Origin: an uncultured Anaerolineales bacterium
GTDB taxonomy: Bacteria; Planctomycetota; Phycisphaerae; FEN-1346
Reading direction: 5' to 3'
DNA: 51,990 nt
NCBI GenBank assembly: GCA_964510295.1
Contig: CAZEBQ010000003.1
Location: forward strand, 1-51,990
The notes beneath the pieces were generated by a model. The model had not been told where the DNA came from. It worked only from the letters and a program-made list of their open reading frames with translations, and did not search any database. Below, piece by piece: positions 1 to 51,990 of the stretch. Position 1 is the first letter of the stretch. The number at the start of each line of letters is the position of its first letter. The position numbers and the translations under genes are program-made.

Positions 1-16
1 CGCTCGCGCAAAGATG

Positions 17-45
17 AGGCCGCCCGAAGGCGGCCTTTGAGTTTC
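17..45 (-). terminator. GC-rich hairpin, candidate intrinsic terminator
   Basis: Perfect 8-bp stem aggccgcc (17-24) / ggcggcct (29-36) with a cgaa loop. T-containing tracts flank it on both strands (tttgagtttc on plus, catcttt on minus), so orientation is ambiguous. It sits downstream of the minus-strand protease gene and the tRNA-like fragment. Confidence 0.5.
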
Positions 46-120
46 TGGCTCCCCGGACGAGACTCGAACCTGTGCCCTTGTGGTTAACAGATGGGGTCCT
101 GGGCCCGTTCTCTAGGGCAG
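46..120 (-). other. tRNA-Asn(GUU)-like 3-prime fragment, not foldable into a full cloverleaf
   Basis: The reverse complement ends GGTTCGAGTCTCGTCCGGGGAGCCA (T-loop TTCGAGT, 7-nt acceptor strand, discriminator G, encoded CCA), as in tRNA-Asn. A CTGTTAA string lies upstream. However, the T-stem has a C-A mismatch, no complementary 5-prime acceptor strand (TCCCCGG) exists, and the anticodon stem does not pair. Confidence 0.35.
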
Positions 121-3100
121 TCTTCGGGCTGACACGCCGAAGGGGGACGCTGGGGCTCGCCGCTGCTCCGGCCCGAAGATGACGCCAAGCGCGTCGATGT
201 CATCGCCGCAACGTCCATGGATGCCGATAACGGGGCGCCCTTCCTCATACAGGCCGGTCCGCTTCCGGACCTCGTTGCTTCCCCATCCATCTGAGTAGCT
301 GCCCTCAAGGTCGAGGCCGTCGGGCCGAAGCCGGTGGAAGCGGAGTGTGACAGCGTTCACGCGCTGCCCGGCGCTGTAGACGTCCATGCCGGCCACGACG
401 TATCCGGGCCGTGCCACCAGTGCCTTCCGATACCCGCCGCCCTTGCCGAATACCGGCCCTTCCACGTAGCCGCGGCGCGTGAAGAAGATGGGCCGCAGGG
501 ACTTGATCACCACTTTGCCGCCGGATTGGCCGGTGGTGAGTTCCACCCCTGCAAGGAGGCCGCCCTCCTTAGGAATGTGCTCGAACGGCCGAGCCCCCTT
601 TCCGCCAATCGCATCACTCCTCAACGGCTTGTCTTCCTTGAGGAAACGTTCCAGCTCTTCCCATATCGGGAAGTCCGGACTTAACGGGAGCGTGCCGTAG
701 CATGTGACGAGGCGGGGTTGGCCCCAGAGGCGTGCGGCTTTCTGGGACGCCCCAAAGCCTTCCGCTATCAACTCCAGCGCCTCGACGTGCCCGACGGGCA
801 CGGTGAAATGCCGCGGTGCCTCTTCCCCGTCGCCGATTCTGGCCGACCAGAGTTCCTTGCCGTCACCGACAATGCGGTACGCGACATGGGCGTCCGGCCC
901 CAACTTCGTGGGGAACACGCGTCCGGTGACGAGGTCGAACGCCTTGTCCACGCGGTAAGTGACGGCAGCCTTGCCACCCGCGTCGGGCCGGACACGCAGG
1001 CATCGGACCGGGCTGTCTCCCCCTGAGTCGACATCTACCGGCTCGGGAGGTGCCGTTCGGCTCTCGATCGGATCCACTTCAGTCAAGTCTACCATCTGCT
1101 TCACGGCCCACAGTTCGCGGGATACTCTGGAATCCTCGTCAAGCGAGTGGACCACGATTCTGTGGAAGACTGCTTCGGCCCGATAGGTCCCAATGGCCGG
1201 CTGGTCCGCGTGGAGCCTCTTGTAGCGGAAGTGGTCGGGGAGTTTCAACCGTCCGGGCTTTCCGACCCAGTGGAGGATCTCTCTACCATCGAGCATGGCC
1301 TGAATCCGGACCAGCGGCCCGCCGCGGCGAACGAAGAGTTCCGCCGCGTATCTCCTGTTCTTCTCGAGCGAGAAGCCCCCCACGCGTGTCGGGTTGGGTC
1401 GGCCCTTCGAACGCTCGATGTCGTCCAGTCCGCAAGCGCCGCCCCACCCTCCCAACACGAGCGAACAACGGTGACCGGCCACAGGGAAAACGATGAACAC
1501 CTCCTCACCGTCCATCAGCGTGAACTCCACACGAAGGCGATAGTTGTCCTTCGGGAATACGGGCAGTTGGAGCGTGTTACCCCGCCCCTTCGTGGTCACG
1601 CGAAGCCCATCCGCCTGCGGAAGCCACGTCCCGACCCGCGCATGGAAATAGACGTTGACGTGAGGGATCACCTCAAGGGGTTTCTTGCGGCGTTTCACGG
1701 TGACAGCGGCGAGCCCCTCCACGTCCCTGTGGGGCTTGAGGCTGGCCCGATGGACCAGCCGCCGCCCCTTCGCGGCGGAGACCTCAATGGCCAATGGAAT
1801 CACGTCGCTCTCAAGCCGCTCGGGCACGTCCCAGGACACTATACCCTCGGACGAGACGTCCATGCCCCGCGGGCCGCTCAGCAGCCTGTACCGGACCTCC
1901 GGTTCGCTCGACCGCACGTCGAGTTTGTAGGCCCACTTGCGCCCTTCCAGCACGGTGGTCGGGGGGGACGATGCGACAAGCAAGTACGGTCGGTCGGTCT
2001 TCTCCAACGCCTCCATCCAGTCGTAACGGTATAGGACCAGCCTGTCATTGGATGGGGGAACCGTAGCGATGACCTTCTTGCCGGGGAGTGCCATGATCCG
2101 TTGATCCAGCGGCTGCTCGTCCCGCCACATGACCTCCCGGTCCACCATGTTCCACAGCGTGGGCCCCCAGCACACAAGCCGCCGGTCGTCGGCCCCCAGC
2201 AACCGCAGGCGGGGGCCGAAGCCCCTTGGGCCGTAGACCGCGCCGAACCCCGCGAGCAGCCGCGGGTGCCCGGTGGGCAACAGGCGGAACCAGCCCATCT
2301 CGTCCCGAGGGATGGGCAGTTCCTCCAACCTTCGGGAAAGCACCTCGTGCCGCGCGAAGAACTGTAACCCATCATGACTGGGCAGCAGCGGGCCGAACCC
2401 GCGTCGAACATGCCGCCCGACCATCTGGTCGCCGACCAATTGGATCCAGCACGAGCCGTAGAAGCGGTCACGGCTGCCCCATCCGGTAAACGTCTTGCCG
2501 TTGGCCGACGCCCGGCAGTGCTCCCATCCCTTCAGGTTCTTGGAGAAGAAGACTTTCATGGGCTTGAGTGTTGCGAGGTCGACGAGTTTCGGCTCATCCT
2601 TCTTGCCCGTGACCAGCACCGGACCGGCCGACGCCGATCCCATCGCAAGGCCCGTCAATGTCCCCACGTCCTCCAACTTGGCCTCGGCCTCGCGCGCCCG
2701 CGATGCCAGGTCCCATCTCTCAAGCGTCCTGTCCCGGGGGCTGGCGACGACGAGCTTCTCAACGCCCGCCGTGACCAGGGCTTCCTCGGAGGGGAGCGGC
2801 ACATAGCCATCCACGTGGCCCGAGGCGACGTCCAGGATGGCGAGTTTCCGTACGGAGCCCAGGTGGAGGAGGAGGTACTTGCCGCCGCCCCCGACGGCCG
2901 CCACCCCCTGAAGGTCGTACGGGAAGTCCAGGGTCTCGGACTCCGTCTTGATCTTCGTCTTGGCCGCCATGTAACGAGCCAAGGCCTCGATCATAGCGCG
3001 CCGGCGGGCCTCTTCGTCGGGCTCTGCGGGGGCCGGGGCGCCCTCGAACCGCATCGTTCCCTTCACGCGGTTCACCTCGTCGCCGCCACGCCGCGCGACG

Positions 3101-4329
3101 ATCGTGTAGTGAACCCGCCGCTCATCCGGATCAAGTTCTGACACCTCCACCAGAACAGCCTTGCTCAGATCGACGTCCCGGATCTCGCCCTCCTTCATGG
3201 TCGTCATCGTCCCCAACGCAGCCATGCTGCCGGGAACCTTGCGGCCGTCCCTCATCTCGGCGTGGGGCGTCGGCTGCGCATCGACCACTCGGACGTCGCG
3301 CAGCGCAACCTTCGTATCGCCGAACGTGATCCTCCGGTTCTCGCTCCAGCCGTCCGTGGCCCCATTCCTGCCGAGGGCCCGGAGCCCCACTCGCCCGGCT
3401 CCGAGGTCCTTCGGCACGGGGCGGGTCCGCGCCCGGAACGTGGTCGGCGACTCCCGCTCCAGTTTCACGACCCGCCGGTCGCCCAGACCGACGCTGAGAA
3501 CGAGCTCGACTGCCAAGTCCGCGGCCTTCGCCCGGGGGTGAGAGATCACCTCCAACATCAGCCCGGCAGGTTCGTACCTGTCGGCGTAAGCGATAGGCCC
3601 CCAGTCCAGAGCGAAGTGGGGCTGTTCGAGGAAGGCCTTGAGCCGGCTCACCGGCACGATGAAGTTCACACCGCTGCCGAACATGGCTGTGGCGACGACG
3701 ACGCCGACCACCCTCCCGTTGGCATCGAGCACAGGGCCGCCCGAGTTGCCCGGATTGATGCTGGCGTCGATCTGGATGAGCGCCAGTTTGCCCTCTTCCT
3801 TGCGCAGGGCCGCCACCCGCCCCTTGTTGATGCTGACCGCCGGGTACAACTTCTCCCCCACGGTCAGCCACTTACCGAAGGGGTAGCCGAACGCCGTAAC
3901 CTCGACCGTCTCTGTCAGGGCAGCGTCGTCGCCCAATTCCAGGGCAGCCAGGTTCTCGGCCTCCTTCGCCCGCAGCAGGGCGATGTCCACCTCCGGATCA
4001 ACGCCCACAACCGCGGCCTCGAAGGCCTTTTGGTCCGGCTGCCCCCCCTCCATGACCACCTTTACGGTCTCCCCGTGCTCCCGGTCAGCCACCACGTGCC
4101 AGTTGGTGACGAACAGCCCCGCCGGGTCGATACAGAAGGCGGAGCCGGAGCCACGTTCTCCCAGGTCCACCAGGGCCGTCGCCCGCTTGCCCTGCTCAAC
4201 AACGTCTGCGCGCACGCGGGCGCACGGCAAGAGGCCCCCTGGCAGGAGCATGAGAAGGACCCAACAAGAGAAGCCCAGCCAGCCGTCGCGGCGTCGGCCG
4301 CGCATGACAGAAGAACCCGCAGCGATCAT
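112..4329 (-). CDS. Secreted trypsin/HtrA-like (S1) serine protease with LamG-like, NPCBM-like and jacalin-like lectin domains
   Basis: ORF 112..4524. I moved the start to ATG 4329 (AGGGGG 7 nt upstream, then the signal-like MIAAGSSVMRGRRRDGWLGFSCWVLLMLLPGG). Triad motifs TNWHVV, DIALLRA and GNSGGPV are present. Also seen: a putative Ig-like repeat, a LamG-like module (SLVLGGWGGACGLDD), an NPCBM-like stretch (YRIVGDGKELWSA) and a C-terminal jacalin-like stretch (GIHGRCGDDIDALGVIF). Confidence 0.85.
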   Translation of the reverse strand: MIAAGSSVMRGRRRDGWLGFSCWVLLMLLPGGLLPCARVRADVVEQGKRATALVDLGERGSGSAFCIDPAGLFVTNWHVVADREHGETVKVVMEGGQPDQKAFEAAVVGVDPEVDIALLRAKEAENLAALELGDDAALTETVEVTAFGYPFGKWLTVGEKLYPAVSINKGRVAALRKEEGKLALIQIDASINPGNSGGPVLDANGRVVGVVVATAMFGSGVNFIVPVSRLKAFLEQPHFALDWGPIAYADRYEPAGLMLEVISHPRAKAADLAVELVLSVGLGDRRVVKLERESPTTFRARTRPVPKDLGAGRVGLRALGRNGATDGWSENRRITFGDTKVALRDVRVVDAQPTPHAEMRDGRKVPGSMAALGTMTTMKEGEIRDVDLSKAVLVEVSELDPDERRVHYTIVARRGGDEVNRVKGTMRFEGAPAPAEPDEEARRRAMIEALARYMAAKTKIKTESETLDFPYDLQGVAAVGGGGKYLLLHLGSVRKLAILDVASGHVDGYVPLPSEEALVTAGVEKLVVASPRDRTLERWDLASRAREAEAKLEDVGTLTGLAMGSASAGPVLVTGKKDEPKLVDLATLKPMKVFFSKNLKGWEHCRASANGKTFTGWGSRDRFYGSCWIQLVGDQMVGRHVRRGFGPLLPSHDGLQFFARHEVLSRRLEELPIPRDEMGWFRLLPTGHPRLLAGFGAVYGPRGFGPRLRLLGADDRRLVCWGPTLWNMVDREVMWRDEQPLDQRIMALPGKKVIATVPPSNDRLVLYRYDWMEALEKTDRPYLLVASSPPTTVLEGRKWAYKLDVRSSEPEVRYRLLSGPRGMDVSSEGIVSWDVPERLESDVIPLAIEVSAAKGRRLVHRASLKPHRDVEGLAAVTVKRRKKPLEVIPHVNVYFHARVGTWLPQADGLRVTTKGRGNTLQLPVFPKDNYRLRVEFTLMDGEEVFIVFPVAGHRCSLVLGGWGGACGLDDIERSKGRPNPTRVGGFSLEKNRRYAAELFVRRGGPLVRIQAMLDGREILHWVGKPGRLKLPDHFRYKRLHADQPAIGTYRAEAVFHRIVVHSLDEDSRVSRELWAVKQMVDLTEVDPIESRTAPPEPVDVDSGGDSPVRCLRVRPDAGGKAAVTYRVDKAFDLVTGRVFPTKLGPDAHVAYRIVGDGKELWSARIGDGEEAPRHFTVPVGHVEALELIAEGFGASQKAARLWGQPRLVTCYGTLPLSPDFPIWEELERFLKEDKPLRSDAIGGKGARPFEHIPKEGGLLAGVELTTGQSGGKVVIKSLRPIFFTRRGYVEGPVFGKGGGYRKALVARPGYVVAGMDVYSAGQRVNAVTLRFHRLRPDGLDLEGSYSDGWGSNEVRKRTGLYEEGRPVIGIHGRCGDDIDALGVIFGPEQRRAPASPFGVSARRLP

Positions 4330-4466
4330 TTCACGCCCCCTGAGGATTATGGAAAACCTCGTCTGTTCACCGGCGCCCGGCTCGCACAGCCCGCCGGCCC
4401 AGCCTGAGGCACCGGGCGCTCGCAAAGGAAACACCCGCGCCGGCCCGCCGCCGGCGAGACGGACGG

Positions 4467-6692
4467 TCATCGAATACGCCGCACCTCGCCTCCAGACAGT
4501 GCCTGTACGGTCATTCTCTCCCACAGCACCTTGGAGTTGGACGCCCCGAAGCCGATCCGGTGCTGCGCCGGGATACGCCAGCCCCTGTACATGGTCAGGT
4601 GCTGTGCCTCCCCGGACCAGTCAATGATCGCCTCGCCATCAAGCCAGGCGACGATCCGCACCTTCCCCGGCCACACGACCACGGTGGCGCGGACGTGATA
4701 GCGCCGGCCGTTCTCCAGGCGGCCGCTGTCGAGCGTCGTCTCGTTTTGGTGCCCTGGTTTCCCTCGAATCTGATCCAGGCCGTGGCAGATGTTCCCGTAA
4801 TAGCCGAGGCCGAGCAGGACCTGCCGGTCGCCCACAGGCAGTACAATGCCCACCGTGTCGTTGCCCTCAGTCCGGGTAAGCGTGGCCTCGAGGAGGAATC
4901 CCCCCTGAACCTCCACCGGAGCCATGACCTTGGCCCCCTGGCTGGGGCCGTTCAGACGGAGCCCGCCATCGGCCCGATCCCACCCGCCTTCGAGCACGTC
5001 GCGGTCCGGATCGACCGCAGCGAGGACGTCGAGGACCGACCCGACCGGCTTCGTGCCGACCTCGGCGCCGCCTGCGTTCTCCGACGCCTCCTTCACACGC
5101 AGCAGTCTCGCGTTGCCCGAGAGTATGCGCAGGCGCACGCTCCGGAAAACGACGTGCGAATTGTTGACGCCCAGGCCGAGACATCCGGCCTGAGGCAGTC
5201 GCCAGGAGTGGTGCACACTGAGCGCGGAGGCCAGGCCGTGCCAGTTCATGTATGGCTTGCCGTCGAGTATCACAGCGATGTCGGCCTGCCCGCCCTCAAG
5301 GAGTACCTTGATTCTCAGGCTGTATTCGCGCCCGTTCACGAGACGGGCGGGCCTAACCCGGGGCTCATCAACGCCGCCCAAATCCAGCACCGACAGCTCC
5401 CCGTGACGGTGGCTGAGCATCAAGATCGAACGCTCACGCCTCGCGGGAAGGAACACGGCGACTGTATCGTCCCCCGTCAGGCGCACGAATCTCACGTGGA
5501 GTTCGTAACCCCCCTCCGGCGCCACCGGAAGGACGATACGGCCCGCGAGGAGGGGGCTGGTAATCGCAAGCCCCGAGTCTTGGCGCTGCCACGTGCCGTG
5601 GACCGCATCCTTCGCCGCGTCCACGAGAGGCAGCAGGTTCACCCACCAGCCGGGCCCGATGACGCCCGGCCGTGCTGCCCCTTCGGCAGGTGCTGCGCCG
5701 TGCAACTCCGCAAGGGCGCCTTCGACCTTGCCGAGGGCCTCTTTCGCCAGCACACGGCCTTCGTCCTGCGCCGTGTGCAGCAGAAGAAACCGCTCCAGAT
5801 ACGCCCGGGCCCGGGCGTGGATGGCCGGCTTGGTGGACGCGGCGGACGCCTCCGCCAGGCCGTGGTACCACTGGCCGAGTTCCAGGCAGATGCGTTCTGA
5901 CGTTTCCGCCATCGGCTTGGCCGCCGCCGGGACGCACCTCTTCAGGGCCTTGTCCTGCACCTCGCCGGCGCCCAGTACCGCGGCCGCCTTGCCCGGATCA
6001 TTCCGCTCCACGACGTACAGCCGGACCAACTCCTCACGCGCCGAGACGTTGCCCGGCTCCTTCTCGAGCCGGGTCTGGAGGTCGGCGATGCGGCGGGCGG
6101 TTCTCGCCCGATGGTCGAGATCCTCGGCGTGCTGCCCGATGCTCGGCAGACGGGGACTCTCGATCGTCGATGCCACAGTCTTCGCCTGGCCCAGCAGGCG
6201 ACGCGCTTCCGCCAGATCGTCGGCCCATTCCCTGGCGTAGGCGGTCTCCAGCAATGCGTCCAGCAGGCCTTCGCCCGCAACCTTCCGCTCCTCGCCTTTG
6301 GCCGCGTCGAACTGCTTCTGCCGGATCTCAAGCAAGCGCCCTCGAGCGTCCGCCTCCCTTGCGGGAACATACGCAGCCAGAAGGTTCATGGCCCGGGCCA
6401 CGGTCGCGTAACCGGCGGGATGCGCACCTACGAGACGGGTAGCCTGGTCACAAAAGACCTCCACCAAAGCCGCGCGGTCAGGAACGGCCTGGGCGGCATC
6501 AAGGATTTGCCCCGCGAGGTCCACGTCATCGCTGGGATCGTCTGTTCCCTGAACGCGCTTCAGATCCGCACCGAAGAGAGATCCGAAAGCCTTCTGCGCC
6601 GCTTGGCTCTCGGCCGCCGCGGCCGCTGCACACGACACAGCCAGAAACAGCAGCAGAAGAACCGCCCGGCGGGCTTGCACTCTGTGGCCCAT
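4467..6692 (-). CDS. Secreted protein: helical N-terminal region plus two LamG/DUF1080-like beta-sandwich modules
   Basis: ATG 6692 with AAGGAC upstream. Signal or lipobox-like LLLLFLAVSCAA. Two modules of about 180 aa each open with W.(N/D)LL..VD..KDAV.G.W and end in F(R/E)..(R/T)(L/V)..LSG. It is a paralog of 6723..8633. Confidence 0.8.
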   Translation of the reverse strand: MGHRVQARRAVLLLLFLAVSCAAAAAAESQAAQKAFGSLFGADLKRVQGTDDPSDDVDLAGQILDAAQAVPDRAALVEVFCDQATRLVGAHPAGYATVARAMNLLAAYVPAREADARGRLLEIRQKQFDAAKGEERKVAGEGLLDALLETAYAREWADDLAEARRLLGQAKTVASTIESPRLPSIGQHAEDLDHRARTARRIADLQTRLEKEPGNVSAREELVRLYVVERNDPGKAAAVLGAGEVQDKALKRCVPAAAKPMAETSERICLELGQWYHGLAEASAASTKPAIHARARAYLERFLLLHTAQDEGRVLAKEALGKVEGALAELHGAAPAEGAARPGVIGPGWWVNLLPLVDAAKDAVHGTWQRQDSGLAITSPLLAGRIVLPVAPEGGYELHVRFVRLTGDDTVAVFLPARRERSILMLSHRHGELSVLDLGGVDEPRVRPARLVNGREYSLRIKVLLEGGQADIAVILDGKPYMNWHGLASALSVHHSWRLPQAGCLGLGVNNSHVVFRSVRLRILSGNARLLRVKEASENAGGAEVGTKPVGSVLDVLAAVDPDRDVLEGGWDRADGGLRLNGPSQGAKVMAPVEVQGGFLLEATLTRTEGNDTVGIVLPVGDRQVLLGLGYYGNICHGLDQIRGKPGHQNETTLDSGRLENGRRYHVRATVVVWPGKVRIVAWLDGEAIIDWSGEAQHLTMYRGWRIPAQHRIGFGASNSKVLWERMTVQALSGGEVRRIR

Positions 6693-6722
6693 GACGCGTG
6701 TCCTTAGGCGGTCAGGCGGACG

Positions 6723-8633
6723 CTAGTCGACCGGTTTGGTTGGCGCCGGTGCCGCCATCGAATCGTCCTCCGTGCGTAGGAGCCGGACATGCCCCGAAAG
6801 CATCCGCAGGCGAACGCTCCGGAACACCACCTTGCCGCCCCAGGCGCCCACGCCGAGCCGGTTGGGGTTCGGCAGTCGGAACTGGTCCCAGACCGTGCAT
6901 GACCCGGTCGGACCGTACCACGTGAAGTACGGCGCGCCGTCGAGGCGCACATCGACCTCGGCCTCCAAACCGCTCGTGCGGACCGTGACCTGAAGGTCAT
7001 ATGGCTTCCCGTTCTTGAGCGGCGCGGGCGAGACCATCGTCGCCCCGTCCTTGGCCCAGAACAGGCCGCTCCGCTTGTTGACCTCTTTGGCGATCAAAAC
7101 GGAGGTCGCGCGTGCACCCACGGGCACGATGACGCCGACCTCGTTGTCCCCCTGCACGCGAGTGAATTGGAGTTCGAGCCGGTAGTCCCCCGCCACGGCG
7201 CACGGAAATGCCAAGCGTGATCCCCCAGGGCCGGTCATGACCAGACCGTCGTCCTGGCGCGTCCACTGGCCCTTGACGGCATCCTTTGCGGGATCAACGT
7301 GGGCGAGCAAGTCAATCCACGGCCCAGGGCCGATCCTTTGTTCATCTGACGAAGCATCCGGCTCGGCCTTGGGCTCGGCGTGCGTCTCGGCTGCGACCTC
7401 GCCCCCTTGGCCCGGCCACAGGTGGCAGGCCCTGCCCGAGAGCATCTTCAGTCGACCCTCTGCGAACATCACTCCCGCCCCCCAAAGGCCCAGCCCGAAG
7501 CAACCCTGCTCCGCGACCGCGTAGTTGGCCGAGAGGGCCGACTGGGGCCCGTTCCAGTTGAGGTACGGCTTGCCATCGATGTGCACGTCGATCTTTGCCC
7601 GGTCGCCGTCGAGGGTCACCTGCACCGCAGTCCGGTAGAGACGCCCGTTCTCGAACTGGCCGGGCCGGATCGTCGTCTCGTTGTCTTTCGCCGGCTTCCC
7701 GTCGACCATCGCCAGGCCGGAGAACTTCCCTCCCCCCCAGCCGAGGACAAGGGTCGCATCGTTGAAGCCCACCGGCAAGGTAAACGTTACCTGACCCGGG
7801 CCCCACGTGCGCTTCCAGACGAACTCCGCCCGGTACGATCCCTTGGCCTGGACCGGCACGGTCAGGCGGGCGTTCGCCTTGCTCCACACTTCCAGCCCTT
7901 CGGGCTTGTGTGTGCATTTGCCCTCATGGCAGTGCGTCTTGGGATCGACGACCGGCAGGATGCTTACCCATCGGCCGGTCGGAAGGACCCTGCTGGAGGG
8001 AATCTCCGCAAGCGTCCCCGTGCCGGCGCGTGCAGGGGCGGCCGGTCCGGCCTTCTCAAGCGCTTCGGCTTCCGCCTCGATCTGGGCCGACCGTTCGCTC
8101 CCGGCCTTCCGGGCCACGGTGACGGCCTCGCGGCAGAGGGTCGATGCCTCTTTCAGGTCGCCCGCCCTCCGCTTCCTTTCGATGCGCGCCAAGAGCCCGT
8201 CCAGAAGCGCCTCGCCGACCAGCTTCCTTTCCGCGCCGCGGGCGGAGGTGAACTGTTTCCGGCAGATCTCCAACTGCCTGTCGCGAGCCCGCGCGGCCTC
8301 CTTCGGAGCGGCCTCGGCTAACAGGTCCATTGCGCCGATGGCTGTCCCATAGCCGGACGGATGCCCGGAGGCTAACCCGTACGCGCGTTCGCAGAACACC
8401 GCCACCAGCGCCGGGCGGTTAGGGACCTTCTGGGCGGTGTCGAGGATTCTTCCCGCAAGGTCTACGTTGTCGTCGGGGGTCTCCGTCTCGCGAACCTGCG
8501 TCACGTCATCGCCGAAAAGCGATTCGAAAACCACTTGGGGATCCTGGGCATCGGCCGCGATGGCAGGGTCCACGACTGCCGGACAAAGACCCAGCACACA
8601 GACAACCGCGAGACATGGCCGTGCACTACCCAT
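6723..8633 (-). CDS. Secreted protein, paralog of 4467..6692 (helical region plus two LamG-like modules)
   Basis: ORF 6723..9206 trimmed to ATG 8633 (MGSARPCLAVVCVLGLCPAVVDPAIAADA signal). The N-terminal region aligns residue-for-residue with the neighbouring gene (FESLFGDDVTQV.. vs FGSLFGADLKRV..). Module endings are FAEGRLKMLSG and FRSVRLRMLSG. Confidence 0.8.
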   Translation of the reverse strand: MGSARPCLAVVCVLGLCPAVVDPAIAADAQDPQVVFESLFGDDVTQVRETETPDDNVDLAGRILDTAQKVPNRPALVAVFCERAYGLASGHPSGYGTAIGAMDLLAEAAPKEAARARDRQLEICRKQFTSARGAERKLVGEALLDGLLARIERKRRAGDLKEASTLCREAVTVARKAGSERSAQIEAEAEALEKAGPAAPARAGTGTLAEIPSSRVLPTGRWVSILPVVDPKTHCHEGKCTHKPEGLEVWSKANARLTVPVQAKGSYRAEFVWKRTWGPGQVTFTLPVGFNDATLVLGWGGGKFSGLAMVDGKPAKDNETTIRPGQFENGRLYRTAVQVTLDGDRAKIDVHIDGKPYLNWNGPQSALSANYAVAEQGCFGLGLWGAGVMFAEGRLKMLSGRACHLWPGQGGEVAAETHAEPKAEPDASSDEQRIGPGPWIDLLAHVDPAKDAVKGQWTRQDDGLVMTGPGGSRLAFPCAVAGDYRLELQFTRVQGDNEVGVIVPVGARATSVLIAKEVNKRSGLFWAKDGATMVSPAPLKNGKPYDLQVTVRTSGLEAEVDVRLDGAPYFTWYGPTGSCTVWDQFRLPNPNRLGVGAWGGKVVFRSVRLRMLSGHVRLLRTEDDSMAAPAPTKPVD

Positions 8634-8945
8634 GGCACCCCCCGTTTGTGCCGACCAGCAGATGAGACCTGAACCGGCACGTGAGCCATTATGCGTGCGC
8701 GCCTCAAGGGTGTCAACACACCAGCGATCACCTGGGTGCACGCGTGCGAACGTCCCGAACAGCCCTGACTGACTCAGGCGAACGTCGGGAGGAGGCTTGC
8801 TCTGCAGGGCGTCAAGCCTCGCGCGGACGGGGGGAGGAGCGGAGGTGTGACCCCGCTTCGTACGGTTTGCACAACTTGACGATTGGTACACCAGCACCGT
8901 ACAACCCAGCGGGAGGGATCGGCACGCACAGACAGAGGGTGGACG

Positions 8946-9653
8946 GTGCGATATGCAACTGTAGTGCTTGGCCTGGTCGTCGGCCTGGCTTGTCCGCTCC
9001 GGGCAGCAGAGCGTCCGACACAGGTTGCCCGCATGTCCATGCCCGACCGGGTGTACATGATCCTTCGCCGCAGCATCGAGGCCTACCCATTCGATGGCCG
9101 ATTGAAAGCCGAGCATCGGGAGAAGAACCTGGCCGCCCTCGAGCGGCTGCGCGAGGGGCCCTGGCTCGATCTGGGAAAACTCCAACGCGTGCGGGTGTAC
9201 TACCACTCAAATCTATATAACAAGGACTGCACCGCGACCGTGTGGCGTGTGCCCCTGCCCGCCAGTCGCAGGCCGACTCACTTCAGAGCGAACGTAGCCT
9301 CCCGCAGATCAGCCGTGAACGTATCGGGCGGGAATCGGAGGCTCGCCGTGAAGGTTCCTTTGAGGTCGGGCGGCACGGTCCATTCCATCGGTTCATTCCA
9401 CAGGCACGTCCGCTTGAGTTCCGTGAGCACCTTGCCGGTGGAGTCGGAGATAGCGATCGTGACCGTCGGATACCAGTACGGTCCCCGGACACTTGTGAAG
9501 AGGAGCTCGGGCCGTCGTACGGCTGGGCCGAGACGTCCTTGCCGTCGTCCGACACCGCAACGTTCCACAGCCGTCCGTCCACCAGGGCCGGGTGCCCATA
9601 GAACGCCTCGGCCAGTTGGCTGCGCCCGCCCCTGGCGGGATCGATCTGGATGA
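8946..9653 (+). CDS. Possible small secreted protein, 3-prime end unreliable
   Basis: A GTG 8946 start gives VRYATVVLGLVVGLACPLRAAE (signal-like), then protein-like sequence up to ...YYHSNLYNKDCTATVWRV. Beyond about 9250 the frame runs antisense through the pseudogene with R/S/P-rich junk and no stop until 9653. Confidence 0.2.
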   Translation: MRYATVVLGLVVGLACPLRAAERPTQVARMSMPDRVYMILRRSIEAYPFDGRLKAEHREKNLAALERLREGPWLDLGKLQRVRVYYHSNLYNKDCTATVWRVPLPASRRPTHFRANVASRRSAVNVSGGNRRLAVKVPLRSGGTVHSIGSFHRHVRLSSVSTLPVESEIAIVTVGYQYGPRTLVKRSSGRRTAGPRRPCRRPTPQRSTAVRPPGPGAHRTPRPVGCARPWRDRSG

Positions 9654-10069
9654 AGTCGCAGTACTGGGGCATAGTCAGACGTTCCTTCTCGAACACCGGT
9701 TTGCTGTGGTCGTTGACCCGAAGGTTGGCATTGCAGTCATGGAGCCTGACCGTGTGGAGTTTGTCGCCGAACTGGCAGCGGCCCTGCGCGCACAGGCGGA
9801 TGACGATCTTGAACGACCGCGTCGGCGTTCTCCCCCCTGTCTCGCACCCCCTCCGCCTCAACGACGAACTTCAGTTCGCCGGCATGGTCACCCGGCCCGC
9901 AGTAGCCGTACAAGAGCGTGGCGATCTGCCTGCTGCGACCGGGCGCACTGTCAACAAGAGTGACGCGCCGCCGCCTGTTCTTCTTGTCAAGGAGCGCCTC
10001 GAACGTGAAGTGCAGGCTCACTATCAGCCATGCTCCCACAGCCAGCCTCACCATTGGCCGCGTCTTCAC
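9278..10069 (-). pseudogene. Frameshifted stand-alone copy of the C-terminal module of the giant paralogs
   Basis: Three minus-strand frames join into one homolog: 10069..~9840 (MKTRPMVRLAVGAWLIVSL signal-like), 9861..~9540 (CAQGRCQFGDKLHTVRLHD ... YGHPALVDGRLWNVAVSDDGKDVSAQP) and 9568..9278 (WTVPPDLKGTFTASLRFPPDTF). These match CAVGECRFGDKTYKVRFYD ... YGHPVLVDGRWWDVHVSADGRQVTAEP ... WRIPPGFRGTYTATVEFPSDTF of 10135..14493. Confidence 0.65.
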
Positions 10070-10134
10070 CGGACACCTCCTTCCCGATTAACGGGTACAT
10101 GGGTCATGCGTCTCACCTTGCCAGAGAAGCCGAC

Positions 10135-13100
10135 TCAGCGAACCGTGACTCTCGCCGGCTTGACCTCGACGGGGAACGTGTCAGAGGGGAACTCGACCGT
10201 AGCGGTGTAGGTGCCCCTGAAGCCAGGTGGGATCCTCCAGCCCCGGTCGTCGGCTTCGTACCGCGAAGCCTCGAAGGTCATCGCCCGTTGGCCGGACTGC
10301 GCGGACAGGGCGATCTTGACCAACACGTTGGACGAAGGCTCCCGGTCGCGGAAACTCCGGACGTACACGCCTCGTCCGCCGATGTCGTTGAGGTCGATGC
10401 TGAAGTGAAGCGATCCTTCCTTCTGTGTAACCGTCATCGTACCGCGCAGCGGCGATCCCAACTGAATGGCCGTGGTCGTGCCGGCTTTCAGATTGAACGT
10501 GGGGAGGCCCACACGGGAAATCACCCGGTCGGAGATCTCCACCCTGGCGGAGATGCGGCTCGGGGCGGATGAGACGTACTCATAGTAAGTATCAAGCCGG
10601 TACCGTCCGGCGGGAACCGGCACCGGCCCCTCGCCGCCTTGCACGTTCAGCAGGACTCCGTCGCCCATCAGATCCATCCGCCAGAAGGGATGGTCGAGCC
10701 TGACGTAGGCCATCGGTCCTGCGCACGGCTCAGCGGTCACCTGACGGCCATCGGCGGACACGTGGACGTCCCACCACCGCCCATCGACCAGGACGGGGTG
10801 TCCGTACAGGGACCGGGGCATGCGTTCTCTGTTGATGCGCCACAGGCGGCCGTCGTACCGGATCGGCTCGCCCTGGACGTTCGTGAACCATCTGAGCCCG
10901 TCGGCATCTTCGTGGACGTCGACGCAGAACCAGTCAACCCAGGCGTCTTTGGCAAGGCGATCGCCTTCCCGTCGAAGACGGGCGGGATCGCAGACGCTCA
11001 GGTTGCCCGAGTAGTCGTAGAAACGGACCTTGTAGGTCTTGTCGCCGAAACGGCACTCGCCCACCGCACACGTAGAGAACTTGCAGCCCAACTCGGTGGC
11101 CGAGCCCAAGGCGGCCCCTTCCTCGTAATCGATGATGATACCGGCAGCCATTTTCCGCTCGCCGATGGTGATGTCGGAGACATCGGCCACGAACTCGTAT
11201 TCGAACACTTTCTGCCCGGACCTGCGCGAGCGGGGAGCGAAGTAGATCCGAGGAATCCGAAGGGCGTTGCGAAAATCGCCCTTTCCAGTGAGGTCGAGGC
11301 GGACGACGTCATAGTGTTGGGCATCGGGCTTCTCGGCGTCAAGAGCGAGGGCCATCTTCCGGCCGCCCACATCCATTGTGACCACCCGAGCCTTGGGATG
11401 GACCGTGCCGCAGCCCGGCCGAGCAGGCCGGAAGTGCTGGCTCCCTTTCAGCGAGGATCGCCTTCCACGGAATGCGTACACATAGGTGAGCGTGCCCACG
11501 GGGGCCTTCGAGGCGGAGGGGGGTTTCCAGTATTCGGCGATTGCGTGGAAAGGCTTCCCGATCGCCTTCCAGCCGAGGCCGACATCAGGTGCGATTTTGT
11601 CTGCGAACTCCTGCTTCTTGGTGGGGGCCTCCTTCTCCTTTCGGTAGGCAAGTGGCGGCAGCGGGTTACGGTACTGCCGGAGTGGGTTCAGGTCCGGGCC
11701 GCGCAGCAGGTACGGTCCGCAGCGCTCACGCGGCCACCACGCGTCGCTCCCCTCACTGAGGGCGGCCACCAGATAGCCCCATCGCGGGTGGTACGTGGCA
11801 GAAACCGATCCCGGCAGGAGTCCCCACACACGTCCGGCCACTCGCCACTCGCCGTTCTCGCCGGGCTCACACAGACCCACGCCCCACCTGTCAACGAGAC
11901 CGAACCCCAGCAACAGTGGTCCCGACTTGTCTTCGAAGGCGAACAGACTGGCGCTGGGGAACTCGCCATCGAGTCCGAACTTGCCCAGCAGCCTCCTCTC
12001 AGACCACGTATGCAGATCACCGCTCGTCCACCCATGCAGCTCGTACGCGTGGGGAACCATCTCCTGCGCATAGGTCTCCCCCTTCTTCCGGACAAGGCGG
12101 TAGCAGTGGAATCTGCCGGTCCGGTCCTGCATCAGCACGGGACCGGGCAGCGTCTCAATCGCCCAGCGGTGCATGTCCGAACTGACCAGCGCTCTGTGCC
12201 CCTTGGCAGCGTCGCAGACAAGAATCAGGCGACCGCGATCATCTCGCAACAAGTCGTAGCGGTCGCGGACGCTCTCATCAACGATGAGCGCGGGCCGGCT
12301 CCAATGAATGAAGTCCCTCGACCAGCAGACGTACGGCAGGTTCCGGTGCTGCCCGTCGCGGTCAGAAAGGAACGTCAGAACGAAGCGTCCGCTCTCGTGG
12401 CGCACCAGCCGTGGCGCGAACTCGTTCCACCCGCTGGAGACGGGGAGGCCGAGTTTGCGCGGCGAGGAGAAACGCTTCCCGTCGGTGTTTTCCGATGACC
12501 AGAGGTCGCCCCGGAAGGACCAGACGAGCCGCAGCGCCTCCTCATCGGCCTGGATGGCCGGGCGGCCCGTCCGTCGGCTCCAAAGACTGGGGTCGGGAGC
12601 GGGGCGCGCAGCGGGCACCAAGGCCGACGTCCACGACGCCCACGGACTACCTTCCACCCAGGGCAGGCGACCCAGGACCGGCGTCGTCTGGCCCGATCGG
12701 ACGGTCACGGTCATCGACGACCCGCCGTATGGCGTTCCCGAGCCGACGGGAACGAAGCGCACCTCGTGCGTCCCGGGCGAAAGCGGGCCGACCTGACCGG
12801 GATACCATCGCATCAGGGCGCCGTCCACGTACAAGCAGAAGTCCGACGTGTTCTGACACGAGACGTCGAGCGTGCCGGGGTTCTGCATCCGGGCCAGGGT
12901 GGGCTTGACCGTGATGCCCTTGACGTGAATCGGCCCGCTCTTCGGGTCGTTGACCGCAAAGCGGCACTCGGCAACAAGTATGCCAAGGCGCGGCGGCGCG
13001 GCGAAACGGATGCCCTTGCTGCAGGCGTCGGGGAAGGGGGCACGCTCCGGCGGTCCGTAGCCTCTGGGGCCCCTCCCGTTGTCTGGACGGCGGAGTTTGA

Positions 13101-14493
13101 TCTCCAGATATCCATCCTTGCCCTCACCCGACGCCGTGAAATGCAGCGACGTGAACACGTACCCGCTGGGGGCTCTCAGCCCCATGGAGAGCACCGCCGA
13201 CGATACATCGAACACCGCGGTCCGATCGTGCCCGGACGCCTCTTTGCCGATGAGGCGACGGGGCGCCGTCCGCACCGTGACCGCACTGCCCTTCTCGTCG
13301 AAGCGGAGCCAGGGCGCCTTGCCTTGCTCGTCTCCCAGGATAGCCGACAGATCTCCAACGACACTCCGTTCGACGATCTTGAACGGCGCCATCTTTCCCG
13401 TCTTCTGGTGGTACGCCATCAGGTTGACGAGGCCGTACGGGTACTTGCAACCCCGCTCGACCTCTGGGAACCAACGTGTTCCGCCACTGAGCAAGGGGCC
13501 ACTCGTCCGGACGACTTCCTCGTGGCGGCCGATTTGGGTCAGCAGGTGAATCCGTTTGTATCGGAACCAGTCGTCGCTGCGCAGGTCACCGAAGTGGCCC
13601 CATGAGCGCCCCTGCCAGATGGCGGCGTTGGGAAACCGCTTCGCCAGATCCGCATAAAGCAGCAGCAGTGCATCGGCCGGGGCGCCGGTGGACTCGTACG
13701 TGTGCACGTACTCGACCATGGCGTCGCCGAGGCGCGGGTGGGTTATGTCAAGGTACACGAACTGCTCGAGCGCGCGCCGGGCATGGGCGTACCGCCGCAT
13801 GAAGTAGTACATCTTCGCTACCCAGTACCGGGCCTCGACGTAATCGGGATCCTTGCGCGAGGCCTGGCGGAACTTGAGCCACGCCTCGCCGTAGCGGCCC
13901 TGGTCGTACAGGTCCATGCCCTCGTACAGCGCCTTGGCTGCCGGCAGGCTCCGCGTCCAGACAGGCAACGTCTTCAGGATCTGAGCCGGCGGCTGCTTTG
14001 AGAACCAACTCAGCAGTTCCGCCGACAGCCGGCGCTGCAGTTCCAACACATCCGACGCCTTGCCTGTGACCTCCTTCCGCGCCACCTCCGACCGGCTCTC
14101 CACGTCGACGATCTGGCCCGTGATGCGGATCTCGCCGCCCGTGACCGAGTAGACGCCCGTGACGAGGTGCTCGATCTTCAGTTGCTTCCGGACCTGCCCC
14201 ATCCGCCCGGCGTCGGTCGTGGCCATCTCGGGAACCCAGGCCATCTGGTGCGCGAGCGCCTGCATTCGGTCCCGTGCCACGACCGAAAGGCTCCGGCTCT
14301 GGGCGAAGTCCGTCGCGATCCGGTCCGCCAAGCCTTTCTCCAGCCACCGCCAGTCGGGCGTATCGGACTTCATCTGGAAGCTGAACACCGCCACGTTCGT
14401 GGCCGCTTGTGCAGGTGCTGACGGCCACCCTAGGGAGTAAGCCAGCGCGCCCAAGACCAGCCATGTCGCCGCCTGCCGCGATGTGCGTGCCAT
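10135..14493 (-). CDS. Giant secreted protein: CsgG/LpoB/TolB-N-like alpha/beta module + TPR + PEGA-like + Asp-box (BNR) beta-propeller + C-terminal module
   Basis: ATG 14493 with GAGGTG upstream (the ORF-track GTG is at 14502). Signal ..GWPSAPAQA|ATNV. Module NVAVFSFQMKSDTPDWRWLEKGLADRIATDF. TPR YDQGRYGEAWLKFRQASRKDPDYVEARYW. PEGA-like LDVSCQNTSDFCLYVDGA..GTHEVRFVP. Asp-box-like SSENTDGKRFS, WSRDFIHWS, SSDMHRWA, TSGDLHTWS. Confidence 0.85.
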   Translation of the reverse strand: MARTSRQAATWLVLGALAYSLGWPSAPAQAATNVAVFSFQMKSDTPDWRWLEKGLADRIATDFAQSRSLSVVARDRMQALAHQMAWVPEMATTDAGRMGQVRKQLKIEHLVTGVYSVTGGEIRITGQIVDVESRSEVARKEVTGKASDVLELQRRLSAELLSWFSKQPPAQILKTLPVWTRSLPAAKALYEGMDLYDQGRYGEAWLKFRQASRKDPDYVEARYWVAKMYYFMRRYAHARRALEQFVYLDITHPRLGDAMVEYVHTYESTGAPADALLLLYADLAKRFPNAAIWQGRSWGHFGDLRSDDWFRYKRIHLLTQIGRHEEVVRTSGPLLSGGTRWFPEVERGCKYPYGLVNLMAYHQKTGKMAPFKIVERSVVGDLSAILGDEQGKAPWLRFDEKGSAVTVRTAPRRLIGKEASGHDRTAVFDVSSAVLSMGLRAPSGYVFTSLHFTASGEGKDGYLEIKLRRPDNGRGPRGYGPPERAPFPDACSKGIRFAAPPRLGILVAECRFAVNDPKSGPIHVKGITVKPTLARMQNPGTLDVSCQNTSDFCLYVDGALMRWYPGQVGPLSPGTHEVRFVPVGSGTPYGGSSMTVTVRSGQTTPVLGRLPWVEGSPWASWTSALVPAARPAPDPSLWSRRTGRPAIQADEEALRLVWSFRGDLWSSENTDGKRFSSPRKLGLPVSSGWNEFAPRLVRHESGRFVLTFLSDRDGQHRNLPYVCWSRDFIHWSRPALIVDESVRDRYDLLRDDRGRLILVCDAAKGHRALVSSDMHRWAIETLPGPVLMQDRTGRFHCYRLVRKKGETYAQEMVPHAYELHGWTSGDLHTWSERRLLGKFGLDGEFPSASLFAFEDKSGPLLLGFGLVDRWGVGLCEPGENGEWRVAGRVWGLLPGSVSATYHPRWGYLVAALSEGSDAWWPRERCGPYLLRGPDLNPLRQYRNPLPPLAYRKEKEAPTKKQEFADKIAPDVGLGWKAIGKPFHAIAEYWKPPSASKAPVGTLTYVYAFRGRRSSLKGSQHFRPARPGCGTVHPKARVVTMDVGGRKMALALDAEKPDAQHYDVVRLDLTGKGDFRNALRIPRIYFAPRSRRSGQKVFEYEFVADVSDITIGERKMAAGIIIDYEEGAALGSATELGCKFSTCAVGECRFGDKTYKVRFYDYSGNLSVCDPARLRREGDRLAKDAWVDWFCVDVHEDADGLRWFTNVQGEPIRYDGRLWRINRERMPRSLYGHPVLVDGRWWDVHVSADGRQVTAEPCAGPMAYVRLDHPFWRMDLMGDGVLLNVQGGEGPVPVPAGRYRLDTYYEYVSSAPSRISARVEISDRVISRVGLPTFNLKAGTTTAIQLGSPLRGTMTVTQKEGSLHFSIDLNDIGGRGVYVRSFRDREPSSNVLVKIALSAQSGQRAMTFEASRYEADDRGWRIPPGFRGTYTATVEFPSDTFPVEVKPARVTVR
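13851..13989 (-). repeat. Near-identical tract shared with 18219..18357 (paralog gene-conversion tract)
   Basis: A direct base-by-base comparison shows a single mismatch (g/c at offset 46) over 139 nt. Similarity continues with scattered mismatches to about 14166 / 18534. Confidence 0.85.
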
Positions 14494-14520
14494 CCGTTCC
14501 ACCTCTGCGAAGCGACTACC

Positions 14521-17500
14521 TCAGTGAATCGTGAACGTTACGGGATCGGGCTCGGTGGGAAAGTTGCCAGGAAACTCGAGGGTGACCGTGTAGGTGCCCC
14601 TGAATCCGGGCGGGATCTTCCAGCCCCGATTTTTTAACTCGTAGTAGTTCGTTGCCTCGAAGGTGCCTGCCTGCCGGCCGGAGGGGTCTGTCAAGACAAC
14701 CCGGATGGGAGCCCTGTTGTGGAGAATGTGCCGTGCGTGCGCCTTCCATCCGGCCACATCGGTGACGTCAATTTTGAAAAGAAGCGCCCCCGATTTCTGG
14801 GTGACTCTTGCCCTCGCGCGAATGGGTGAACCCAGTTGGACCCGCGTGGTCGTTCCGGCTTTCAGATCAAGCGTCATCCGCTCGCGATGGAGGTCTTGCT
14901 CGGAGCCGGCATTGACCTCCAACACGTCCGATGTGAAGTCCGGGTCAGGTGCAAGGTACTCCTTGAAGAAATAGACCTTGTACTGGCCGGCAGGGACAGG
15001 CACGGGTTCCTTGCCCCCCTGAACCCACAGAAGAGAGTCTTCGCCGAACAGTGTGATCTTCCAGAAGGGGTGCTCAAGTTGAATCCAGGCCATAGGCCGT
15101 GTGCAGGGCTCGGCCGAGACGCGGCAGCCGTCGTCGGAGACGCGAACGTCCCACCATCTGCCGTCGACCAGGACAGGCTGGGAGTAGATCGCCCGGGGGA
15201 TGCGTTCACGGTTAATCGCCCACAACCTGCCGTCGCTCCGAATAAGGTCGCGCCGGACATTGGTGAACTTGAGGAGTTTGTTGCCATCGCCGTAGCAGTC
15301 TACGTAAAACGCGTCGAAGAAGGCGAACCACGGGCGTTCGGTATTGCGGGGATCCTCGGCATCCCGGACGCTCAGGTTGCCGCCCCGGTCGTAGAATCGG
15401 ACTTTGTACACCTTGTCGCCGAACCGGCACTCGGCCACTGCGCACGTGGAGAAACAATACCCCAATTCTGCGGACGAGCCCAGAGAGTCCCCCTCCTTGT
15501 ATTCGATGAAGACGCCGGCAGCAATCTGCCGCCCGCCGAATGACAGGGAAGGAAACCGCTCCGCAAACTGATACTTAAACTCCTTCTGCTGTGCTTTGGT
15601 GGTTTGGCGAGAGAGATAGATTCGAGGAATTCGGAGGGCATCGTGAAAATCACCCTTCCCGGTCAGGTCGAGGCGGATGACATCATAGAACGGGGCGTCG
15701 GCCTTATCGGCGTCCAGGGCAATCGACACGTTCTGGTCACCCACCCTCAACGTGACGACCCGGACCTGGGGATGGACGGTGCCGCAACCGGGCGACGGTT
15801 CGCCAAAGTGCTCGCTGCCTCTCAGCCAACGTCGCTTGCCATGAAACATAGGAACGTAGACAAGCGTCCCTTCGGGGGCCTTCGGGGCCGATGGGCAGGG
15901 CCAGGACTTGTGGATCTTCTGGTCGAGAGTCATCCCGACTATCTTGTCAAAGGAAGTACGACTCCGTTTGGCCGCGGCCCCGTATTCTTGGTAGGCAAGC
16001 GGGGGCAGCGGATTGCGGTATTCCCGGAGGGGGTTGAGGCCCGGGCCGCGCAGCACGTACGGACCGTCCAACTCCCTCGGCCAAAACACGTGGCCCCTGG
16101 CACCGACGGCGGCAATCAGGTAGCCCCACCGCGGGTGATACGCCGACCACGCGGGGCCGGGCACAACGCCCCACGTCAGGCCGGACAGCCGCCATTTGCC
16201 GCCGGCCTCCGGCTCGCACAGGCCCAGGCTCCACTTGTCGGCCTCGCCGTGCCCGAGGAGCACGGGTCCCTGCTCGCCCTGGAGGACGCTGATCCGCCCC
16301 TCCGGGACATCGCCCGGACAGTCACCCTCCAGGTCGAAGCGGGCCAGCACCCGCTTGGCCGACCAGCCGCCCCCGCCCTTGCCTCGAAAGCTGATCAACT
16401 GGCACCGAAACGGCGGCGGTGTGCCGTAGGGCACCTCCTTCTGCTTCTGGGCCTTCAGATCGTAGCACCAGAGCCGGCCGGTCCGGTCCTGGGTCACCAG
16501 CCGGCCCGGCATCGGCTTGGACTCCCACTGGTAGCCGTCGGAACTGATCAGCATCCGGTGCCCCTGGGCGGTCCGGCAACTGACGACCAGCCGGCCGCGG
16601 TCATCCGTAAAGAGGCCATACATGTCATACAGGCCCTCGTCGACCATCCGTGCCGGCGCGGTCCAGTGGACGAAGTCGCGCGACCAGCAGGCGTACGGCA
16701 GATTCCGGTGCTGCGCGTCGCGGTCCGACAGGAACACCAGGACGAACCGCCCACTCTCGTCCCGCGCGAGCGACGGAGCGAACTCGTTCCACCCGCTTGA
16801 GACCGGAAGGTCCAACTTCCGCGCCGGCGCGAACGTCGTGCCGTCGGTGCTAACGGAGGACCAGAGGTCCCCCCGGCACGGCCACACGAGGCGGATGGCC
16901 TTGTCGTCGACCTGGATGGCGGGCGGATCGTACATCCCGCGCTGCCACAGGCCGGGATCGACCGCCGGCACGGGCGTGCCGACGTACGCCGCGGTCCACG
17001 CGCTCCAGGGGTTCCCCTCGGCCCACGGCAGGTGGCCTTCCAGCCGAGCCGTCTCGCCCGCTTTGACGGTGACCGTCGTCGACCACTCGCCATATGGCGT
17101 TCCCGGACCGACGGGAACGAGGCGCACCTCGTGCGTCCCGGGCGCAAGGGGGCCCACCAGGCCGGGGTACCACCGCATCATGGCGCCGTCCACGTACACG
17201 CAGAAGTCCGACGTATTCCGACACGAGACGTCGAGCGTGCCGGGGTGGTCGATCCGGGCCAGGGTGGCCTCGACCCGGACGCCCTTAACGTGAATCGGCC
17301 CGCCCTCCGCGCCACTGACGGCAAAACGGCACCGGGCAATAAGCATGCCAAGGCGCGGCGGCGCCGTGAAACGGATGCCCTTGCTACAGGCGTCGGGGAA
17401 GGGGGCACGCTCCGCCGGCGTCCAGCCTCTGGCCTCCAACGTCTTGTTGTCGGGACGACGGAGTTTCATCTCCAGGTACCCGTCCTTGCCCTCACCCAAC

Positions 17501-18843
17501 GCCCTGAGATCCAGCGACGTGAACACGTACCCGCTGGGGGCTTCAAGCCCTAGAGAGAACGAAGCCCACGACACGTCGAACGCCGCGGTCCGGTCGCGAT
17601 TCATCGTCTCCACGCCGACGAGACGGCGGGGTACCGTCCGCACCGTGACGGCACTGCCCTTCTCGTCGAAACGGACCCAGGGCCTTTCGCCTTCTTCGAC
17701 TATCAGCCAGGTAACCTTCTCTGAAAGGACAATAACCTCGGACGGCCACCAGACCTCGTACGGCAGCATCTGACCCGTCCGGACGTGGTGGTCCATCAGG
17801 CTGACGACGCCGTATGAGACCGGGCAGCCCAACACGTGCTTCGGGGAGAGCTCGCCAAAGACAGGTCCCCACAGGTCGATAGCTTCCTGATTGCGGTGCA
17901 GTTGCTTCAGGACATGAATCCGTTTGTATCGGAACCAGTGATCGCTGCGCAGGGCGCCAGATTGGCCCCATGCGCGCCCCTGCCAAATGGCGGCGTTCGG
18001 GAACCGCCGGGCCATGTCGTCGTAGAGCGTCAGCAGCGCATCGGCCGGGGCACCCGTCGCTTCATACGTGTGGACGTACTCGACCATGGCGTCGCCCATC
18101 CGCGGATGCGCCGCGTCCAGGTACACGAACCGCTCGAGCGCCCGACGCGCATGCTCGTAGCGGTGCATGAAGTAGTACATCTTCCCCACCCAGTACTCCG
18201 CCTCGACGTAGGCCGGGTCCTTGCGCGAGGCCTGGCGGAACTTGAGCCACGCCTCGCCGTAGCGCCCCTGGTCGTACAGGTCCATGCCCTCGTACAGCGC
18301 CTTGGCTGCCGGCAGGCTCCGCGTCCAGACAGGCAACGTCTTCAGGATCTGAGCCGGTGGTTGCTTTGAGAACCAACTCAGCAACTCCGCCGACAGCCGG
18401 CGCTGCAGATCCAGCACATCCGACGCCTTGCCTGTGACTTCCTTGCGCGCCACCTCCGACCGGCTCTCGACGTCGACGACTTGGCCTGTGATGCGTATCT
18501 CTTCGCCCGTGACCGAGTAAACTCCCGTGACGAGTTGTGTGATCTTCAGCCCCCGCTTTATGTCTTTCATACGCCGGGGATCGGAGGTCGCCATCTCCGG
18601 GACCCAGTTCATCTTCTGGGCCACCATCTGCATCTCATCGCGGGCGACGACCGAGAGGCTGCGGTCCTGGACGAAGTCCGTCGCGATGCGGTCGGCCAAG
18701 CCCTTCTCCAGCCATCGCCAGTCGGGCGTGTCGGAGGTCATCTGGAAGTTGAAGACAGCCACGTTGGTGGCAGCCGAGGCGGAGGACAACAAGAGAGATG
18801 GAACGAGCAGGACGGCGGCGGCCGACAAGTGCAGGTGGCTCAT
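14521..18843 (-). CDS. Giant secreted protein, paralog of 10135..14493 (same five-part architecture)
   Basis: ORF 14521..19119 trimmed to ATG 18843 (GGAGGG upstream; MSHLHLSAAAVLLVPSLLLSSASA signal). This start overlaps the upstream stop as ATGA. It is collinear with the neighbouring paralog through the C-terminal WKIPPGFRGTYTVTLEFPGNF. Confidence 0.85.
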   Translation of the reverse strand: MSHLHLSAAAVLLVPSLLLSSASAATNVAVFNFQMTSDTPDWRWLEKGLADRIATDFVQDRSLSVVARDEMQMVAQKMNWVPEMATSDPRRMKDIKRGLKITQLVTGVYSVTGEEIRITGQVVDVESRSEVARKEVTGKASDVLDLQRRLSAELLSWFSKQPPAQILKTLPVWTRSLPAAKALYEGMDLYDQGRYGEAWLKFRQASRKDPAYVEAEYWVGKMYYFMHRYEHARRALERFVYLDAAHPRMGDAMVEYVHTYEATGAPADALLTLYDDMARRFPNAAIWQGRAWGQSGALRSDHWFRYKRIHVLKQLHRNQEAIDLWGPVFGELSPKHVLGCPVSYGVVSLMDHHVRTGQMLPYEVWWPSEVIVLSEKVTWLIVEEGERPWVRFDEKGSAVTVRTVPRRLVGVETMNRDRTAAFDVSWASFSLGLEAPSGYVFTSLDLRALGEGKDGYLEMKLRRPDNKTLEARGWTPAERAPFPDACSKGIRFTAPPRLGMLIARCRFAVSGAEGGPIHVKGVRVEATLARIDHPGTLDVSCRNTSDFCVYVDGAMMRWYPGLVGPLAPGTHEVRLVPVGPGTPYGEWSTTVTVKAGETARLEGHLPWAEGNPWSAWTAAYVGTPVPAVDPGLWQRGMYDPPAIQVDDKAIRLVWPCRGDLWSSVSTDGTTFAPARKLDLPVSSGWNEFAPSLARDESGRFVLVFLSDRDAQHRNLPYACWSRDFVHWTAPARMVDEGLYDMYGLFTDDRGRLVVSCRTAQGHRMLISSDGYQWESKPMPGRLVTQDRTGRLWCYDLKAQKQKEVPYGTPPPFRCQLISFRGKGGGGWSAKRVLARFDLEGDCPGDVPEGRISVLQGEQGPVLLGHGEADKWSLGLCEPEAGGKWRLSGLTWGVVPGPAWSAYHPRWGYLIAAVGARGHVFWPRELDGPYVLRGPGLNPLREYRNPLPPLAYQEYGAAAKRSRTSFDKIVGMTLDQKIHKSWPCPSAPKAPEGTLVYVPMFHGKRRWLRGSEHFGEPSPGCGTVHPQVRVVTLRVGDQNVSIALDADKADAPFYDVIRLDLTGKGDFHDALRIPRIYLSRQTTKAQQKEFKYQFAERFPSLSFGGRQIAAGVFIEYKEGDSLGSSAELGYCFSTCAVAECRFGDKVYKVRFYDRGGNLSVRDAEDPRNTERPWFAFFDAFYVDCYGDGNKLLKFTNVRRDLIRSDGRLWAINRERIPRAIYSQPVLVDGRWWDVRVSDDGCRVSAEPCTRPMAWIQLEHPFWKITLFGEDSLLWVQGGKEPVPVPAGQYKVYFFKEYLAPDPDFTSDVLEVNAGSEQDLHRERMTLDLKAGTTTRVQLGSPIRARARVTQKSGALLFKIDVTDVAGWKAHARHILHNRAPIRVVLTDPSGRQAGTFEATNYYELKNRGWKIPPGFRGTYTVTLEFPGNFPTEPDPVTFTIH
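18219..18357 (-). repeat. Near-identical tract shared with 13851..13989
   Basis: Partner of the tract above, covering the TPR segment (..KFRQASRKDP..YDQGRYGEAW..ALYEGMDLY..LPVWTRSLPAAK..). Confidence 0.85.
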
Positions 18844-21641
18844 TCCGGCTCGCCCTCCGCCTTGGTTGCGCCAGCGAAGAGAGGGTCGATGTCGGTGCTG
18901 CGGATGAGGTAGGGTCCCCACTCGTTCGCCTGGTTCTCCCAGCCCTTCCAGGAGGCCATGGACGCCAAAACGAAGCCCCACTTCGGGTGCCATGCCATCG
19001 CATCGAGGTCGTGCGTCACGCCGCTGTACCACGGCGATCGCTGCCACGAGCCGTCGGGCATCTCGCGGATCAGGAACAGCCTGCTGCGCATGCGGGCCTG
19101 CGGTGCCACGCAAACGCACAGGATGGTTCTCCCGTCGCGTTGCATGGGCGACAGGTAGATACTGCGGCCCTTGAGCGTACTGAGTTTCTCCTCCTTCGAC
19201 CAGGTGACGCCGTCCGTGCTGGTGAACCGGCGCAGCGGCCCCACCGGCTCCGGCGGCTTCTCGAACACCTCACGCCAGCGGTCTTTCGGACGGGTGGCGC
19301 AGAACAGTTCGTAGGTGTCGTCGTGCCGCACGTGGATGGCCAGACCGTTGATGCACTCCCCCGGTGACGTCACATCGACGCGGCCGAGCGGTTCCCAGCG
19401 GAATCCGTCGCGACTGACAAGGGTCCGCACCTCGCCTCCGTTTCCCTCGGCCTTGGAGTACGCAATCACGAACCGGCCGCGGCCATCCTGAATGAGATGG
19501 CGGATCGGCATGCCCACCTCGTCCGCGACCTCGGCCGGCGCGCTCCAGTGGACGAAATCGCGCGACCAGCAGGCGAACGGCCGGTAGACGTGCTGCGGGT
19601 TGCGGTCGGACTTGAAAACGACCATGAACCGTCCCGACTCGTCGCGGAGCAAGCGAGGCTCGCCTTCCAGCCACGCCGTGGAGACGGGCAATGGTAGGCG
19701 CGCAGGCGTGGAAAACGTCTGCCCGTCCGTGCTCATCGACGACCACAGGTCGCCGCCTCGGCTCCAGACGAGGCGGATCGCCTCATTGTCCATCTGGACG
19801 GCAGGAACGCCCTGAAAGCGACGGGCCAGGGCAAGGTCGTGTCCGTCGTAGCAGCTGCCAACCAGGACACCATCCGTCCACGACGACCAGGGGGTGTCTT
19901 GGCGCCACGGCAGGGTGCCTACGAAACGGATCGTCTCACCGGTCTTGACGAGCACACGGGCCGTCGCTTCGCCATGCAGCGCGCTGGGACCGTCCGGATA
20001 GAACCTCAGCGTGCGCGGGCCCGCCGGCAAGAGACCGATCAGGCCGGGCCCGCGCCGGCCGGGGCGGCCGTCCACATCGACGCGGAAATGCTCGGTATTC
20101 GAGCACGAGACGTCGATCGCGCCGAACCGCCGTGGCCGGTCAAACGTCGCCCTTACGCGCAGCCCATCGAGAAGCAGTTTCTCGTCTTTCACGGGCGCGT
20201 CGGGGGTCACCTTCACCATGACCTCGAAGAGCCCGCCCCGCGGCAGGTTACCGAAAGGGATGCCCTGCGTCTTGGCCTCGGCGATCGACACGGTCCGCTG
20301 TGCCACGTCCCCCGTGCCGTGGCTGGACGCATTGACGTCCTTGGCGAGGTCTACCTCGACCGTGCCGCGTTCGACGGCGATCTTCGGATGCAGCCGCATC
20401 GTCGTGAAGACGCTTCCGCTCGGGGCAATGATCCCGTAGTGCTCAACCGTGTACGGATACTCCTTGACTGCGCCCCCCAACGTTTGCCAGATAATCCTGG
20501 AGACGGCCTCGGTCTCGCCAGGCTTGAAGTGAACCACCTTGAACAGCGTGCTTCCCCAGCCCAGTCTCGGCAACTCTTTCGGGGCAAACGTCTCGCCCGT
20601 GAGGGCGTTGTGCCGTCGCAGGGCCAGGTCACAGTTGTAGTCCCCGGGCAGGTCTGGTCGCCCGGGCCCGGCAGACAGAAGCACCGCCTCGCGGTACCTC
20701 CCCATCTGCTCGAGCAGGAGTCCGGTCTTTTGGCCGAACCACGCTCCACTCCACCAGGGCACCCTCCCGCCGTCCCATAAGAAGCCCGGCACCTCCGGGA
20801 AGCGACGGTTGAAGTCCTTGTACAAGGCCAGGAGGGCTTCTTGCGGCGTGTCGAGTTTCTCGTAGGTGTGCAGGAACTCCATGACGGCGTCGCCGACTCG
20901 CGGGTGAGCGCTGTCGAGGTAGACAAACTGCTCAAACGCCCGCCGCGCGTGCTCGTAGCGGTCCATGAAGTAGTACATCTTGCCGACCCAGTACGTCGCC
21001 TCCAGGTAGTCCGGATCCTCCCGCGACGCCTGACGGAACTTGACCCATGCCTCGCCGTAGCGGCCCTGGTCGTACAGGTCCATGCCTTCGTACAGGGCAC
21101 GCGCAGCCGGGATGCTCTTCGTCCAGACGGGGAGCGCCTTGAGCACCTCTTGCGACGTCTTGCCCGTGAACAGGGCAACCATGTCGGCGCTCAAGCGCCG
21201 CGTCAGTTCGAGGGCTTCGGCGGCCTTCCCGGAGACCGTGCAGCGGCCGCGCTCCTCGCCCGTCTTCACCTGCACGGCCGTCCCTGTGATGGAGATCTTC
21301 TCGCCCGTGACCTGGAACACGCCGGAGGCCACGTACTTGATGCGGAGCGTGTTTCGAACCATTCCCATGCGCCCGGTGTCCGCCATCATCTCGGGCACCC
21401 ACTCCATCTTCGCCGCCAGATCCTGCATGGCGTCGCGTTTGATGACGTCCAGCGAGCGCTCGATGTGAAAGTCGGTGATGATCCGATCTGCCAGCCCCTT
21501 TTCGAGCCACTTCCACTCGGGCGTGTCGGAGGTCATCTGGAAGTTGAAGACAGCCACGTTTGTGGCACAAGGCGCCGGCGGTGGCGCCAACAAGGGCCCG
21601 GCAGCCGCGACCACCAGGGCGGCGAGTTGCGAACCCTTCAT
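18840..21641 (-). CDS. Secreted paralog lacking the C-terminal module (alpha/beta module + TPR + PEGA-like + Asp-box propeller)
   Basis: ORF 18840..21869 trimmed to ATG 21641 (AGGAGG upstream; MKGSQLAALVVAAAGPLLAPPPAPCATNV). Motifs NVAVFNFQMTSDTPEWKWLEKGLADRIITDF, STDGQTFS, WSRDFVHWS, SRDGFRWE, STDGVTWS. Confidence 0.85.
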   Translation of the reverse strand: MKGSQLAALVVAAAGPLLAPPPAPCATNVAVFNFQMTSDTPEWKWLEKGLADRIITDFHIERSLDVIKRDAMQDLAAKMEWVPEMMADTGRMGMVRNTLRIKYVASGVFQVTGEKISITGTAVQVKTGEERGRCTVSGKAAEALELTRRLSADMVALFTGKTSQEVLKALPVWTKSIPAARALYEGMDLYDQGRYGEAWVKFRQASREDPDYLEATYWVGKMYYFMDRYEHARRAFEQFVYLDSAHPRVGDAVMEFLHTYEKLDTPQEALLALYKDFNRRFPEVPGFLWDGGRVPWWSGAWFGQKTGLLLEQMGRYREAVLLSAGPGRPDLPGDYNCDLALRRHNALTGETFAPKELPRLGWGSTLFKVVHFKPGETEAVSRIIWQTLGGAVKEYPYTVEHYGIIAPSGSVFTTMRLHPKIAVERGTVEVDLAKDVNASSHGTGDVAQRTVSIAEAKTQGIPFGNLPRGGLFEVMVKVTPDAPVKDEKLLLDGLRVRATFDRPRRFGAIDVSCSNTEHFRVDVDGRPGRRGPGLIGLLPAGPRTLRFYPDGPSALHGEATARVLVKTGETIRFVGTLPWRQDTPWSSWTDGVLVGSCYDGHDLALARRFQGVPAVQMDNEAIRLVWSRGGDLWSSMSTDGQTFSTPARLPLPVSTAWLEGEPRLLRDESGRFMVVFKSDRNPQHVYRPFACWSRDFVHWSAPAEVADEVGMPIRHLIQDGRGRFVIAYSKAEGNGGEVRTLVSRDGFRWEPLGRVDVTSPGECINGLAIHVRHDDTYELFCATRPKDRWREVFEKPPEPVGPLRRFTSTDGVTWSKEEKLSTLKGRSIYLSPMQRDGRTILCVCVAPQARMRSRLFLIREMPDGSWQRSPWYSGVTHDLDAMAWHPKWGFVLASMASWKGWENQANEWGPYLIRSTDIDPLFAGATKAEGEPE

Positions 21642-21696
21642 GTTTTCCTCCTGTGCAGCAACCAAGGGATCGCGCGTGCGATCTTCAGGTCGGCCG

Positions 21697-23982
21697 CTAC
21701 TGCCTCTTGGCCTTCTCCTTGGCGTCCAGGGCGGCGAGTTTTTCCCGGGCCGTCTTGGCGAACTCCGTGTCGGCGTACTCGGTGATGACGCGCCGGTATT
21801 CGCGGCGTGCGGCATCGGGTTTCCCGGCTTTCTCAAGCATCGCGCCCAGTTGAAGCGCATTGCGGGCAAGGAGGCGTTTCCGTTCGGCGGGGTCCTGCTG
21901 CTTCGGAGCGGGCTTGGCGATGGCCGGAGCGGCAGGCCGCTCCTTGGGTTTGGACGTCGTCGGGATCTTCGGACCGAGGCGTTCGGGGGAGGTCTGGGCG
22001 TCCTTGAGTTTCGCCTCGTTCAGAAGCTTCCCCATTGCGGCGGCCCGCTCCGAGTCTGGGCGCCGCGCCACGTACTTCTCCCACTCGATGACCGCGTGGG
22101 CGTGTTCGCCCAGGCGCTGGTGACACATGCCCTGCCAGAAATGGGCCTCCGTGTAGTCTGGGTCCAGATCCATCGTCCTCATGAACTGCATAATGGCTGC
22201 ATCCATGTTGCCGGCGTAGTAATGGCTCAAGGCCTTGGCGAAGTGGAGGCTGGCGACCGGTGACTTATCGATCTCGGTCAGGTCGATCTCAGGCAGCGGC
22301 ACGGCCATCTGCGTGCTCATCTTGCGGGCCAGTTGAAGGGCCGTCTCCATCATGTCCACCGGCCGGAACGACACCTGGTCGGCCGCCACCACGCGATCGG
22401 TGGGAATGTCGATCGCCTGAAGGCTGACGGTGAGCTTGTCCTGTACCAGAAAGAGCCGACCGGTCAGGACAGTGTCGGCCTTGAGGAGCTTTCCTGCCGC
22501 CACCGCATACTTCTGGCCCGTCAGGCCTTTCAGCGACTTGGCCTGTTCGTCGGTCAGCGCAAGCAGCCGCTGCCGCTCCACAACGGTGACGTTCTCATGC
22601 CGGGCCAGGAGGACGGCCACCAGGTCTCCCAACCCCGCGGCAGCGGGGTCGTACTGCTCCTCGCCGGTCTCGTTTTCAAGAGGCACGGCAAAGACGGTGC
22701 GTTTGACGGGTTTCTGCTGCCCTGCCGGTGCCGCAGCCGAGTCGGATGTCTTTGGCGTCTCGGCGGCAGGCGAGTCCTGGAGCGGCGCGGCAAAGACGCG
22801 GACGACCGTGCTCGCCGGTTCGTGCGGCGTGGCTTTCGTGTTCCCGCCGGCAGGTTGCCTGAGAGGCATCTTCTCAGCGGCGGGCTTCTTCTTGCCATAA
22901 GTGACCAGGCGCCGACAGACGGCCAGGCCAAGTTTGCGGCCCGCCTTCTGGAGGGCGGTCTTTCCGGCCGTCACCTCGTTCAGGTCCACCGCACGCTGGG
23001 TGGCCCGGTCGGCTACAAGTATCCGGCCCGTGTGCCGGTCGATCGCGTTGATCTCCGCCCGGCCCGTGCACGTGACCAGATCACCCGTACGGAGGGCGAA
23101 CTCGCTGAAGGCCTCTCCGACGACGATCACGTCGGCCTCGCGGACGGCCGCCGGCCATGGAGCGCGCTCGCCCTTCATCAGTCTCTTGGCCCAGTCGGCG
23201 AGGTCGTTCCTGCCGGTGTCCACAACGGTGAATCCGCACGCCACAAGGGTGCGTTTGATCTCGGTCTCAACCGACGGGTCCACAACGATGCGCAGGATGT
23301 GCATCTCGGGAACGATCACGGCCACCGTGGGGGGGGCGCGATCGCCGAGGGCCTTGCGGATCTCGGCCACCGGGTCAGGCATCCGCGCCGTGTCGGGGAG
23401 CAGGTTCGGTCCCTGTTTGCGGATGAGTTCGGCCACGTCCTCCGACATCTTGAAGATGGCCTCCGACATATTCTTCGTGGGCTCGACTTTGCTGATGTTG
23501 CCCTTGACGCGGCCGGTCTCGACGCCAACCACCTTGGTCACAAAGATGAGGTGCTTGTCCATGGTGAAGGTCTTGCCGATGATCATGATCTGGGCGCCGA
23601 GGAGTTTGCCGACCTGGACGGCCTTTTCCTGGTCGGCAAGGCCGGTGAGTTTCAGTTTCTGTTCCTGGAGGATCTTGTCGAGTTTTGCCCGTTCGACCAA
23701 CTCGAACTCCTCCTCCACGCTCAGACGCACGGTCAGAAGGTCGGCAATCTGCTGGCCGAGGTCCCTGTTCTTGTACGTGCCCGTTTCGTAGTTGAGAATG
23801 GCCACCACCGGCAGGGACTTCCTGGCGGCGGGCCCCTCGGACGGGACGGGTGCCGCCTTCTTGGCAGTCTCCCCCGGCGGAGTCGCCGGCACGCCCTTGA
23901 GGACGTCAGCCTCGCACGTGCTCGTTGCAGTTGCGGCCAAGATGACAAGTGCTGCGGTCACGACATTGAGTCTGAGCCACAT
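21697..23982 (-). CDS. Secreted or lipoprotein-like protein with three CsgG/FlgO-LPP20-like alpha/beta modules and C-terminal TPR repeats
   Basis: ATG 23982 with AAGGAG upstream. Signal ending ATATSTC. Module 1 is VVAILNYETG..LGQQIADLL..FELVERAKLDKILQEQKL..GAQIMIIG..VVGVETGRV. Module 3 is VFAVPLENETG..VTVVERQRLLALTDEQ. TPR is YAGNMDAAIMQFMRTMDLDPDYTEAHFWQGMCH. Confidence 0.8.
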   Translation of the reverse strand: MWLRLNVVTAALVILAATATSTCEADVLKGVPATPPGETAKKAAPVPSEGPAARKSLPVVAILNYETGTYKNRDLGQQIADLLTVRLSVEEEFELVERAKLDKILQEQKLKLTGLADQEKAVQVGKLLGAQIMIIGKTFTMDKHLIFVTKVVGVETGRVKGNISKVEPTKNMSEAIFKMSEDVAELIRKQGPNLLPDTARMPDPVAEIRKALGDRAPPTVAVIVPEMHILRIVVDPSVETEIKRTLVACGFTVVDTGRNDLADWAKRLMKGERAPWPAAVREADVIVVGEAFSEFALRTGDLVTCTGRAEINAIDRHTGRILVADRATQRAVDLNEVTAGKTALQKAGRKLGLAVCRRLVTYGKKKPAAEKMPLRQPAGGNTKATPHEPASTVVRVFAAPLQDSPAAETPKTSDSAAAPAGQQKPVKRTVFAVPLENETGEEQYDPAAAGLGDLVAVLLARHENVTVVERQRLLALTDEQAKSLKGLTGQKYAVAAGKLLKADTVLTGRLFLVQDKLTVSLQAIDIPTDRVVAADQVSFRPVDMMETALQLARKMSTQMAVPLPEIDLTEIDKSPVASLHFAKALSHYYAGNMDAAIMQFMRTMDLDPDYTEAHFWQGMCHQRLGEHAHAVIEWEKYVARRPDSERAAAMGKLLNEAKLKDAQTSPERLGPKIPTTSKPKERPAAPAIAKPAPKQQDPAERKRLLARNALQLGAMLEKAGKPDAARREYRRVITEYADTEFAKTAREKLAALDAKEKAKRQ

Positions 23983-25049
23983 TGCCAGTCTCCTTTATTC
24001 CCTGTTTTTCTGTTGCCCGTGCCATGCTCTCGAACAGCCCAAAGAAGCAGTTCGCCGAGGATGCTCCGTCCGACGGCGTCCGTAGCGGGGTCCTCCGCCC
24101 GCGGAAGCATCGTCACGACCAGCCATCCCTCACCCACACGCCGCGCGCCCACGAGCGTATGCACGACGGTCTTACGGGACGCGGGTGCGTCCTGCTGAAC
24201 GTTCTCCTGCTCAATCCACGCCAAGGGTACAACATCGGCCCCCGTCCGGAGAGCGTACGACCAGGGCCCGTTGCCCAGGTCGTCCGGCCGGAGGATTTGC
24301 CGGAAACCCATCGCCAGACGGGCCGGACCGGAGAGCGGGTCCGCGAACGTGTTGCGGCAGAATCCCCAGGCCTCCCATTTGGGCGGCGGGTTGAGCACCA
24401 CGAGCGTCATGCCCCTCTTCAAACGGCCCTCCAGGCCGCGGCACGCACCGGCCAGACTCCCGGCTCGCCGGTGGCCGGCAAGGATGGCCACGTCGCCGCC
24501 GAAGATGAGTTTCTGGATGTCGGTTTCCAATCGGTCAAAAGCCACCTTCTCGGATTCCAGGGCAGTCTGCAACCTGCCGGTCGGATCCGCCGCCGCAAGC
24601 GCCAGGTCGGCCAACCGCCCGGCGGCCGGAGCCAACAACGACGAGGGGAAGACCTCTACCTCCTTCGCCTCGGAACCGGCAGGAACGCGGACCAGCAGCC
24701 GACAGACCGTCCGCGTCCGGACCTTCGGAACCACAAGCCGAAGCCGACCGTGTCCCCCCGCGTCGATCCGGACTGCGCCATGAGCCAGAACGTCGTCGCC
24801 GTAGGCAAACGCCCACACGGCCTCCTGGTTGGCTTCGGCGGTCACGTGCACAGCCAGGACCGTCCGGGCGAAGACACGCAGTCGGGCGCCACGCGCCCGG
24901 ACGCCGGAGTCGGAAAGATCTACGAAAACGGCGACGTCCGCGCGGGCGCCGGGTTCGAGTTCGGCACCGCTCGCGCCGCGCGCCGGGGTGACCGCTAGGC
25001 TCAGCAACGTCCCCAGCAACGCTGCGTTTCGAGGGCTCACCCGCCCCAT
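23958..25049 (-). CDS. Secreted hypothetical protein
   Basis: ORF 23958..25112. ATG 25049 gives MGRVSPRNAALLGTLLSLAVTPARGA (signal-like). I recognised no domain. The 3-prime end overlaps the next gene's start by 25 nt. Confidence 0.6.
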   Translation of the reverse strand: MGRVSPRNAALLGTLLSLAVTPARGASGAELEPGARADVAVFVDLSDSGVRARGARLRVFARTVLAVHVTAEANQEAVWAFAYGDDVLAHGAVRIDAGGHGRLRLVVPKVRTRTVCRLLVRVPAGSEAKEVEVFPSSLLAPAAGRLADLALAAADPTGRLQTALESEKVAFDRLETDIQKLIFGGDVAILAGHRRAGSLAGACRGLEGRLKRGMTLVVLNPPPKWEAWGFCRNTFADPLSGPARLAMGFRQILRPDDLGNGPWSYALRTGADVVPLAWIEQENVQQDAPASRKTVVHTLVGARRVGEGWLVVTMLPRAEDPATDAVGRSILGELLLWAVREHGTGNRKTGNKGDWQCGSDSMS

Positions 25050-25086
25050 CGTTCTGCCCCCCGTCCCGACCCACCGGCGGCTGCTC

Positions 25087-26007
25087 TCAGCCGATGGCCC
25101 TGCCAAGCCCAACCGCCTGAAAAACGACGTGCACCCGGTCTCCCTCCATGCGGAACTGGCCCAATTCCACGGGCCCTTCGCCAGTCATCACGCGTCCTTT
25201 CACCCCAGCGGTGCTAGCCGGTTCGGTGCCGACCATCACGGCGACCGTCGCGCACGCATTCGCGGCGGCCACCTCACAGTGAATCGGACGGCCCTTGAGA
25301 CGACCGACATCAGGCAGCGACAGGCGGGTGCGACCGCCGCTTGGCACGAGCACGTTGAACGTCTCCAGGATGCGTCCCGTTGCCGTCACCATCCGGCATC
25401 TCAGAAGGAGCAGTTCGGCGCCGGCACTGGTGCCGTCGGCTGTGGGCACGTAGCCGAACTGACCCACCCCCTCGCCCAGCAGCACCCACGGTCTCGATCG
25501 GGCCGGTCCCTCGCCCACGTGCTGCCAGATCTGGCGATAGGAGGCCATCTCTGCCGCCGAGACCTGCGGCATACTCAGCGTCTGCTCCATCCTGGCCAGT
25601 TTCTCTTCGATTCTCCGGCCGGTCCACACAGCCGCCACGGCGACAAACACCGACGCCAGTACCACGACGGCCGCCGCCGCCCGTAACACCCACCAGGCAC
25701 GCCGCCGGCGTCGAGAGGTCTCGACGCCATGCCCGGCAATCCGGTCAGCTGCGGGCAACGATCCTGCGGCAGGGACCGACGACAGGATCGATGCCATCGA
25801 CGCGCGGAGCACCGTAACGGCTTCGTCATGACCGCAAGCGGCCCGCGCCTGCGTCTGAGTCTGGATCATCTCACGCAGGAGCCCGCGGGCTTCGTCGTCG
25901 CGCGAGACGAGCGCCAGCAGGGCGCGCCGCTCATCCGAGTCCGGCTCATCACACAAAAGGGCGTGAAGCCGTTCTTCCAGGTCCAACCGGGCATCGTCGT
26001 CCATCAT
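25087..26007 (-). CDS. Membrane anti-sigma factor
   Basis: Its position immediately after the ECF sigma gene, with an ATGA overlap. It has an acidic N-terminal helix (LEERLHALLCDEPDSDERRALL), a single TM segment (WWVLRAAAAVVVLASVFVAVAAVW) and an extracytoplasmic C-terminal domain. Confidence 0.7.
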   Translation of the reverse strand: MMDDDARLDLEERLHALLCDEPDSDERRALLALVSRDDEARGLLREMIQTQTQARAACGHDEAVTVLRASMASILSSVPAAGSLPAADRIAGHGVETSRRRRRAWWVLRAAAAVVVLASVFVAVAAVWTGRRIEEKLARMEQTLSMPQVSAAEMASYRQIWQHVGEGPARSRPWVLLGEGVGQFGYVPTADGTSAGAELLLLRCRMVTATGRILETFNVLVPSGGRTRLSLPDVGRLKGRPIHCEVAAANACATVAVMVGTEPASTAGVKGRVMTGEGPVELGQFRMEGDRVHVVFQAVGLGRAIG

Positions 26008-26621
26008 TCTATCTCCGGAAAGGCTTGCCGCATGGCTTCCGTCAAGCGCCGACGCGCTTGGTGAACGCGAGAGGCCACGGTCCCCATCGGCAGACCCAGC
26101 AGTTCGGCCGCTTCCTGGTAGGTGTACCCATCCAGGACCGTTGCCGCAAACGCCTGCTTCACGAGCGTCGGAAGGTTGTTTATGGCATCCACAAGACGGT
26201 CGGCCTGCTCCGATCGCTCGACCGTCTCAGCCGGGTCGGCATCCCTGCTGGTTGCCGCTGCAACAGCCCATTCGTCCAGAGGTTGGGCAGACCGCACGGA
26301 CCGCCTTCGGTACCAGTCGCGCACGCAATTCAGCAAGATCTGGTGGAGCCAGGTTGTCGGCAGAACACCACCATCAAACGTGTCCCAACTCCTGAACGCC
26401 TTGTAGAACGTCTGCTGCGTGACATCGGCCGCGTCCTCGGGATTGCGCGTCAGGCGCAGCGCCGTTCGAAAAAGGCGCGCATACCACTTCGCGATCTGAG
26501 CCTGGGTCGCCCGTTCCAATCGCGCCTCTGAGCCGTGTCCACAGTGCACCCAAGGGAAGCATCCCGACCACCTTATTAAACGGGCCAGCCAAGGGAGATT
26601 TCTATCGTTTTCTCGGTTCAA
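26004..26621 (-). CDS. ECF (group 4) sigma-70 family RNA polymerase sigma factor
   Basis: Region 2: NPEDAADVTQQTFYKAFRSWDTF..WLHQILLNCVRDWYRRR. Region 4: AATVLDGYTYQEAAELLGLPMGTVASRVHQARRRL. The ORF-track start is TTG 26621. The true start may be internal, for example GTG 26549. Confidence 0.85.
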   Translation of the reverse strand: MNRENDRNLPWLARLIRWSGCFPWVHCGHGSEARLERATQAQIAKWYARLFRTALRLTRNPEDAADVTQQTFYKAFRSWDTFDGGVLPTTWLHQILLNCVRDWYRRRSVRSAQPLDEWAVAAATSRDADPAETVERSEQADRLVDAINNLPTLVKQAFAATVLDGYTYQEAAELLGLPMGTVASRVHQARRRLTEAMRQAFPEIE

Positions 26622-26742
26622 TCGCTTCCGCCCCTATTCGTGACACGACACAGGCTTTGCAACCCCCTTCCCGATAGGGCCAGCTGTCAGCGGAAAGCGA
26701 CAGGACCGTCACCTTTATAAGGAACGGCGACAGGAATACAGC

Positions 26743-27207
26743 ATGAGCTACGTCTTCGTGCGTGAGCCTTTGAGCGCCGAGGAGTGCGACCGGATCGTCA
26801 ACGCGTGCCAGTCGTTCCGCGAGAAACTCGTCGTCTGGGGCAAGGGGGGCTGGTACGGCAGAAAGGGCAAGAGGAGGATTGTGCCGCTCACGGCCAGGGC
26901 CAAGAAACTCCTCGAACTTCACTTCTGCACGAACGATCGTATCGGCTTCACGGTTCGCACAGCCCAGCGGCTCGTCAAACGCGTGGCCAACCAGGCTATG
27001 ATCTCCAAGCCCGTGACGCCGCACGTCCTCCGGCACACCTTCGCCGTTAACTGCGTGAAGCGGGGCGTTAGTACCGCCAGCCTCAAGAAGATCCTGGGCC
27101 ATGACCGGCTTGAGACGACCGAGATCTACCTCAACATCTGCCCGGAGGATGCGCTCAACGAGTTCTTTCAGAAGGTTGAGGGTGCACGACGGCAGCGGTG
27201 GGAGTGA
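26743..27207 (+). CDS. Short tyrosine recombinase/integrase (C-terminal catalytic part only, probably defective)
   Basis: GKGGWYGRKGKRRIVPL, HVLRHTFAVNCVKRG and LGHDRLETTEIYL match the His/Arg/Tyr end of the Xer/phage-integrase catalytic domain. The N-terminal core-binding domain and the first catalytic Arg segment are absent (154 aa total). Confidence 0.7.
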   Translation: MSYVFVREPLSAEECDRIVNACQSFREKLVVWGKGGWYGRKGKRRIVPLTARAKKLLELHFCTNDRIGFTVRTAQRLVKRVANQAMISKPVTPHVLRHTFAVNCVKRGVSTASLKKILGHDRLETTEIYLNICPEDALNEFFQKVEGARRQRWE

Positions 27208-27376
27208 GCCACTCGCGGGAAACAACAAGACGGCCGAAGTGCCAGAAACCACCTTGGTGACCCCGTACGAACACCAATAAGGGCCAGGCTGGTGCCGTCA
27301 GGACCACCAGCCACCCTTTAGTCTCCTTCCGCGCCGGTGTAAACGGCCATACGCATCATGATACCGTGTCTTTCCC

Positions 27377-29644
27377 TCACTTTGGCTCAGTTTCCTCGCA
27401 GATGAGCATCCACCCGCCGCGCGGTTTGACGGGCAAGGTCTGGTCGGGCTTGAACAGGCCCTCGGCCTGGAGCTTGTCGATCGCCGGCGCGCGGAGGCGA
27501 GCACGCGCCGGGTCCAGGCCCAGCGCTTTCCAGTCGATCTTCATCTTGCAGTCAACCGCCTTGGTGTGCCAACTCGCCACGACCACCAGGGCGGAGCTCT
27601 TCTTGCGGTACACCGTCACCAGCACGTCCTGACGCCCGGTGGTTATGGGGCAGGCGTCCGACCAGTAACCCAGCATTTCGGCGTCCTGGATGCCGAAGTC
27701 GTCCCAGATCTTCCAGAGTCCGCGCGGGTCCCCGCTCCAGGGCAGGCGGCTGGTCATGCCGTACAGCATGCCCCGCCACGGATTGCCTCCCCCCTGGAGC
27801 ATCTCGCCCATCACGCCGAAGGGAATCCCCGCGATCTCCACCATCCAGTGATCCGGCGGCTCGTCGTAGTTGCGCCCCTCGCCTATCCAGATGCTGTCGA
27901 CATAGGGCAGGTGTTCGAGGTAGAGGTTCAGGCAGTTGGCGTAGCCGGCCCGGCCGTTGAAGTGGTTCCACGAGTGCAGGTCAAGCAGCGAGCCGGATCG
28001 GTTGGCGTCGAGCACGCGGCGGACGCGCTTCATGATCTCGCGGTCGTAGCCGATCTCGTCGAGGTACAACCCGTCGATCTCGAGAGTCCTGGCCAGGTAG
28101 CCGAGGCCCTCGATGTAGTAGTTGTGCCACCGCGACAGGCCCGTCTGGCTGATCGACGCGCACCACGTGCCGTTGCCGAAAGGATGGTGCCACGCCGGCG
28201 AGTACCCCCCGCCCAGATGCTCGATAAGCCACGCGTAGCCCCCGCCCGGCCCGTCGGCGAAGATCTCGTGATTCAGGCTCCGCAGGGCCCAGAGCTCGGC
28301 GGTGTGGTTGCTCAACTCGCGAATGGTGTAGTAGAGCTTAACCTTCAGATTCCGCTTGTGGGCGGCGTCGATGTAGGCCCCGAGCTTGTCGTCGGTCAGG
28401 AACGGGTAGTTGATGAACGGGTTCAGGTCGTTGCCGTGGTGGATGTTGATGATGTTCGCGCCGGTCGATGCAACGTTCTCGACGGCCGGGGCCCCCCGAT
28501 GGTAATAGCGGTGCTGCCAGTGGACCTTGGGGTCCAAGGGCTTCACCGGCGTGATCAGCAGGGCGAAGTGGAAGTGGAGTTTCTCACCCGCGGCGAGTTT
28601 CCGCGGGCCGCCGAAGGCCGTGAGTGTTACGCGGCCGGCGCCCTCGGCGGCGATCCGACATCCGCCGGCCCCCGAGTTATGCCACGCCTCGGGCATCAGC
28701 AGCGGGCGGTGGCGGTAGTGGATGTTCACCAGCGGCCAGCGGTAGTTGGGGCCCTTGAGCTTGCACTGGAGCCCGCCGTCGACGTTGCCTATCCAGACGC
28801 TGTCCTGGTGCTTTGCCTGGTCCCATCGCCAATCGAGTTCCTTGGGCCGATAGCCGCCCTTCTGGCCCATGCCCATCAGGTACTTGGCGAAGCGGGTCTT
28901 GAGGGGTAGTTCCAGGCGACAGTCGGCCAAGTCGACGGGGCGGTCGGCCTTGCCGCGAAACTCGCCTGTCGGCCTGCGGCAGATCCACCGCGCGGGCACG
29001 TGGTCGGTCATGCGTATCGCGTGTCGCCTGTCCTCGGTGAACAGCAGGTACGGTCGGGTAGAGTGCTCGGCCAGGAGCCTGGTCATCTCGGCCGGCGTGG
29101 CGGTCAGTTCCATGGGGTCGCGCCGGTGAAACTCGCGGCGGGCCTGGAAGTCGATCACCTTGGCCTGCGGCAGGGCCCGCCACTTGTCCGGGGGCATTGC
29201 GGCGGGGCCCAGGGCGTGACGCTTCAGCCATGCCGCATCGGCGGCTGCTTTAGGCTTGTCGTACACGGTCTTCGGGAAGTGGCGCCCGCGAACGGTGAAC
29301 GGCATGAAGTACACGTGGTACTCGCCCGCGCTGGGCGCCTGAAAGACGATGCGCCCGTACTCGGCGCTGATCTCGATCCGCGCGACGTTCGCTACGGGCT
29401 TGCCCGTAGCCGCGTCGACAACGATCACGGCCTTGTCGGCCGCCCGATCGCGCCGCCGCCAGGGCAGGTGGACACCCACCTCGTCGGCCTTGGCCTCGAC
29501 GCGGACCCGCGCGCGATGATTGCCCCACCGCTCGTCCCAGCCCTTTTTGGGAACGCTGTAGGGGATGTCGTCGCCGCCGGGGGCCGCCGCGGCAAGCCAG
29601 CAGGCCCCCACGGCCGCCAAGGTCGCCAATACGGATGTGTTCAT
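27377..29644 (-). CDS. Secreted glycoside-hydrolase-like protein (GH123/DUF4091-like)
   Basis: ATG 29644 with AGGAG 7 nt upstream. Signal MNTSVLATLAAVGACWLAAAA. The TIM-barrel-like core motifs NIINIHHGNDLNPFINYPF, KVKLYYTIRELSN and IDGLYLDEIGYD are as I recall for DUF4091-type hydrolases. The family assignment is from memory. Confidence 0.6.
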   Translation of the reverse strand: MNTSVLATLAAVGACWLAAAAPGGDDIPYSVPKKGWDERWGNHRARVRVEAKADEVGVHLPWRRRDRAADKAVIVVDAATGKPVANVARIEISAEYGRIVFQAPSAGEYHVYFMPFTVRGRHFPKTVYDKPKAAADAAWLKRHALGPAAMPPDKWRALPQAKVIDFQARREFHRRDPMELTATPAEMTRLLAEHSTRPYLLFTEDRRHAIRMTDHVPARWICRRPTGEFRGKADRPVDLADCRLELPLKTRFAKYLMGMGQKGGYRPKELDWRWDQAKHQDSVWIGNVDGGLQCKLKGPNYRWPLVNIHYRHRPLLMPEAWHNSGAGGCRIAAEGAGRVTLTAFGGPRKLAAGEKLHFHFALLITPVKPLDPKVHWQHRYYHRGAPAVENVASTGANIINIHHGNDLNPFINYPFLTDDKLGAYIDAAHKRNLKVKLYYTIRELSNHTAELWALRSLNHEIFADGPGGGYAWLIEHLGGGYSPAWHHPFGNGTWCASISQTGLSRWHNYYIEGLGYLARTLEIDGLYLDEIGYDREIMKRVRRVLDANRSGSLLDLHSWNHFNGRAGYANCLNLYLEHLPYVDSIWIGEGRNYDEPPDHWMVEIAGIPFGVMGEMLQGGGNPWRGMLYGMTSRLPWSGDPRGLWKIWDDFGIQDAEMLGYWSDACPITTGRQDVLVTVYRKKSSALVVVASWHTKAVDCKMKIDWKALGLDPARARLRAPAIDKLQAEGLFKPDQTLPVKPRGGWMLICEETEPK

Positions 29645-30055
29645 CACAAAGCTCCTGAACCCTCGCCTGCAACTCTCGCGGGCTTCGGGTCCGCTGATTC
29701 TACGACCGTTCGGTCACCACGCAAGAGCGGCATTGACCGCCGTGCGCTCGCGGGCGCTTTCTGGTATCATCTGGGATTTGCCAGATGGCGTTGCGCCCGC
29801 GACCATCGCGGGGCTCCTGCAGTTGTTGTATTCGATGCAGCGCGTTGGACAAGCCCAATCTGGGATTCAGGTGGCGTTCCATAGGCTTCGAACTGCACCA
29901 CCGGTGACGTCGGAGATCCGAAGTCCGCTAGGCCGACTTCCGCAATCGTGTAGGAGCACACGCACGGCTCCGTATAATTCGGCATCAACCAGATCGACCT
30001 GAGGGTCTTCGATATTTCGACCGATACGGTCTCGGATCTCTCCCGCCGGGGCGGT

Positions 30056-30436
30056 GTGGGCAGCTACAGCAACGTGCCCGTGTTTCTGAATTCCACGGAC
30101 AGCAGCCTCTACGTCGGTGACCTCCGAGTGGATCCGGACAACGTTCGCCGAACGCTGGGCATCTTCCCGGAACACATCCTTGCTGCCACCGGCAACGATC
30201 GCTTTGCCTTCGGCGCTGGCGGGGTCTACGACCCGGTGTGGGGCAACCGGCTTCAGGACATGCCCGTCGGGTCGAACACGATGGCGCTGGGTGAAAACGA
30301 CCGGTACTTGTATGCCTTCGACAGAGGCGTGCAGCGTCTGCACGTCATGTCGGTGGTCCCTGAACCCGCCGCCCTCTCGCTGGTGGGTCTGGGCAGCCTG
30401 CTCCTGCTGCGCCACCGACGGCGCTTGACAGCATAG
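30056..30436 (+). CDS. PEP-CTERM sorting-signal protein fragment (no signal peptide)
   Basis: The C-terminus VPEPAALSLVGLGSLLLLRHRRRLTA is a canonical PEP motif + TM helix + Arg cluster. The frame is closed by TAA at 29975, so at most about 150 aa are encoded and no N-terminal signal exists. Confidence 0.6.
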   Translation: MGSYSNVPVFLNSTDSSLYVGDLRVDPDNVRRTLGIFPEHILAATGNDRFAFGAGGVYDPVWGNRLQDMPVGSNTMALGENDRYLYAFDRGVQRLHVMSVVPEPAALSLVGLGSLLLLRHRRRLTA

Positions 30437-30499
30437 CACGCTGGGCTATAAGGTGGAAAAGCCTTCATAGCGTTTCCCGGGCGGAATCGAAGCCGCCGT

Positions 30500-31450
30500 C
30501 TACGGCGTCGGCCTCGTCAAGTCCGACTCCATACACTTTTCCAGCAACTCGCTCATCTCCTTGACGACGTCCGGCCGGGATGCGTAGAGGTTCTGCTTCT
30601 GCCCGGGGTCGGCCTCCAGATCGTAGAGCTGGGCCGGCCAGGCGTCCTGGCCGCCCTGGTTGAGCATCCCGCCGTTGTCGCTGGTGAAGATCACCAGCGT
30701 GTTGTCGGTGAGATTGATCTTCTCCAACGCGGCCACCACCTCGGCGACGATCCAGTCCATCTCGTGGACAAAGTCGCGGTACCTGCCGCAATCGCTGGTG
30801 CCGTTAAAACGCTTGGCCGGCGTGAACGGGTGGTGGATGCTCGTCGTCGCCAGGTACAGGAAGAAGGGCTTGTCGGCGTGCTCGGCGATCCAGTCGATGG
30901 CCTTGTCCTTCAGCGTCGTGCCGACCTGGTCGTCCTTATACAGCGCGTGGGCGGCGTCGCCGCCACCGATTCGGTTGAGACCGAACTTCTCCCGGTGCAC
31001 CTGCGTCTTGGCCCGCCGGCCGTAGACCATCGGGTCGTCAGCCGTCAGGCCGACCACGCAGTGGTTCTCGACGTATACGAATGGCGGATGGCTGTTGACC
31101 ACCGGGACGCCAAAGTAGTAATCGAACCCCAACTCCAGCGGTCCGGGCGTGAGCGGCTTGTTCCAGTCCACCGGCTGGCGCGACCCGAACCCAAGGTGCC
31201 ACTTGCCGATGCACGCCGTGGCGTAGCCGGCCTCCTTCATCAGTCGGCCCAGCGTCAGCCGCTTGGTGTCGACCACCAACGGGCTCCTGAGCATCACCGG
31301 CCCCCAAAGCTTCCGGCGGAATGGATATCGGCCGGTCAACAGCGCATACCTCGACGGCGTACAGACCGCCGATGCCGCATGGGCATGGCGACCTCGGCCA
31401 TCTAGAAGGTGACGTAACCGCTCCTCTTCACAGCCAACCGCCTGCCCCAC
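30500..31450 (-). pseudogene. Sulfatase remnant (N-terminally truncated, internal deletion)
   Basis: Motifs CTPSRYALLTGRYPFRR (formylglycine motif), IHHPFTP, LVIFTSDNGG and LYDLEADPGQKQNLY. There is no signal peptide or N-terminal DD metal-binding segment (in-frame TGA at 31490-31492). The segment normally found between SDNG and LYDL..DP is missing. Confidence 0.7.
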
Positions 31451-31620
31451 TTTCCGCGCCCCTCCTCCCCGCGTCCGCCCGGCCTTCCGTCACACGCCGG
31501 CCCTGGCCTTGACGTTCCCCCACACCTTCCTCTGCTCCCCCCAGCCCACCTCCGCCACCACCTCCCGTACCTGCCGCTCCGACACCGTTTCCCGCTCCCG
31601 CTCAACCCTCGGCAAGGACA
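31441..31620. repeat. Strand-asymmetric C-rich (minus-strand G-rich) low-complexity tract
   Basis: The plus strand reads cctgccccactttccgcgcccctcctccccgcgtccgccc ... ccagcccacctccgccaccacctcccgtacc, with very few G. No credible coding frame. Confidence 0.6.
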
Positions 31621-31649
31621 GAATCTCCCCCTGGGCATCCGCGCGCTGA

Positions 31650-31895
31650 GAATGCGCTGAAGGAACCCGGCAGGGCTCGGCTTCGTTTGCTGGCCGAGAG
31701 ATTCGCTTCCACAACGCTGGCAACTGGGCGGATGCCCTTGCCGACCGCCGAACAAGCCCGTGGCGCTGTACTACAGCTTTCAGCTGCGATGCCCTGTCGG
31801 CGCTGGGCGTGCCAGTCGCCAAAGGCATCTTCGGCGCCCACATGGACGTCGACCTCACAAACGACGGACCGGTGACGATTGTGATGGATATGTGA
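31650..31895 (+). pseudogene. dtd: D-aminoacyl-tRNA deacylase (dtd) remnant
   Basis: The frame ending at TGA 31893-31895 encodes [38 protein letters not shown], the conserved Dtd C-terminus (G.FGA.M.V.L.NDGPVT). Upstream homology is only recoverable by switching frames ([12 protein letters not shown] in frame 2, [14 protein letters not shown] in frame 1). No N-terminus was found. Confidence 0.55.
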
Positions 31896-32064
31896 CGCGA
31901 CGGCCGGGGCGGCAGCGCCGCGGGGAGCCGTCTGTTTTGTCCGCTACGCAGCACCAGAAGGGCGAGAGAGGCCGTTCGGCTGTTCTTTCTCTTCCTCTTT
32001 CTGTTCTTCCTAACCGCGATATCCAGGCTCTTGCCGACGGCCACCCGCCAACCTTTGCGTCGTT

Positions 32065-33699
32065 TCATTTCACTTGCGGCGGCCGCAACCAGCCGGTCAG
32101 CGCATTCTCGGCGTGGTAGATACGTGTCAGTTCGGCGAAGGCGCCCTTTAGTAAATCTCCGGCCAGGCGGCCCTTCTTGAGATGCATTTCCCGGTCGATC
32201 AGAGCGCGAAGGTACAAGATTCGCCATCGCCAGTGAGCCCGGGCCCGGGGTGAAAGCCGGGCGTCCACCTTTTGCGCAAGTTCGTGCGCCTGGATCGCGT
32301 CCGCTCCGATACTGTTTCTCGGGAAGTTCTTCTCCAGGATCTTGATCGTGGCCACCACGTCGGCGGCTACCTCAGGGGAGAACTCGAAGCCGGCATACTC
32401 GGTGAGTGTCTCGGCAACGGGTCGATCCGGTTTCCAGTATAACTGGAGCATCACCACCTTGTTTACGTCCTCGAAGATCCCTTCGGAATATGGGAATCCC
32501 CCGATCAGATTCGCAATTCCGGAATACTTCTTGTGCAGGCGTTGGGGTACGGGTGTGGCCCCGTATCCACCCCATGGCTGCACACCCAACATGCTGATCT
32601 CGGGGAAGTTGACGGCTGGGAGCTTGGCGCCCGGGACAGGGCCCATGACCATGTCGATCCAAGCCGGCTCTGCCGAGAGGAGTTTGCCGAGTGCCTGAAG
32701 TTCGTTCTTCCTGTAGTACCAGTTCGACAGGATGATCTTCACGCCCGGAAGTTTGGCGCGGGCCAGCTTCGCGATAGGCTTGGCGCATTGGAGGAATCCA
32801 TTGGTTGCCCATGGCCGGCATTTCTCGCAGTCACATCCGCCTGGATCGAATGGCCAGATACAAAGGAACTGCGGTTTGAGCGGGCGCATCCAATCCATCA
32901 ATTCGGTCTGTACCCGCAGTTCATACTCCATGCCGCCGGGCGTGCTCGGGCAAATCTGGCAGTCGTAGTAGGCTCCCCGTTTTCCGCCGGCTGAGCGGAG
33001 TTCCTTGGGTGAGGTGGGGTAGCCCTCGTTTCCAATCACAATGAAGCCCGTACCGATACCGAGGTCCCTGGCTGTCTGCAGAATCCCACGCAGACGCTCG
33101 CGGAAGGCAACCGCCTTGGGGTCCTCGAATCCGTTGAAATGATTCATGTCATACCAAACCATGAGGCTGTTGCACCCCCAGAGCGCCAGGTCCTCCACGT
33201 AGCGTTGGATCTCCTCCACCGGCCCGTCATGATAGTAGTTGTGGAAATGGGTGGCGAAGTAGATGCCGCGCACCGGCTTGGCCGGCACCGAGACGCCCTC
33301 CCACGCGCCGGGCGTCAGGCCGCCGGCGGCGAACCGGGACGTACGCAAGAACTTCCCCACGCCATAGAGGACGCCGCGAGTGTCGTTTCCCGTGATGCGG
33401 ACTGTTCCGGCCTCGACCTTCTTGATGGAGAACCCCTCTTTCCCGATGCCTGGCCGGATCGCCAGTTGAACCCGGAACGGCGCGTCGCCGTTCTCGGTGA
33501 CGCGCGCCCCGCATCGCTCGGATACGTGTCGGCCGAACACCGCGGCAATCTTCCGCATCTCCGGCCCCGCTTTGTCCGGCAGGACCACGCGAATGCTACG
33601 GACCGGCTTGCCGGCGGAACCGGCCAAGGGACGCTCGCCGGCGTCGACCGGAAGGACCTGAAACATCAGGACCACGAACAGACCCACTGCAGTGGTCAT
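32065..33699 (-). CDS. Secreted glycoside-hydrolase-like protein (GH20b/GH67N-type N-terminal domain + TIM-barrel-like core, CxCxxC motif)
   Basis: ORF 32065..33801 trimmed to ATG 33699 (MTTAVGLFVVLMFQVLPVDA). Motifs GFSIKKVEAGTVRITGNDTRGVLYGVGKFLR, RGIYFATHFHNYY and WPFDPGGCDCEKCRPW. Paralog of 33774..35441. Confidence 0.7.
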   Translation of the reverse strand: MTTAVGLFVVLMFQVLPVDAGERPLAGSAGKPVRSIRVVLPDKAGPEMRKIAAVFGRHVSERCGARVTENGDAPFRVQLAIRPGIGKEGFSIKKVEAGTVRITGNDTRGVLYGVGKFLRTSRFAAGGLTPGAWEGVSVPAKPVRGIYFATHFHNYYHDGPVEEIQRYVEDLALWGCNSLMVWYDMNHFNGFEDPKAVAFRERLRGILQTARDLGIGTGFIVIGNEGYPTSPKELRSAGGKRGAYYDCQICPSTPGGMEYELRVQTELMDWMRPLKPQFLCIWPFDPGGCDCEKCRPWATNGFLQCAKPIAKLARAKLPGVKIILSNWYYRKNELQALGKLLSAEPAWIDMVMGPVPGAKLPAVNFPEISMLGVQPWGGYGATPVPQRLHKKYSGIANLIGGFPYSEGIFEDVNKVVMLQLYWKPDRPVAETLTEYAGFEFSPEVAADVVATIKILEKNFPRNSIGADAIQAHELAQKVDARLSPRARAHWRWRILYLRALIDREMHLKKGRLAGDLLKGAFAELTRIYHAENALTGWLRPPQVK

Positions 33700-33773
33700 C
33701 GGAATACCGATGTTATCTGTCGTCCGTATTCGGAGGACTTGCCTCATTGCATTCGTCGGTATCGTTCGAATGG

Positions 33774-35441
33774 CTATCTTCTGACACGGAATCTGGAGCA
33801 ACTTGCCTTGATTTCACTCCAACGCCAGTCCTTCTTCACCCATTCCGGCGCTGAGCTTTCCAGCTTCGCAAGCGTCTGGCTGATCTTCTGGTTTCGGTTC
33901 GGATCCCTGCAACTGTCATCCAGCAGATCAAGCAGTTCCCTCGCGGTCTTGGCTTCGGGACCGAAGTAGAACGCGGCGTACTCGTCGAGCACGGTTTCGA
34001 CGGTCTTCTTCGAATTCCAGAACCACGAGAGGAAGACCACGCTTGCGATGTCGGTGTTCCACCGCTCGCTATAGGGCCAGCCGCCTTTCATCAGGCCGGG
34101 GTGGTAATCGTTCAACTCGGCCTGCAGCGACTTCCAGTACTTCCGGTTGACCAACATGCCCCGGTGGTTGCCCCACATGGAGATGTCCGGGAAGACCATC
34201 AACGGCGCCTTGGTCTGGTTGTAATACTCCCGCTCCTCGGCGTTCATGGCGGCGAACCGATGGTGCGGCGCCAGGCCGACTTCGAAACCCGCGAACCACA
34301 CCGGCCGGTGCTTGGCGAGGTTGGCCACCAGGTTTTTCCAGTCCTTGTCGCCGAACGTTGGGTGGTTCAGGTGCCAGGTATCGACCCAGATTTCGGTCTT
34401 CGGCGAGACCTGATGAATCCTCTCGGCCAGCGGCTTGGCAATCCGCCAGTAGCCACGGGTCGGCCACGGCGTGCAATCGGCGCAGGTGCATCCGCCGGGG
34501 TCTGCCGGGAACAGGTTGAAAATGTCGATCGGCGAAAGGGCCTTGAGCACCTGTTCCTGCCAGGCGATCATCTGTTTGACGCTGCCGGGCTTGGATGGGC
34601 ACAGGTAGTGGTTCGGGCAGCCGATAATCGGCGAGATGCGGAGTTGCTTAGGGGAAGACTTGTAGGCGTCGTTGACGACCATGAGCAGCCCGGTCTTCAT
34701 TCCCATGCGCCTGGCCGTCGCGTAGAAGCGTTTGTACATCGCCAGCCAGTGCTTCGCGGCCAGGTCGTCAAAGCTGTTGAACATGCCCATCTCGAACCAG
34801 AACGTCAGCGCATTACCGCCCCACAGCGCAAACTCCTCGATGTAGCGATCCACCTGGTCGGGCTTGCCGAAGAAGTGCTTCCGCGCCCACAGGTACATGC
34901 CGCGATTCGGCATCTGCGGCGTCTCCGTGATCTGAAGCGCGGGCAGTTCGAGCTTGCCGGGTTTGTATCGCATTTCACGCATCAAGCGCCCGACCCCGGC
35001 CACAACACCGCTCTCCCTCTGGCCGACCACGTGAAGCTCGCGTTCCCCGGCGTCCACGGCGATGCAGTATCCGTCGGCGCCGAGCGAAGCGATATCCTTG
35101 CGAGTGGCCGAGAACGCTTTGATTGTGTCATTGGACGCCACCGTACCGATCACCAGGCGAAGCTTGGCCTTGTCGCCTGACGCTGCCAGCGTAAGACCTG
35201 AACGATCCTTGATGCGTTCGGCAAGTAATTCCGTCACCCTTTTCTCGGCGGGGCTTGGCCTGGCACCCAGCACCAAGGACAGCTCCCAGCCGTTCGTGAT
35301 ATGCACGGCGGGCTGGGCACGCTCGGGGCCAGATTCACTGGGCGACTGCTCGAGCTTGGGCTCGGCGGCATAACTGTATTGCAGGATTGTGGTCCCGAGT
35401 ACTAGGACCGCCATCCACTTAATGCTCTGTTGATGGTGCAT
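33774..35441 (-). CDS. Secreted glycoside-hydrolase-like protein, paralog of 32065..33699
   Basis: ORF 33774..35591 trimmed to ATG 35441 (MHHQQSIKWMAVLVLGTTILQYSYA). Motifs GYCIAVDAGERELHVVGQRESGVVAGVGRLMR, RGMYLWARKHFF and FPADPGGCTCADCTPW. Confidence 0.7.
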   Translation of the reverse strand: MHHQQSIKWMAVLVLGTTILQYSYAAEPKLEQSPSESGPERAQPAVHITNGWELSLVLGARPSPAEKRVTELLAERIKDRSGLTLAASGDKAKLRLVIGTVASNDTIKAFSATRKDIASLGADGYCIAVDAGERELHVVGQRESGVVAGVGRLMREMRYKPGKLELPALQITETPQMPNRGMYLWARKHFFGKPDQVDRYIEEFALWGGNALTFWFEMGMFNSFDDLAAKHWLAMYKRFYATARRMGMKTGLLMVVNDAYKSSPKQLRISPIIGCPNHYLCPSKPGSVKQMIAWQEQVLKALSPIDIFNLFPADPGGCTCADCTPWPTRGYWRIAKPLAERIHQVSPKTEIWVDTWHLNHPTFGDKDWKNLVANLAKHRPVWFAGFEVGLAPHHRFAAMNAEEREYYNQTKAPLMVFPDISMWGNHRGMLVNRKYWKSLQAELNDYHPGLMKGGWPYSERWNTDIASVVFLSWFWNSKKTVETVLDEYAAFYFGPEAKTARELLDLLDDSCRDPNRNQKISQTLAKLESSAPEWVKKDWRWSEIKASCSRFRVRR

Positions 35442-35821
35442 CTCGATGCTCCGGTTGCAAGGTTTTCGTTGCTTGGGCAATGCGACTTTGCGGCATTCTG
35501 CGGCAGGATTCATTGTATCCTGGTTTGCAGGCCGCGTCAGTTGCACGATCAACAGGAAAAGAGGATTAGCTGTTGAACGAAGCCGCTTCACGGCAGCCTG
35601 TCGACCTTTTTCGTGGGGATTGGCCTTTTCCGTTTTGAACGATTGAAGCTTTCACTGGCTTGTTTCTGCGGGTTGCAGGGGAACGTGAACCCCGCCTCTT
35701 CGGCCGGGAAACGCCCGGCTTGCATCGTTTGATCCGGCATTTCGAGTTCTCGCCGACGTCGATTTCATGCTCTAATCATCGATCTTCTCGGCTCGCATCC
35801 TTTTTGTACCAAGCGGGTCTT

Positions 35822-36856
35822 TCACTTGTTGACCGGGCGCCAAGCTTCCAGTTTGACGCGCAGAGACTCGTACACCTCCGGCAGCTTGCCGTAAAGATTG
35901 TTCTGCTCGAACGGATCGTTTAGCAGGTCGTACAGTTCCGCCTCCATTGCCTTGCCTTCCATCACCGGCAGGAGGTTCATGCCGGGAATCGCCTTCTTTG
36001 GCGGTGCCGCACCTGCTACTGCCAGGATGGTGGGAACGACGTCCACGCTGCTGACCAGGGAGTCGCTCACGGTCGGCTTGATTCTTGCGGGCCACGAATA
36101 AATGATTGGTGACCTCACTCCCGCGTCATAGGGAGATCCTTTGCTGCGCGGCGCGTAATCTCCCCGTCTGCGGATGGACACCCACCCGTTGGCGCTGAGA
36201 TACACGATCAACGTGTCGTCTCTGATTCCCTTCTTGTCCAGGTGGGTAATCAACTCGCCACAGTGCTCATCAAACCACTCGATCAACCACACCCAGTCGA
36301 TCATGAACCCGTCGATGCCGGTCTTGCGTACCGCATCGCTGATGGATTTCGACAGGAAGTCGAGATACTCGTCTGTGTAGACCACATGATAGCCGCCGCT
36401 TATCTTCCCGTCTTTGTCGGCTGTGTAGTTCAGGTCAGGTCGCAGTTTGGCCCACCTTGGATTGCTGCCAATGGTGAAGTATCCCATTACGAGCATGCCT
36501 TCGGCGTGGCCGAGCTTCACCATCTCGGGCAGGAAGTCATGCTTGAGCCCCGGTTGCTCGGGAACGAAACCGTTCTTGTACCAGGCATAGCCGTTGGTCG
36601 AGACGCAGAAGGTCTGGATGACGTTGACGCCCAGCATCTTGTACCAGGCCAGATGGGCTCCCGGATCGGCGTCGGCAAACACACCAAGTCTCGCCAACTT
36701 TGGCCGGCCATATGGTTTTTCCCAGTTGAAGTCGATGCAGTAGGCCTTGATGTCCTTGATCTTGGCAGCGTCTACCATCGCGCCCTGCGACGCCGCCGCG
36801 CAAGCCGTGCCGACCATGAACAGCGCCAGCCCTACCGCGATTGCGTTCGTTTTCAT
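35822..36856 (-). CDS. Chimeric ORF: signal peptide + glycosyl-hydrolase-like TIM-barrel N-half fused to sulfatase C-terminal half
   Basis: ATG 36856 (MKTNAIAVGLALFMVGTACAAA). The N-half has YCIDFNWE, VNVIQTFCVSTNGYAWY and GIDGFMIDWVW. From about 36286 downward it switches to the sulfatase pattern HCGELITHLDKKGIRDDTLIVYLSANG ... SKGSPYDAGVRSPIIYSWPARI ... VDVVPTILAVAG ... LYDLLNDPFEQNNLY. Confidence 0.7.
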   Translation of the reverse strand: MKTNAIAVGLALFMVGTACAAASQGAMVDAAKIKDIKAYCIDFNWEKPYGRPKLARLGVFADADPGAHLAWYKMLGVNVIQTFCVSTNGYAWYKNGFVPEQPGLKHDFLPEMVKLGHAEGMLVMGYFTIGSNPRWAKLRPDLNYTADKDGKISGGYHVVYTDEYLDFLSKSISDAVRKTGIDGFMIDWVWLIEWFDEHCGELITHLDKKGIRDDTLIVYLSANGWVSIRRRGDYAPRSKGSPYDAGVRSPIIYSWPARIKPTVSDSLVSSVDVVPTILAVAGAAPPKKAIPGMNLLPVMEGKAMEAELYDLLNDPFEQNNLYGKLPEVYESLRVKLEAWRPVNK

Positions 36857-36896
36857 GCCTGTTTCCTGCTGCTTGTGAGAGCCCTCGTGTCCTGGA

Positions 36897-37880
36897 CTAC
36901 TTGTCACGTTCTTGTGCTTCGCGGATCCTGGCTCGGCCATCGCCCATTGCCGGATTCTCGGTCGACGAACGGCCGATGCCGGCCAGTTGCACGTAGTAGA
37001 AAGGGAAGTCTCCCAGCTTCCACGTGGCTCGCCAATCGGCGATCAGAGACTTCATCTTCAGGAAATAGCTGTGGCCTTCCCCTGCGTTGGCTTCGCCTTG
37101 GTACCACAACACGCCCCGCATGCCGTAGCCGACCAGGGGAGCGATGTGTTCGCGGTAGCGCCCCCCGTAGGAGACCTTCTTCCTTGCAGCGCCGTCCTCG
37201 GGCAGTTTCGCCGGCGGGACTCGCATCCACGACTCAATTCGCGACCCGCCCGTGCTGGCATTGATCAGCCCGACCGGCGCCTTGATCTCCCGCTGCACCT
37301 TGCGGGCAAAGCAGAACCCCACCCGGGTGAAGTGGGCGACGGACGGGGCCGTGGCGAGGATCCACTCCCCGTTGGCGCGGGTATGTCGTATCGCCGGGAG
37401 ATTCGACTTCATGAGATCGTCGTTCGCGTCCTGGTTGGCCCGGTTGTGTTTGACCGCGCCCGCCATGTTCGACTGGCCTGAACAGAGCCACACTTCACCA
37501 ATCAGGATGTCTGTGAATGACTTGTTTGCCGTCTTGCCGTCCAGTTCTGTTACGATGACCAGGCTTCGGCCCTTGGGGGCCTTGTCAAGCGCAACAAGCG
37601 TGTCCGCCGGCATCGGGTCCAGCGCTGCTCGCCAACGGCCGTCCTTCCCGGCGACGGTGGTCTTCGTCTGTTTGCCAAAGCTCACCGCAACCTTCGCACC
37701 AGGCAAGGACCGGCCCCAGACGGGAATGGGGATGCCCTGCTGGAAGACCGCATGGTTGTCGAAGACGGGGGGACACTGCGCCTCCAGGGTCACGGCGGCG
37801 ACCGCATCCGCTGCAAGCAATGCCGATCCCCAGGCGAACAGGATTGTGGCAAGAGCGACCGTCTTGACGTTCTTTCCCAT
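36897..37880 (-). CDS. Sialate O-acetylesterase-family (SGNH/DUF303) protein, C-terminally truncated
   Basis: ATG 37880 with AGGAG upstream. Signal MGKNVKTVALATILFAWGSALLA. Motifs GEVWLCSGQSNM and WYQGEAN. It ends at ...RIREAQERDK, where family members continue for more than 100 aa, including the His-containing block. Confidence 0.7.
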   Translation of the reverse strand: MGKNVKTVALATILFAWGSALLAADAVAAVTLEAQCPPVFDNHAVFQQGIPIPVWGRSLPGAKVAVSFGKQTKTTVAGKDGRWRAALDPMPADTLVALDKAPKGRSLVIVTELDGKTANKSFTDILIGEVWLCSGQSNMAGAVKHNRANQDANDDLMKSNLPAIRHTRANGEWILATAPSVAHFTRVGFCFARKVQREIKAPVGLINASTGGSRIESWMRVPPAKLPEDGAARKKVSYGGRYREHIAPLVGYGMRGVLWYQGEANAGEGHSYFLKMKSLIADWRATWKLGDFPFYYVQLAGIGRSSTENPAMGDGRARIREAQERDK

Positions 37881-37892
37881 CCGCCTTTGCTC

Positions 37893-40832
37893 CTACCTGG
37901 CGACCGTTTCGATCAGATTGGCGACCTCGGACCAGTCACCAATCTCGACTGCCGTGCTCCTGCCCTTGATCCTGGTCGGCTTGGCGACCTTCGACGCCAG
38001 CTCTCTGCTCGGCATGGTGTAGATGAAGTTCGTGTCTTCGCGGCCGAACTTGGCCTTCCAGCAGTTGGCCAGAGCCGATAGCTGTTCACCGTAGTTGGCG
38101 CCCTGGTCTTTGGTGAACATCTCCGGGCTGGCGAGGAAGACGATTCCCTTGAAGCTGCCCGGCGTGAAGGAGTGAACGAGGACGTTGTAGGTTTGTGCGG
38201 CGACACTGGTCACGTCGCTCGCCAGGGTTGGATAGCCACCCCAGGCGGCGCCGTCTGGGACGGCCTTGGTCGCCATCATTCGCGGGATGTACTCACCCCA
38301 GTACTGCTTCCAGGCCGCGACGTAGCGCCTGGCATTGGCGTCGTAGTACGGATTCCCCGGAAGCACGGCGGCCAGATCCTCGTAGTCCTCCATCAGGCTG
38401 GGCGCCTGCTCGAGGCAGTCGGCGGCGATCCATCTCTTGAGTTCAGGATTCGCGCCACCCTTGGGAACAGCGTTCTGCATGAAGATGATCCCTACCGGCT
38501 TGCCGGTCTTGGCGGCGATGCGATGTCCAATGGCCCCCGCCAGATCCGACCCTGCATCATCCCAGGTGCAGGCGTAGCGGTTCTTGGGCGTTCTGGAGAC
38601 ACAAACGCTGTAGCGGGAAGGCTTGGGGCTCGAGGAGCGTTTGGCCCTGCGTTTCATCACCCGCACCACGCCGCCGGAGGGCTTCACCGCGGGGAGCGCC
38701 AGCTTCATCTGCGGGGCGGCGACGTACCAGACATCGCCGACGACGATGTTCTTGCAGACACGCTCATGTGCCACTTCGCCATCGATCAGGAACGTCACCT
38801 TTAGGGTGTTCGGCTCAGTGCTGGCCTCCATGGGAGGCAGGGTGACCCGCCACTCCTTGCCCGATGCGAATCGCGACTGGCCCGGGCCCAGCGTGACAAT
38901 GGACGGTCCGTCGGCGACAGGGATCGTCTTCTCAATGCCGGTGAAGCTGAACTTGATGACCGCTTTGCCTTTCGCCTCATACCCATAGTCGTGAATCGCC
39001 GAACCCCAAATCGTGACCGGGACGCCAGCCTGGAGGACGGCATTGTCGCGGAACTGCGTGCTGAGAAGCGGCATCTTGCGCCACTCAGCCAGCTTGCCCA
39101 CTGTCTTGGGATCGACCACAACGCCGGCGACTTTCAGCTTTTCGTCCGGCCACGTCTCGCGGGTGACAAGCTTGTTGTCGTAGGTGATGAACGGCGTCAT
39201 CGGCAGGAGCGCCCGGTTGTAGACGTTCGGCTGGAAGCCGACCCCGCCGGTGGCATAGGACACGCCGCGGGGCTTCGTCACCGTGGGCGAGGTGAGCGCC
39301 ACCCTGTCGCCGTCGATTCTCATGTTGGCCGGATGCCAGACGCGGTTCCCGTCGGCCAGGTAGAAAAGATTCACCTGATCATCGCCGTTTTCGATGATCG
39401 TTGGGTCGGCGAACCCGGTTCCCTCCTTGTTCCCGCGGTCGGTATTGGAGCGTGTCTCGCCCACGGCAAGGCCGCCCTCGGCATGATCGAACTCAACAAT
39501 CAGCTTGCTTCCCTCGACCTTGTACGACTTGAACATCGGCCCGTTGGCCACGACCTTCTTTCCATACTGGTTCTTCAGGGCGTGGAGGGCCAGTCGCTGT
39601 CCGGGAACCGCCTTGTTCCAGTAATGGATAGCCCCGGGGATGTCGATCTGGCTGGCCATGCCAGCATTCGGAATATCACGAGCCAGCCATGTGCCGAGGC
39701 GCATCTCGGAAGTGCTGCCGATGCTGGGACTATTGAAGTCCGTCTTGCCGGGGCAGTAGAACTGGTGGAAGTAGACCGGCAGGTCGGGACGATTCCACCG
39801 CAGACGCCAGCCGCGGATCAGGCTGTGCAGGTTGTTGTAGTATGGCAGGCCTTCGCCCATGTTGGCGTAGCCCTGGTTCCAGATGGCGCCCCGGATGGCA
39901 TAGGGAATCACGGGATTGAGCCTGCCGTTGAAGAGCCACGAGGCATCGCGGTTGCCGCTCAGGTTCCCCGGCGTTCTGGTGGCGATCTCCTGCGGGGCCT
40001 CTCCCTTCCTGACCCGTTCAGCGTTCTCCTCGAGGGTCCCCTCGATGTTCCGGTAGAACGCGTTCCAAGCCGTCTTATGCTCGGGTGTGGTCGGATCGGT
40101 CTCCAGGATTCGCTTGTGGATGGCTTTGGTGTAGTCGTCCTTGCCGTCTCTGAACCCCACGCGCGGGACCCAGGCCTGTATGGCGGTCTGGCTGAACGAG
40201 CAGTTCAGGATGCCGATGGGCACGTTCATCTCGCCGTAGAGCTTGTGGGCAAAGGCAAAGGCGATGGCGCTGTAGTTGGTGTAGCCGCCGTTCTTCCACG
40301 CTCCGTTGGCGTGTTCGATCGGATGCAACATCGCAACGACGCTGGTCACCTCGAACTCGCGGATCGGCGCGACCTTGCCCTTCGCCTCGACACGCAGCTT
40401 GCTGCAACTGCTCTTCTGGACCTTCCACTGCATGTTGGACTGGCCCGAAGCCAGCCAGACTTCACCGACGAGGATGTTCTTCAAGACAACCTTCTTGCCG
40501 GCGCTGTCGCTGATCACCATCTCGGCCGGTTCGGCACTTGCCTTCAGCGGATTGAGCGTGAGCATCCACTTCCCGTCCCTGCCCGCCTCGGCGCTCTGCT
40601 TCCGGCCGGCAAACTCGACGGTGATCTTTGTGCCCGGCTTGCTCCAGCCCCATACGGGGACCGGCATCTGCCGCTGCAGAATCGCGTTGTCGGCGAAGGG
40701 CGCGCCCAGTTCGACGGCCGGTTTGGACTTCTCTGCGGGCGTTTGCTCGGCGGCGTTCACTGCGAAAGCTGAAAGCAGCAGGGCTGCCGTGAGGGCGAAA
40801 AGCGCCGCTGTCCCGATTGGTCCGTTGTTCAT
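37893..40832 (-). CDS. Tandem two-domain sialate O-acetylesterase-family protein
   Basis: ORF 37893..40883 trimmed to ATG 40832 (MNNGPIGTAALFALTAALLLSAFAVNA). Domain 1 has VGEVWLASGQSNM, IWNQGYAN and IPGAIHYWNK. Domain 2 repeats the fold (FRDNAVLQAGVPVTIWG) but reads VGDVWYVAAPQM at the nucleophile block. Confidence 0.8.
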   Translation of the reverse strand: MNNGPIGTAALFALTAALLLSAFAVNAAEQTPAEKSKPAVELGAPFADNAILQRQMPVPVWGWSKPGTKITVEFAGRKQSAEAGRDGKWMLTLNPLKASAEPAEMVISDSAGKKVVLKNILVGEVWLASGQSNMQWKVQKSSCSKLRVEAKGKVAPIREFEVTSVVAMLHPIEHANGAWKNGGYTNYSAIAFAFAHKLYGEMNVPIGILNCSFSQTAIQAWVPRVGFRDGKDDYTKAIHKRILETDPTTPEHKTAWNAFYRNIEGTLEENAERVRKGEAPQEIATRTPGNLSGNRDASWLFNGRLNPVIPYAIRGAIWNQGYANMGEGLPYYNNLHSLIRGWRLRWNRPDLPVYFHQFYCPGKTDFNSPSIGSTSEMRLGTWLARDIPNAGMASQIDIPGAIHYWNKAVPGQRLALHALKNQYGKKVVANGPMFKSYKVEGSKLIVEFDHAEGGLAVGETRSNTDRGNKEGTGFADPTIIENGDDQVNLFYLADGNRVWHPANMRIDGDRVALTSPTVTKPRGVSYATGGVGFQPNVYNRALLPMTPFITYDNKLVTRETWPDEKLKVAGVVVDPKTVGKLAEWRKMPLLSTQFRDNAVLQAGVPVTIWGSAIHDYGYEAKGKAVIKFSFTGIEKTIPVADGPSIVTLGPGQSRFASGKEWRVTLPPMEASTEPNTLKVTFLIDGEVAHERVCKNIVVGDVWYVAAPQMKLALPAVKPSGGVVRVMKRRAKRSSSPKPSRYSVCVSRTPKNRYACTWDDAGSDLAGAIGHRIAAKTGKPVGIIFMQNAVPKGGANPELKRWIAADCLEQAPSLMEDYEDLAAVLPGNPYYDANARRYVAAWKQYWGEYIPRMMATKAVPDGAAWGGYPTLASDVTSVAAQTYNVLVHSFTPGSFKGIVFLASPEMFTKDQGANYGEQLSALANCWKAKFGREDTNFIYTMPSRELASKVAKPTRIKGRSTAVEIGDWSEVANLIETVAR

Positions 40833-40896
40833 TGTAACTGCATCTCCTGTTGGTTGTTCCAAGGGTACCTGTGCATTTCTCACCAGAGAGAGTTCT

Positions 40897-41913
40897 TTAT
40901 TGCCCGGACCTTCCTGCTCTTATCATCTCTCCCACTTGTTTGAGGGTCGTAACGTCGATGTCACGAATCTTCCCCGCGTAGTTCGGGCCGATGTTGATCG
41001 AGAAGATATTGCCGTATTTCATCGCGCCCGTGTAGTCCTTGTACACTTTGTCTGCGGGATGGCAGAGGTCGTCGTGCTTGGGCAACGAATAGAACCACTG
41101 CGCCCCGCCCTTGTGCGGAGGGAGAATGGGATACGTAAACTCAGCGACAAGGTAACCCTTGAATGCCCCCTCGGCATCTTTGTTGTATTTGGACGCGCTT
41201 TTGTCGCCGATCTTGCCGGGCCGGCCCCGTTCGCGCAGGCACAGGCGTCCTGCGGGCTGTCCATGATTGAATCCAACGAACGTATTCGGCTGAAACTGGT
41301 GCATCCATTCGACCGTATGCTGGTGGGAAAGCCCGCCTGTGCCGATCGCATGGTCGATCCACCAGAACTCGATGGGACCGTAACCGGTCAACAACTCCTC
41401 AAGTTGAGCCTTCTTCACGTTGGGATTCTTGCCGCCATTCCGCTTGCCATCAATCGCGCCCGGCCAGTTCCAATCCCCTTCGGAGAAGTAAAGGGCCAGG
41501 TTGATCCCATACTTGTCGCAAGACTTGCGAATCTGGGCGAGGACGTCGATGCCGAGCGGGCTGTTGGTGACCTTCTTCTCCGTCGTTTTTGTACCCCACA
41601 AACAGAAACCGTCATGGTGTTTGGCGAGGAACAGAATGTATCCCATGCCGGCGTCCTTGGCCGTTTGGCACCACTGGTCCGTGTCGCAGCCGGTCGCTTT
41701 GAAGTAGGACGCGTCTTTGCCACGCGTCGGCGTCCATTCCCGGCCCGCAAAGGTGCTATACGACCAACAGATGAAGATCCCCCACTTCATATCCCGCACC
41801 TGCTCGGCGCGGACCTCGTCGGGAATCGCTTTCCTGTTGATTTCAGGCGCAGCGGAGTAGGCCGTACCGATCATTCCCAGGATGAAACATACTGCGGCTA
41901 TGTGTGTCGTCAT
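40897..41913 (-). CDS. GH29 alpha-L-fucosidase
   Basis: ORF 40897..41976 trimmed to ATG 41913 (MTTHIAAVCFILGMIGTAYSA). Motifs WGIFICWSYSTF, YILFLAKHHDGFCLW, LYFSEGDW and GPIEFWWIDHA. Confidence 0.8.
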   Translation of the reverse strand: MTTHIAAVCFILGMIGTAYSAAPEINRKAIPDEVRAEQVRDMKWGIFICWSYSTFAGREWTPTRGKDASYFKATGCDTDQWCQTAKDAGMGYILFLAKHHDGFCLWGTKTTEKKVTNSPLGIDVLAQIRKSCDKYGINLALYFSEGDWNWPGAIDGKRNGGKNPNVKKAQLEELLTGYGPIEFWWIDHAIGTGGLSHQHTVEWMHQFQPNTFVGFNHGQPAGRLCLRERGRPGKIGDKSASKYNKDAEGAFKGYLVAEFTYPILPPHKGGAQWFYSLPKHDDLCHPADKVYKDYTGAMKYGNIFSINIGPNYAGKIRDIDVTTLKQVGEMIRAGRSGQ

Positions 41914-41976
41914 GTCTCTGTCTCCAATAAGTGGGATAAAGTTACCGTTCGTCGCAAATGCGACGGCAGTCTCCAA

Positions 41977-43788
41977 TCATTTTGCTTCCAACACACCGGC
42001 TACCGTCGTTTCGGCCTCGAGGCGGCGGGCAAGGCAGGCTTTGGCTTGATTTCGCATCTCCTTGATCGCGTCGGAGTTCTTCTTCTGACCGTCTGGATCG
42101 GTATGCTCCACCTCCGCGTAAAAGTCCCATGTGTCCGTGCGGAAGTTGTGCAGCGGCTGCCACGGCTTGCCTTCCACCTTGAGGTTGCCCATCGGCGAAC
42201 GGGCCCATGCGTATCGAACCGACACCGGTTCTTTCACCAGCGGGCTGGAGACAAGGATCTGCTTGCTCCGCATTTCCTTATCTTTGACCGCTTTGGCGAC
42301 GGCCTGGGCCATGTAATAATTGCCCGACGCGTCGGCGACCGCAAAGCCGTCGATCAGCGAACCCATGTCGTCAGGGAACACGGCTTTATCAAACGTCACG
42401 AGGATCGTGTCGCCCTCGGGAACCGCCGACAATACCTTGGCCGATTCCCAGGAGATCTCCTCCTTTCGGTACACCGTCTTCAGGGCCCAGCGAGCGGTGC
42501 GTTCGCCCAGCGCCCTCTTCTTCTTCGTGTGCAGTTGAGGGATTTTCTGGTCGTAGGCCGGAATGAACGCGGTATGCTCCGGATCCCCAACGTCGCCCAG
42601 ACCCATACGCTGAGCCTCGCGGATGTAGGCCGCGGTCGAAAATCCCATCTCTTCGAAGTTGAGCCGGGTCTGAGTCCGACCGCCGGCACAGAAACCGATC
42701 ACAGCCACGGGCAGCCGGGGGTCGTCAAAATCTTCACGCCATCCCTCCACCATCAGCTTCATGAGGATGCGGTAGAACTTCGGCTTACAGGTGGTGTTCA
42801 TCATGGCGTTGTTGAAGCCCTGATGAAAGGCAACCCCCTTGATATGCAGGCCCTTAAAGGCCCCGAACATGCCGTTGTAACAGGAGGCCGCGTCGCTGGG
42901 GCTGCGCCCGGGCACATTCCAGGAGCGAATAGCTCTGCGGGTCGGTTTCGGCGACAGTTCGTCTTCGGGCACGCCCTTTTTGCGCTGCTGGGCGACTTCC
43001 TTCTCCCATTTCTCGATGACCGGCTTCATGGCCGCGTCCCAGTCGAACTCGGCCCGGCGCTGCTCGACCCAGGCCAGGTATCCGGCGGCCTGTGGATGAT
43101 CGGCGAACTTGTGACGCGGCACGAGGCTTTCCAGGGACGCGCCGCCGCGGGCGTTGTCGATGATGCCGATGGGAATCTGCAACGCCCGCTGCAACCGTGA
43201 ACCGAACACGTACCCGATGGCGCCCATATCCAACGCGACTTCCGGAGTGACGACCTTCCAGTTCTTGTCCGGATCGTCCGCCGAGTTGATGTACATGTCC
43301 GGAATGTCCGTTTCGACGAACTCCGATTCGGCGCCGCCCCTGATTCTGATGTGGCGCAGCAACGGCAAGTGCGCCATGGAGGACTCGAAGGCGGCCTGGT
43401 AGACCGCTCTGAGACCGAAGGCCATGTTGCTCTGGCCGTTCATCACCCAGATGTCGCCGATGAGGATGTTCTCCATCTCGATCCTTTCGTTGCCCGCACT
43501 AACGACCAGCTTCTGACCGGTAGCATTCGCCTGCTGCGGAGGGAAGGTCACCTCCCAGCGGCCCGACTCGCCGTGGGCCGTTGCCTCGGCCTTCTCCTGG
43601 CCAAACTGGACGGAGACTTTCTGGCCGGACTCGGCCCAGCCCCAGATCGTGACGGGTTTATCGCGCTGGATGACCATATTGCTCGAAAAAATGTTATGTG
43701 TCTTGAGACTGCCGGCGGTGGCGGCACCCGTGCATAACGTGGTGGTCAGCACTATCGTTAACGAGAGGATGAATGTGTTGTAACGCAT
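41977..43788 (-). CDS. Sialate O-acetylesterase-family (SGNH/DUF303) protein
   Basis: Signal MRYNTFILSLTIVLTTTLCTGAA. Motifs FSSNMVIQRDKPVTIWGW, IGDIWVMNGQSNM, GVAFHQGFNN and IPQLHTKKK. Confidence 0.8.
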   Translation of the reverse strand: MRYNTFILSLTIVLTTTLCTGAATAGSLKTHNIFSSNMVIQRDKPVTIWGWAESGQKVSVQFGQEKAEATAHGESGRWEVTFPPQQANATGQKLVVSAGNERIEMENILIGDIWVMNGQSNMAFGLRAVYQAAFESSMAHLPLLRHIRIRGGAESEFVETDIPDMYINSADDPDKNWKVVTPEVALDMGAIGYVFGSRLQRALQIPIGIIDNARGGASLESLVPRHKFADHPQAAGYLAWVEQRRAEFDWDAAMKPVIEKWEKEVAQQRKKGVPEDELSPKPTRRAIRSWNVPGRSPSDAASCYNGMFGAFKGLHIKGVAFHQGFNNAMMNTTCKPKFYRILMKLMVEGWREDFDDPRLPVAVIGFCAGGRTQTRLNFEEMGFSTAAYIREAQRMGLGDVGDPEHTAFIPAYDQKIPQLHTKKKRALGERTARWALKTVYRKEEISWESAKVLSAVPEGDTILVTFDKAVFPDDMGSLIDGFAVADASGNYYMAQAVAKAVKDKEMRSKQILVSSPLVKEPVSVRYAWARSPMGNLKVEGKPWQPLHNFRTDTWDFYAEVEHTDPDGQKKNSDAIKEMRNQAKACLARRLEAETTVAGVLEAK

Positions 43789-43840
43789 GGTCGTTTCCTT
43801 TCTTGGGGTTCAAGCGTGTAACTGCTTACTCCACTAGCAC

Positions 43841-44227
43841 TCACTGACTCACCTGCTTCATCACATACCACGGCGACTGCCCGCCAACGGGATTTCTCGT
43901 GCTGAATCCGCCGGCTTCGATAAAGAGGTAGTCGTCGCCGCCGATCTTCTTCACGACCATCTTCAGGGCTTCGTATCGGGTAAGATCCATCAACACGTCA
44001 CGGGACCAGATCGACATCGGGTCGTCGGTCTGACCATCGTCCTTGAAGGTCATCGTTCTGAACCGGGCCCCACCGGCCTTCTTCTGCGTCCCGGGCGTGA
44101 ACTCGCCGATCGTCTTGACCACGTCAACGGTTCTCCAGGTGCCGAGGACCTTCTCGTTGGCGACAAACTTCCCGTCATAAAGGAACTTGTCGTTTTCGCT
44201 CTGGAATTCCCGACGTCTTCGCCTCGA
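43841..44227 (-). pseudogene. C-terminal beta-domain separated by frameshift from 44175..47225
   Basis: The frame is open from 44227 (after TGA 44228-44230) and encodes EFQSENDKFLYDGKFVANEKVLGTWRTVDVVKTIGEF...YLFIEAGGFSTRNPVGGQSPWYVMKQV. The only start candidate is GTG 44122, inside the domain. The region overlaps the last 53 nt of the upstream ORF in another frame. Confidence 0.6.
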
Positions 44228-47225
44228 TCAGCCTCTTGCCGTTGATGTAGATGATGTGTCCGCCGCCGTTGCCGACGTGGTTGCCGTCATTCACGCGCAA
44301 CCGGTAGCGATGGCCCTCCTTCGGCGGAGGGATCTTGAACGTCCCGCGCAGAAGCAGGACCTCCTTGTCCCACAGCGTGTTCACTCTCGTGGCGCCGTAA
44401 CAGCCCGGCCCGGTGCACGTGTCCGAGCATTTTGGAGTAGGCTGCTGGGGAATCTTGCCGTCATACTGTCCGAAAGCGCCCCTCCCTTTCCTCCAGCCGG
44501 CCTCGGCGGGATCGAAGTCTATCGCGTACCAGTTCTCCATGCCCTTGGGCAACGTCACGTCGCGGTAGCGCGTGATGAGCTGGTCCCAGGGCACCCGCTC
44601 GGCGGGAATCGGGTCGAACGTATGGTAGGACCACTCGGCCTGGCGCAGGTCGGCGAACATATGCCACCCGTACTCGCTGATGCCGGCCCTCTGGTGGAGG
44701 GCCGCAAGCTGATCGATCCTGTCGCTTCTGCCACCGGGGTACCCCGAGTGCACCTCGGCGGCCGCCAGCCTCCGCAACGGCTCCCGGTTCCTGCCGACGT
44801 GCTCGGGGATCAACTCGTTCAGGATGATCGGAGCGATCGCCTTCTTGAGCTCAGGGCCGAATCGGTCGGGATCCGCGCCCAGGAAAAACTGCTTGTACGG
44901 CAGGGGCTCTTGAGGAAAACGTCTCCCGGCGACTTCATAGAGCACGTCCAATCCCCCCGGCACTCCCGCAAGCGTCCTGGCCATCAGCTCCAGGTTCGCC
45001 TCCAGGCCCTGGGTGACGAGGACGTCGGTCTCGCCGTCTCTCGTCAGGTTCGGGTAGGCCGAGTAGGCCTCGCCGAACGTCATCGCCGCCAGCTTCTGCA
45101 CCTTCGGGGTGGCGTTCTGCAGTCGGCTGAGCAGGGCGGGAACGTGCTGGTGGACGCCCCAGACCTGGTTGTGCCCGATCACCTCGCCGACCACCGGCAG
45201 GACCTTCAGGGCGCATCGCTCGTCGACGACCGCCGGGGTCAGGGCATGGATCGCGGCGCTCTGCAGCCACCAGTCGCGCTGCTCGAGCCACGGCAGGATC
45301 ACACCGACGTGCGGCACGACGTCTTCGGCCTTCGCCAGGCCGAGGACCTGCAACGCTCCGTCCACCACCCACCAGGATTCGGCGGGGTCGCGGATGAGCG
45401 TGATCAACGCCGCGGCCAGATCACTGGGCAGTTCCTTCGCCGGCTCCGAGCGCCGCGCTCGATGCGCCGCGTAGATGGCGCCCACGCCGGCCCGGCGGAC
45501 GCGGGGGTCGGCGGACCGGAGCATCTCCAGCATCGCGGCGATATCGACAGCTTCCCGTGCGACCGGGCCGCCCAGATGGTTGACCTTGACCCCCGCGAGC
45601 TTGCAGGCAGCGTGATGGCGGATGCCGTGGTCCTGGTGGTGCAGGTACGACCACATGGTCTCACTGTTGGCATCGGCGGCATAGAGCCGCCCCATGATCG
45701 GCATGGACGAACCGTTGGCCAGCGTTTCGGCGTCGATATCCGGCGACTTGCCGGCCTTGTCCCTGGCCGCCTCGAGCGACAGGAAGGCGTCGTCGGCTTC
45801 GGTGCCCCAGATGCGCGCGGGCAGCTTGTACTTCTTCGAGAATCTCGACGGCGGCGCCCCGGTGATGCGCAGAGTCTTGCGCGGGATGGTATAGGCCAGG
45901 GCGTAGCCGTTGCCCCACTGCGTGTTGTCGTAGCGCGCTCCGCCGAGGATGCCGAACGACCCGTCCCAGCGACGAGACAGGTCGTAATGCCACCTGCGGT
46001 TGTCCATGAACTCGCGGTACTTCTTCGGGCTCTTCTCGCAGAGCAATCCCATGGCGGCGCTGCGCCAGATCTCGCCGCCGCCGCCGGTGTGCCCGTGGAG
46101 CATGAAGGAGGTGCTGTAGAAGCTCTTGACCGCGCTGACGTCGCGCGCCCTGGCGTAGAGCGAATTCTCGCCGTCCGGCGTGAGCGAAGCCGCCGCCGCC
46201 ATCATGAAGGCCAACATCCCGGTCTTGCCGTTGTCGACGAAGCCGGTTTCCGGTCTATGGTTGCCGTAGGGGTTGTTCCCCCGACCGGCAAAGCGGTAGA
46301 AATGCTCGATCGCGCCTAGCAGCATCCGATCGGGGACTTTCACCCCGCACTCCTTGGCCAGCACGACGAACGTCGCGCACGGGGTGCCTCCCGCGTTGAG
46401 ATGGCCTCCGCCCATATAGCGGAAATTGCCCTTCCCCCGACAGGCCCAGCCGCCCAGGTAGTAGGTCTTCTCGGCGGCGTCCACCGAGCGTTGGATGGCC
46501 GGAAGAACCGACTGGTCGCCCGTGCGCAGATAGTACTCACACAGCGGGATGCCGCCGTAGCCCAGGTACCAGGACGCGTAGCCCGACAAGCCGGACAGTC
46601 CTCTCGCCCATCGGCACACGACCTCCAGGTCCTTGTCCTCGCCGGTGGACAGCAGGAAGCGCATCCCAATGTTGCGGATGGTGCCGCGAGCATTGCCGCC
46701 CTTGGCCAGGTAGTCGGCAAAGTTGCGGACGATCTTGTCCGACTTGGGACAATCCAGCGGCCAGGTGTCGCTGTAGGCGCCGAGCACGGGAATCTTGACG
46801 ATTACCTGCTGCGCTTTGGCGTTGGGCTGGTCTTTGACCATGAACTCGAGCACGCCATCGGTCGCCTCGGCCTCTGCCAGGATCTGACCCAACTGGATTC
46901 GCGGATCGATGTCCTTGAGTTTCTGGCCGTTGATCGTCTCGATGATCTGGCTCTTCTTCAGCTTGCCGGTGGCTGCGGCCGGCGAGCCTTCCTCAATGCT
47001 GTGGATCTTCATTGCGAAGGCCGGCTGGACCAAGTCGATCCCCATGCCCACCGGGCCGAAGCGCTTGATGGTCTGAAGGGATTTCGTTTCCGACGGCCGA
47101 GTGGAGAAGAGCGCGGGGCGCTTGTAGAACGAGGTCTCTCCCGCCGCTGCGAGCCCCAAGGTCAGGGTGGCTGCCGCCAGCGCAAGCAGCGCGATGGTCG
47201 CCGAGTGTCTGCTGTTCATCGTCAT
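44175..47225 (-). CDS. Large secreted protein with PDZ-like domain, helical toroid-like region and HEAT-like repeats
   Basis: Signal MTMNSRHSATIALLALAAATLTLGLAAA. PDZ-like IHSIEEGSPAAATGKLKKSQIIETINGQ. HEAT-like LRSADPRVRRAGVGAIYAAH. The ORF ends abruptly (..INGKRLIEAKTSGIPERKRQVPL) just before the frameshifted domain. Confidence 0.75.
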   Translation of the reverse strand: MTMNSRHSATIALLALAAATLTLGLAAAGETSFYKRPALFSTRPSETKSLQTIKRFGPVGMGIDLVQPAFAMKIHSIEEGSPAAATGKLKKSQIIETINGQKLKDIDPRIQLGQILAEAEATDGVLEFMVKDQPNAKAQQVIVKIPVLGAYSDTWPLDCPKSDKIVRNFADYLAKGGNARGTIRNIGMRFLLSTGEDKDLEVVCRWARGLSGLSGYASWYLGYGGIPLCEYYLRTGDQSVLPAIQRSVDAAEKTYYLGGWACRGKGNFRYMGGGHLNAGGTPCATFVVLAKECGVKVPDRMLLGAIEHFYRFAGRGNNPYGNHRPETGFVDNGKTGMLAFMMAAAASLTPDGENSLYARARDVSAVKSFYSTSFMLHGHTGGGGEIWRSAAMGLLCEKSPKKYREFMDNRRWHYDLSRRWDGSFGILGGARYDNTQWGNGYALAYTIPRKTLRITGAPPSRFSKKYKLPARIWGTEADDAFLSLEAARDKAGKSPDIDAETLANGSSMPIMGRLYAADANSETMWSYLHHQDHGIRHHAACKLAGVKVNHLGGPVAREAVDIAAMLEMLRSADPRVRRAGVGAIYAAHRARRSEPAKELPSDLAAALITLIRDPAESWWVVDGALQVLGLAKAEDVVPHVGVILPWLEQRDWWLQSAAIHALTPAVVDERCALKVLPVVGEVIGHNQVWGVHQHVPALLSRLQNATPKVQKLAAMTFGEAYSAYPNLTRDGETDVLVTQGLEANLELMARTLAGVPGGLDVLYEVAGRRFPQEPLPYKQFFLGADPDRFGPELKKAIAPIILNELIPEHVGRNREPLRRLAAAEVHSGYPGGRSDRIDQLAALHQRAGISEYGWHMFADLRQAEWSYHTFDPIPAERVPWDQLITRYRDVTLPKGMENWYAIDFDPAEAGWRKGRGAFGQYDGKIPQQPTPKCSDTCTGPGCYGATRVNTLWDKEVLLLRGTFKIPPPKEGHRYRLRVNDGNHVGNGGGHIIYINGKRLIEAKTSGIPERKRQVPL

Positions 47226-47561
47226 TCGGCCTCTCTCGCCATGTCACTCGTGGTCATTCGTGGTTCTCGTCACCCGCCAGCCCGAGCATCGCGTCGGCGA
47301 AGGCGCCGCCGTTCCTCTCCGGACACGCCCGCCGCGCTCGGCCGACACTGTACATGGACGCCTTGGCCGCCGCTAGTCGGGGAGCGACCCGCGGCGCCGA
47401 CGCGCGATCCACGTGACCGAGCGGATGACGGCGTAAGGGAAGGCCGCTGTGTGACGGAATCGCCAGGTGCCACCGTAGATGGTCGGGGGAGGCAGCCAAC
47501 GCGACCTCCCCGCCGCGCGACCGGGGCCATGGATCAGCATTGGCGGTACTCATGTAGGGAC

Positions 47562-47714
47562 CTACCGGTCGCTTGGGCGGGTGGAGAAGAGCGGCGGGCC
47601 CTTGTAGAAGGAACTCTCTGCTGCCGCGGCCACACCGCATACGAGGAGGGTCGCCGTGAAGGCGAGTCGTGTCACCGGTTTTTTCCGGCTCATGATTCTC
47701 TTCCGTGTGTTCAT
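47562..47714 (-). pseudogene. 5-prime relic of a paralog of 44175..47225
   Basis: MNTRKRIMSRKKPVTRLAFTATLLVCGVAAAAESSFYKGPPLFSTRPSDR-stop parallels ...LTLGLAAAGETSFYKRPALFSTRPSETK of the neighbouring gene. The DNA at 47581-47618 is nearly identical to 47101-47138. Nothing homologous follows the stop. Confidence 0.6.
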
Positions 47715-47743
47715 TGTTGTTTGTGCGCGTGCGAGCACGCACC

Positions 47744-50700
47744 CTACCGTGCCTCCTCGTCCAGACAAAGCACCGATCCGTCCTTCAGGGCCACATAGAG
47801 CTTCCCATAGGCGACAGCCATACCTTCGTAGACGGTCGGTGATGGAAGCCGCAACTCAGACACCTTCTTGCCGTTCGGCGTGGCGAGACACCAGAGGTTT
47901 CCGCCTCGCTTCCCTTGCCATTTCTCGAGTGCTTCGACGGTCGTTTCGTTTCGGATCGCCGGCGGACCTGCCACGTAGAGCAAGTTCTCGGTCAGGACGA
48001 TGGAATTGACGTAGAGGTCGGGATCATGCTGCGACCAGTCATACTTGATGGTGCTCGATAGCAGGGACTTCTTCAGCCGCGTGAGTTCCTCCGTGTCGGT
48101 AGCTTCGGTGTGGATGAGCACATCGTGTGAGGAGAGGTCGATGATGCGCCCGCCCTTCTCCCATGGCGGGTCCCGCTTGCGGTCGGTCTTGCTTGCTCGA
48201 TAGATGTGCCACTCCAATCTTCTCACCCAACGATGAAGGTGTGGCAGACGCGAGAATCCGAAGGCGTGCGTCTCGTTGAATGCCAACATCTTGCCGCCGG
48301 GCGCAAACCGGGGCGGCTGGTGGTTCTCCATATCGCCGCCCGAGTAGTTCCTGCCGAAGAGCATCAAGGTGCGGTGAAATCCCGAGTCGTCGAGGAACCC
48401 GCTATTGACGAACAGGTGAGCGCCCTCGCCGACCTGGGAGGTGGCCCGCCGCATGGCCTCGACGACAGGGCGGGAGCAGTCGAGCTCGAAACGCTGCGTG
48501 TTCATGAAGATGCTTCGGCCGTCAGAAGAGAGGATGTCGGGATTGCTCGCCGGCAAGGTCCGGTTGGCCATCTTGTCCTCAATCAGGCCGTCGCCGGTCG
48601 GGTCCGTCTCGTCGAGGATCTCTTCATGCAGCAGCTTGCCCGTCTTAACGTCGAGGCATACCAGTCGCATGCCGCCGTCCAGGAAGGCCGAACGACCGGC
48701 CACGCAGTAGACCCTTTGGTCGATCACAAGAGGGCTGCCATGGACGGGCCAGACGGATTCCAACTGCTCCCTGGCGAGCAGATACCGCTCGACCGGCGCG
48801 ACGCGGTACCGCCACGCCCGTTCGCCGTTTGCGGCATTCAAGCAATAGAGGTGCCCGTCTCTTGATCCGAACAGCACTCGGCCATGTGCGATCGCCGGGG
48901 GCGAATCGATGCGTGCGCCGGCGATATACGTCCACGCATGTCGCCCTGACGATGCATCGAGCGCATGTAGCACATGCGCGTCTTTGTCAGCGACGAACAG
49001 CGTCCCGTCCGCAACGGTGATTGCGGACAAGTTGTTGCCGATCTTCGTCGACCACAGCGTCTTCAGGCCGGTGGCGAGCGTTGCCTTGGAAAAGCAACTT
49101 CTGGCATTGTCATGCCGAAATGTGGGCCACTCCTCGGATGGCCCAGCCGGCTGAGGCGACGACGCGACCGGCGTCTCGTAGGCCGGGCCCTTTTGCAGTC
49201 TTTCCGACGCCGGTGCCGGCGCCTCGGCCTCTTGCGCGGCGGGGGCGAGGGCGTTGAATCCGCGCAGCAGCGACTCCGCGTAGCAAGCACAGGGGTGCTG
49301 CGGCTGGTAGATCAGGCCGTTTGCCGGCAGGGTTCCGTAGATGCAGGCCCCGCGTACCCAGTGGTTCATCGATTCCCAGCCGGTCTTCGGGCTGATGAAC
49401 TCGATGCCTGTGCGGCCCGAGACGATGTACTGCTCTGTCGCCTTGGAACGATGGCAGCGTTGGTGGAACCAGTAGATGTCCTTGCGAGGCTTGAACTGGC
49501 GCTTGATCTCGCCTGTGTGCAAATCTCGACCGGTCCAGGTCCCGGCGTCTTTGCTCCCCATCATGATTCCAAGCCAGACCAGGCCGTCGACGACGAGGAT
49601 GTCCTTGGGACACTCGAAGCCGGTCGAATGTTTGTGCGTCTTGTAGCTCCAAAGCACCTTGCCGTCCACGGCAGACAGTGCGGTGAATGTGCGCAGATTG
49701 TTGGCCGCGGCCGAGGAACTCGATCTCCTGTATCCCGGCTGATCATCGCCGCCCCAAAACAGCACCACATCCTTGTGAACGGCCAGCGTCGGGGTGGTCG
49801 CGGTGGCGATCACGCCGTCGAGAGCAACCGGTTCGCTCTTGAAGATCTGCCTGCCGGTCCTGCAATTGAATGCTCGGATACACTTGCCATTGTGAAAGAA
49901 CACGCCCCTGTCCGAAACGGCAAAAGACATGGGCGCCACGGGTGTCTTGTGTCGCCACAACTCGTTGCCCGATTCGGGCTCGACGGCACGAATCCATTTC
50001 TCTTGTCCTGCCCAGGCGTTTTCGTCGGAGTAGCGATGCCCTGTCTGATACAAGGTCGGAGAATCCGTCGTGATGAGGTATAGAACTCCGTTGTGGTGCA
50101 GGATCTCCTCGCAGGCAGCGGTCTTCTCCAGTCTTCTGATCGTCCGGCCGGTGGCCGCGTCGATCACCGTGACGCCCTCATCCAGGTTGGCGGCAACGAA
50201 CAGCCTGTCGCCCACGGCCACAAGGCGTCGCGTCATTTGTGTCGGCCCGCTCTTGTATCGGAATAGCGGCGAGACCCATCGCTTGAAGGGGCGCTTCCAC
50301 AAAATCTTCCCGTTGTAGGCATTCCGAGCGATCAACTGCCAATCCGGGGGCAAGAAGAGCGAGACGTGCGGCCCTTCATCGAGCAGGTAGAAGATCCTCC
50401 CGGCAGCCGTGACCATGGTCTGAAAGCCGGAGACCGCTTCATGATGGCGCGTCCATGACGGACCGCCGGTCCACTGCAGCCTCTCGGGAGGGCCGGCCAC
50501 ACGGTCCTTGCTGACCGACCCGCCGCTCGCATCGTACAGCGCATGCGTCCACTCATCGGTGTTCTGCGGGCGTTCCTTCACAAAGTGCTGCCATGTGTCG
50601 CCCTTGTGGAAACAGGCTTTGCCCCCGGGGCGCAGGGCTCGATTGCATTCCTCAAGAGCGACCTTTGCGCCGTTGTCGAGCAGGATGGCGTCGATCGAAT

Positions 50701-51079
50701 TGTCGACAAACGGTAGAACGCCGCCGCGCCATAGGGCCACGGACACGGGGCCGTATCGACCGGCTTCGACAATCCGTTCTCTGGCTGCCCGAATCTTGTC
50801 AGGATCGCGATCCAATCCGCGCACCACCCAGGCGCCGGCCTGTCCGAGCTTCAGCGTGTTCCTGCCGTCTTCGCATCCGACATGGACGACAACGCCGCCG
50901 TCCAAGCCGTCTCGCACGGCCTGGGCGGCCGGGTGCACGGCCCCGGAGGCGCCAAGAGCAGATGCCGCAAGAAACAAGAATCCAGTGAGAAAGAGGAGGC
51001 CGCCAACGCCCGACCGGAAAGAGGGTATCTCTCGCAGGGGGTTTCTCGAACGGGTCGGTCTCAATTCAGTCAGCGGCAT
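47744..51079 (-). CDS. Class I methyltransferase-like domain fused to PQQ/BamB-like beta-propeller repeats
   Basis: TM or signal GGLLFLTGFLFLAASALGASGA. Methyltransferase-like VVHVGCEDG..VRGLDRDPDKI..LRPGGKACF. Repeated propeller strings NGKILWKRPF, GNELWRHKT, DGKVLWSYKT, GRHAWTYIA and GERAWRYRV. Confidence 0.75.
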   Translation of the reverse strand: MPLTELRPTRSRNPLREIPSFRSGVGGLLFLTGFLFLAASALGASGAVHPAAQAVRDGLDGGVVVHVGCEDGRNTLKLGQAGAWVVRGLDRDPDKIRAARERIVEAGRYGPVSVALWRGGVLPFVDNSIDAILLDNGAKVALEECNRALRPGGKACFHKGDTWQHFVKERPQNTDEWTHALYDASGGSVSKDRVAGPPERLQWTGGPSWTRHHEAVSGFQTMVTAAGRIFYLLDEGPHVSLFLPPDWQLIARNAYNGKILWKRPFKRWVSPLFRYKSGPTQMTRRLVAVGDRLFVAANLDEGVTVIDAATGRTIRRLEKTAACEEILHHNGVLYLITTDSPTLYQTGHRYSDENAWAGQEKWIRAVEPESGNELWRHKTPVAPMSFAVSDRGVFFHNGKCIRAFNCRTGRQIFKSEPVALDGVIATATTPTLAVHKDVVLFWGGDDQPGYRRSSSSAAANNLRTFTALSAVDGKVLWSYKTHKHSTGFECPKDILVVDGLVWLGIMMGSKDAGTWTGRDLHTGEIKRQFKPRKDIYWFHQRCHRSKATEQYIVSGRTGIEFISPKTGWESMNHWVRGACIYGTLPANGLIYQPQHPCACYAESLLRGFNALAPAAQEAEAPAPASERLQKGPAYETPVASSPQPAGPSEEWPTFRHDNARSCFSKATLATGLKTLWSTKIGNNLSAITVADGTLFVADKDAHVLHALDASSGRHAWTYIAGARIDSPPAIAHGRVLFGSRDGHLYCLNAANGERAWRYRVAPVERYLLAREQLESVWPVHGSPLVIDQRVYCVAGRSAFLDGGMRLVCLDVKTGKLLHEEILDETDPTGDGLIEDKMANRTLPASNPDILSSDGRSIFMNTQRFELDCSRPVVEAMRRATSQVGEGAHLFVNSGFLDDSGFHRTLMLFGRNYSGGDMENHQPPRFAPGGKMLAFNETHAFGFSRLPHLHRWVRRLEWHIYRASKTDRKRDPPWEKGGRIIDLSSHDVLIHTEATDTEELTRLKKSLLSSTIKYDWSQHDPDLYVNSIVLTENLLYVAGPPAIRNETTVEALEKWQGKRGGNLWCLATPNGKKVSELRLPSPTVYEGMAVAYGKLYVALKDGSVLCLDEEAR

Positions 51080-51219
51080 AGTGAACTGTCCTCTCCCCGC
51101 AGGTGGTCGAGATCGAATACCCTCGTTGGCTCGGAACTCCGTTTGAGCGCTCGTGCAATCAGCGACGCCGCATCATTGAGATCTCACACTGCCGGCTCTG
51201 GCCGGACTCCTTGCCACTG

Positions 51220-51990
51220 CTATCTAACCGGCCTCAGCGTGAAGTCCTTAATGGTCAATCCCTTGACCGGCTCGTTGCGCGAGAAGCGAAGGACATTCCG
51301 GCCCTTGACCAGCGAGACCTCGACCGGTTGAGTCTTATCCCACATGCCGACGGTGAAAGGCATCGCGATGTCGGTCGGCTCCTTGGCATCGTTGGCCGCG
51401 ACCAGGAGGTGCTGATCGGCGCTGGTCGTTACCACCCGCGCGCTGAGCGCATATTTCCCGGCTGCCGGCGCCTCGAAGGTGTATTCGAACTCCTCGGGTT
51501 TCCCCAACCTGTTGTAGTGCAACTGCATCCCGCCCAGGTAGCTCTTCATGAAGACGATCTTCGCCGTGCTGTTCATCGGTTTACTGCAGGCCACGACCGG
51601 AATCGTGATCACCCCGTCCTGTCCGACGTCGATCTTCCTGTCCGCCTCCGTCATGGTCACTGCTTCAACGGCATCCTTCTCCTTGGATTCATTCGCCTCG
51701 CCAATGTCCTCGCCCACCGCGGCCAGCGCCACCGCCTTGGCCTCTTCAACAATCGCCCGCTGCCGGTAGAGCGCCACGCCATTCCAGAAGCCGGACGCCG
51801 CGGCGTTGAAACCGAAGGCCCTCTTCTCGCCAAGGACCGCGCCCACCCACTGGGCACGCTGCACCTGCAGGAAGGCCGCCTCGACCTCCCTGGCCTGCGT
51901 ATGCACCACGAAATCGATGTCCTGGCCATACGCGGTCCAGCCCCACCCCCAGGTGGCGCCAAGGTTGATCACCCAGCCATCGGGCGTCCA
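51220..51990 (-). CDS. Partial CDS (5-prime end outside window) with C-terminal CBM6/35-like carbohydrate-binding module
   Basis: The frame stays open to the window edge (..WTPDGWVINLGATWGWGW..). The C-terminal YTFEAPAAGKYALSARVVTTSADQHLLVAANDAKE..WDKTQPVEVSLVKGRNVLRF..LTIKDFTLRP fits a CBM beta-sandwich pattern. Confidence 0.65.
   Translation of the reverse strand, partial: WTPDGWVINLGATWGWGWTAYGQDIDFVVHTQAREVEAAFLQVQRAQWVGAVLGEKRAFGFNAAASGFWNGVALYRQRAIVEEAKAVALAAVGEDIGEANESKEKDAVEAVTMTEADRKIDVGQDGVITIPVVACSKPMNSTAKIVFMKSYLGGMQLHYNRLGKPEEFEYTFEAPAAGKYALSARVVTTSADQHLLVAANDAKEPTDIAMPFTVGMWDKTQPVEVSLVKGRNVLRFSRNEPVKGLTIKDFTLRPVR

Follow-up and report, generated by a model that had tools for sequence, protein, structure and literature searches.

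A candidate ECF sigma-headed operon of module-TPR and propeller proteins in an uncultured Phycisphaerae/Planctomycetota lineage

Gene layout and conservation

The array of ten minus-strand genes in the window (the whole stretch of DNA analysed here, 51,990 nt) consists of two units. Unit A (g1-g7, about 10135-26606) is tentatively explained, at somewhat under even confidence for the explanation as a whole, as an operon of seven genes, spanning about 16.5 kb and conserved across an uncultured Phycisphaerae/Planctomycetota lineage; it contains an ECF sigma factor, an anti-sigma factor, an orphan secreted protein, a three-module CsgG/LpoB-like protein with TPRs, and three paralogs. Unit B (g8-g10) is a separate, lineage-specific block that neighbours the operon.

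All ten open reading frames described by the sequence-only reading are present on re-examination, together with the ATGA overlaps at 26004-26007 (g1/g2) and 18840-18843 (g5/g6) and the 25-nt overlap at 23958-23982 (g3/g4); the remaining gaps, given there as 27 to 137 nt, measure 37, 55, 27, 30 and 137 nt. The claim that the products are secreted also agrees with the signal-peptide-like N-termini that were judged by eye on g3 through g10; those of g3-g7 are of the Sec type. Most of the domain assignments stand, except for four that score under their curated cut-offs: PEGA (17.4 versus 20.8), jacalin (17 versus 22), the LamG-like match of g8 (3keto-disac_hyd/LamG-like, 14.5 versus 26.8) and BNR_2 in g5 (30.4 versus 31.4). 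The features are collected in Table 1.

Table 1. Features of the two units, listed in the direction of transcription
Feature	Coordinates	Strand	Basis or remarks
ECF-type promoter	26569..26606	minus	-35-like GAAATC, -10-like CGTTTAAT, fixed GAA-N17-CGT spacing
g1, ECF sigma factor, 171 aa	26004..26519	minus	Sigma70_r2, Sigma70_r4_2, TIGR02937
g2, putative single-pass anti-sigma factor, 306 aa	25087..26007	minus	ATGA overlap with g1
g3, secreted protein, orphan family, 363 aa	23958..25049	minus	signal-peptide-like N-terminus
g4, hub candidate, 761 aa	21697..23982	minus	three CsgG/LpoB-like alpha/beta modules and C-terminal TPR
g5, short paralog, 933 aa	18840..21641	minus	AlphaFold2 model, Foldseek, 117 homologs
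g6, long paralog, 1440 aa	14521..18843	minus	g5 architecture with a C-terminal extension of ~500 aa
g7, long paralog, 1452 aa, last gene of unit A	10135..14493	minus	paralogy with g6
Pseudogene: relic of a g6/g7-type C-terminal extension, with a frameshift and an internal deletion	9281..9792	minus	tblastn with g7
Sigma-70-like promoter candidate, TTGACA-17-CATAAT, 11/12	8688..8716	minus	about 55 nt upstream of g8
g8, helical N-domain and two LamG-like modules, 636 aa	6723..8633	minus	g9 paralog
g9, paralog of g8, 741 aa	4467..6692	minus	paralogy with g8
g10, S1C (HtrA-type) protease, 1405 aa	112..4329	minus	Trypsin_2, LamG-like module, NPCBM, weak jacalin-like end

At least 14 independent loci from uncultured Phycisphaerae/Planctomycetota, the only kind of bacteria in which it was found, have g1-g7 in the same order, which is thus more than a chance arrangement. 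In particular, the order sigma, anti-sigma, g3, g4 and paralog(s) is found in L003, L004, L007, L008, L011, L012, L013, L014, L015, L016, L018, L022, L037 and L042, so that the repeated linkage of an ECF sigma/anti-sigma pair to module-TPR-propeller proteins, as proposed earlier, is borne out in relatives. The number of paralogs per locus varies from one to five or more (L002 and L017 among them). Further, L038 has g4-like genes and paralogs but lacks the genes for sigma, anti-sigma and g3, and solitary paralogs occur in L010, L019 and L024, which indicates that the regulatory head is not obligatory. All relatives come from MAGs. The closest, with 80-93% identity, is a single MAG represented by the contigs L001 and L013; its g7 ortholog is apparently split across the two, and on L001 another paralog and an unrelated ORF follow. 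The flanks of unit A are otherwise not conserved across the related loci. The homologs are all unnamed or carry generic names only, and no account of the operon was found in the literature; in agreement with the earlier remark that the gene set was not recognised as a described system, neither a described system nor a named family was found.

Sigma factor, anti-sigma factor and promoter

The g1 product matches both ECF sigma domains (Sigma70_r2, 2.6e-13; Sigma70_r4_2, 5e-15) and scores 89.6 bits against the TIGR02937 sigma70-ECF profile, whose cut-off is 42.9. Its start had been placed at 26621, and is almost certainly 26519, because the ortholog in the close relative L042 is also called at 171 aa and because the promoter overlaps the longer ORF. 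The downstream g2 has a weak NCBIfam anti-sigma match under the cut-off (3.6e-5) and a hydrophobic segment at about residues 104-128; its counterparts always follow the sigma gene in related loci, with 30-47% identity.

The motif GAA-N17-CGT[CT]T precedes the sigma gene, 46 to 93 nt upstream of its start, in all 13 loci with a readable upstream region, where we estimate a chance expectation of about 0.015 per 200-nt region. Within the 52-kb window, on either strand, the promoter is the sole site of at least 12 bits (34.7 bits, with the next best at 8.8). Its presence in all 13 readable loci makes the operon probably self-regulating; as read from the sequence, the sigma factor would most likely transcribe its own operon once the membrane anti-sigma factor g2 releases it. 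Additional motif sites occur in L015, in divergent orientation before a secreted WD40 protein and a 946-aa protein (with a CsgG-type N-module by eye, where Pfam gives TPR only), and in L011, before a BNR/PEP-CTERM propeller gene.

Promoters of the SigW/SigM type in B. subtilis have a GAAAC -35 element and a CGT -10 element. Autoregulated ECF operons of this type resemble unit A in their two-domain sigma factor, their co-translated membrane anti-sigma factor and the GAA...CGT promoter before the sigma gene, but have no described counterpart to its cargo of g3, a CsgG-like hub and giant propeller proteins.

The module-TPR cassette

The g3 product has no match in Pfam, NCBIfam or PDB sequence searches, and a search of 1.84 billion proteins gives no more than 89 representative clusters for its family; it is syntenic in at least 12 loci. 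The best-conserved protein of the unit is g4, with 53-77% identity across loci versus 35-57% for the paralogs. It matches CsgG in two stretches (4e-18; 65.9 bits versus a cut-off of 20.8) and LpoB (4.6e-7; 30.3 bits versus 22.3), and TPRs are found as well. By blastp (9e-13), its residues 417-638, which cover the third module and TPR, share homology with the N-terminal part of g5-g7, so that g4 and all paralogs have one cassette in common, in which a CsgG/LpoB/FlgO/TolB-N-like alpha/beta module is followed by TPR. The earlier assignment of this N-terminal module to the CsgG/LpoB/FlgO/TolB-N type is thus upheld at the profile level, with g4 above the Pfam thresholds for CsgG and LpoB. Among 28 members of the paralog family, FlgO is matched in nine (best 5.7e-7) and TolB_N in one, and the TPRs give YbgF/CpoB-type TIGR02795 matches (5e-8 to 3e-6). 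Across 110 homologs, the cassette is the best-kept part of the family, with conservation of 0.64 for the N-module and 0.65 for the TPR versus 0.52 for the propeller.

The modelled module has the beta-alpha-beta-alpha-beta3-alpha order of these families (PF03783, PF13036, PF17680, PF04052). Unlike their members, it is fused to TPR and large extra domains, its lipobox is not conserved, and unit A is without the curli, flagellar or tol genes of the CsgG, FlgO and TolB contexts. Moreover, the CsgG match in g4 spans only profile positions 21-97 of 210, and therefore does not imply a CsgG-like pore or ring. In 83 homologs of the paralog family, the conserved strand TNVAVFNFQM comes directly after an A-x-A cleavage motif. 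Relatives of g4 do not keep its lipoprotein cysteine and the paralogs are not lipoproteins, so that any localisation is tentative.

Propeller paralogs

The AlphaFold2 model of g5 (pLDDT 84, pTM 0.83) resolves an alpha/beta module (27-159), TPR (163-350), a beta-sandwich (367-500), a PEGA-like small sandwich (506-575) and a six-bladed propeller (614-915) with four visible Asp-box motifs. Its top PDB matches in Foldseek are sialidases (E 5e-14) and Dfer_1899 (TM 0.63), and the propeller that had been proposed from the letters is confirmed by the model and these matches, despite the BNR_2 score. The longer g6 is 42% identical to g5 over residues 26-939 and 60% identical to g7. What follows the propeller varies across the family: nothing, a 500-aa beta-sandwich extension, CBM9 (as in P0016, in place of the extension) or ankyrin. 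The extension of g7 (940-1452) is modelled as an all-beta multi-sandwich (pLDDT 87.5), with no specific relative in the PDB (best E about 7e-4, TM <0.2).

The closest structural comparison is with GH33 sialidases such as P. gingivalis PG_0352 (PDB 8feb), which have the same N-terminal beta-sandwich and six-bladed Asp-box propeller (Foldseek probability 1.0). Unlike these enzymes, the paralogs append the propeller to the module-TPR cassette, are only 13-15% identical to them, and are without profile-level membership; any catalytic residues are putative. The charged residues kept in at least 93% of the homologs (R623, D631, E659, R666, R671, R680 and R694) are confined to blades 1-2, unlike a canonical sialidase active site.

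These matches bear on whether unit A is a polysaccharide-utilisation-type operon, with a glycan-responsive ECF switch and active hydrolase or lyase propellers (sialidase, KDN-ase, GH145 or PL24-like) anchored through the cassette. We consider this reading possible but unlikely. In its favour, every Foldseek match is a carbohydrate-active propeller (GH33 at 5e-14, GH145 and PL24), several arginines and acidic residues are conserved, and one family member bears CBM9; SASA esterase, fucosidase, GH123-like, DUF4838-like and sulfatase genes abound in the window flank, and in L038 and L042, too, DUF4838 genes are found close to the module. However, BNR_2 stays under threshold and a PDB profile search gives no GH33 match, the flanks are otherwise not conserved, and no transporter or SusC/D-type partner accompanies the genes. 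Conservation in blades 1-2 alone also differs from sialidases, whose catalytic residues would come from most blades, a comparison made without superposition.

Alternatively, unit A could be an envelope-integrity or peptidoglycan-synthesis scaffold similar to Tol-Pal/CpoB/LpoB and induced by an envelope-stress ECF sigma factor, with the paralogs as fusions of a TolB-N module, CpoB-type TPR and a six-bladed propeller. TolB and CpoB (YbgF), all of whose parts are periplasmic, have these same three elements, g4 matches LpoB, and homologs carry the JGI labels 'TolB-like' or 'TolA-binding'. This is improbable, as the propeller is of the BNR/sialidase type and not TolB PD40, the TolB matches are marginal (0.0076; one of 28 members), no tolQRA or pal genes lie nearby, and copy number and C-termini vary in a way more expected of ligand diversification than of a housekeeping machine. 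The paralogs further differ from TolB and CpoB in being single-chain fusions with two extra beta-sandwiches, encoded by multicopy, putatively ECF-controlled genes outside any tol-pal operon.

The g8-g10 block

The stretch 8634-10134, set apart earlier from the measured gaps, is not empty and holds the relic of a C-terminal extension (tblastn with g7 residues 1142-1262, E 6e-18, and 1392-1452, E 3e-7, in another frame) and the sigma-70-like promoter candidate, a single site versus 1.9 expected by chance. This candidate suggests that g8-g10 may be transcribed separately. A LamG-like module is common to g8, g9 and g10, with a weak 3keto-disac_hyd match in g8 (0.037). Relatives of g9, at 36-42% identity, come from other metagenome loci, which do not have the core genes. 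The g10 protease matches Trypsin_2 (3e-30), NPCBM (8.6e-6; 26.2 bits versus a cut-off of 23.9) and HtrA-type PDB entries (2.5e-21), and is without a PDZ domain. Planctomycete S1C proteases of ~860 aa have the same His, Asp and Ser motifs (TNWH, DIAL, GNSGGP) and the ~550-aa region after Trypsin_2, with 27-35% identity; they and other homologs span only about 60% of g10, in unrelated contexts, and none has its extra C-terminus of ~560 aa (LamG-like, NPCBM, jacalin-like). As a side observation, the relic adjoins g8, and ORFs similar to the C-terminal extension adjoin g9-like genes in L030, L031 and L034.

The sequence-only reading had taken all 26.5 kb as a single envelope system under an ECF switch, with propellers, LamG lectins and a protease guided by lectins displayed together on an oligomeric scaffold. 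The ten genes are adjacent on one strand with only one ECF promoter in the window, and the domain sharing just described weakly links the two units; in L030, a protease (S41) is adjacent as well. However, g8-g10 have no match in any of the 26 related genome loci, L001 and L013 included, the paralogs of L037 are followed by an integrase at the end, a 1.5-kb gap with a pseudogene and its own promoter candidate lies on the g8 side, and g10 relatives stand alone or in protease arrays. A single ten-gene system is accordingly quite improbable, and the propellers are unlikely to be presented together with the protease.

Proposed function of the operon

Under the favoured explanation, a conserved seven-gene operon, the g3 protein may work with the anti-sigma factor in sensing. 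The module-TPR cassette would be a common docking or oligomerisation unit, and through it the three-module hub g4 could bring between one and five paralogs together in a complex, in the periplasm or at the cell surface. Such an envelope complex would show glycan-binding or glycan-cleaving propellers, a role suggested for binding by the modelled fold alone. The ligands of the diversified propeller heads may be anionic glycans, either from the envelope or from the surroundings, which the heads would bind and could perhaps also cleave.

Gene content and organization

The ten long minus-strand open reading frames that a sequence-only reading had placed between positions 112 and 26621 of the window (65% G+C) are all present, and its two ATGA overlaps, 25-nt overlap and gaps of 27 to 137 nt are correct. 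With start codons picked by signal peptides and Shine-Dalgarno-like sequences, the genes encode an ECF sigma factor (g1), a putative anti-sigma factor (g2), an orphan protein (g3), a candidate hub protein (g4), three paralogs (g5 to g7), two LamG-like proteins (g8 and g9) and a protease (g10). Pfam and NCBIfam searches support the domains read earlier as an ECF sigma factor, the TPRs of g5 to g7, and Trypsin_2 and NPCBM in g10; the PEGA, jacalin, LamG/DUF1080 and propeller (BNR_2) calls are sub-threshold, the propeller being recovered in an AlphaFold2 model. That reading saw no transporter, ATPase or glycosyltransferase, and the same searches find none in the array. Scanning the window for Rfam families and tRNAs gave no matches, and the result of a terminator scan was not above chance.

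Coordinates of genes, g5 domains and other predicted features
Feature	Position	Strand	Remarks
g1	26004-26519	-	
g2	25087-26007	-	
g3	23958-25049	-	
g4	21697-23982	-	
g5	18840-21641	-	
g6	14521-18843	-	
g7	10135-14493	-	
g8	6723-8633	-	
g9	4467-6692	-	
g10	112-4329	-	
g5 alpha/beta module	residues 27-159		AlphaFold2 model
g5 TPR solenoid	residues 163-350		AlphaFold2 model
g5 beta-sandwich	residues 367-500		AlphaFold2 model
g5 small PEGA-like sandwich	residues 506-575		AlphaFold2 model
g5 six-bladed propeller	residues 614-915		AlphaFold2 model
Predicted ECF-type promoter, including the element CGTTTAAT	26606-26569	-	upstream of g1; motif conserved in relatives
Relic of a g6/g7-type C-terminal extension, with frameshift and internal deletion	9281-9792, possibly to ~10069	-	g7-g8 gap (1.5 kb)

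Conservation of g1 to g7

All 117 homologs of g5 come from Phycisphaerae/Planctomycetota MAGs or metagenomes. They occur in two forms, of about 930 and about 1400 aa, and are unnamed or carry generic labels ('hypothetical', 'TolB-like', 'TolA-binding', 'TPR repeat', 'ankyrin repeat'). A scan of GTDB species genomes yielded 26 related loci, which were compared with all window proteins by tblastn. In 12 of these, the sigma factor, anti-sigma factor, g3, g4 and one or more paralogs lie in the same order and orientation, and two further loci (L037 and L042) have the sigma-to-paralog order. Outside the closest relative, identities are 49–61% for the sigma factor, 30–47% for the anti-sigma factor, 29–40% for g3, 53–77% for g4 and 35–57% for the paralogs; judged by identity across loci, g4 is the most constrained protein of the unit. 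The paralogs number from 1 to 5 or more per locus, and their C-termini vary from none to a beta-sandwich extension, a CBM9 domain (homolog P0016) or ankyrin repeats (homolog P0064). One variant locus (L038) has a one-module g4 and no sigma gene, and three (L010, L019 and L024) contain solitary paralogs.

The gene set is not described in the literature searched on Phycisphaerae/ECF/CsgG/TPR, crateriform structures and ECF genomic contexts (including Casas-Pastor et al. 2021, PMC7826278). The earlier opinion that it is not a described system thus agrees with Pfam/NCBIfam names, database annotations and this literature, in which no counterpart was found. A link to crateriform structures or an S-layer was dropped, as there was no evidence of any kind for it.

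Directly upstream of the operon promoter, a 154-aa ORF (26743-27207, plus strand) codes for no more of a tyrosine recombinase than its C-terminal catalytic portion, matching Phage_integrase (2.4e-14) over positions 97-167 of the 172 in the profile. An integrase likewise lies directly behind the array in L037. These neighbors hint that the module may be mobile.

An ECF sigma factor and its predicted promoter

The g1 product exceeds the cut-offs for Sigma70_r2 (50 versus 24 bits), Sigma70_r4_2 (55.3 versus 25.7 bits) and TIGR02937 (89.6 versus 42.9 bits). With sigma-2 and sigma-4 domains only and a small size of 171 aa, it is classified from its sequence as an ECF (group IV) member of the sigma-70 family. 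The g2 gene follows directly, with an ATGA overlap; its product, a candidate class I anti-sigma factor, has a hydrophobic segment around aa 104-128, identified by eye, and a weak match to the NCBIfam entry NF052375 (23.9 bits versus a cut-off of 100), and a Pfam search returned no match.

Alignment of the sequences that precede the sigma genes revealed a rigid bipartite motif, [G/A]AA-N17-CGT[C/T]T, with extra conserved T and A positions. The motif lies 46–93 nt ahead of the sigma start in 13 of 13 readable loci, compared to a chance expectation that we estimate at about 0.015 per 200-nt region. The corresponding promoter matrix finds a sole site of at least 12 bits on both strands of the 52 kb, and because this site overlaps the long g1 ORF, the sigma start was moved to 26519; the length of the resulting protein is also that called in L042.

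Four further motif sites were not part of the matrix building. In L015 (789-4950, minus strand), a second, divergent site at 4947 points away from the sigma gene and heads genes for a secreted WD40 protein and a 946-aa protein, whose N-terminus (..LVERSQVDQVIEEQKLQ..) resembles a CsgG-type module by eye, Pfam giving TPR only; this second site suggests that more module proteins belong to the regulon. In L011 (1262-2900, plus strand), a BNR/Ycf48-like propeller gene with a PEP-CTERM anchor has the motif (20.7 bits) in front of it. A further site lies downstream of the array in L008, and a weak one lies ahead of g3 in L037. Since the motif precedes the sigma gene in all readable loci and recurs at these further sites, the g1 to g7 operon is most likely autoregulated through the predicted ECF-type promoter. 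The regulon seems to be small, its members being secreted proteins of the propeller and module types. This regulatory logic is like that of classical ECF operons; the cargo has no described counterpart in the family names, annotations and literature searched. Separately, a partial second ECF sigma gene is found at the start of the L011 locus.

The shared module-TPR cassette

The g4 protein and the paralogs share a cassette in which an alpha/beta N-terminal module is followed by TPRs. In Pfam, g4 matches CsgG (4e-18), LpoB and TPR families, with CsgG and LpoB both above threshold; among 28 paralog family members, FlgO is matched in nine and TolB_N in one (0.0023). These profiles bear out the proposal of a CsgG/LpoB/FlgO/TolB-N-type module. 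The likeness to CsgG, LpoB and TolB-N is profile evidence, as the whole-model Foldseek search of g5 is dominated by its propeller. Further, residues 417-638 of g4 (its third module and TPR) share homology with residues 25-246 of g5 to g7, and the module and TPR are the best-conserved regions across 110 homologs.

A role for g4 as a CsgG curli secretion channel was rejected. Its best CsgG match spans just positions 21-97 of the 210 in the profile, short of a full-length match that takes in the barrel-forming part, and no csgE/F/A/B curli genes occur in the window or the related loci. A lipobox-like cysteine is present in the window protein and some orthologs and absent in most. The paralogs have A-x-A signal-peptidase sites directly before a conserved TNVAVFNFQM strand, and a cysteine in their cleavage region is rare (4 of 83), which indicates that they are probably secreted non-lipoproteins.

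The cassette's resemblance to these families raises the possibility that the operon encodes an envelope-integrity scaffold like Tol-Pal, CpoB or LpoB. We consider this improbable: no tol or pal genes are neighbors, and a TolB identity was rejected for the paralogs, whose propeller matches BNR_2 and sialidases and not the PD40/WD40-like type, with TIGR02800 at just 0.0076 and TolB_N in a single member.

Propeller heads and C-terminal extensions

The g5 model from AlphaFold2, for which 28 homologs were used, has a pLDDT of 84 and a pTM of 0.83. When it is compared with the PDB by Foldseek, sialidases rank best, led by P. gingivalis PG_0352 (5e-14) and followed by NanA/B/C and NanH; other matches are the uncharacterised Dfer_1899 (TM 0.63), GH145 and PL24. 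The modelled propeller has the six blades and Asp-boxes of GH33, with S-x-D-x-G-x-x-W/F-type motifs at about 637-643, 693-699, 743-749 and 808-814. Across 110 homologs, conservation of the propeller is concentrated in blades 1 and 2, including several Arg, Asp and Glu residues, a pattern that, if anything, argues against a canonical sialidase site. In searches of PDB sequences, the paralog family profile matches TPRs only, so that sialidase catalytic residues cannot be reached by sequence, and a GH33 enzyme identity is not demonstrable from fold matches of a predicted model. A PUL-like operon of enzymes would accommodate the sialidase fold and sits less well with the conservation pattern; we regard it as rather unlikely.

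The roughly 500-aa C-terminal extension of g7 is modelled as stacked beta-sandwiches (pLDDT 87.5), for which Foldseek returned generic FN3/Ig tandems only (TM <0.2) and no specific structural relative. A fresh scan did not recover PF22847, a domain with which some long homologs are listed.

The g3 orphan family

An exhaustive HMMER search of 1.84 billion representatives places 89 clusters in the g3 family, of which a word-indexed homology search had returned only 5 close relatives. The family profile found nothing usable among PDB sequences and Pfam, and DUF4350 is matched in 3 of 53 members at 0.0016 or weaker. In one 1268-aa homolog (P0285), the g3 domain occupies residues 980-1254 and so forms the C-terminal portion of a far larger protein, an architecture that could help to infer g3 function.

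The neighboring genes g8 to g10

The sequence-only reading had proposed all ten genes as a single system. However, g8, g9 and g10 have no tblastn match in any of the 26 loci, and on this evidence they are neighbors and not members of the g1 to g7 unit. The closest relative consists of L013 and L001, contigs of one MAG with 80–93% identity, between which the g7 ortholog is seemingly split; in L001 another paralog and an unrelated ORF come next. The L037 array terminates at its integrase. A metagenome scan anchored on g8 yielded no close relative across the g7-g8 junction; its relatives have 26–39% identity, and none adjoins core genes. More broadly, relatives of g8 and g9 (26–42% identity) lie in metagenome contigs without core genes. 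A residual link between the blocks is that ORFs like the C-terminal extension adjoin g9-like genes in L030, L031 and L034. Overall, the ten-gene system is decidedly improbable.

The relic in the g7-g8 gap, which may have its signal-peptide start near 10069, shows that paralogs decay or turn over where the array ends. The gap also holds a sigma-70-like sequence (11/12) about 55 nt ahead of g8, a promoter candidate that is suggestive only. On the opposite strand, partly overlapping the relic, a putative gene (8883-9653, plus strand) has a lipoprotein-like N-terminus (..VVLGLVVGLAC..).

A common LamG-like module indicates that g8 to g10 probably form a block of their own. DUF1080/3-keto-disaccharide hydrolase (PF06439) was rejected for g8 (14.5 versus 26.8 bits) and for g9 (no match). 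The g10 protein matches Trypsin_2 (106 bits, 3e-30), with TNWH, DIAL and GNSGGP motifs for the His/Asp/Ser triad, and NPCBM above threshold. Because the protease domain is present and Pfam searches found no PDZ domain, it is S1C-like and not a canonical HtrA. Its relatives are planctomycete S1C proteases of about 860 aa, encoded singly or within protease arrays, and they align with no more than the N-terminal 60% of g10. In L030 (1444-9107, plus strand), the neighbors of a g9-like protein are C-extension-like ORFs, an S41 peptidase and a true DUF1080 protein (6.4e-16). From this locus, a LamG-pair protein, a protease and a C-extension-like protein may constitute a recurrent module of their own.

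Other genes in the flank

A glycan-degradation neighborhood flanks the array (27377-43788, minus strand), encoding a GH123-like protein (4.5e-282), sulfatase pieces, an alpha-L-fucosidase, three SASA sialate-O-acetylesterase-family proteins and proteins with GH20b/GH67N-type domains. DUF4838 genes, with similar N-domains in L038, adjoin the module in L038 and L042. This association could be chance in CAZyme-rich genomes. Two partial sulfatase matches (30500-31450 and 35822-36940, minus strand), one a 316-aa N-terminal piece and the other a 372-aa ORF with GHL6 and a sulfatase C-terminus, could be pseudogenes, frameshifts or assembly errors. Also encoded on the minus strand are a large protein with DUF6288 and HEAT repeats (44175-47225; 1.7e-127) and a 1111-aa protein combining a methyltransferase and a PQQ/BamB-like propeller (47744-51079).

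Proposed mechanism and significance

The operon encodes proteins with predicted Sec export, a common module-TPR cassette and sialidase-fold heads. The reading that we favor, at slightly less than an even chance for the whole picture, is an autoregulated ECF operon for a module-TPR envelope complex with glycan-binding or glycan-processing heads. In particular, g2, possibly together with g3, would sense the inducing signal; the cassette would serve for docking or oligomerisation, allowing g4 to assemble the paralogs into an envelope complex; and the diversified heads and C-termini may bind or process anionic glycans. A bolder version, which is unlikely as a whole, is an undescribed, Phycisphaerae-specific envelope machine in which g4, as a hub with three CsgG/LpoB-like modules, would join TolB/CpoB-like fusions into a hetero-oligomeric ring or lattice, with exchangeable sialidase-fold heads and C-terminal adaptors that capture or remodel glycans of the surface; it would be made when needed, under a dedicated positive-feedback ECF circuit with g3 as co-sensor. 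We infer the module's function, and its carriers are uncultured.

Overall, g1 to g7 form a conserved, self-contained module in a poorly known, mostly uncultured bacterial class. The module combines a sigma/anti-sigma pair with an orphan protein, a hub and giant propeller proteins that vary, together with a predicted promoter. Two of its protein families, g3 and the C-terminal extension, have no annotation or structural relative, and the sigma-promoter pair is a candidate orthogonal regulatory part. Further, the module is a new context for the widespread TolB-N/CsgG-like and TPR cassette, the role of which is poorly understood even in model bacteria. Should this cassette turn out to serve for docking, that would aid in interpreting many 'TolB-like/TPR' proteins elsewhere.

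Follow-up and report, generated by a model that had tools for sequence, protein, structure and literature searches.

An ECF-linked cassette of uncultured Phycisphaerae encodes giant exported proteins that combine a TolB-N/CsgG-type module and TPRs with a divergent BNR propeller

The Planctomycetota cell envelope is unusual, and its protein machinery is poorly known. Several described systems resemble parts of the locus analysed here, a cassette dominated by three very large proteins ("giants" A, B and C) and a smaller relative (protein D). TolB is, like the giants, an exported soluble protein with an N-terminal alpha/beta domain of the same fold and a propeller later in the chain. CsgG, PelC, LpoB, FlgO/FlgT and GNA1162 share this module fold and are lipoproteins, a feature in which they differ from the cassette proteins, where no conserved lipobox cysteine is present. 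Bacterial Ser/Thr kinases with "TolB-like + TPR" extracytoplasmic regions, and TIGR04510, resemble the module plus TPR unit common to D and the giants. The GH33 sialidases (Porphyromonas gingivalis PG_0352, the A. terreus KDNase) are the nearest structural neighbours of the Asp-box propeller of the giants; the active site of GH33 enzymes, whose catalytic set comprises an Arg triad, a Tyr/Glu nucleophile pair, an Asp acid/base and a FRIP motif, draws residues from several blades. Finally, PorE (PG1058), from the type IX secretion system, is an envelope scaffold with TPRs, a beta-propeller and a carboxypeptidase-regulatory-like sandwich, a domain logic similar to that of the giants; it differs from them in being a lipoprotein, in having an OmpA-type peptidoglycan-binding end and in lacking a TolB-N module. 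A T9SS gene did not turn up in this analysis. A full-text literature search found no publications on this family.

The window, the whole stretch of 51,990 nucleotides that was analysed, carries the cassette on its minus strand. The first gene encodes an ECF sigma factor (26004..26621; Pfam Sigma70_r2 50 bits, Sigma70_r4_2 55 bits), whose stop codon overlaps the start of the gene directly after it, encoding an anti-sigma-like protein of 306 aa (25087..26007). This protein has a single hydrophobic span at residues ~104-128, followed by a C-terminal domain read as periplasmic; it had no match in a Pfam search, and homologs of 29-85% identity occupy the equivalent position in other loci. Next come protein E (23958..25049; 363 aa, signal peptide), conserved in the cassette with 30-85% identity to its counterparts from other loci (alignment A6) and without matches in Pfam or PDB sequence searches, and protein D (21697..23982; 761 aa). 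The giants follow: C (18840..21641; 933 aa), a short form composed of signal peptide, N-module, TPR, middle region, PEGA-like domain and BNR propeller, without the C-terminal extension; and the long forms B (14521..18843; 1440 aa) and A (10135..14493; 1452 aa). The stop codon of C overlaps the start of B. A public protein collection has matching calls of 1452, 1440, 933 and 761 aa (P0001, P0004, P0053, P0121). Downstream of A lies what is left of a fourth giant paralog, a decayed and frameshifted stretch of its C-terminal extension (9281..9861, minus strand), 36% identical to A 1142-1262 (blastp, E 1e-19), with a second piece that corresponds to A 1392-1452 in a different frame (tblastn). The overlapping stop and start codons, together with no excess of terminators, fit a single operon; the sigma-70/terminator scan was at chance level, and a simple search upstream of 17 sigma genes found neither an ECF-type promoter (GGAAC-N15-18-CGT) nor shared 7-mers. 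Glycan-degrading genes are plentiful elsewhere in the window (e.g. GH123 at 27377-29647).

The three giants had been described in an earlier note as beginning, right after the signal peptide, with the motif ATNVAVF(S/N)FQM(K/T)SDTP(D/E)W(R/K)WLEKGLADRI, and as carrying at this end a module of the CsgG/LpoB/TolB-N kind. The motif occurs exactly at residues 31-59 of A, 25-53 of B and 26-54 of C, and the predicted structure agrees with the fold. The AlphaFold model of the module of A (residues 31-172; 13978..14403, minus strand; pLDDT 92.7) has the TolB-N/LpoB/PelC/CsgG/FlgO fold, and its Foldseek search against the PDB returned TolB structures first (E 2e-7 to 5e-6, TMq 0.64-0.69), followed by GNA1162, LpoB, PelC, FlgT and CsgG. 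Structure prediction was needed to place this module, because the sequence-profile searches of the PDB were too weak: the only match of the module profile was a FlgO-domain protein (E 0.89), and the whole-family profile gave weak TPR and sialidase matches. In Pfam, FlgO (PF17680, cut-off 22.6 bits) matches 15 of the 51 members at E<=0.01; the isolated N-module of A reaches 17.2 bits and B in full length 13.4 bits, which is under the cut-off, and the relatives P0063 (31.2 bits) and P0208 (26.0 bits) are over it; CsgG matches one of the 51 (E 0.0077), with A, B and C under the cut-off; and TolB_N matches one of the 51. Either the FlgO or the CsgG cut-off is exceeded by five giants (P0063, P0208, P0220, P0226, P0228).

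The module is followed by the TPR repeats that had been announced, with matches at residues ~185-245 in A, B and C. The TPR region (A ~173-300; 13594..13977, minus strand; Pfam TPR) is the best-conserved part of the family, with identities of 88/72/73% for A/B/C. Module and TPR together recur as a unit in other proteins: in 20 Ser/Thr kinases the part after the kinase domain aligns to A 26-270 (E 1e-11 to 1e-15; ~200-320 residues, 23-28% identity), and the unit matches NCBIfam TIGR04510, a putative peptide-modification-system cyclase, with E 6e-7. Unlike these proteins, D and the giants have no kinase, cyclase or transmembrane parts, and in the giants the unit is fused to sandwiches and a propeller.

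Protein D combines a signal peptide, three modules and TPRs, and as a whole it matches Pfam CsgG (4e-18), LpoB (4.6e-7) and TPRs. The claim that it stacks three related alpha/beta modules is borne out for two of them and remains weak for the middle one. Module 1 (residues 56-195; 23398..23817, minus strand) is CsgG/LpoB-like, scoring 49.7 bits against CsgG (cut-off 20.8) and 22.6 bits against LpoB, just over the cut-off of 22.3; LpoB, a lipoprotein activator of PBP1B with a lipobox where D has none, is also among the fold matches of the N-module of the giants. Module 3 (residues 421-567; 22282..22722, minus strand) is CsgG/FlgO-like, with 28.2 bits against CsgG (cut-off 20.8). Module 2 (residues ~203-366; 22885..23376, minus strand) is conserved, with many invariant residues across 19 loci (alignment A7); it found no match in Pfam or PDB searches and is related weakly to module 3 (hhalign 34%, E 4e-4). 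The relationship of D to the giants, also proposed earlier, is well supported: the N-module of the giants aligns to module 1 (hhalign 93%, E 3e-7) and to module 3 (94.8%, E 5e-8), and D 417-638, covering module 3 and TPR, aligns to A 25-246 (tblastn, E 4e-12). The TPR region of D (residues ~575-750; 21733..22260, minus strand) matches Pfam TPR_2, TPR_6 and TPR_16, all over their cut-offs. The Pfam CsgG matches span profile positions ~10-106 of 210, so that the barrel-forming part of CsgG is never matched in D or the giants; the curli context of CsgG is also absent. No conserved lipobox cysteine was found in the D family (32 members, 48-82% identical across loci).

Between the TPRs and the propeller the giants diverge, and middle-region identities among A, B and C are low. 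In A this region (12658..13593, minus strand) comprises, according to the secondary structure of the model, a helical part (~301-400), a beta-sandwich (~405-535) and a PEGA-like seven-strand sandwich (539-612). The pattern LDVSC.NT..F..VDG, a looser form of the string quoted earlier for the PEGA-like domain, is present in all three proteins (A 542-559, B 537-554, C 509-526). The model contains a compatible seven-strand sandwich (A 540-608). The Pfam PEGA profile (PF08308) matches one of 51 members, B at residues 549-606 (E 3.5e-3), with 17.6 bits against a cut-off of 20.8, and CarboxypepD_reg likewise gives one match among the 51. "PEGA-like" is thus a fold-level description only, based on the model.

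The C-terminal extension of the long forms (A 941-1452; 10138..11673, minus strand) consists of a linker and three beta-rich domains and is found in 39 of 94 giant-family members; in A and B it measures ~510 aa, not the about 400 aa given before. Relatives carry other modules at this end: a CBM9 in P0059, ankyrin repeats in P0096 and P0098, and HEAT repeats in P0228. An outer-membrane barrel was considered for the extension and rejected, as the model has only ~5 long strands, the sequence is charged and contains cysteines, the top 50 fold matches include no outer-membrane protein, and the C-terminal aromatic residue is absent. No C-terminal sorting tags are evident.

The propeller of A (residues 646-940; 11674..12558, minus strand) is of the BNR/Asp-box type, with ~six blades and ~22 strands in the model. 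The Asp-box-like string reported earlier, S.D.G..(F/W)S, never matches literally; a form one residue shorter, S.D[GFML]..[WF], occurs 3-4 times per giant, versus ~0.2 times in shuffled sequences. Foldseek placed GH33 sialidases and KDNase first (E 3e-11 to 2e-7; identity 13-14%, TMt 0.45-0.55), with a P. gingivalis sialidase as the top match (E 3e-11), then GH43, GH32, GH130 and GH145; PG_0352 aligns to the giant model over ~560 columns, exceeding the propeller alone. A comparison of the large model with viral structures gave generic propeller and sandwich matches only. By sequence the propeller is unlike a standard GH33 enzyme, as had been anticipated: there is no global sialidase alignment, and the best profile match against PDB sequences (E 2e-4; profile 135-209 versus NEU2 68-150) reflects a similarity restricted to single Asp-box blades that are out of register. 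Pfam BNR_2 matches 11 of 51 family members, over the cut-off in the relative P0041, and PD40 is absent from all of the family's Pfam scans. Conservation of 95% or more is limited to residues of the first two blades, where positions A 655-735 form a tight block of Arg, Asp, Glu and Tyr (95-100% conserved); in later blades it is only the HPRWGY motif (67-98%) and positions with an Asp-box or structural role that are kept. Instead of a docking surface, the block may represent a site of catalysis or of substrate contact.

We examined 30 genome loci, all from MAGs, with one representative genome per species; none of the 30 had a cultured host. The order ECF sigma factor, anti-sigma, E, D and one to four tandem giants recurs in ~16 loci of uncultured Phycisphaerae/Planctomycetota MAGs (L001, L002/23, L003/4, L007-9, L012-17, L020-22, L027). 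The cassette is conserved and lineage-restricted, being found only in uncultured Phycisphaerae-type Planctomycetota, and it is a well-defined and so far unnamed set of at least five envelope proteins. In five loci (L018, L028, L029, L031, L033) a lone giant stands with no sigma factor, E or D nearby, which indicates that a giant can exist without the cassette in cis. Across loci the giants are ~30-60% identical, versus 48-82% for D, and within the giants the mean frequency of the top residue is 0.65 in the N-module and 0.73 in the TPR versus 0.34-0.47 in the middle region, propeller and C-extension. A, B and C are true paralogs, as the earlier note had stated (A/B 61%, A/C 43% identity). The single tandem triplication that it had implied does not fit: C comes from an old lineage of short forms, and A/B arose by a later duplication within the long-form lineage, with old paralog lineages kept together within one operon.

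From the homology, folds, architecture, synteny and conservation pattern we tentatively propose, with slightly less than even confidence, that the cassette is an ECF-controlled periplasmic scaffold with a common docking unit and variable binding heads, and neither a TolB nor a CsgG system. The structural proteins all carry Sec signal peptides; lipoprotein status was rejected, since no cysteine is conserved after these peptides, and we infer that the structural proteins are soluble and reside in the periplasm or envelope. D and every giant carry a ~250-residue unit made of a TolB-N/CsgG-type alpha/beta module and then TPRs. This unit would be the constant docking part, through which D, as a conserved hub of two or three modules, would join the giants in a single hetero-oligomeric assembly of the envelope. 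Those parts that are less conserved (middle beta-sandwich, PEGA-like sandwich, divergent BNR propeller and an interchangeable C-terminal module, which here is a beta-sandwich array) may serve as working heads with glycans or proteins as their ligands, and the dedicated ECF sigma/anti-sigma pair would turn on the whole set upon an envelope signal. Among the PDB relatives of the module, many are envelope proteins that form rings or bind partners (the PelC dodecamer, CsgG, the LPHT ring, TolB/Pal, and a FlgO-domain protein whose PDB entry has 58 chains), and several form rings beneath the outer membrane, which suggests a possible mode of assembly for D and the giants. A bolder and rather improbable version of this scaffold is that D and the giants form, through their TolB-N/CsgG-type modules, a hetero-oligomeric ring or lattice of a hitherto unknown type beneath the Phycisphaerae outer membrane, displaying exchangeable propeller, CBM, ankyrin or HEAT heads.

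The earlier note had likened the giants to the TolB plan, an alpha/beta module followed by a propeller. The fold of the N-module supports this; the rest is a loose analogy, as ~470 residues of TPR, helical, sandwich and PEGA-like domains intervene, and the propeller is BNR/Asp-box and not PD40 as in TolB. That the giants are TolB paralogs or functional replacements, which would maintain the envelope together with Pal, TolA and peptidoglycan, is very improbable, despite the best structural matches of the N-module being TolB, the weak TIGR02800 match (A 28-158, E 0.0075), the YbgF/CpoB-like TPR matches and the name "TolB-like protein" given by JGI to many family members: the scores lie far under the cut-offs (15 versus 343 bits for TolB, 28-34 versus 90 for YbgF), and the mature N-terminus begins 1-3 residues ahead of strand 1, leaving no space for a TolA-box. 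The giants belong to an ECF operon instead of a tol-pal cluster, and in the annotated loci no tol-pal, curli (csg), pel or flagellar genes are annotated beside the cassette. Membership of the giants in the TolB family is largely refuted.

A catalytic role draws on the propeller. The giants would then be periplasmic or surface glycoside hydrolases, sialidase-like or of a new BNR-propeller GH family, tethered or targeted by the N-module, TPR and sandwiches, with tandem copies covering different glycans. The ranking of glycoside hydrolase folds, the BNR_2 matches, the invariant R/D/E/Y block, the CBM9 on one relative and glycan-degrading neighbours such as GH123 speak for such enzymes, which we nevertheless consider unlikely: the sialidase similarity amounts to isolated blades, Foldseek identity is 13-14% with TMt of 0.45-0.55, the most conserved residues lie in two blades whereas the GH33 site spans several, and the glycan-degrading neighbours do not recur at the cassette in annotated loci. 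The linkage to the regulators can also be read in the opposite direction, with the cassette as a signalling device in which D and the giants sense ligands in the periplasm and act on the anti-sigma to release the ECF sigma factor, as in cell-surface signalling. The pair is nearly always attached to the cassette, many kinases have the module plus TPR unit as their extracytoplasmic part, the unit resembles part of TIGR04510, and both E and the anti-sigma's periplasmic domain are cassette-specific. On the other hand, sensors seldom reach 900-1450 aa and seldom come as one to four copies that differ by exchange of the C-terminal module, some giants have no sigma factor nearby, and the genes co-transcribed with an ECF sigma factor are in most systems its regulon and not the sensor; the signalling device is thus a less probable reading still than the hydrolases.

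The cassette shows the TolB-N/CsgG module plus TPR to be a portable unit, shared by kinases, a hub protein of several modules and giants of many domains. If the cassette proteins form one complex, as the scaffold proposal predicts, they would constitute a new envelope assembly with its own regulator, and a ring or lattice, if true, would amount to an envelope machine of a new kind, controlled by an ECF switch of its own and used for example in periplasmic polysaccharide capture or handling. Should the propeller prove catalytic, the giants would found a new family of glycosidases. In both cases the cassette offers concrete targets for structural and biochemical work.

Four consecutive minus-strand genes encode the exported giants A (10135-14493, 1452 aa), B (14521-18843, 1440 aa) and C (18840-21641, 933 aa) and the exported protein D (21697-23982, 761 aa), which correspond to P0001, P0004, P0053 and P0121 of the public protein collection. 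A shares 61% identity with B and 43% with C, and the terminal ~510 residues of A and B are absent from C. The N-terminal motif described in the earlier note is found exactly, right behind the signal peptide (A 31-59, B 25-53, C 26-54), and A, B and C each contain the LDVSC.NT..F..VDG string; the Asp-box strings do not match the literal pattern proposed (0 matches) and occur as a motif one residue shorter, S.D[GFML]..[WF] (3-4 copies per giant vs ~0.2 in shuffled sequences). The observation as a whole is real.

Upstream of D lie the exported protein E (23958-25049, 363 aa), an anti-sigma-like membrane protein (25087-26007, 306 aa) and a sigma factor of the ECF type (26004-26621; Pfam Sigma70_r2/r4_2). 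The sigma and anti-sigma genes overlap by their stop and start codons, as do C and B, and no excess of terminators was found within the cassette region. The order sigma, anti-sigma, E, D, then one to four giants is repeated on contigs of other samples, and was found in ~16 of the 36 fetched loci surveyed by tblastn (L001, L002/23, L003/4, L007-9, L012-17, L020-22, L027); in a variant (L005/6) two giants are preceded by only a short CsgG+TPR protein, and other loci carry a giant without the cassette (L018, L028, L029, L031, L033). All 30 loci found when one genome per species was searched belong to uncultured MAGs, most of them labelled Phycisphaerae or Planctomycetota. This conserved cassette, restricted to uncultured Planctomycetota, is the main new point of the analysis, and a full-text literature search found no paper describing it.

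The family comprises ~100 clusters at 90% identity, and a search of 1.84 billion proteins with the propeller profile retrieves 105 representatives (E<=1e-30). More distant relatives (P0208-P0242, propeller E 1e-38 to 1e-23; one with C-terminal HEAT repeats) have the layout of the giants, an N-terminal CsgG/FlgO module plus TPR and a propeller at about residues 640-1000, and the architecture is therefore wider than the ~100 close members. In P0013 (1197 aa, 5.8-kb contig) an ECF sigma domain is joined directly to giant-like sequence covering 67% of A; the fusion itself is probably a gene-call or assembly artefact, and the protein is one more link between sigma factor and giant family. Among the individual loci, L015 has a lone giant and then a full cassette, L016 has four tandem giants, L008 has ~3.7 kb between D modules 2 and 3 (4520-8192, possibly an insertion), and the unrelated locus L001 has a full integrase (15395-16660) after the giants.

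In the window, a truncated phage-integrase ORF (26743-27207, plus strand) borders the ECF sigma gene on its upstream side, no tRNA was found, and the cassette might lie on or beside mobile DNA. In the region past the sigma gene (27377-51990), a GH123 glycoside hydrolase (27377-29647, minus strand) comes first and additional large exported proteins, likewise encoded on the minus strand, come next; this neighbourhood was not seen at other annotated loci. Downstream of the giants, three minus-strand genes, o1 (112-4524, 1470 aa, a trypsin-like peptidase that also contains an NPCBM domain), o2 (4467-6692) and o3 (6723-8600), have in common a repeated ~200-aa domain (o1 929-1136, o2 351-732, o3 212-625), the N-terminal regions of o2 and o3 being 51% identical; these genes are absent beside the cassette in annotated loci L001-L006.

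By sequence alone the N-terminal module of the giants is barely recognisable: the best Pfam match of A is FlgO (E 0.005), NCBIfam TolB reaches E 0.0075, and the sole match of a 59-sequence profile among PDB sequences is a FlgO-domain protein (E 0.89). Of 51 family members scanned with Pfam, 15 match FlgO, one matches TolB_N and one CsgG; some relatives are above the cut-offs for FlgO (P0063, 31.2 bits) and CsgG (P0226 and P0228, 35-37 bits). The 59-sequence alignment gave a confident AlphaFold2 model of A 30-172 (pLDDT 92.7, pTM 0.87; beta-alpha-beta-alpha-alpha-beta-beta-beta-alpha), and Foldseek against PDB ranks TolB N-terminal domains first (4r40, 2w8b, 2hqs, 1crz; E 2e-7 to 5e-6, TMq 0.64-0.69), followed by GNA1162, LpoB, PelC, LPHT ring, FlgT, CsgG and HpaA; the TolB-N/LpoB/CsgG-type fold proposed earlier is therefore correct.

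The giants and D have this module in common. D modules 1 (residues 56-195, 49.7 bits) and 3 (421-567, 28.2 bits) exceed the Pfam CsgG cut-off (20.8), both match the giants' module in profile-profile comparison (93%, E 3e-7; 94.8%, E 5e-8), and in tblastn A 25-246 aligns to D 417-638 (27% identity over 235 residues, E 4e-12), thus the common unit is the module plus the TPRs behind it. The view of D as three related modules holds for modules 1 and 3 but not securely for module 2 (residues about 203-366), strongly conserved across 19 loci, which matched nothing in Pfam or PDB searches and is weakly linked to module 3 (34%, E 4e-4). The giants' unit also aligns to the part behind the kinase domain in 20 Ser/Thr kinases (E 1e-11 to 1e-15) and matches NCBIfam TIGR04510 (E 6e-7); as an extracytoplasmic unit it is widespread.

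Modelling of A 290-1452 also gave a confident structure (pLDDT 89.3, pTM 0.80), with a predicted helical continuation of the TPRs (about residues 290-400), a beta-sandwich (about 405-535), a 7-strand sandwich (540-608), a propeller of ~22 strands (646-940) and, C-terminal to it, a low-confidence helical linker and three beta-rich domains. The 7-strand sandwich coincides with the conserved string of the suggested PEGA-like domain, Pfam PEGA itself being sub-threshold (17.6 bits, in B only, 1/51 members).

The array does not derive from one recent triplication: in a rough neighbour-joining tree A and B fall in a long-form clade and C in a separate short-form clade, and the A/B split is older than the separation from the orthologs P0002 and P0003, which argues for old paralog lineages. 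Downstream of A, a fourth giant has left a decayed, frameshifted relic of its C-terminal extension (9281-9861, minus strand; 36% identity to A 1142-1262, a second piece in another frame matching A 1392-1452). The N-module (A/B/C identities 83/56/55%, family top-residue frequency 0.65) and the TPRs (88/72/73%, 0.73) are the best conserved parts of the giants, the middle region, propeller and C-extension the most variable, with alternative C-terminal modules in relatives (CBM9 in P0059, ankyrin in P0096 and P0098, HEAT in P0228); D (48-82% across loci) is more conserved than the giants.

A true TolB function of the giants is very improbable: the N-domain fold is alike, but the giants have neither a PD40 propeller nor a tol-pal context and score far under the cut-offs, failing these tests of TolB membership, and the TolB plan proposed earlier is a loose analogy only. 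A new family of BNR-propeller glycosidases with tethering domains is unlikely, though the nearest PDB folds to the model are sialidases (P. gingivalis sialidase, E 3e-11 to 9e-10, TMt 0.45; then fungal KDNase, TMt 0.55, and trans-sialidase), ahead of propeller lectins and GH43, GH32 and GH130 enzymes, and Pfam BNR_2 is found in 11/51 members (over cut-off in P0041). Identity to the P. gingivalis enzyme is yet only 13-14%, and the matches of the propeller-only profile (sialidases, E 2e-4; NEU2, 3.5e-3) cover single Asp-box blades, out of register. The polar residues conserved at >=95% (R655, D663, E691, R703, R712, Y721, S725, R726, D727) all lie in blades 1-2, later blades keeping the Asp-box, structural positions and an HPRWGY motif; a GH33 catalytic set was not demonstrable from sequence matches or family conservation, and the propeller may have an active or binding site other than that of GH33. 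Rather doubtful, too, is the reading of the cassette as a sensor system that would act on its anti-sigma factor.

The facts are best fitted, tentatively, by an ECF-controlled envelope assembly in which the common module+TPR unit would dock D and the giants to each other and the variable parts of the giants would serve as binding heads. D and the giants are predicted to be periplasmic because their signal peptides have no lipobox cysteines, and they would form a complex, since they have the unit in common, its structural relatives form rings or bind partners, and divergent paralogs stably co-occur. The cassette thus represents a new architecture and gene cluster made of known folds, with a putative envelope function.
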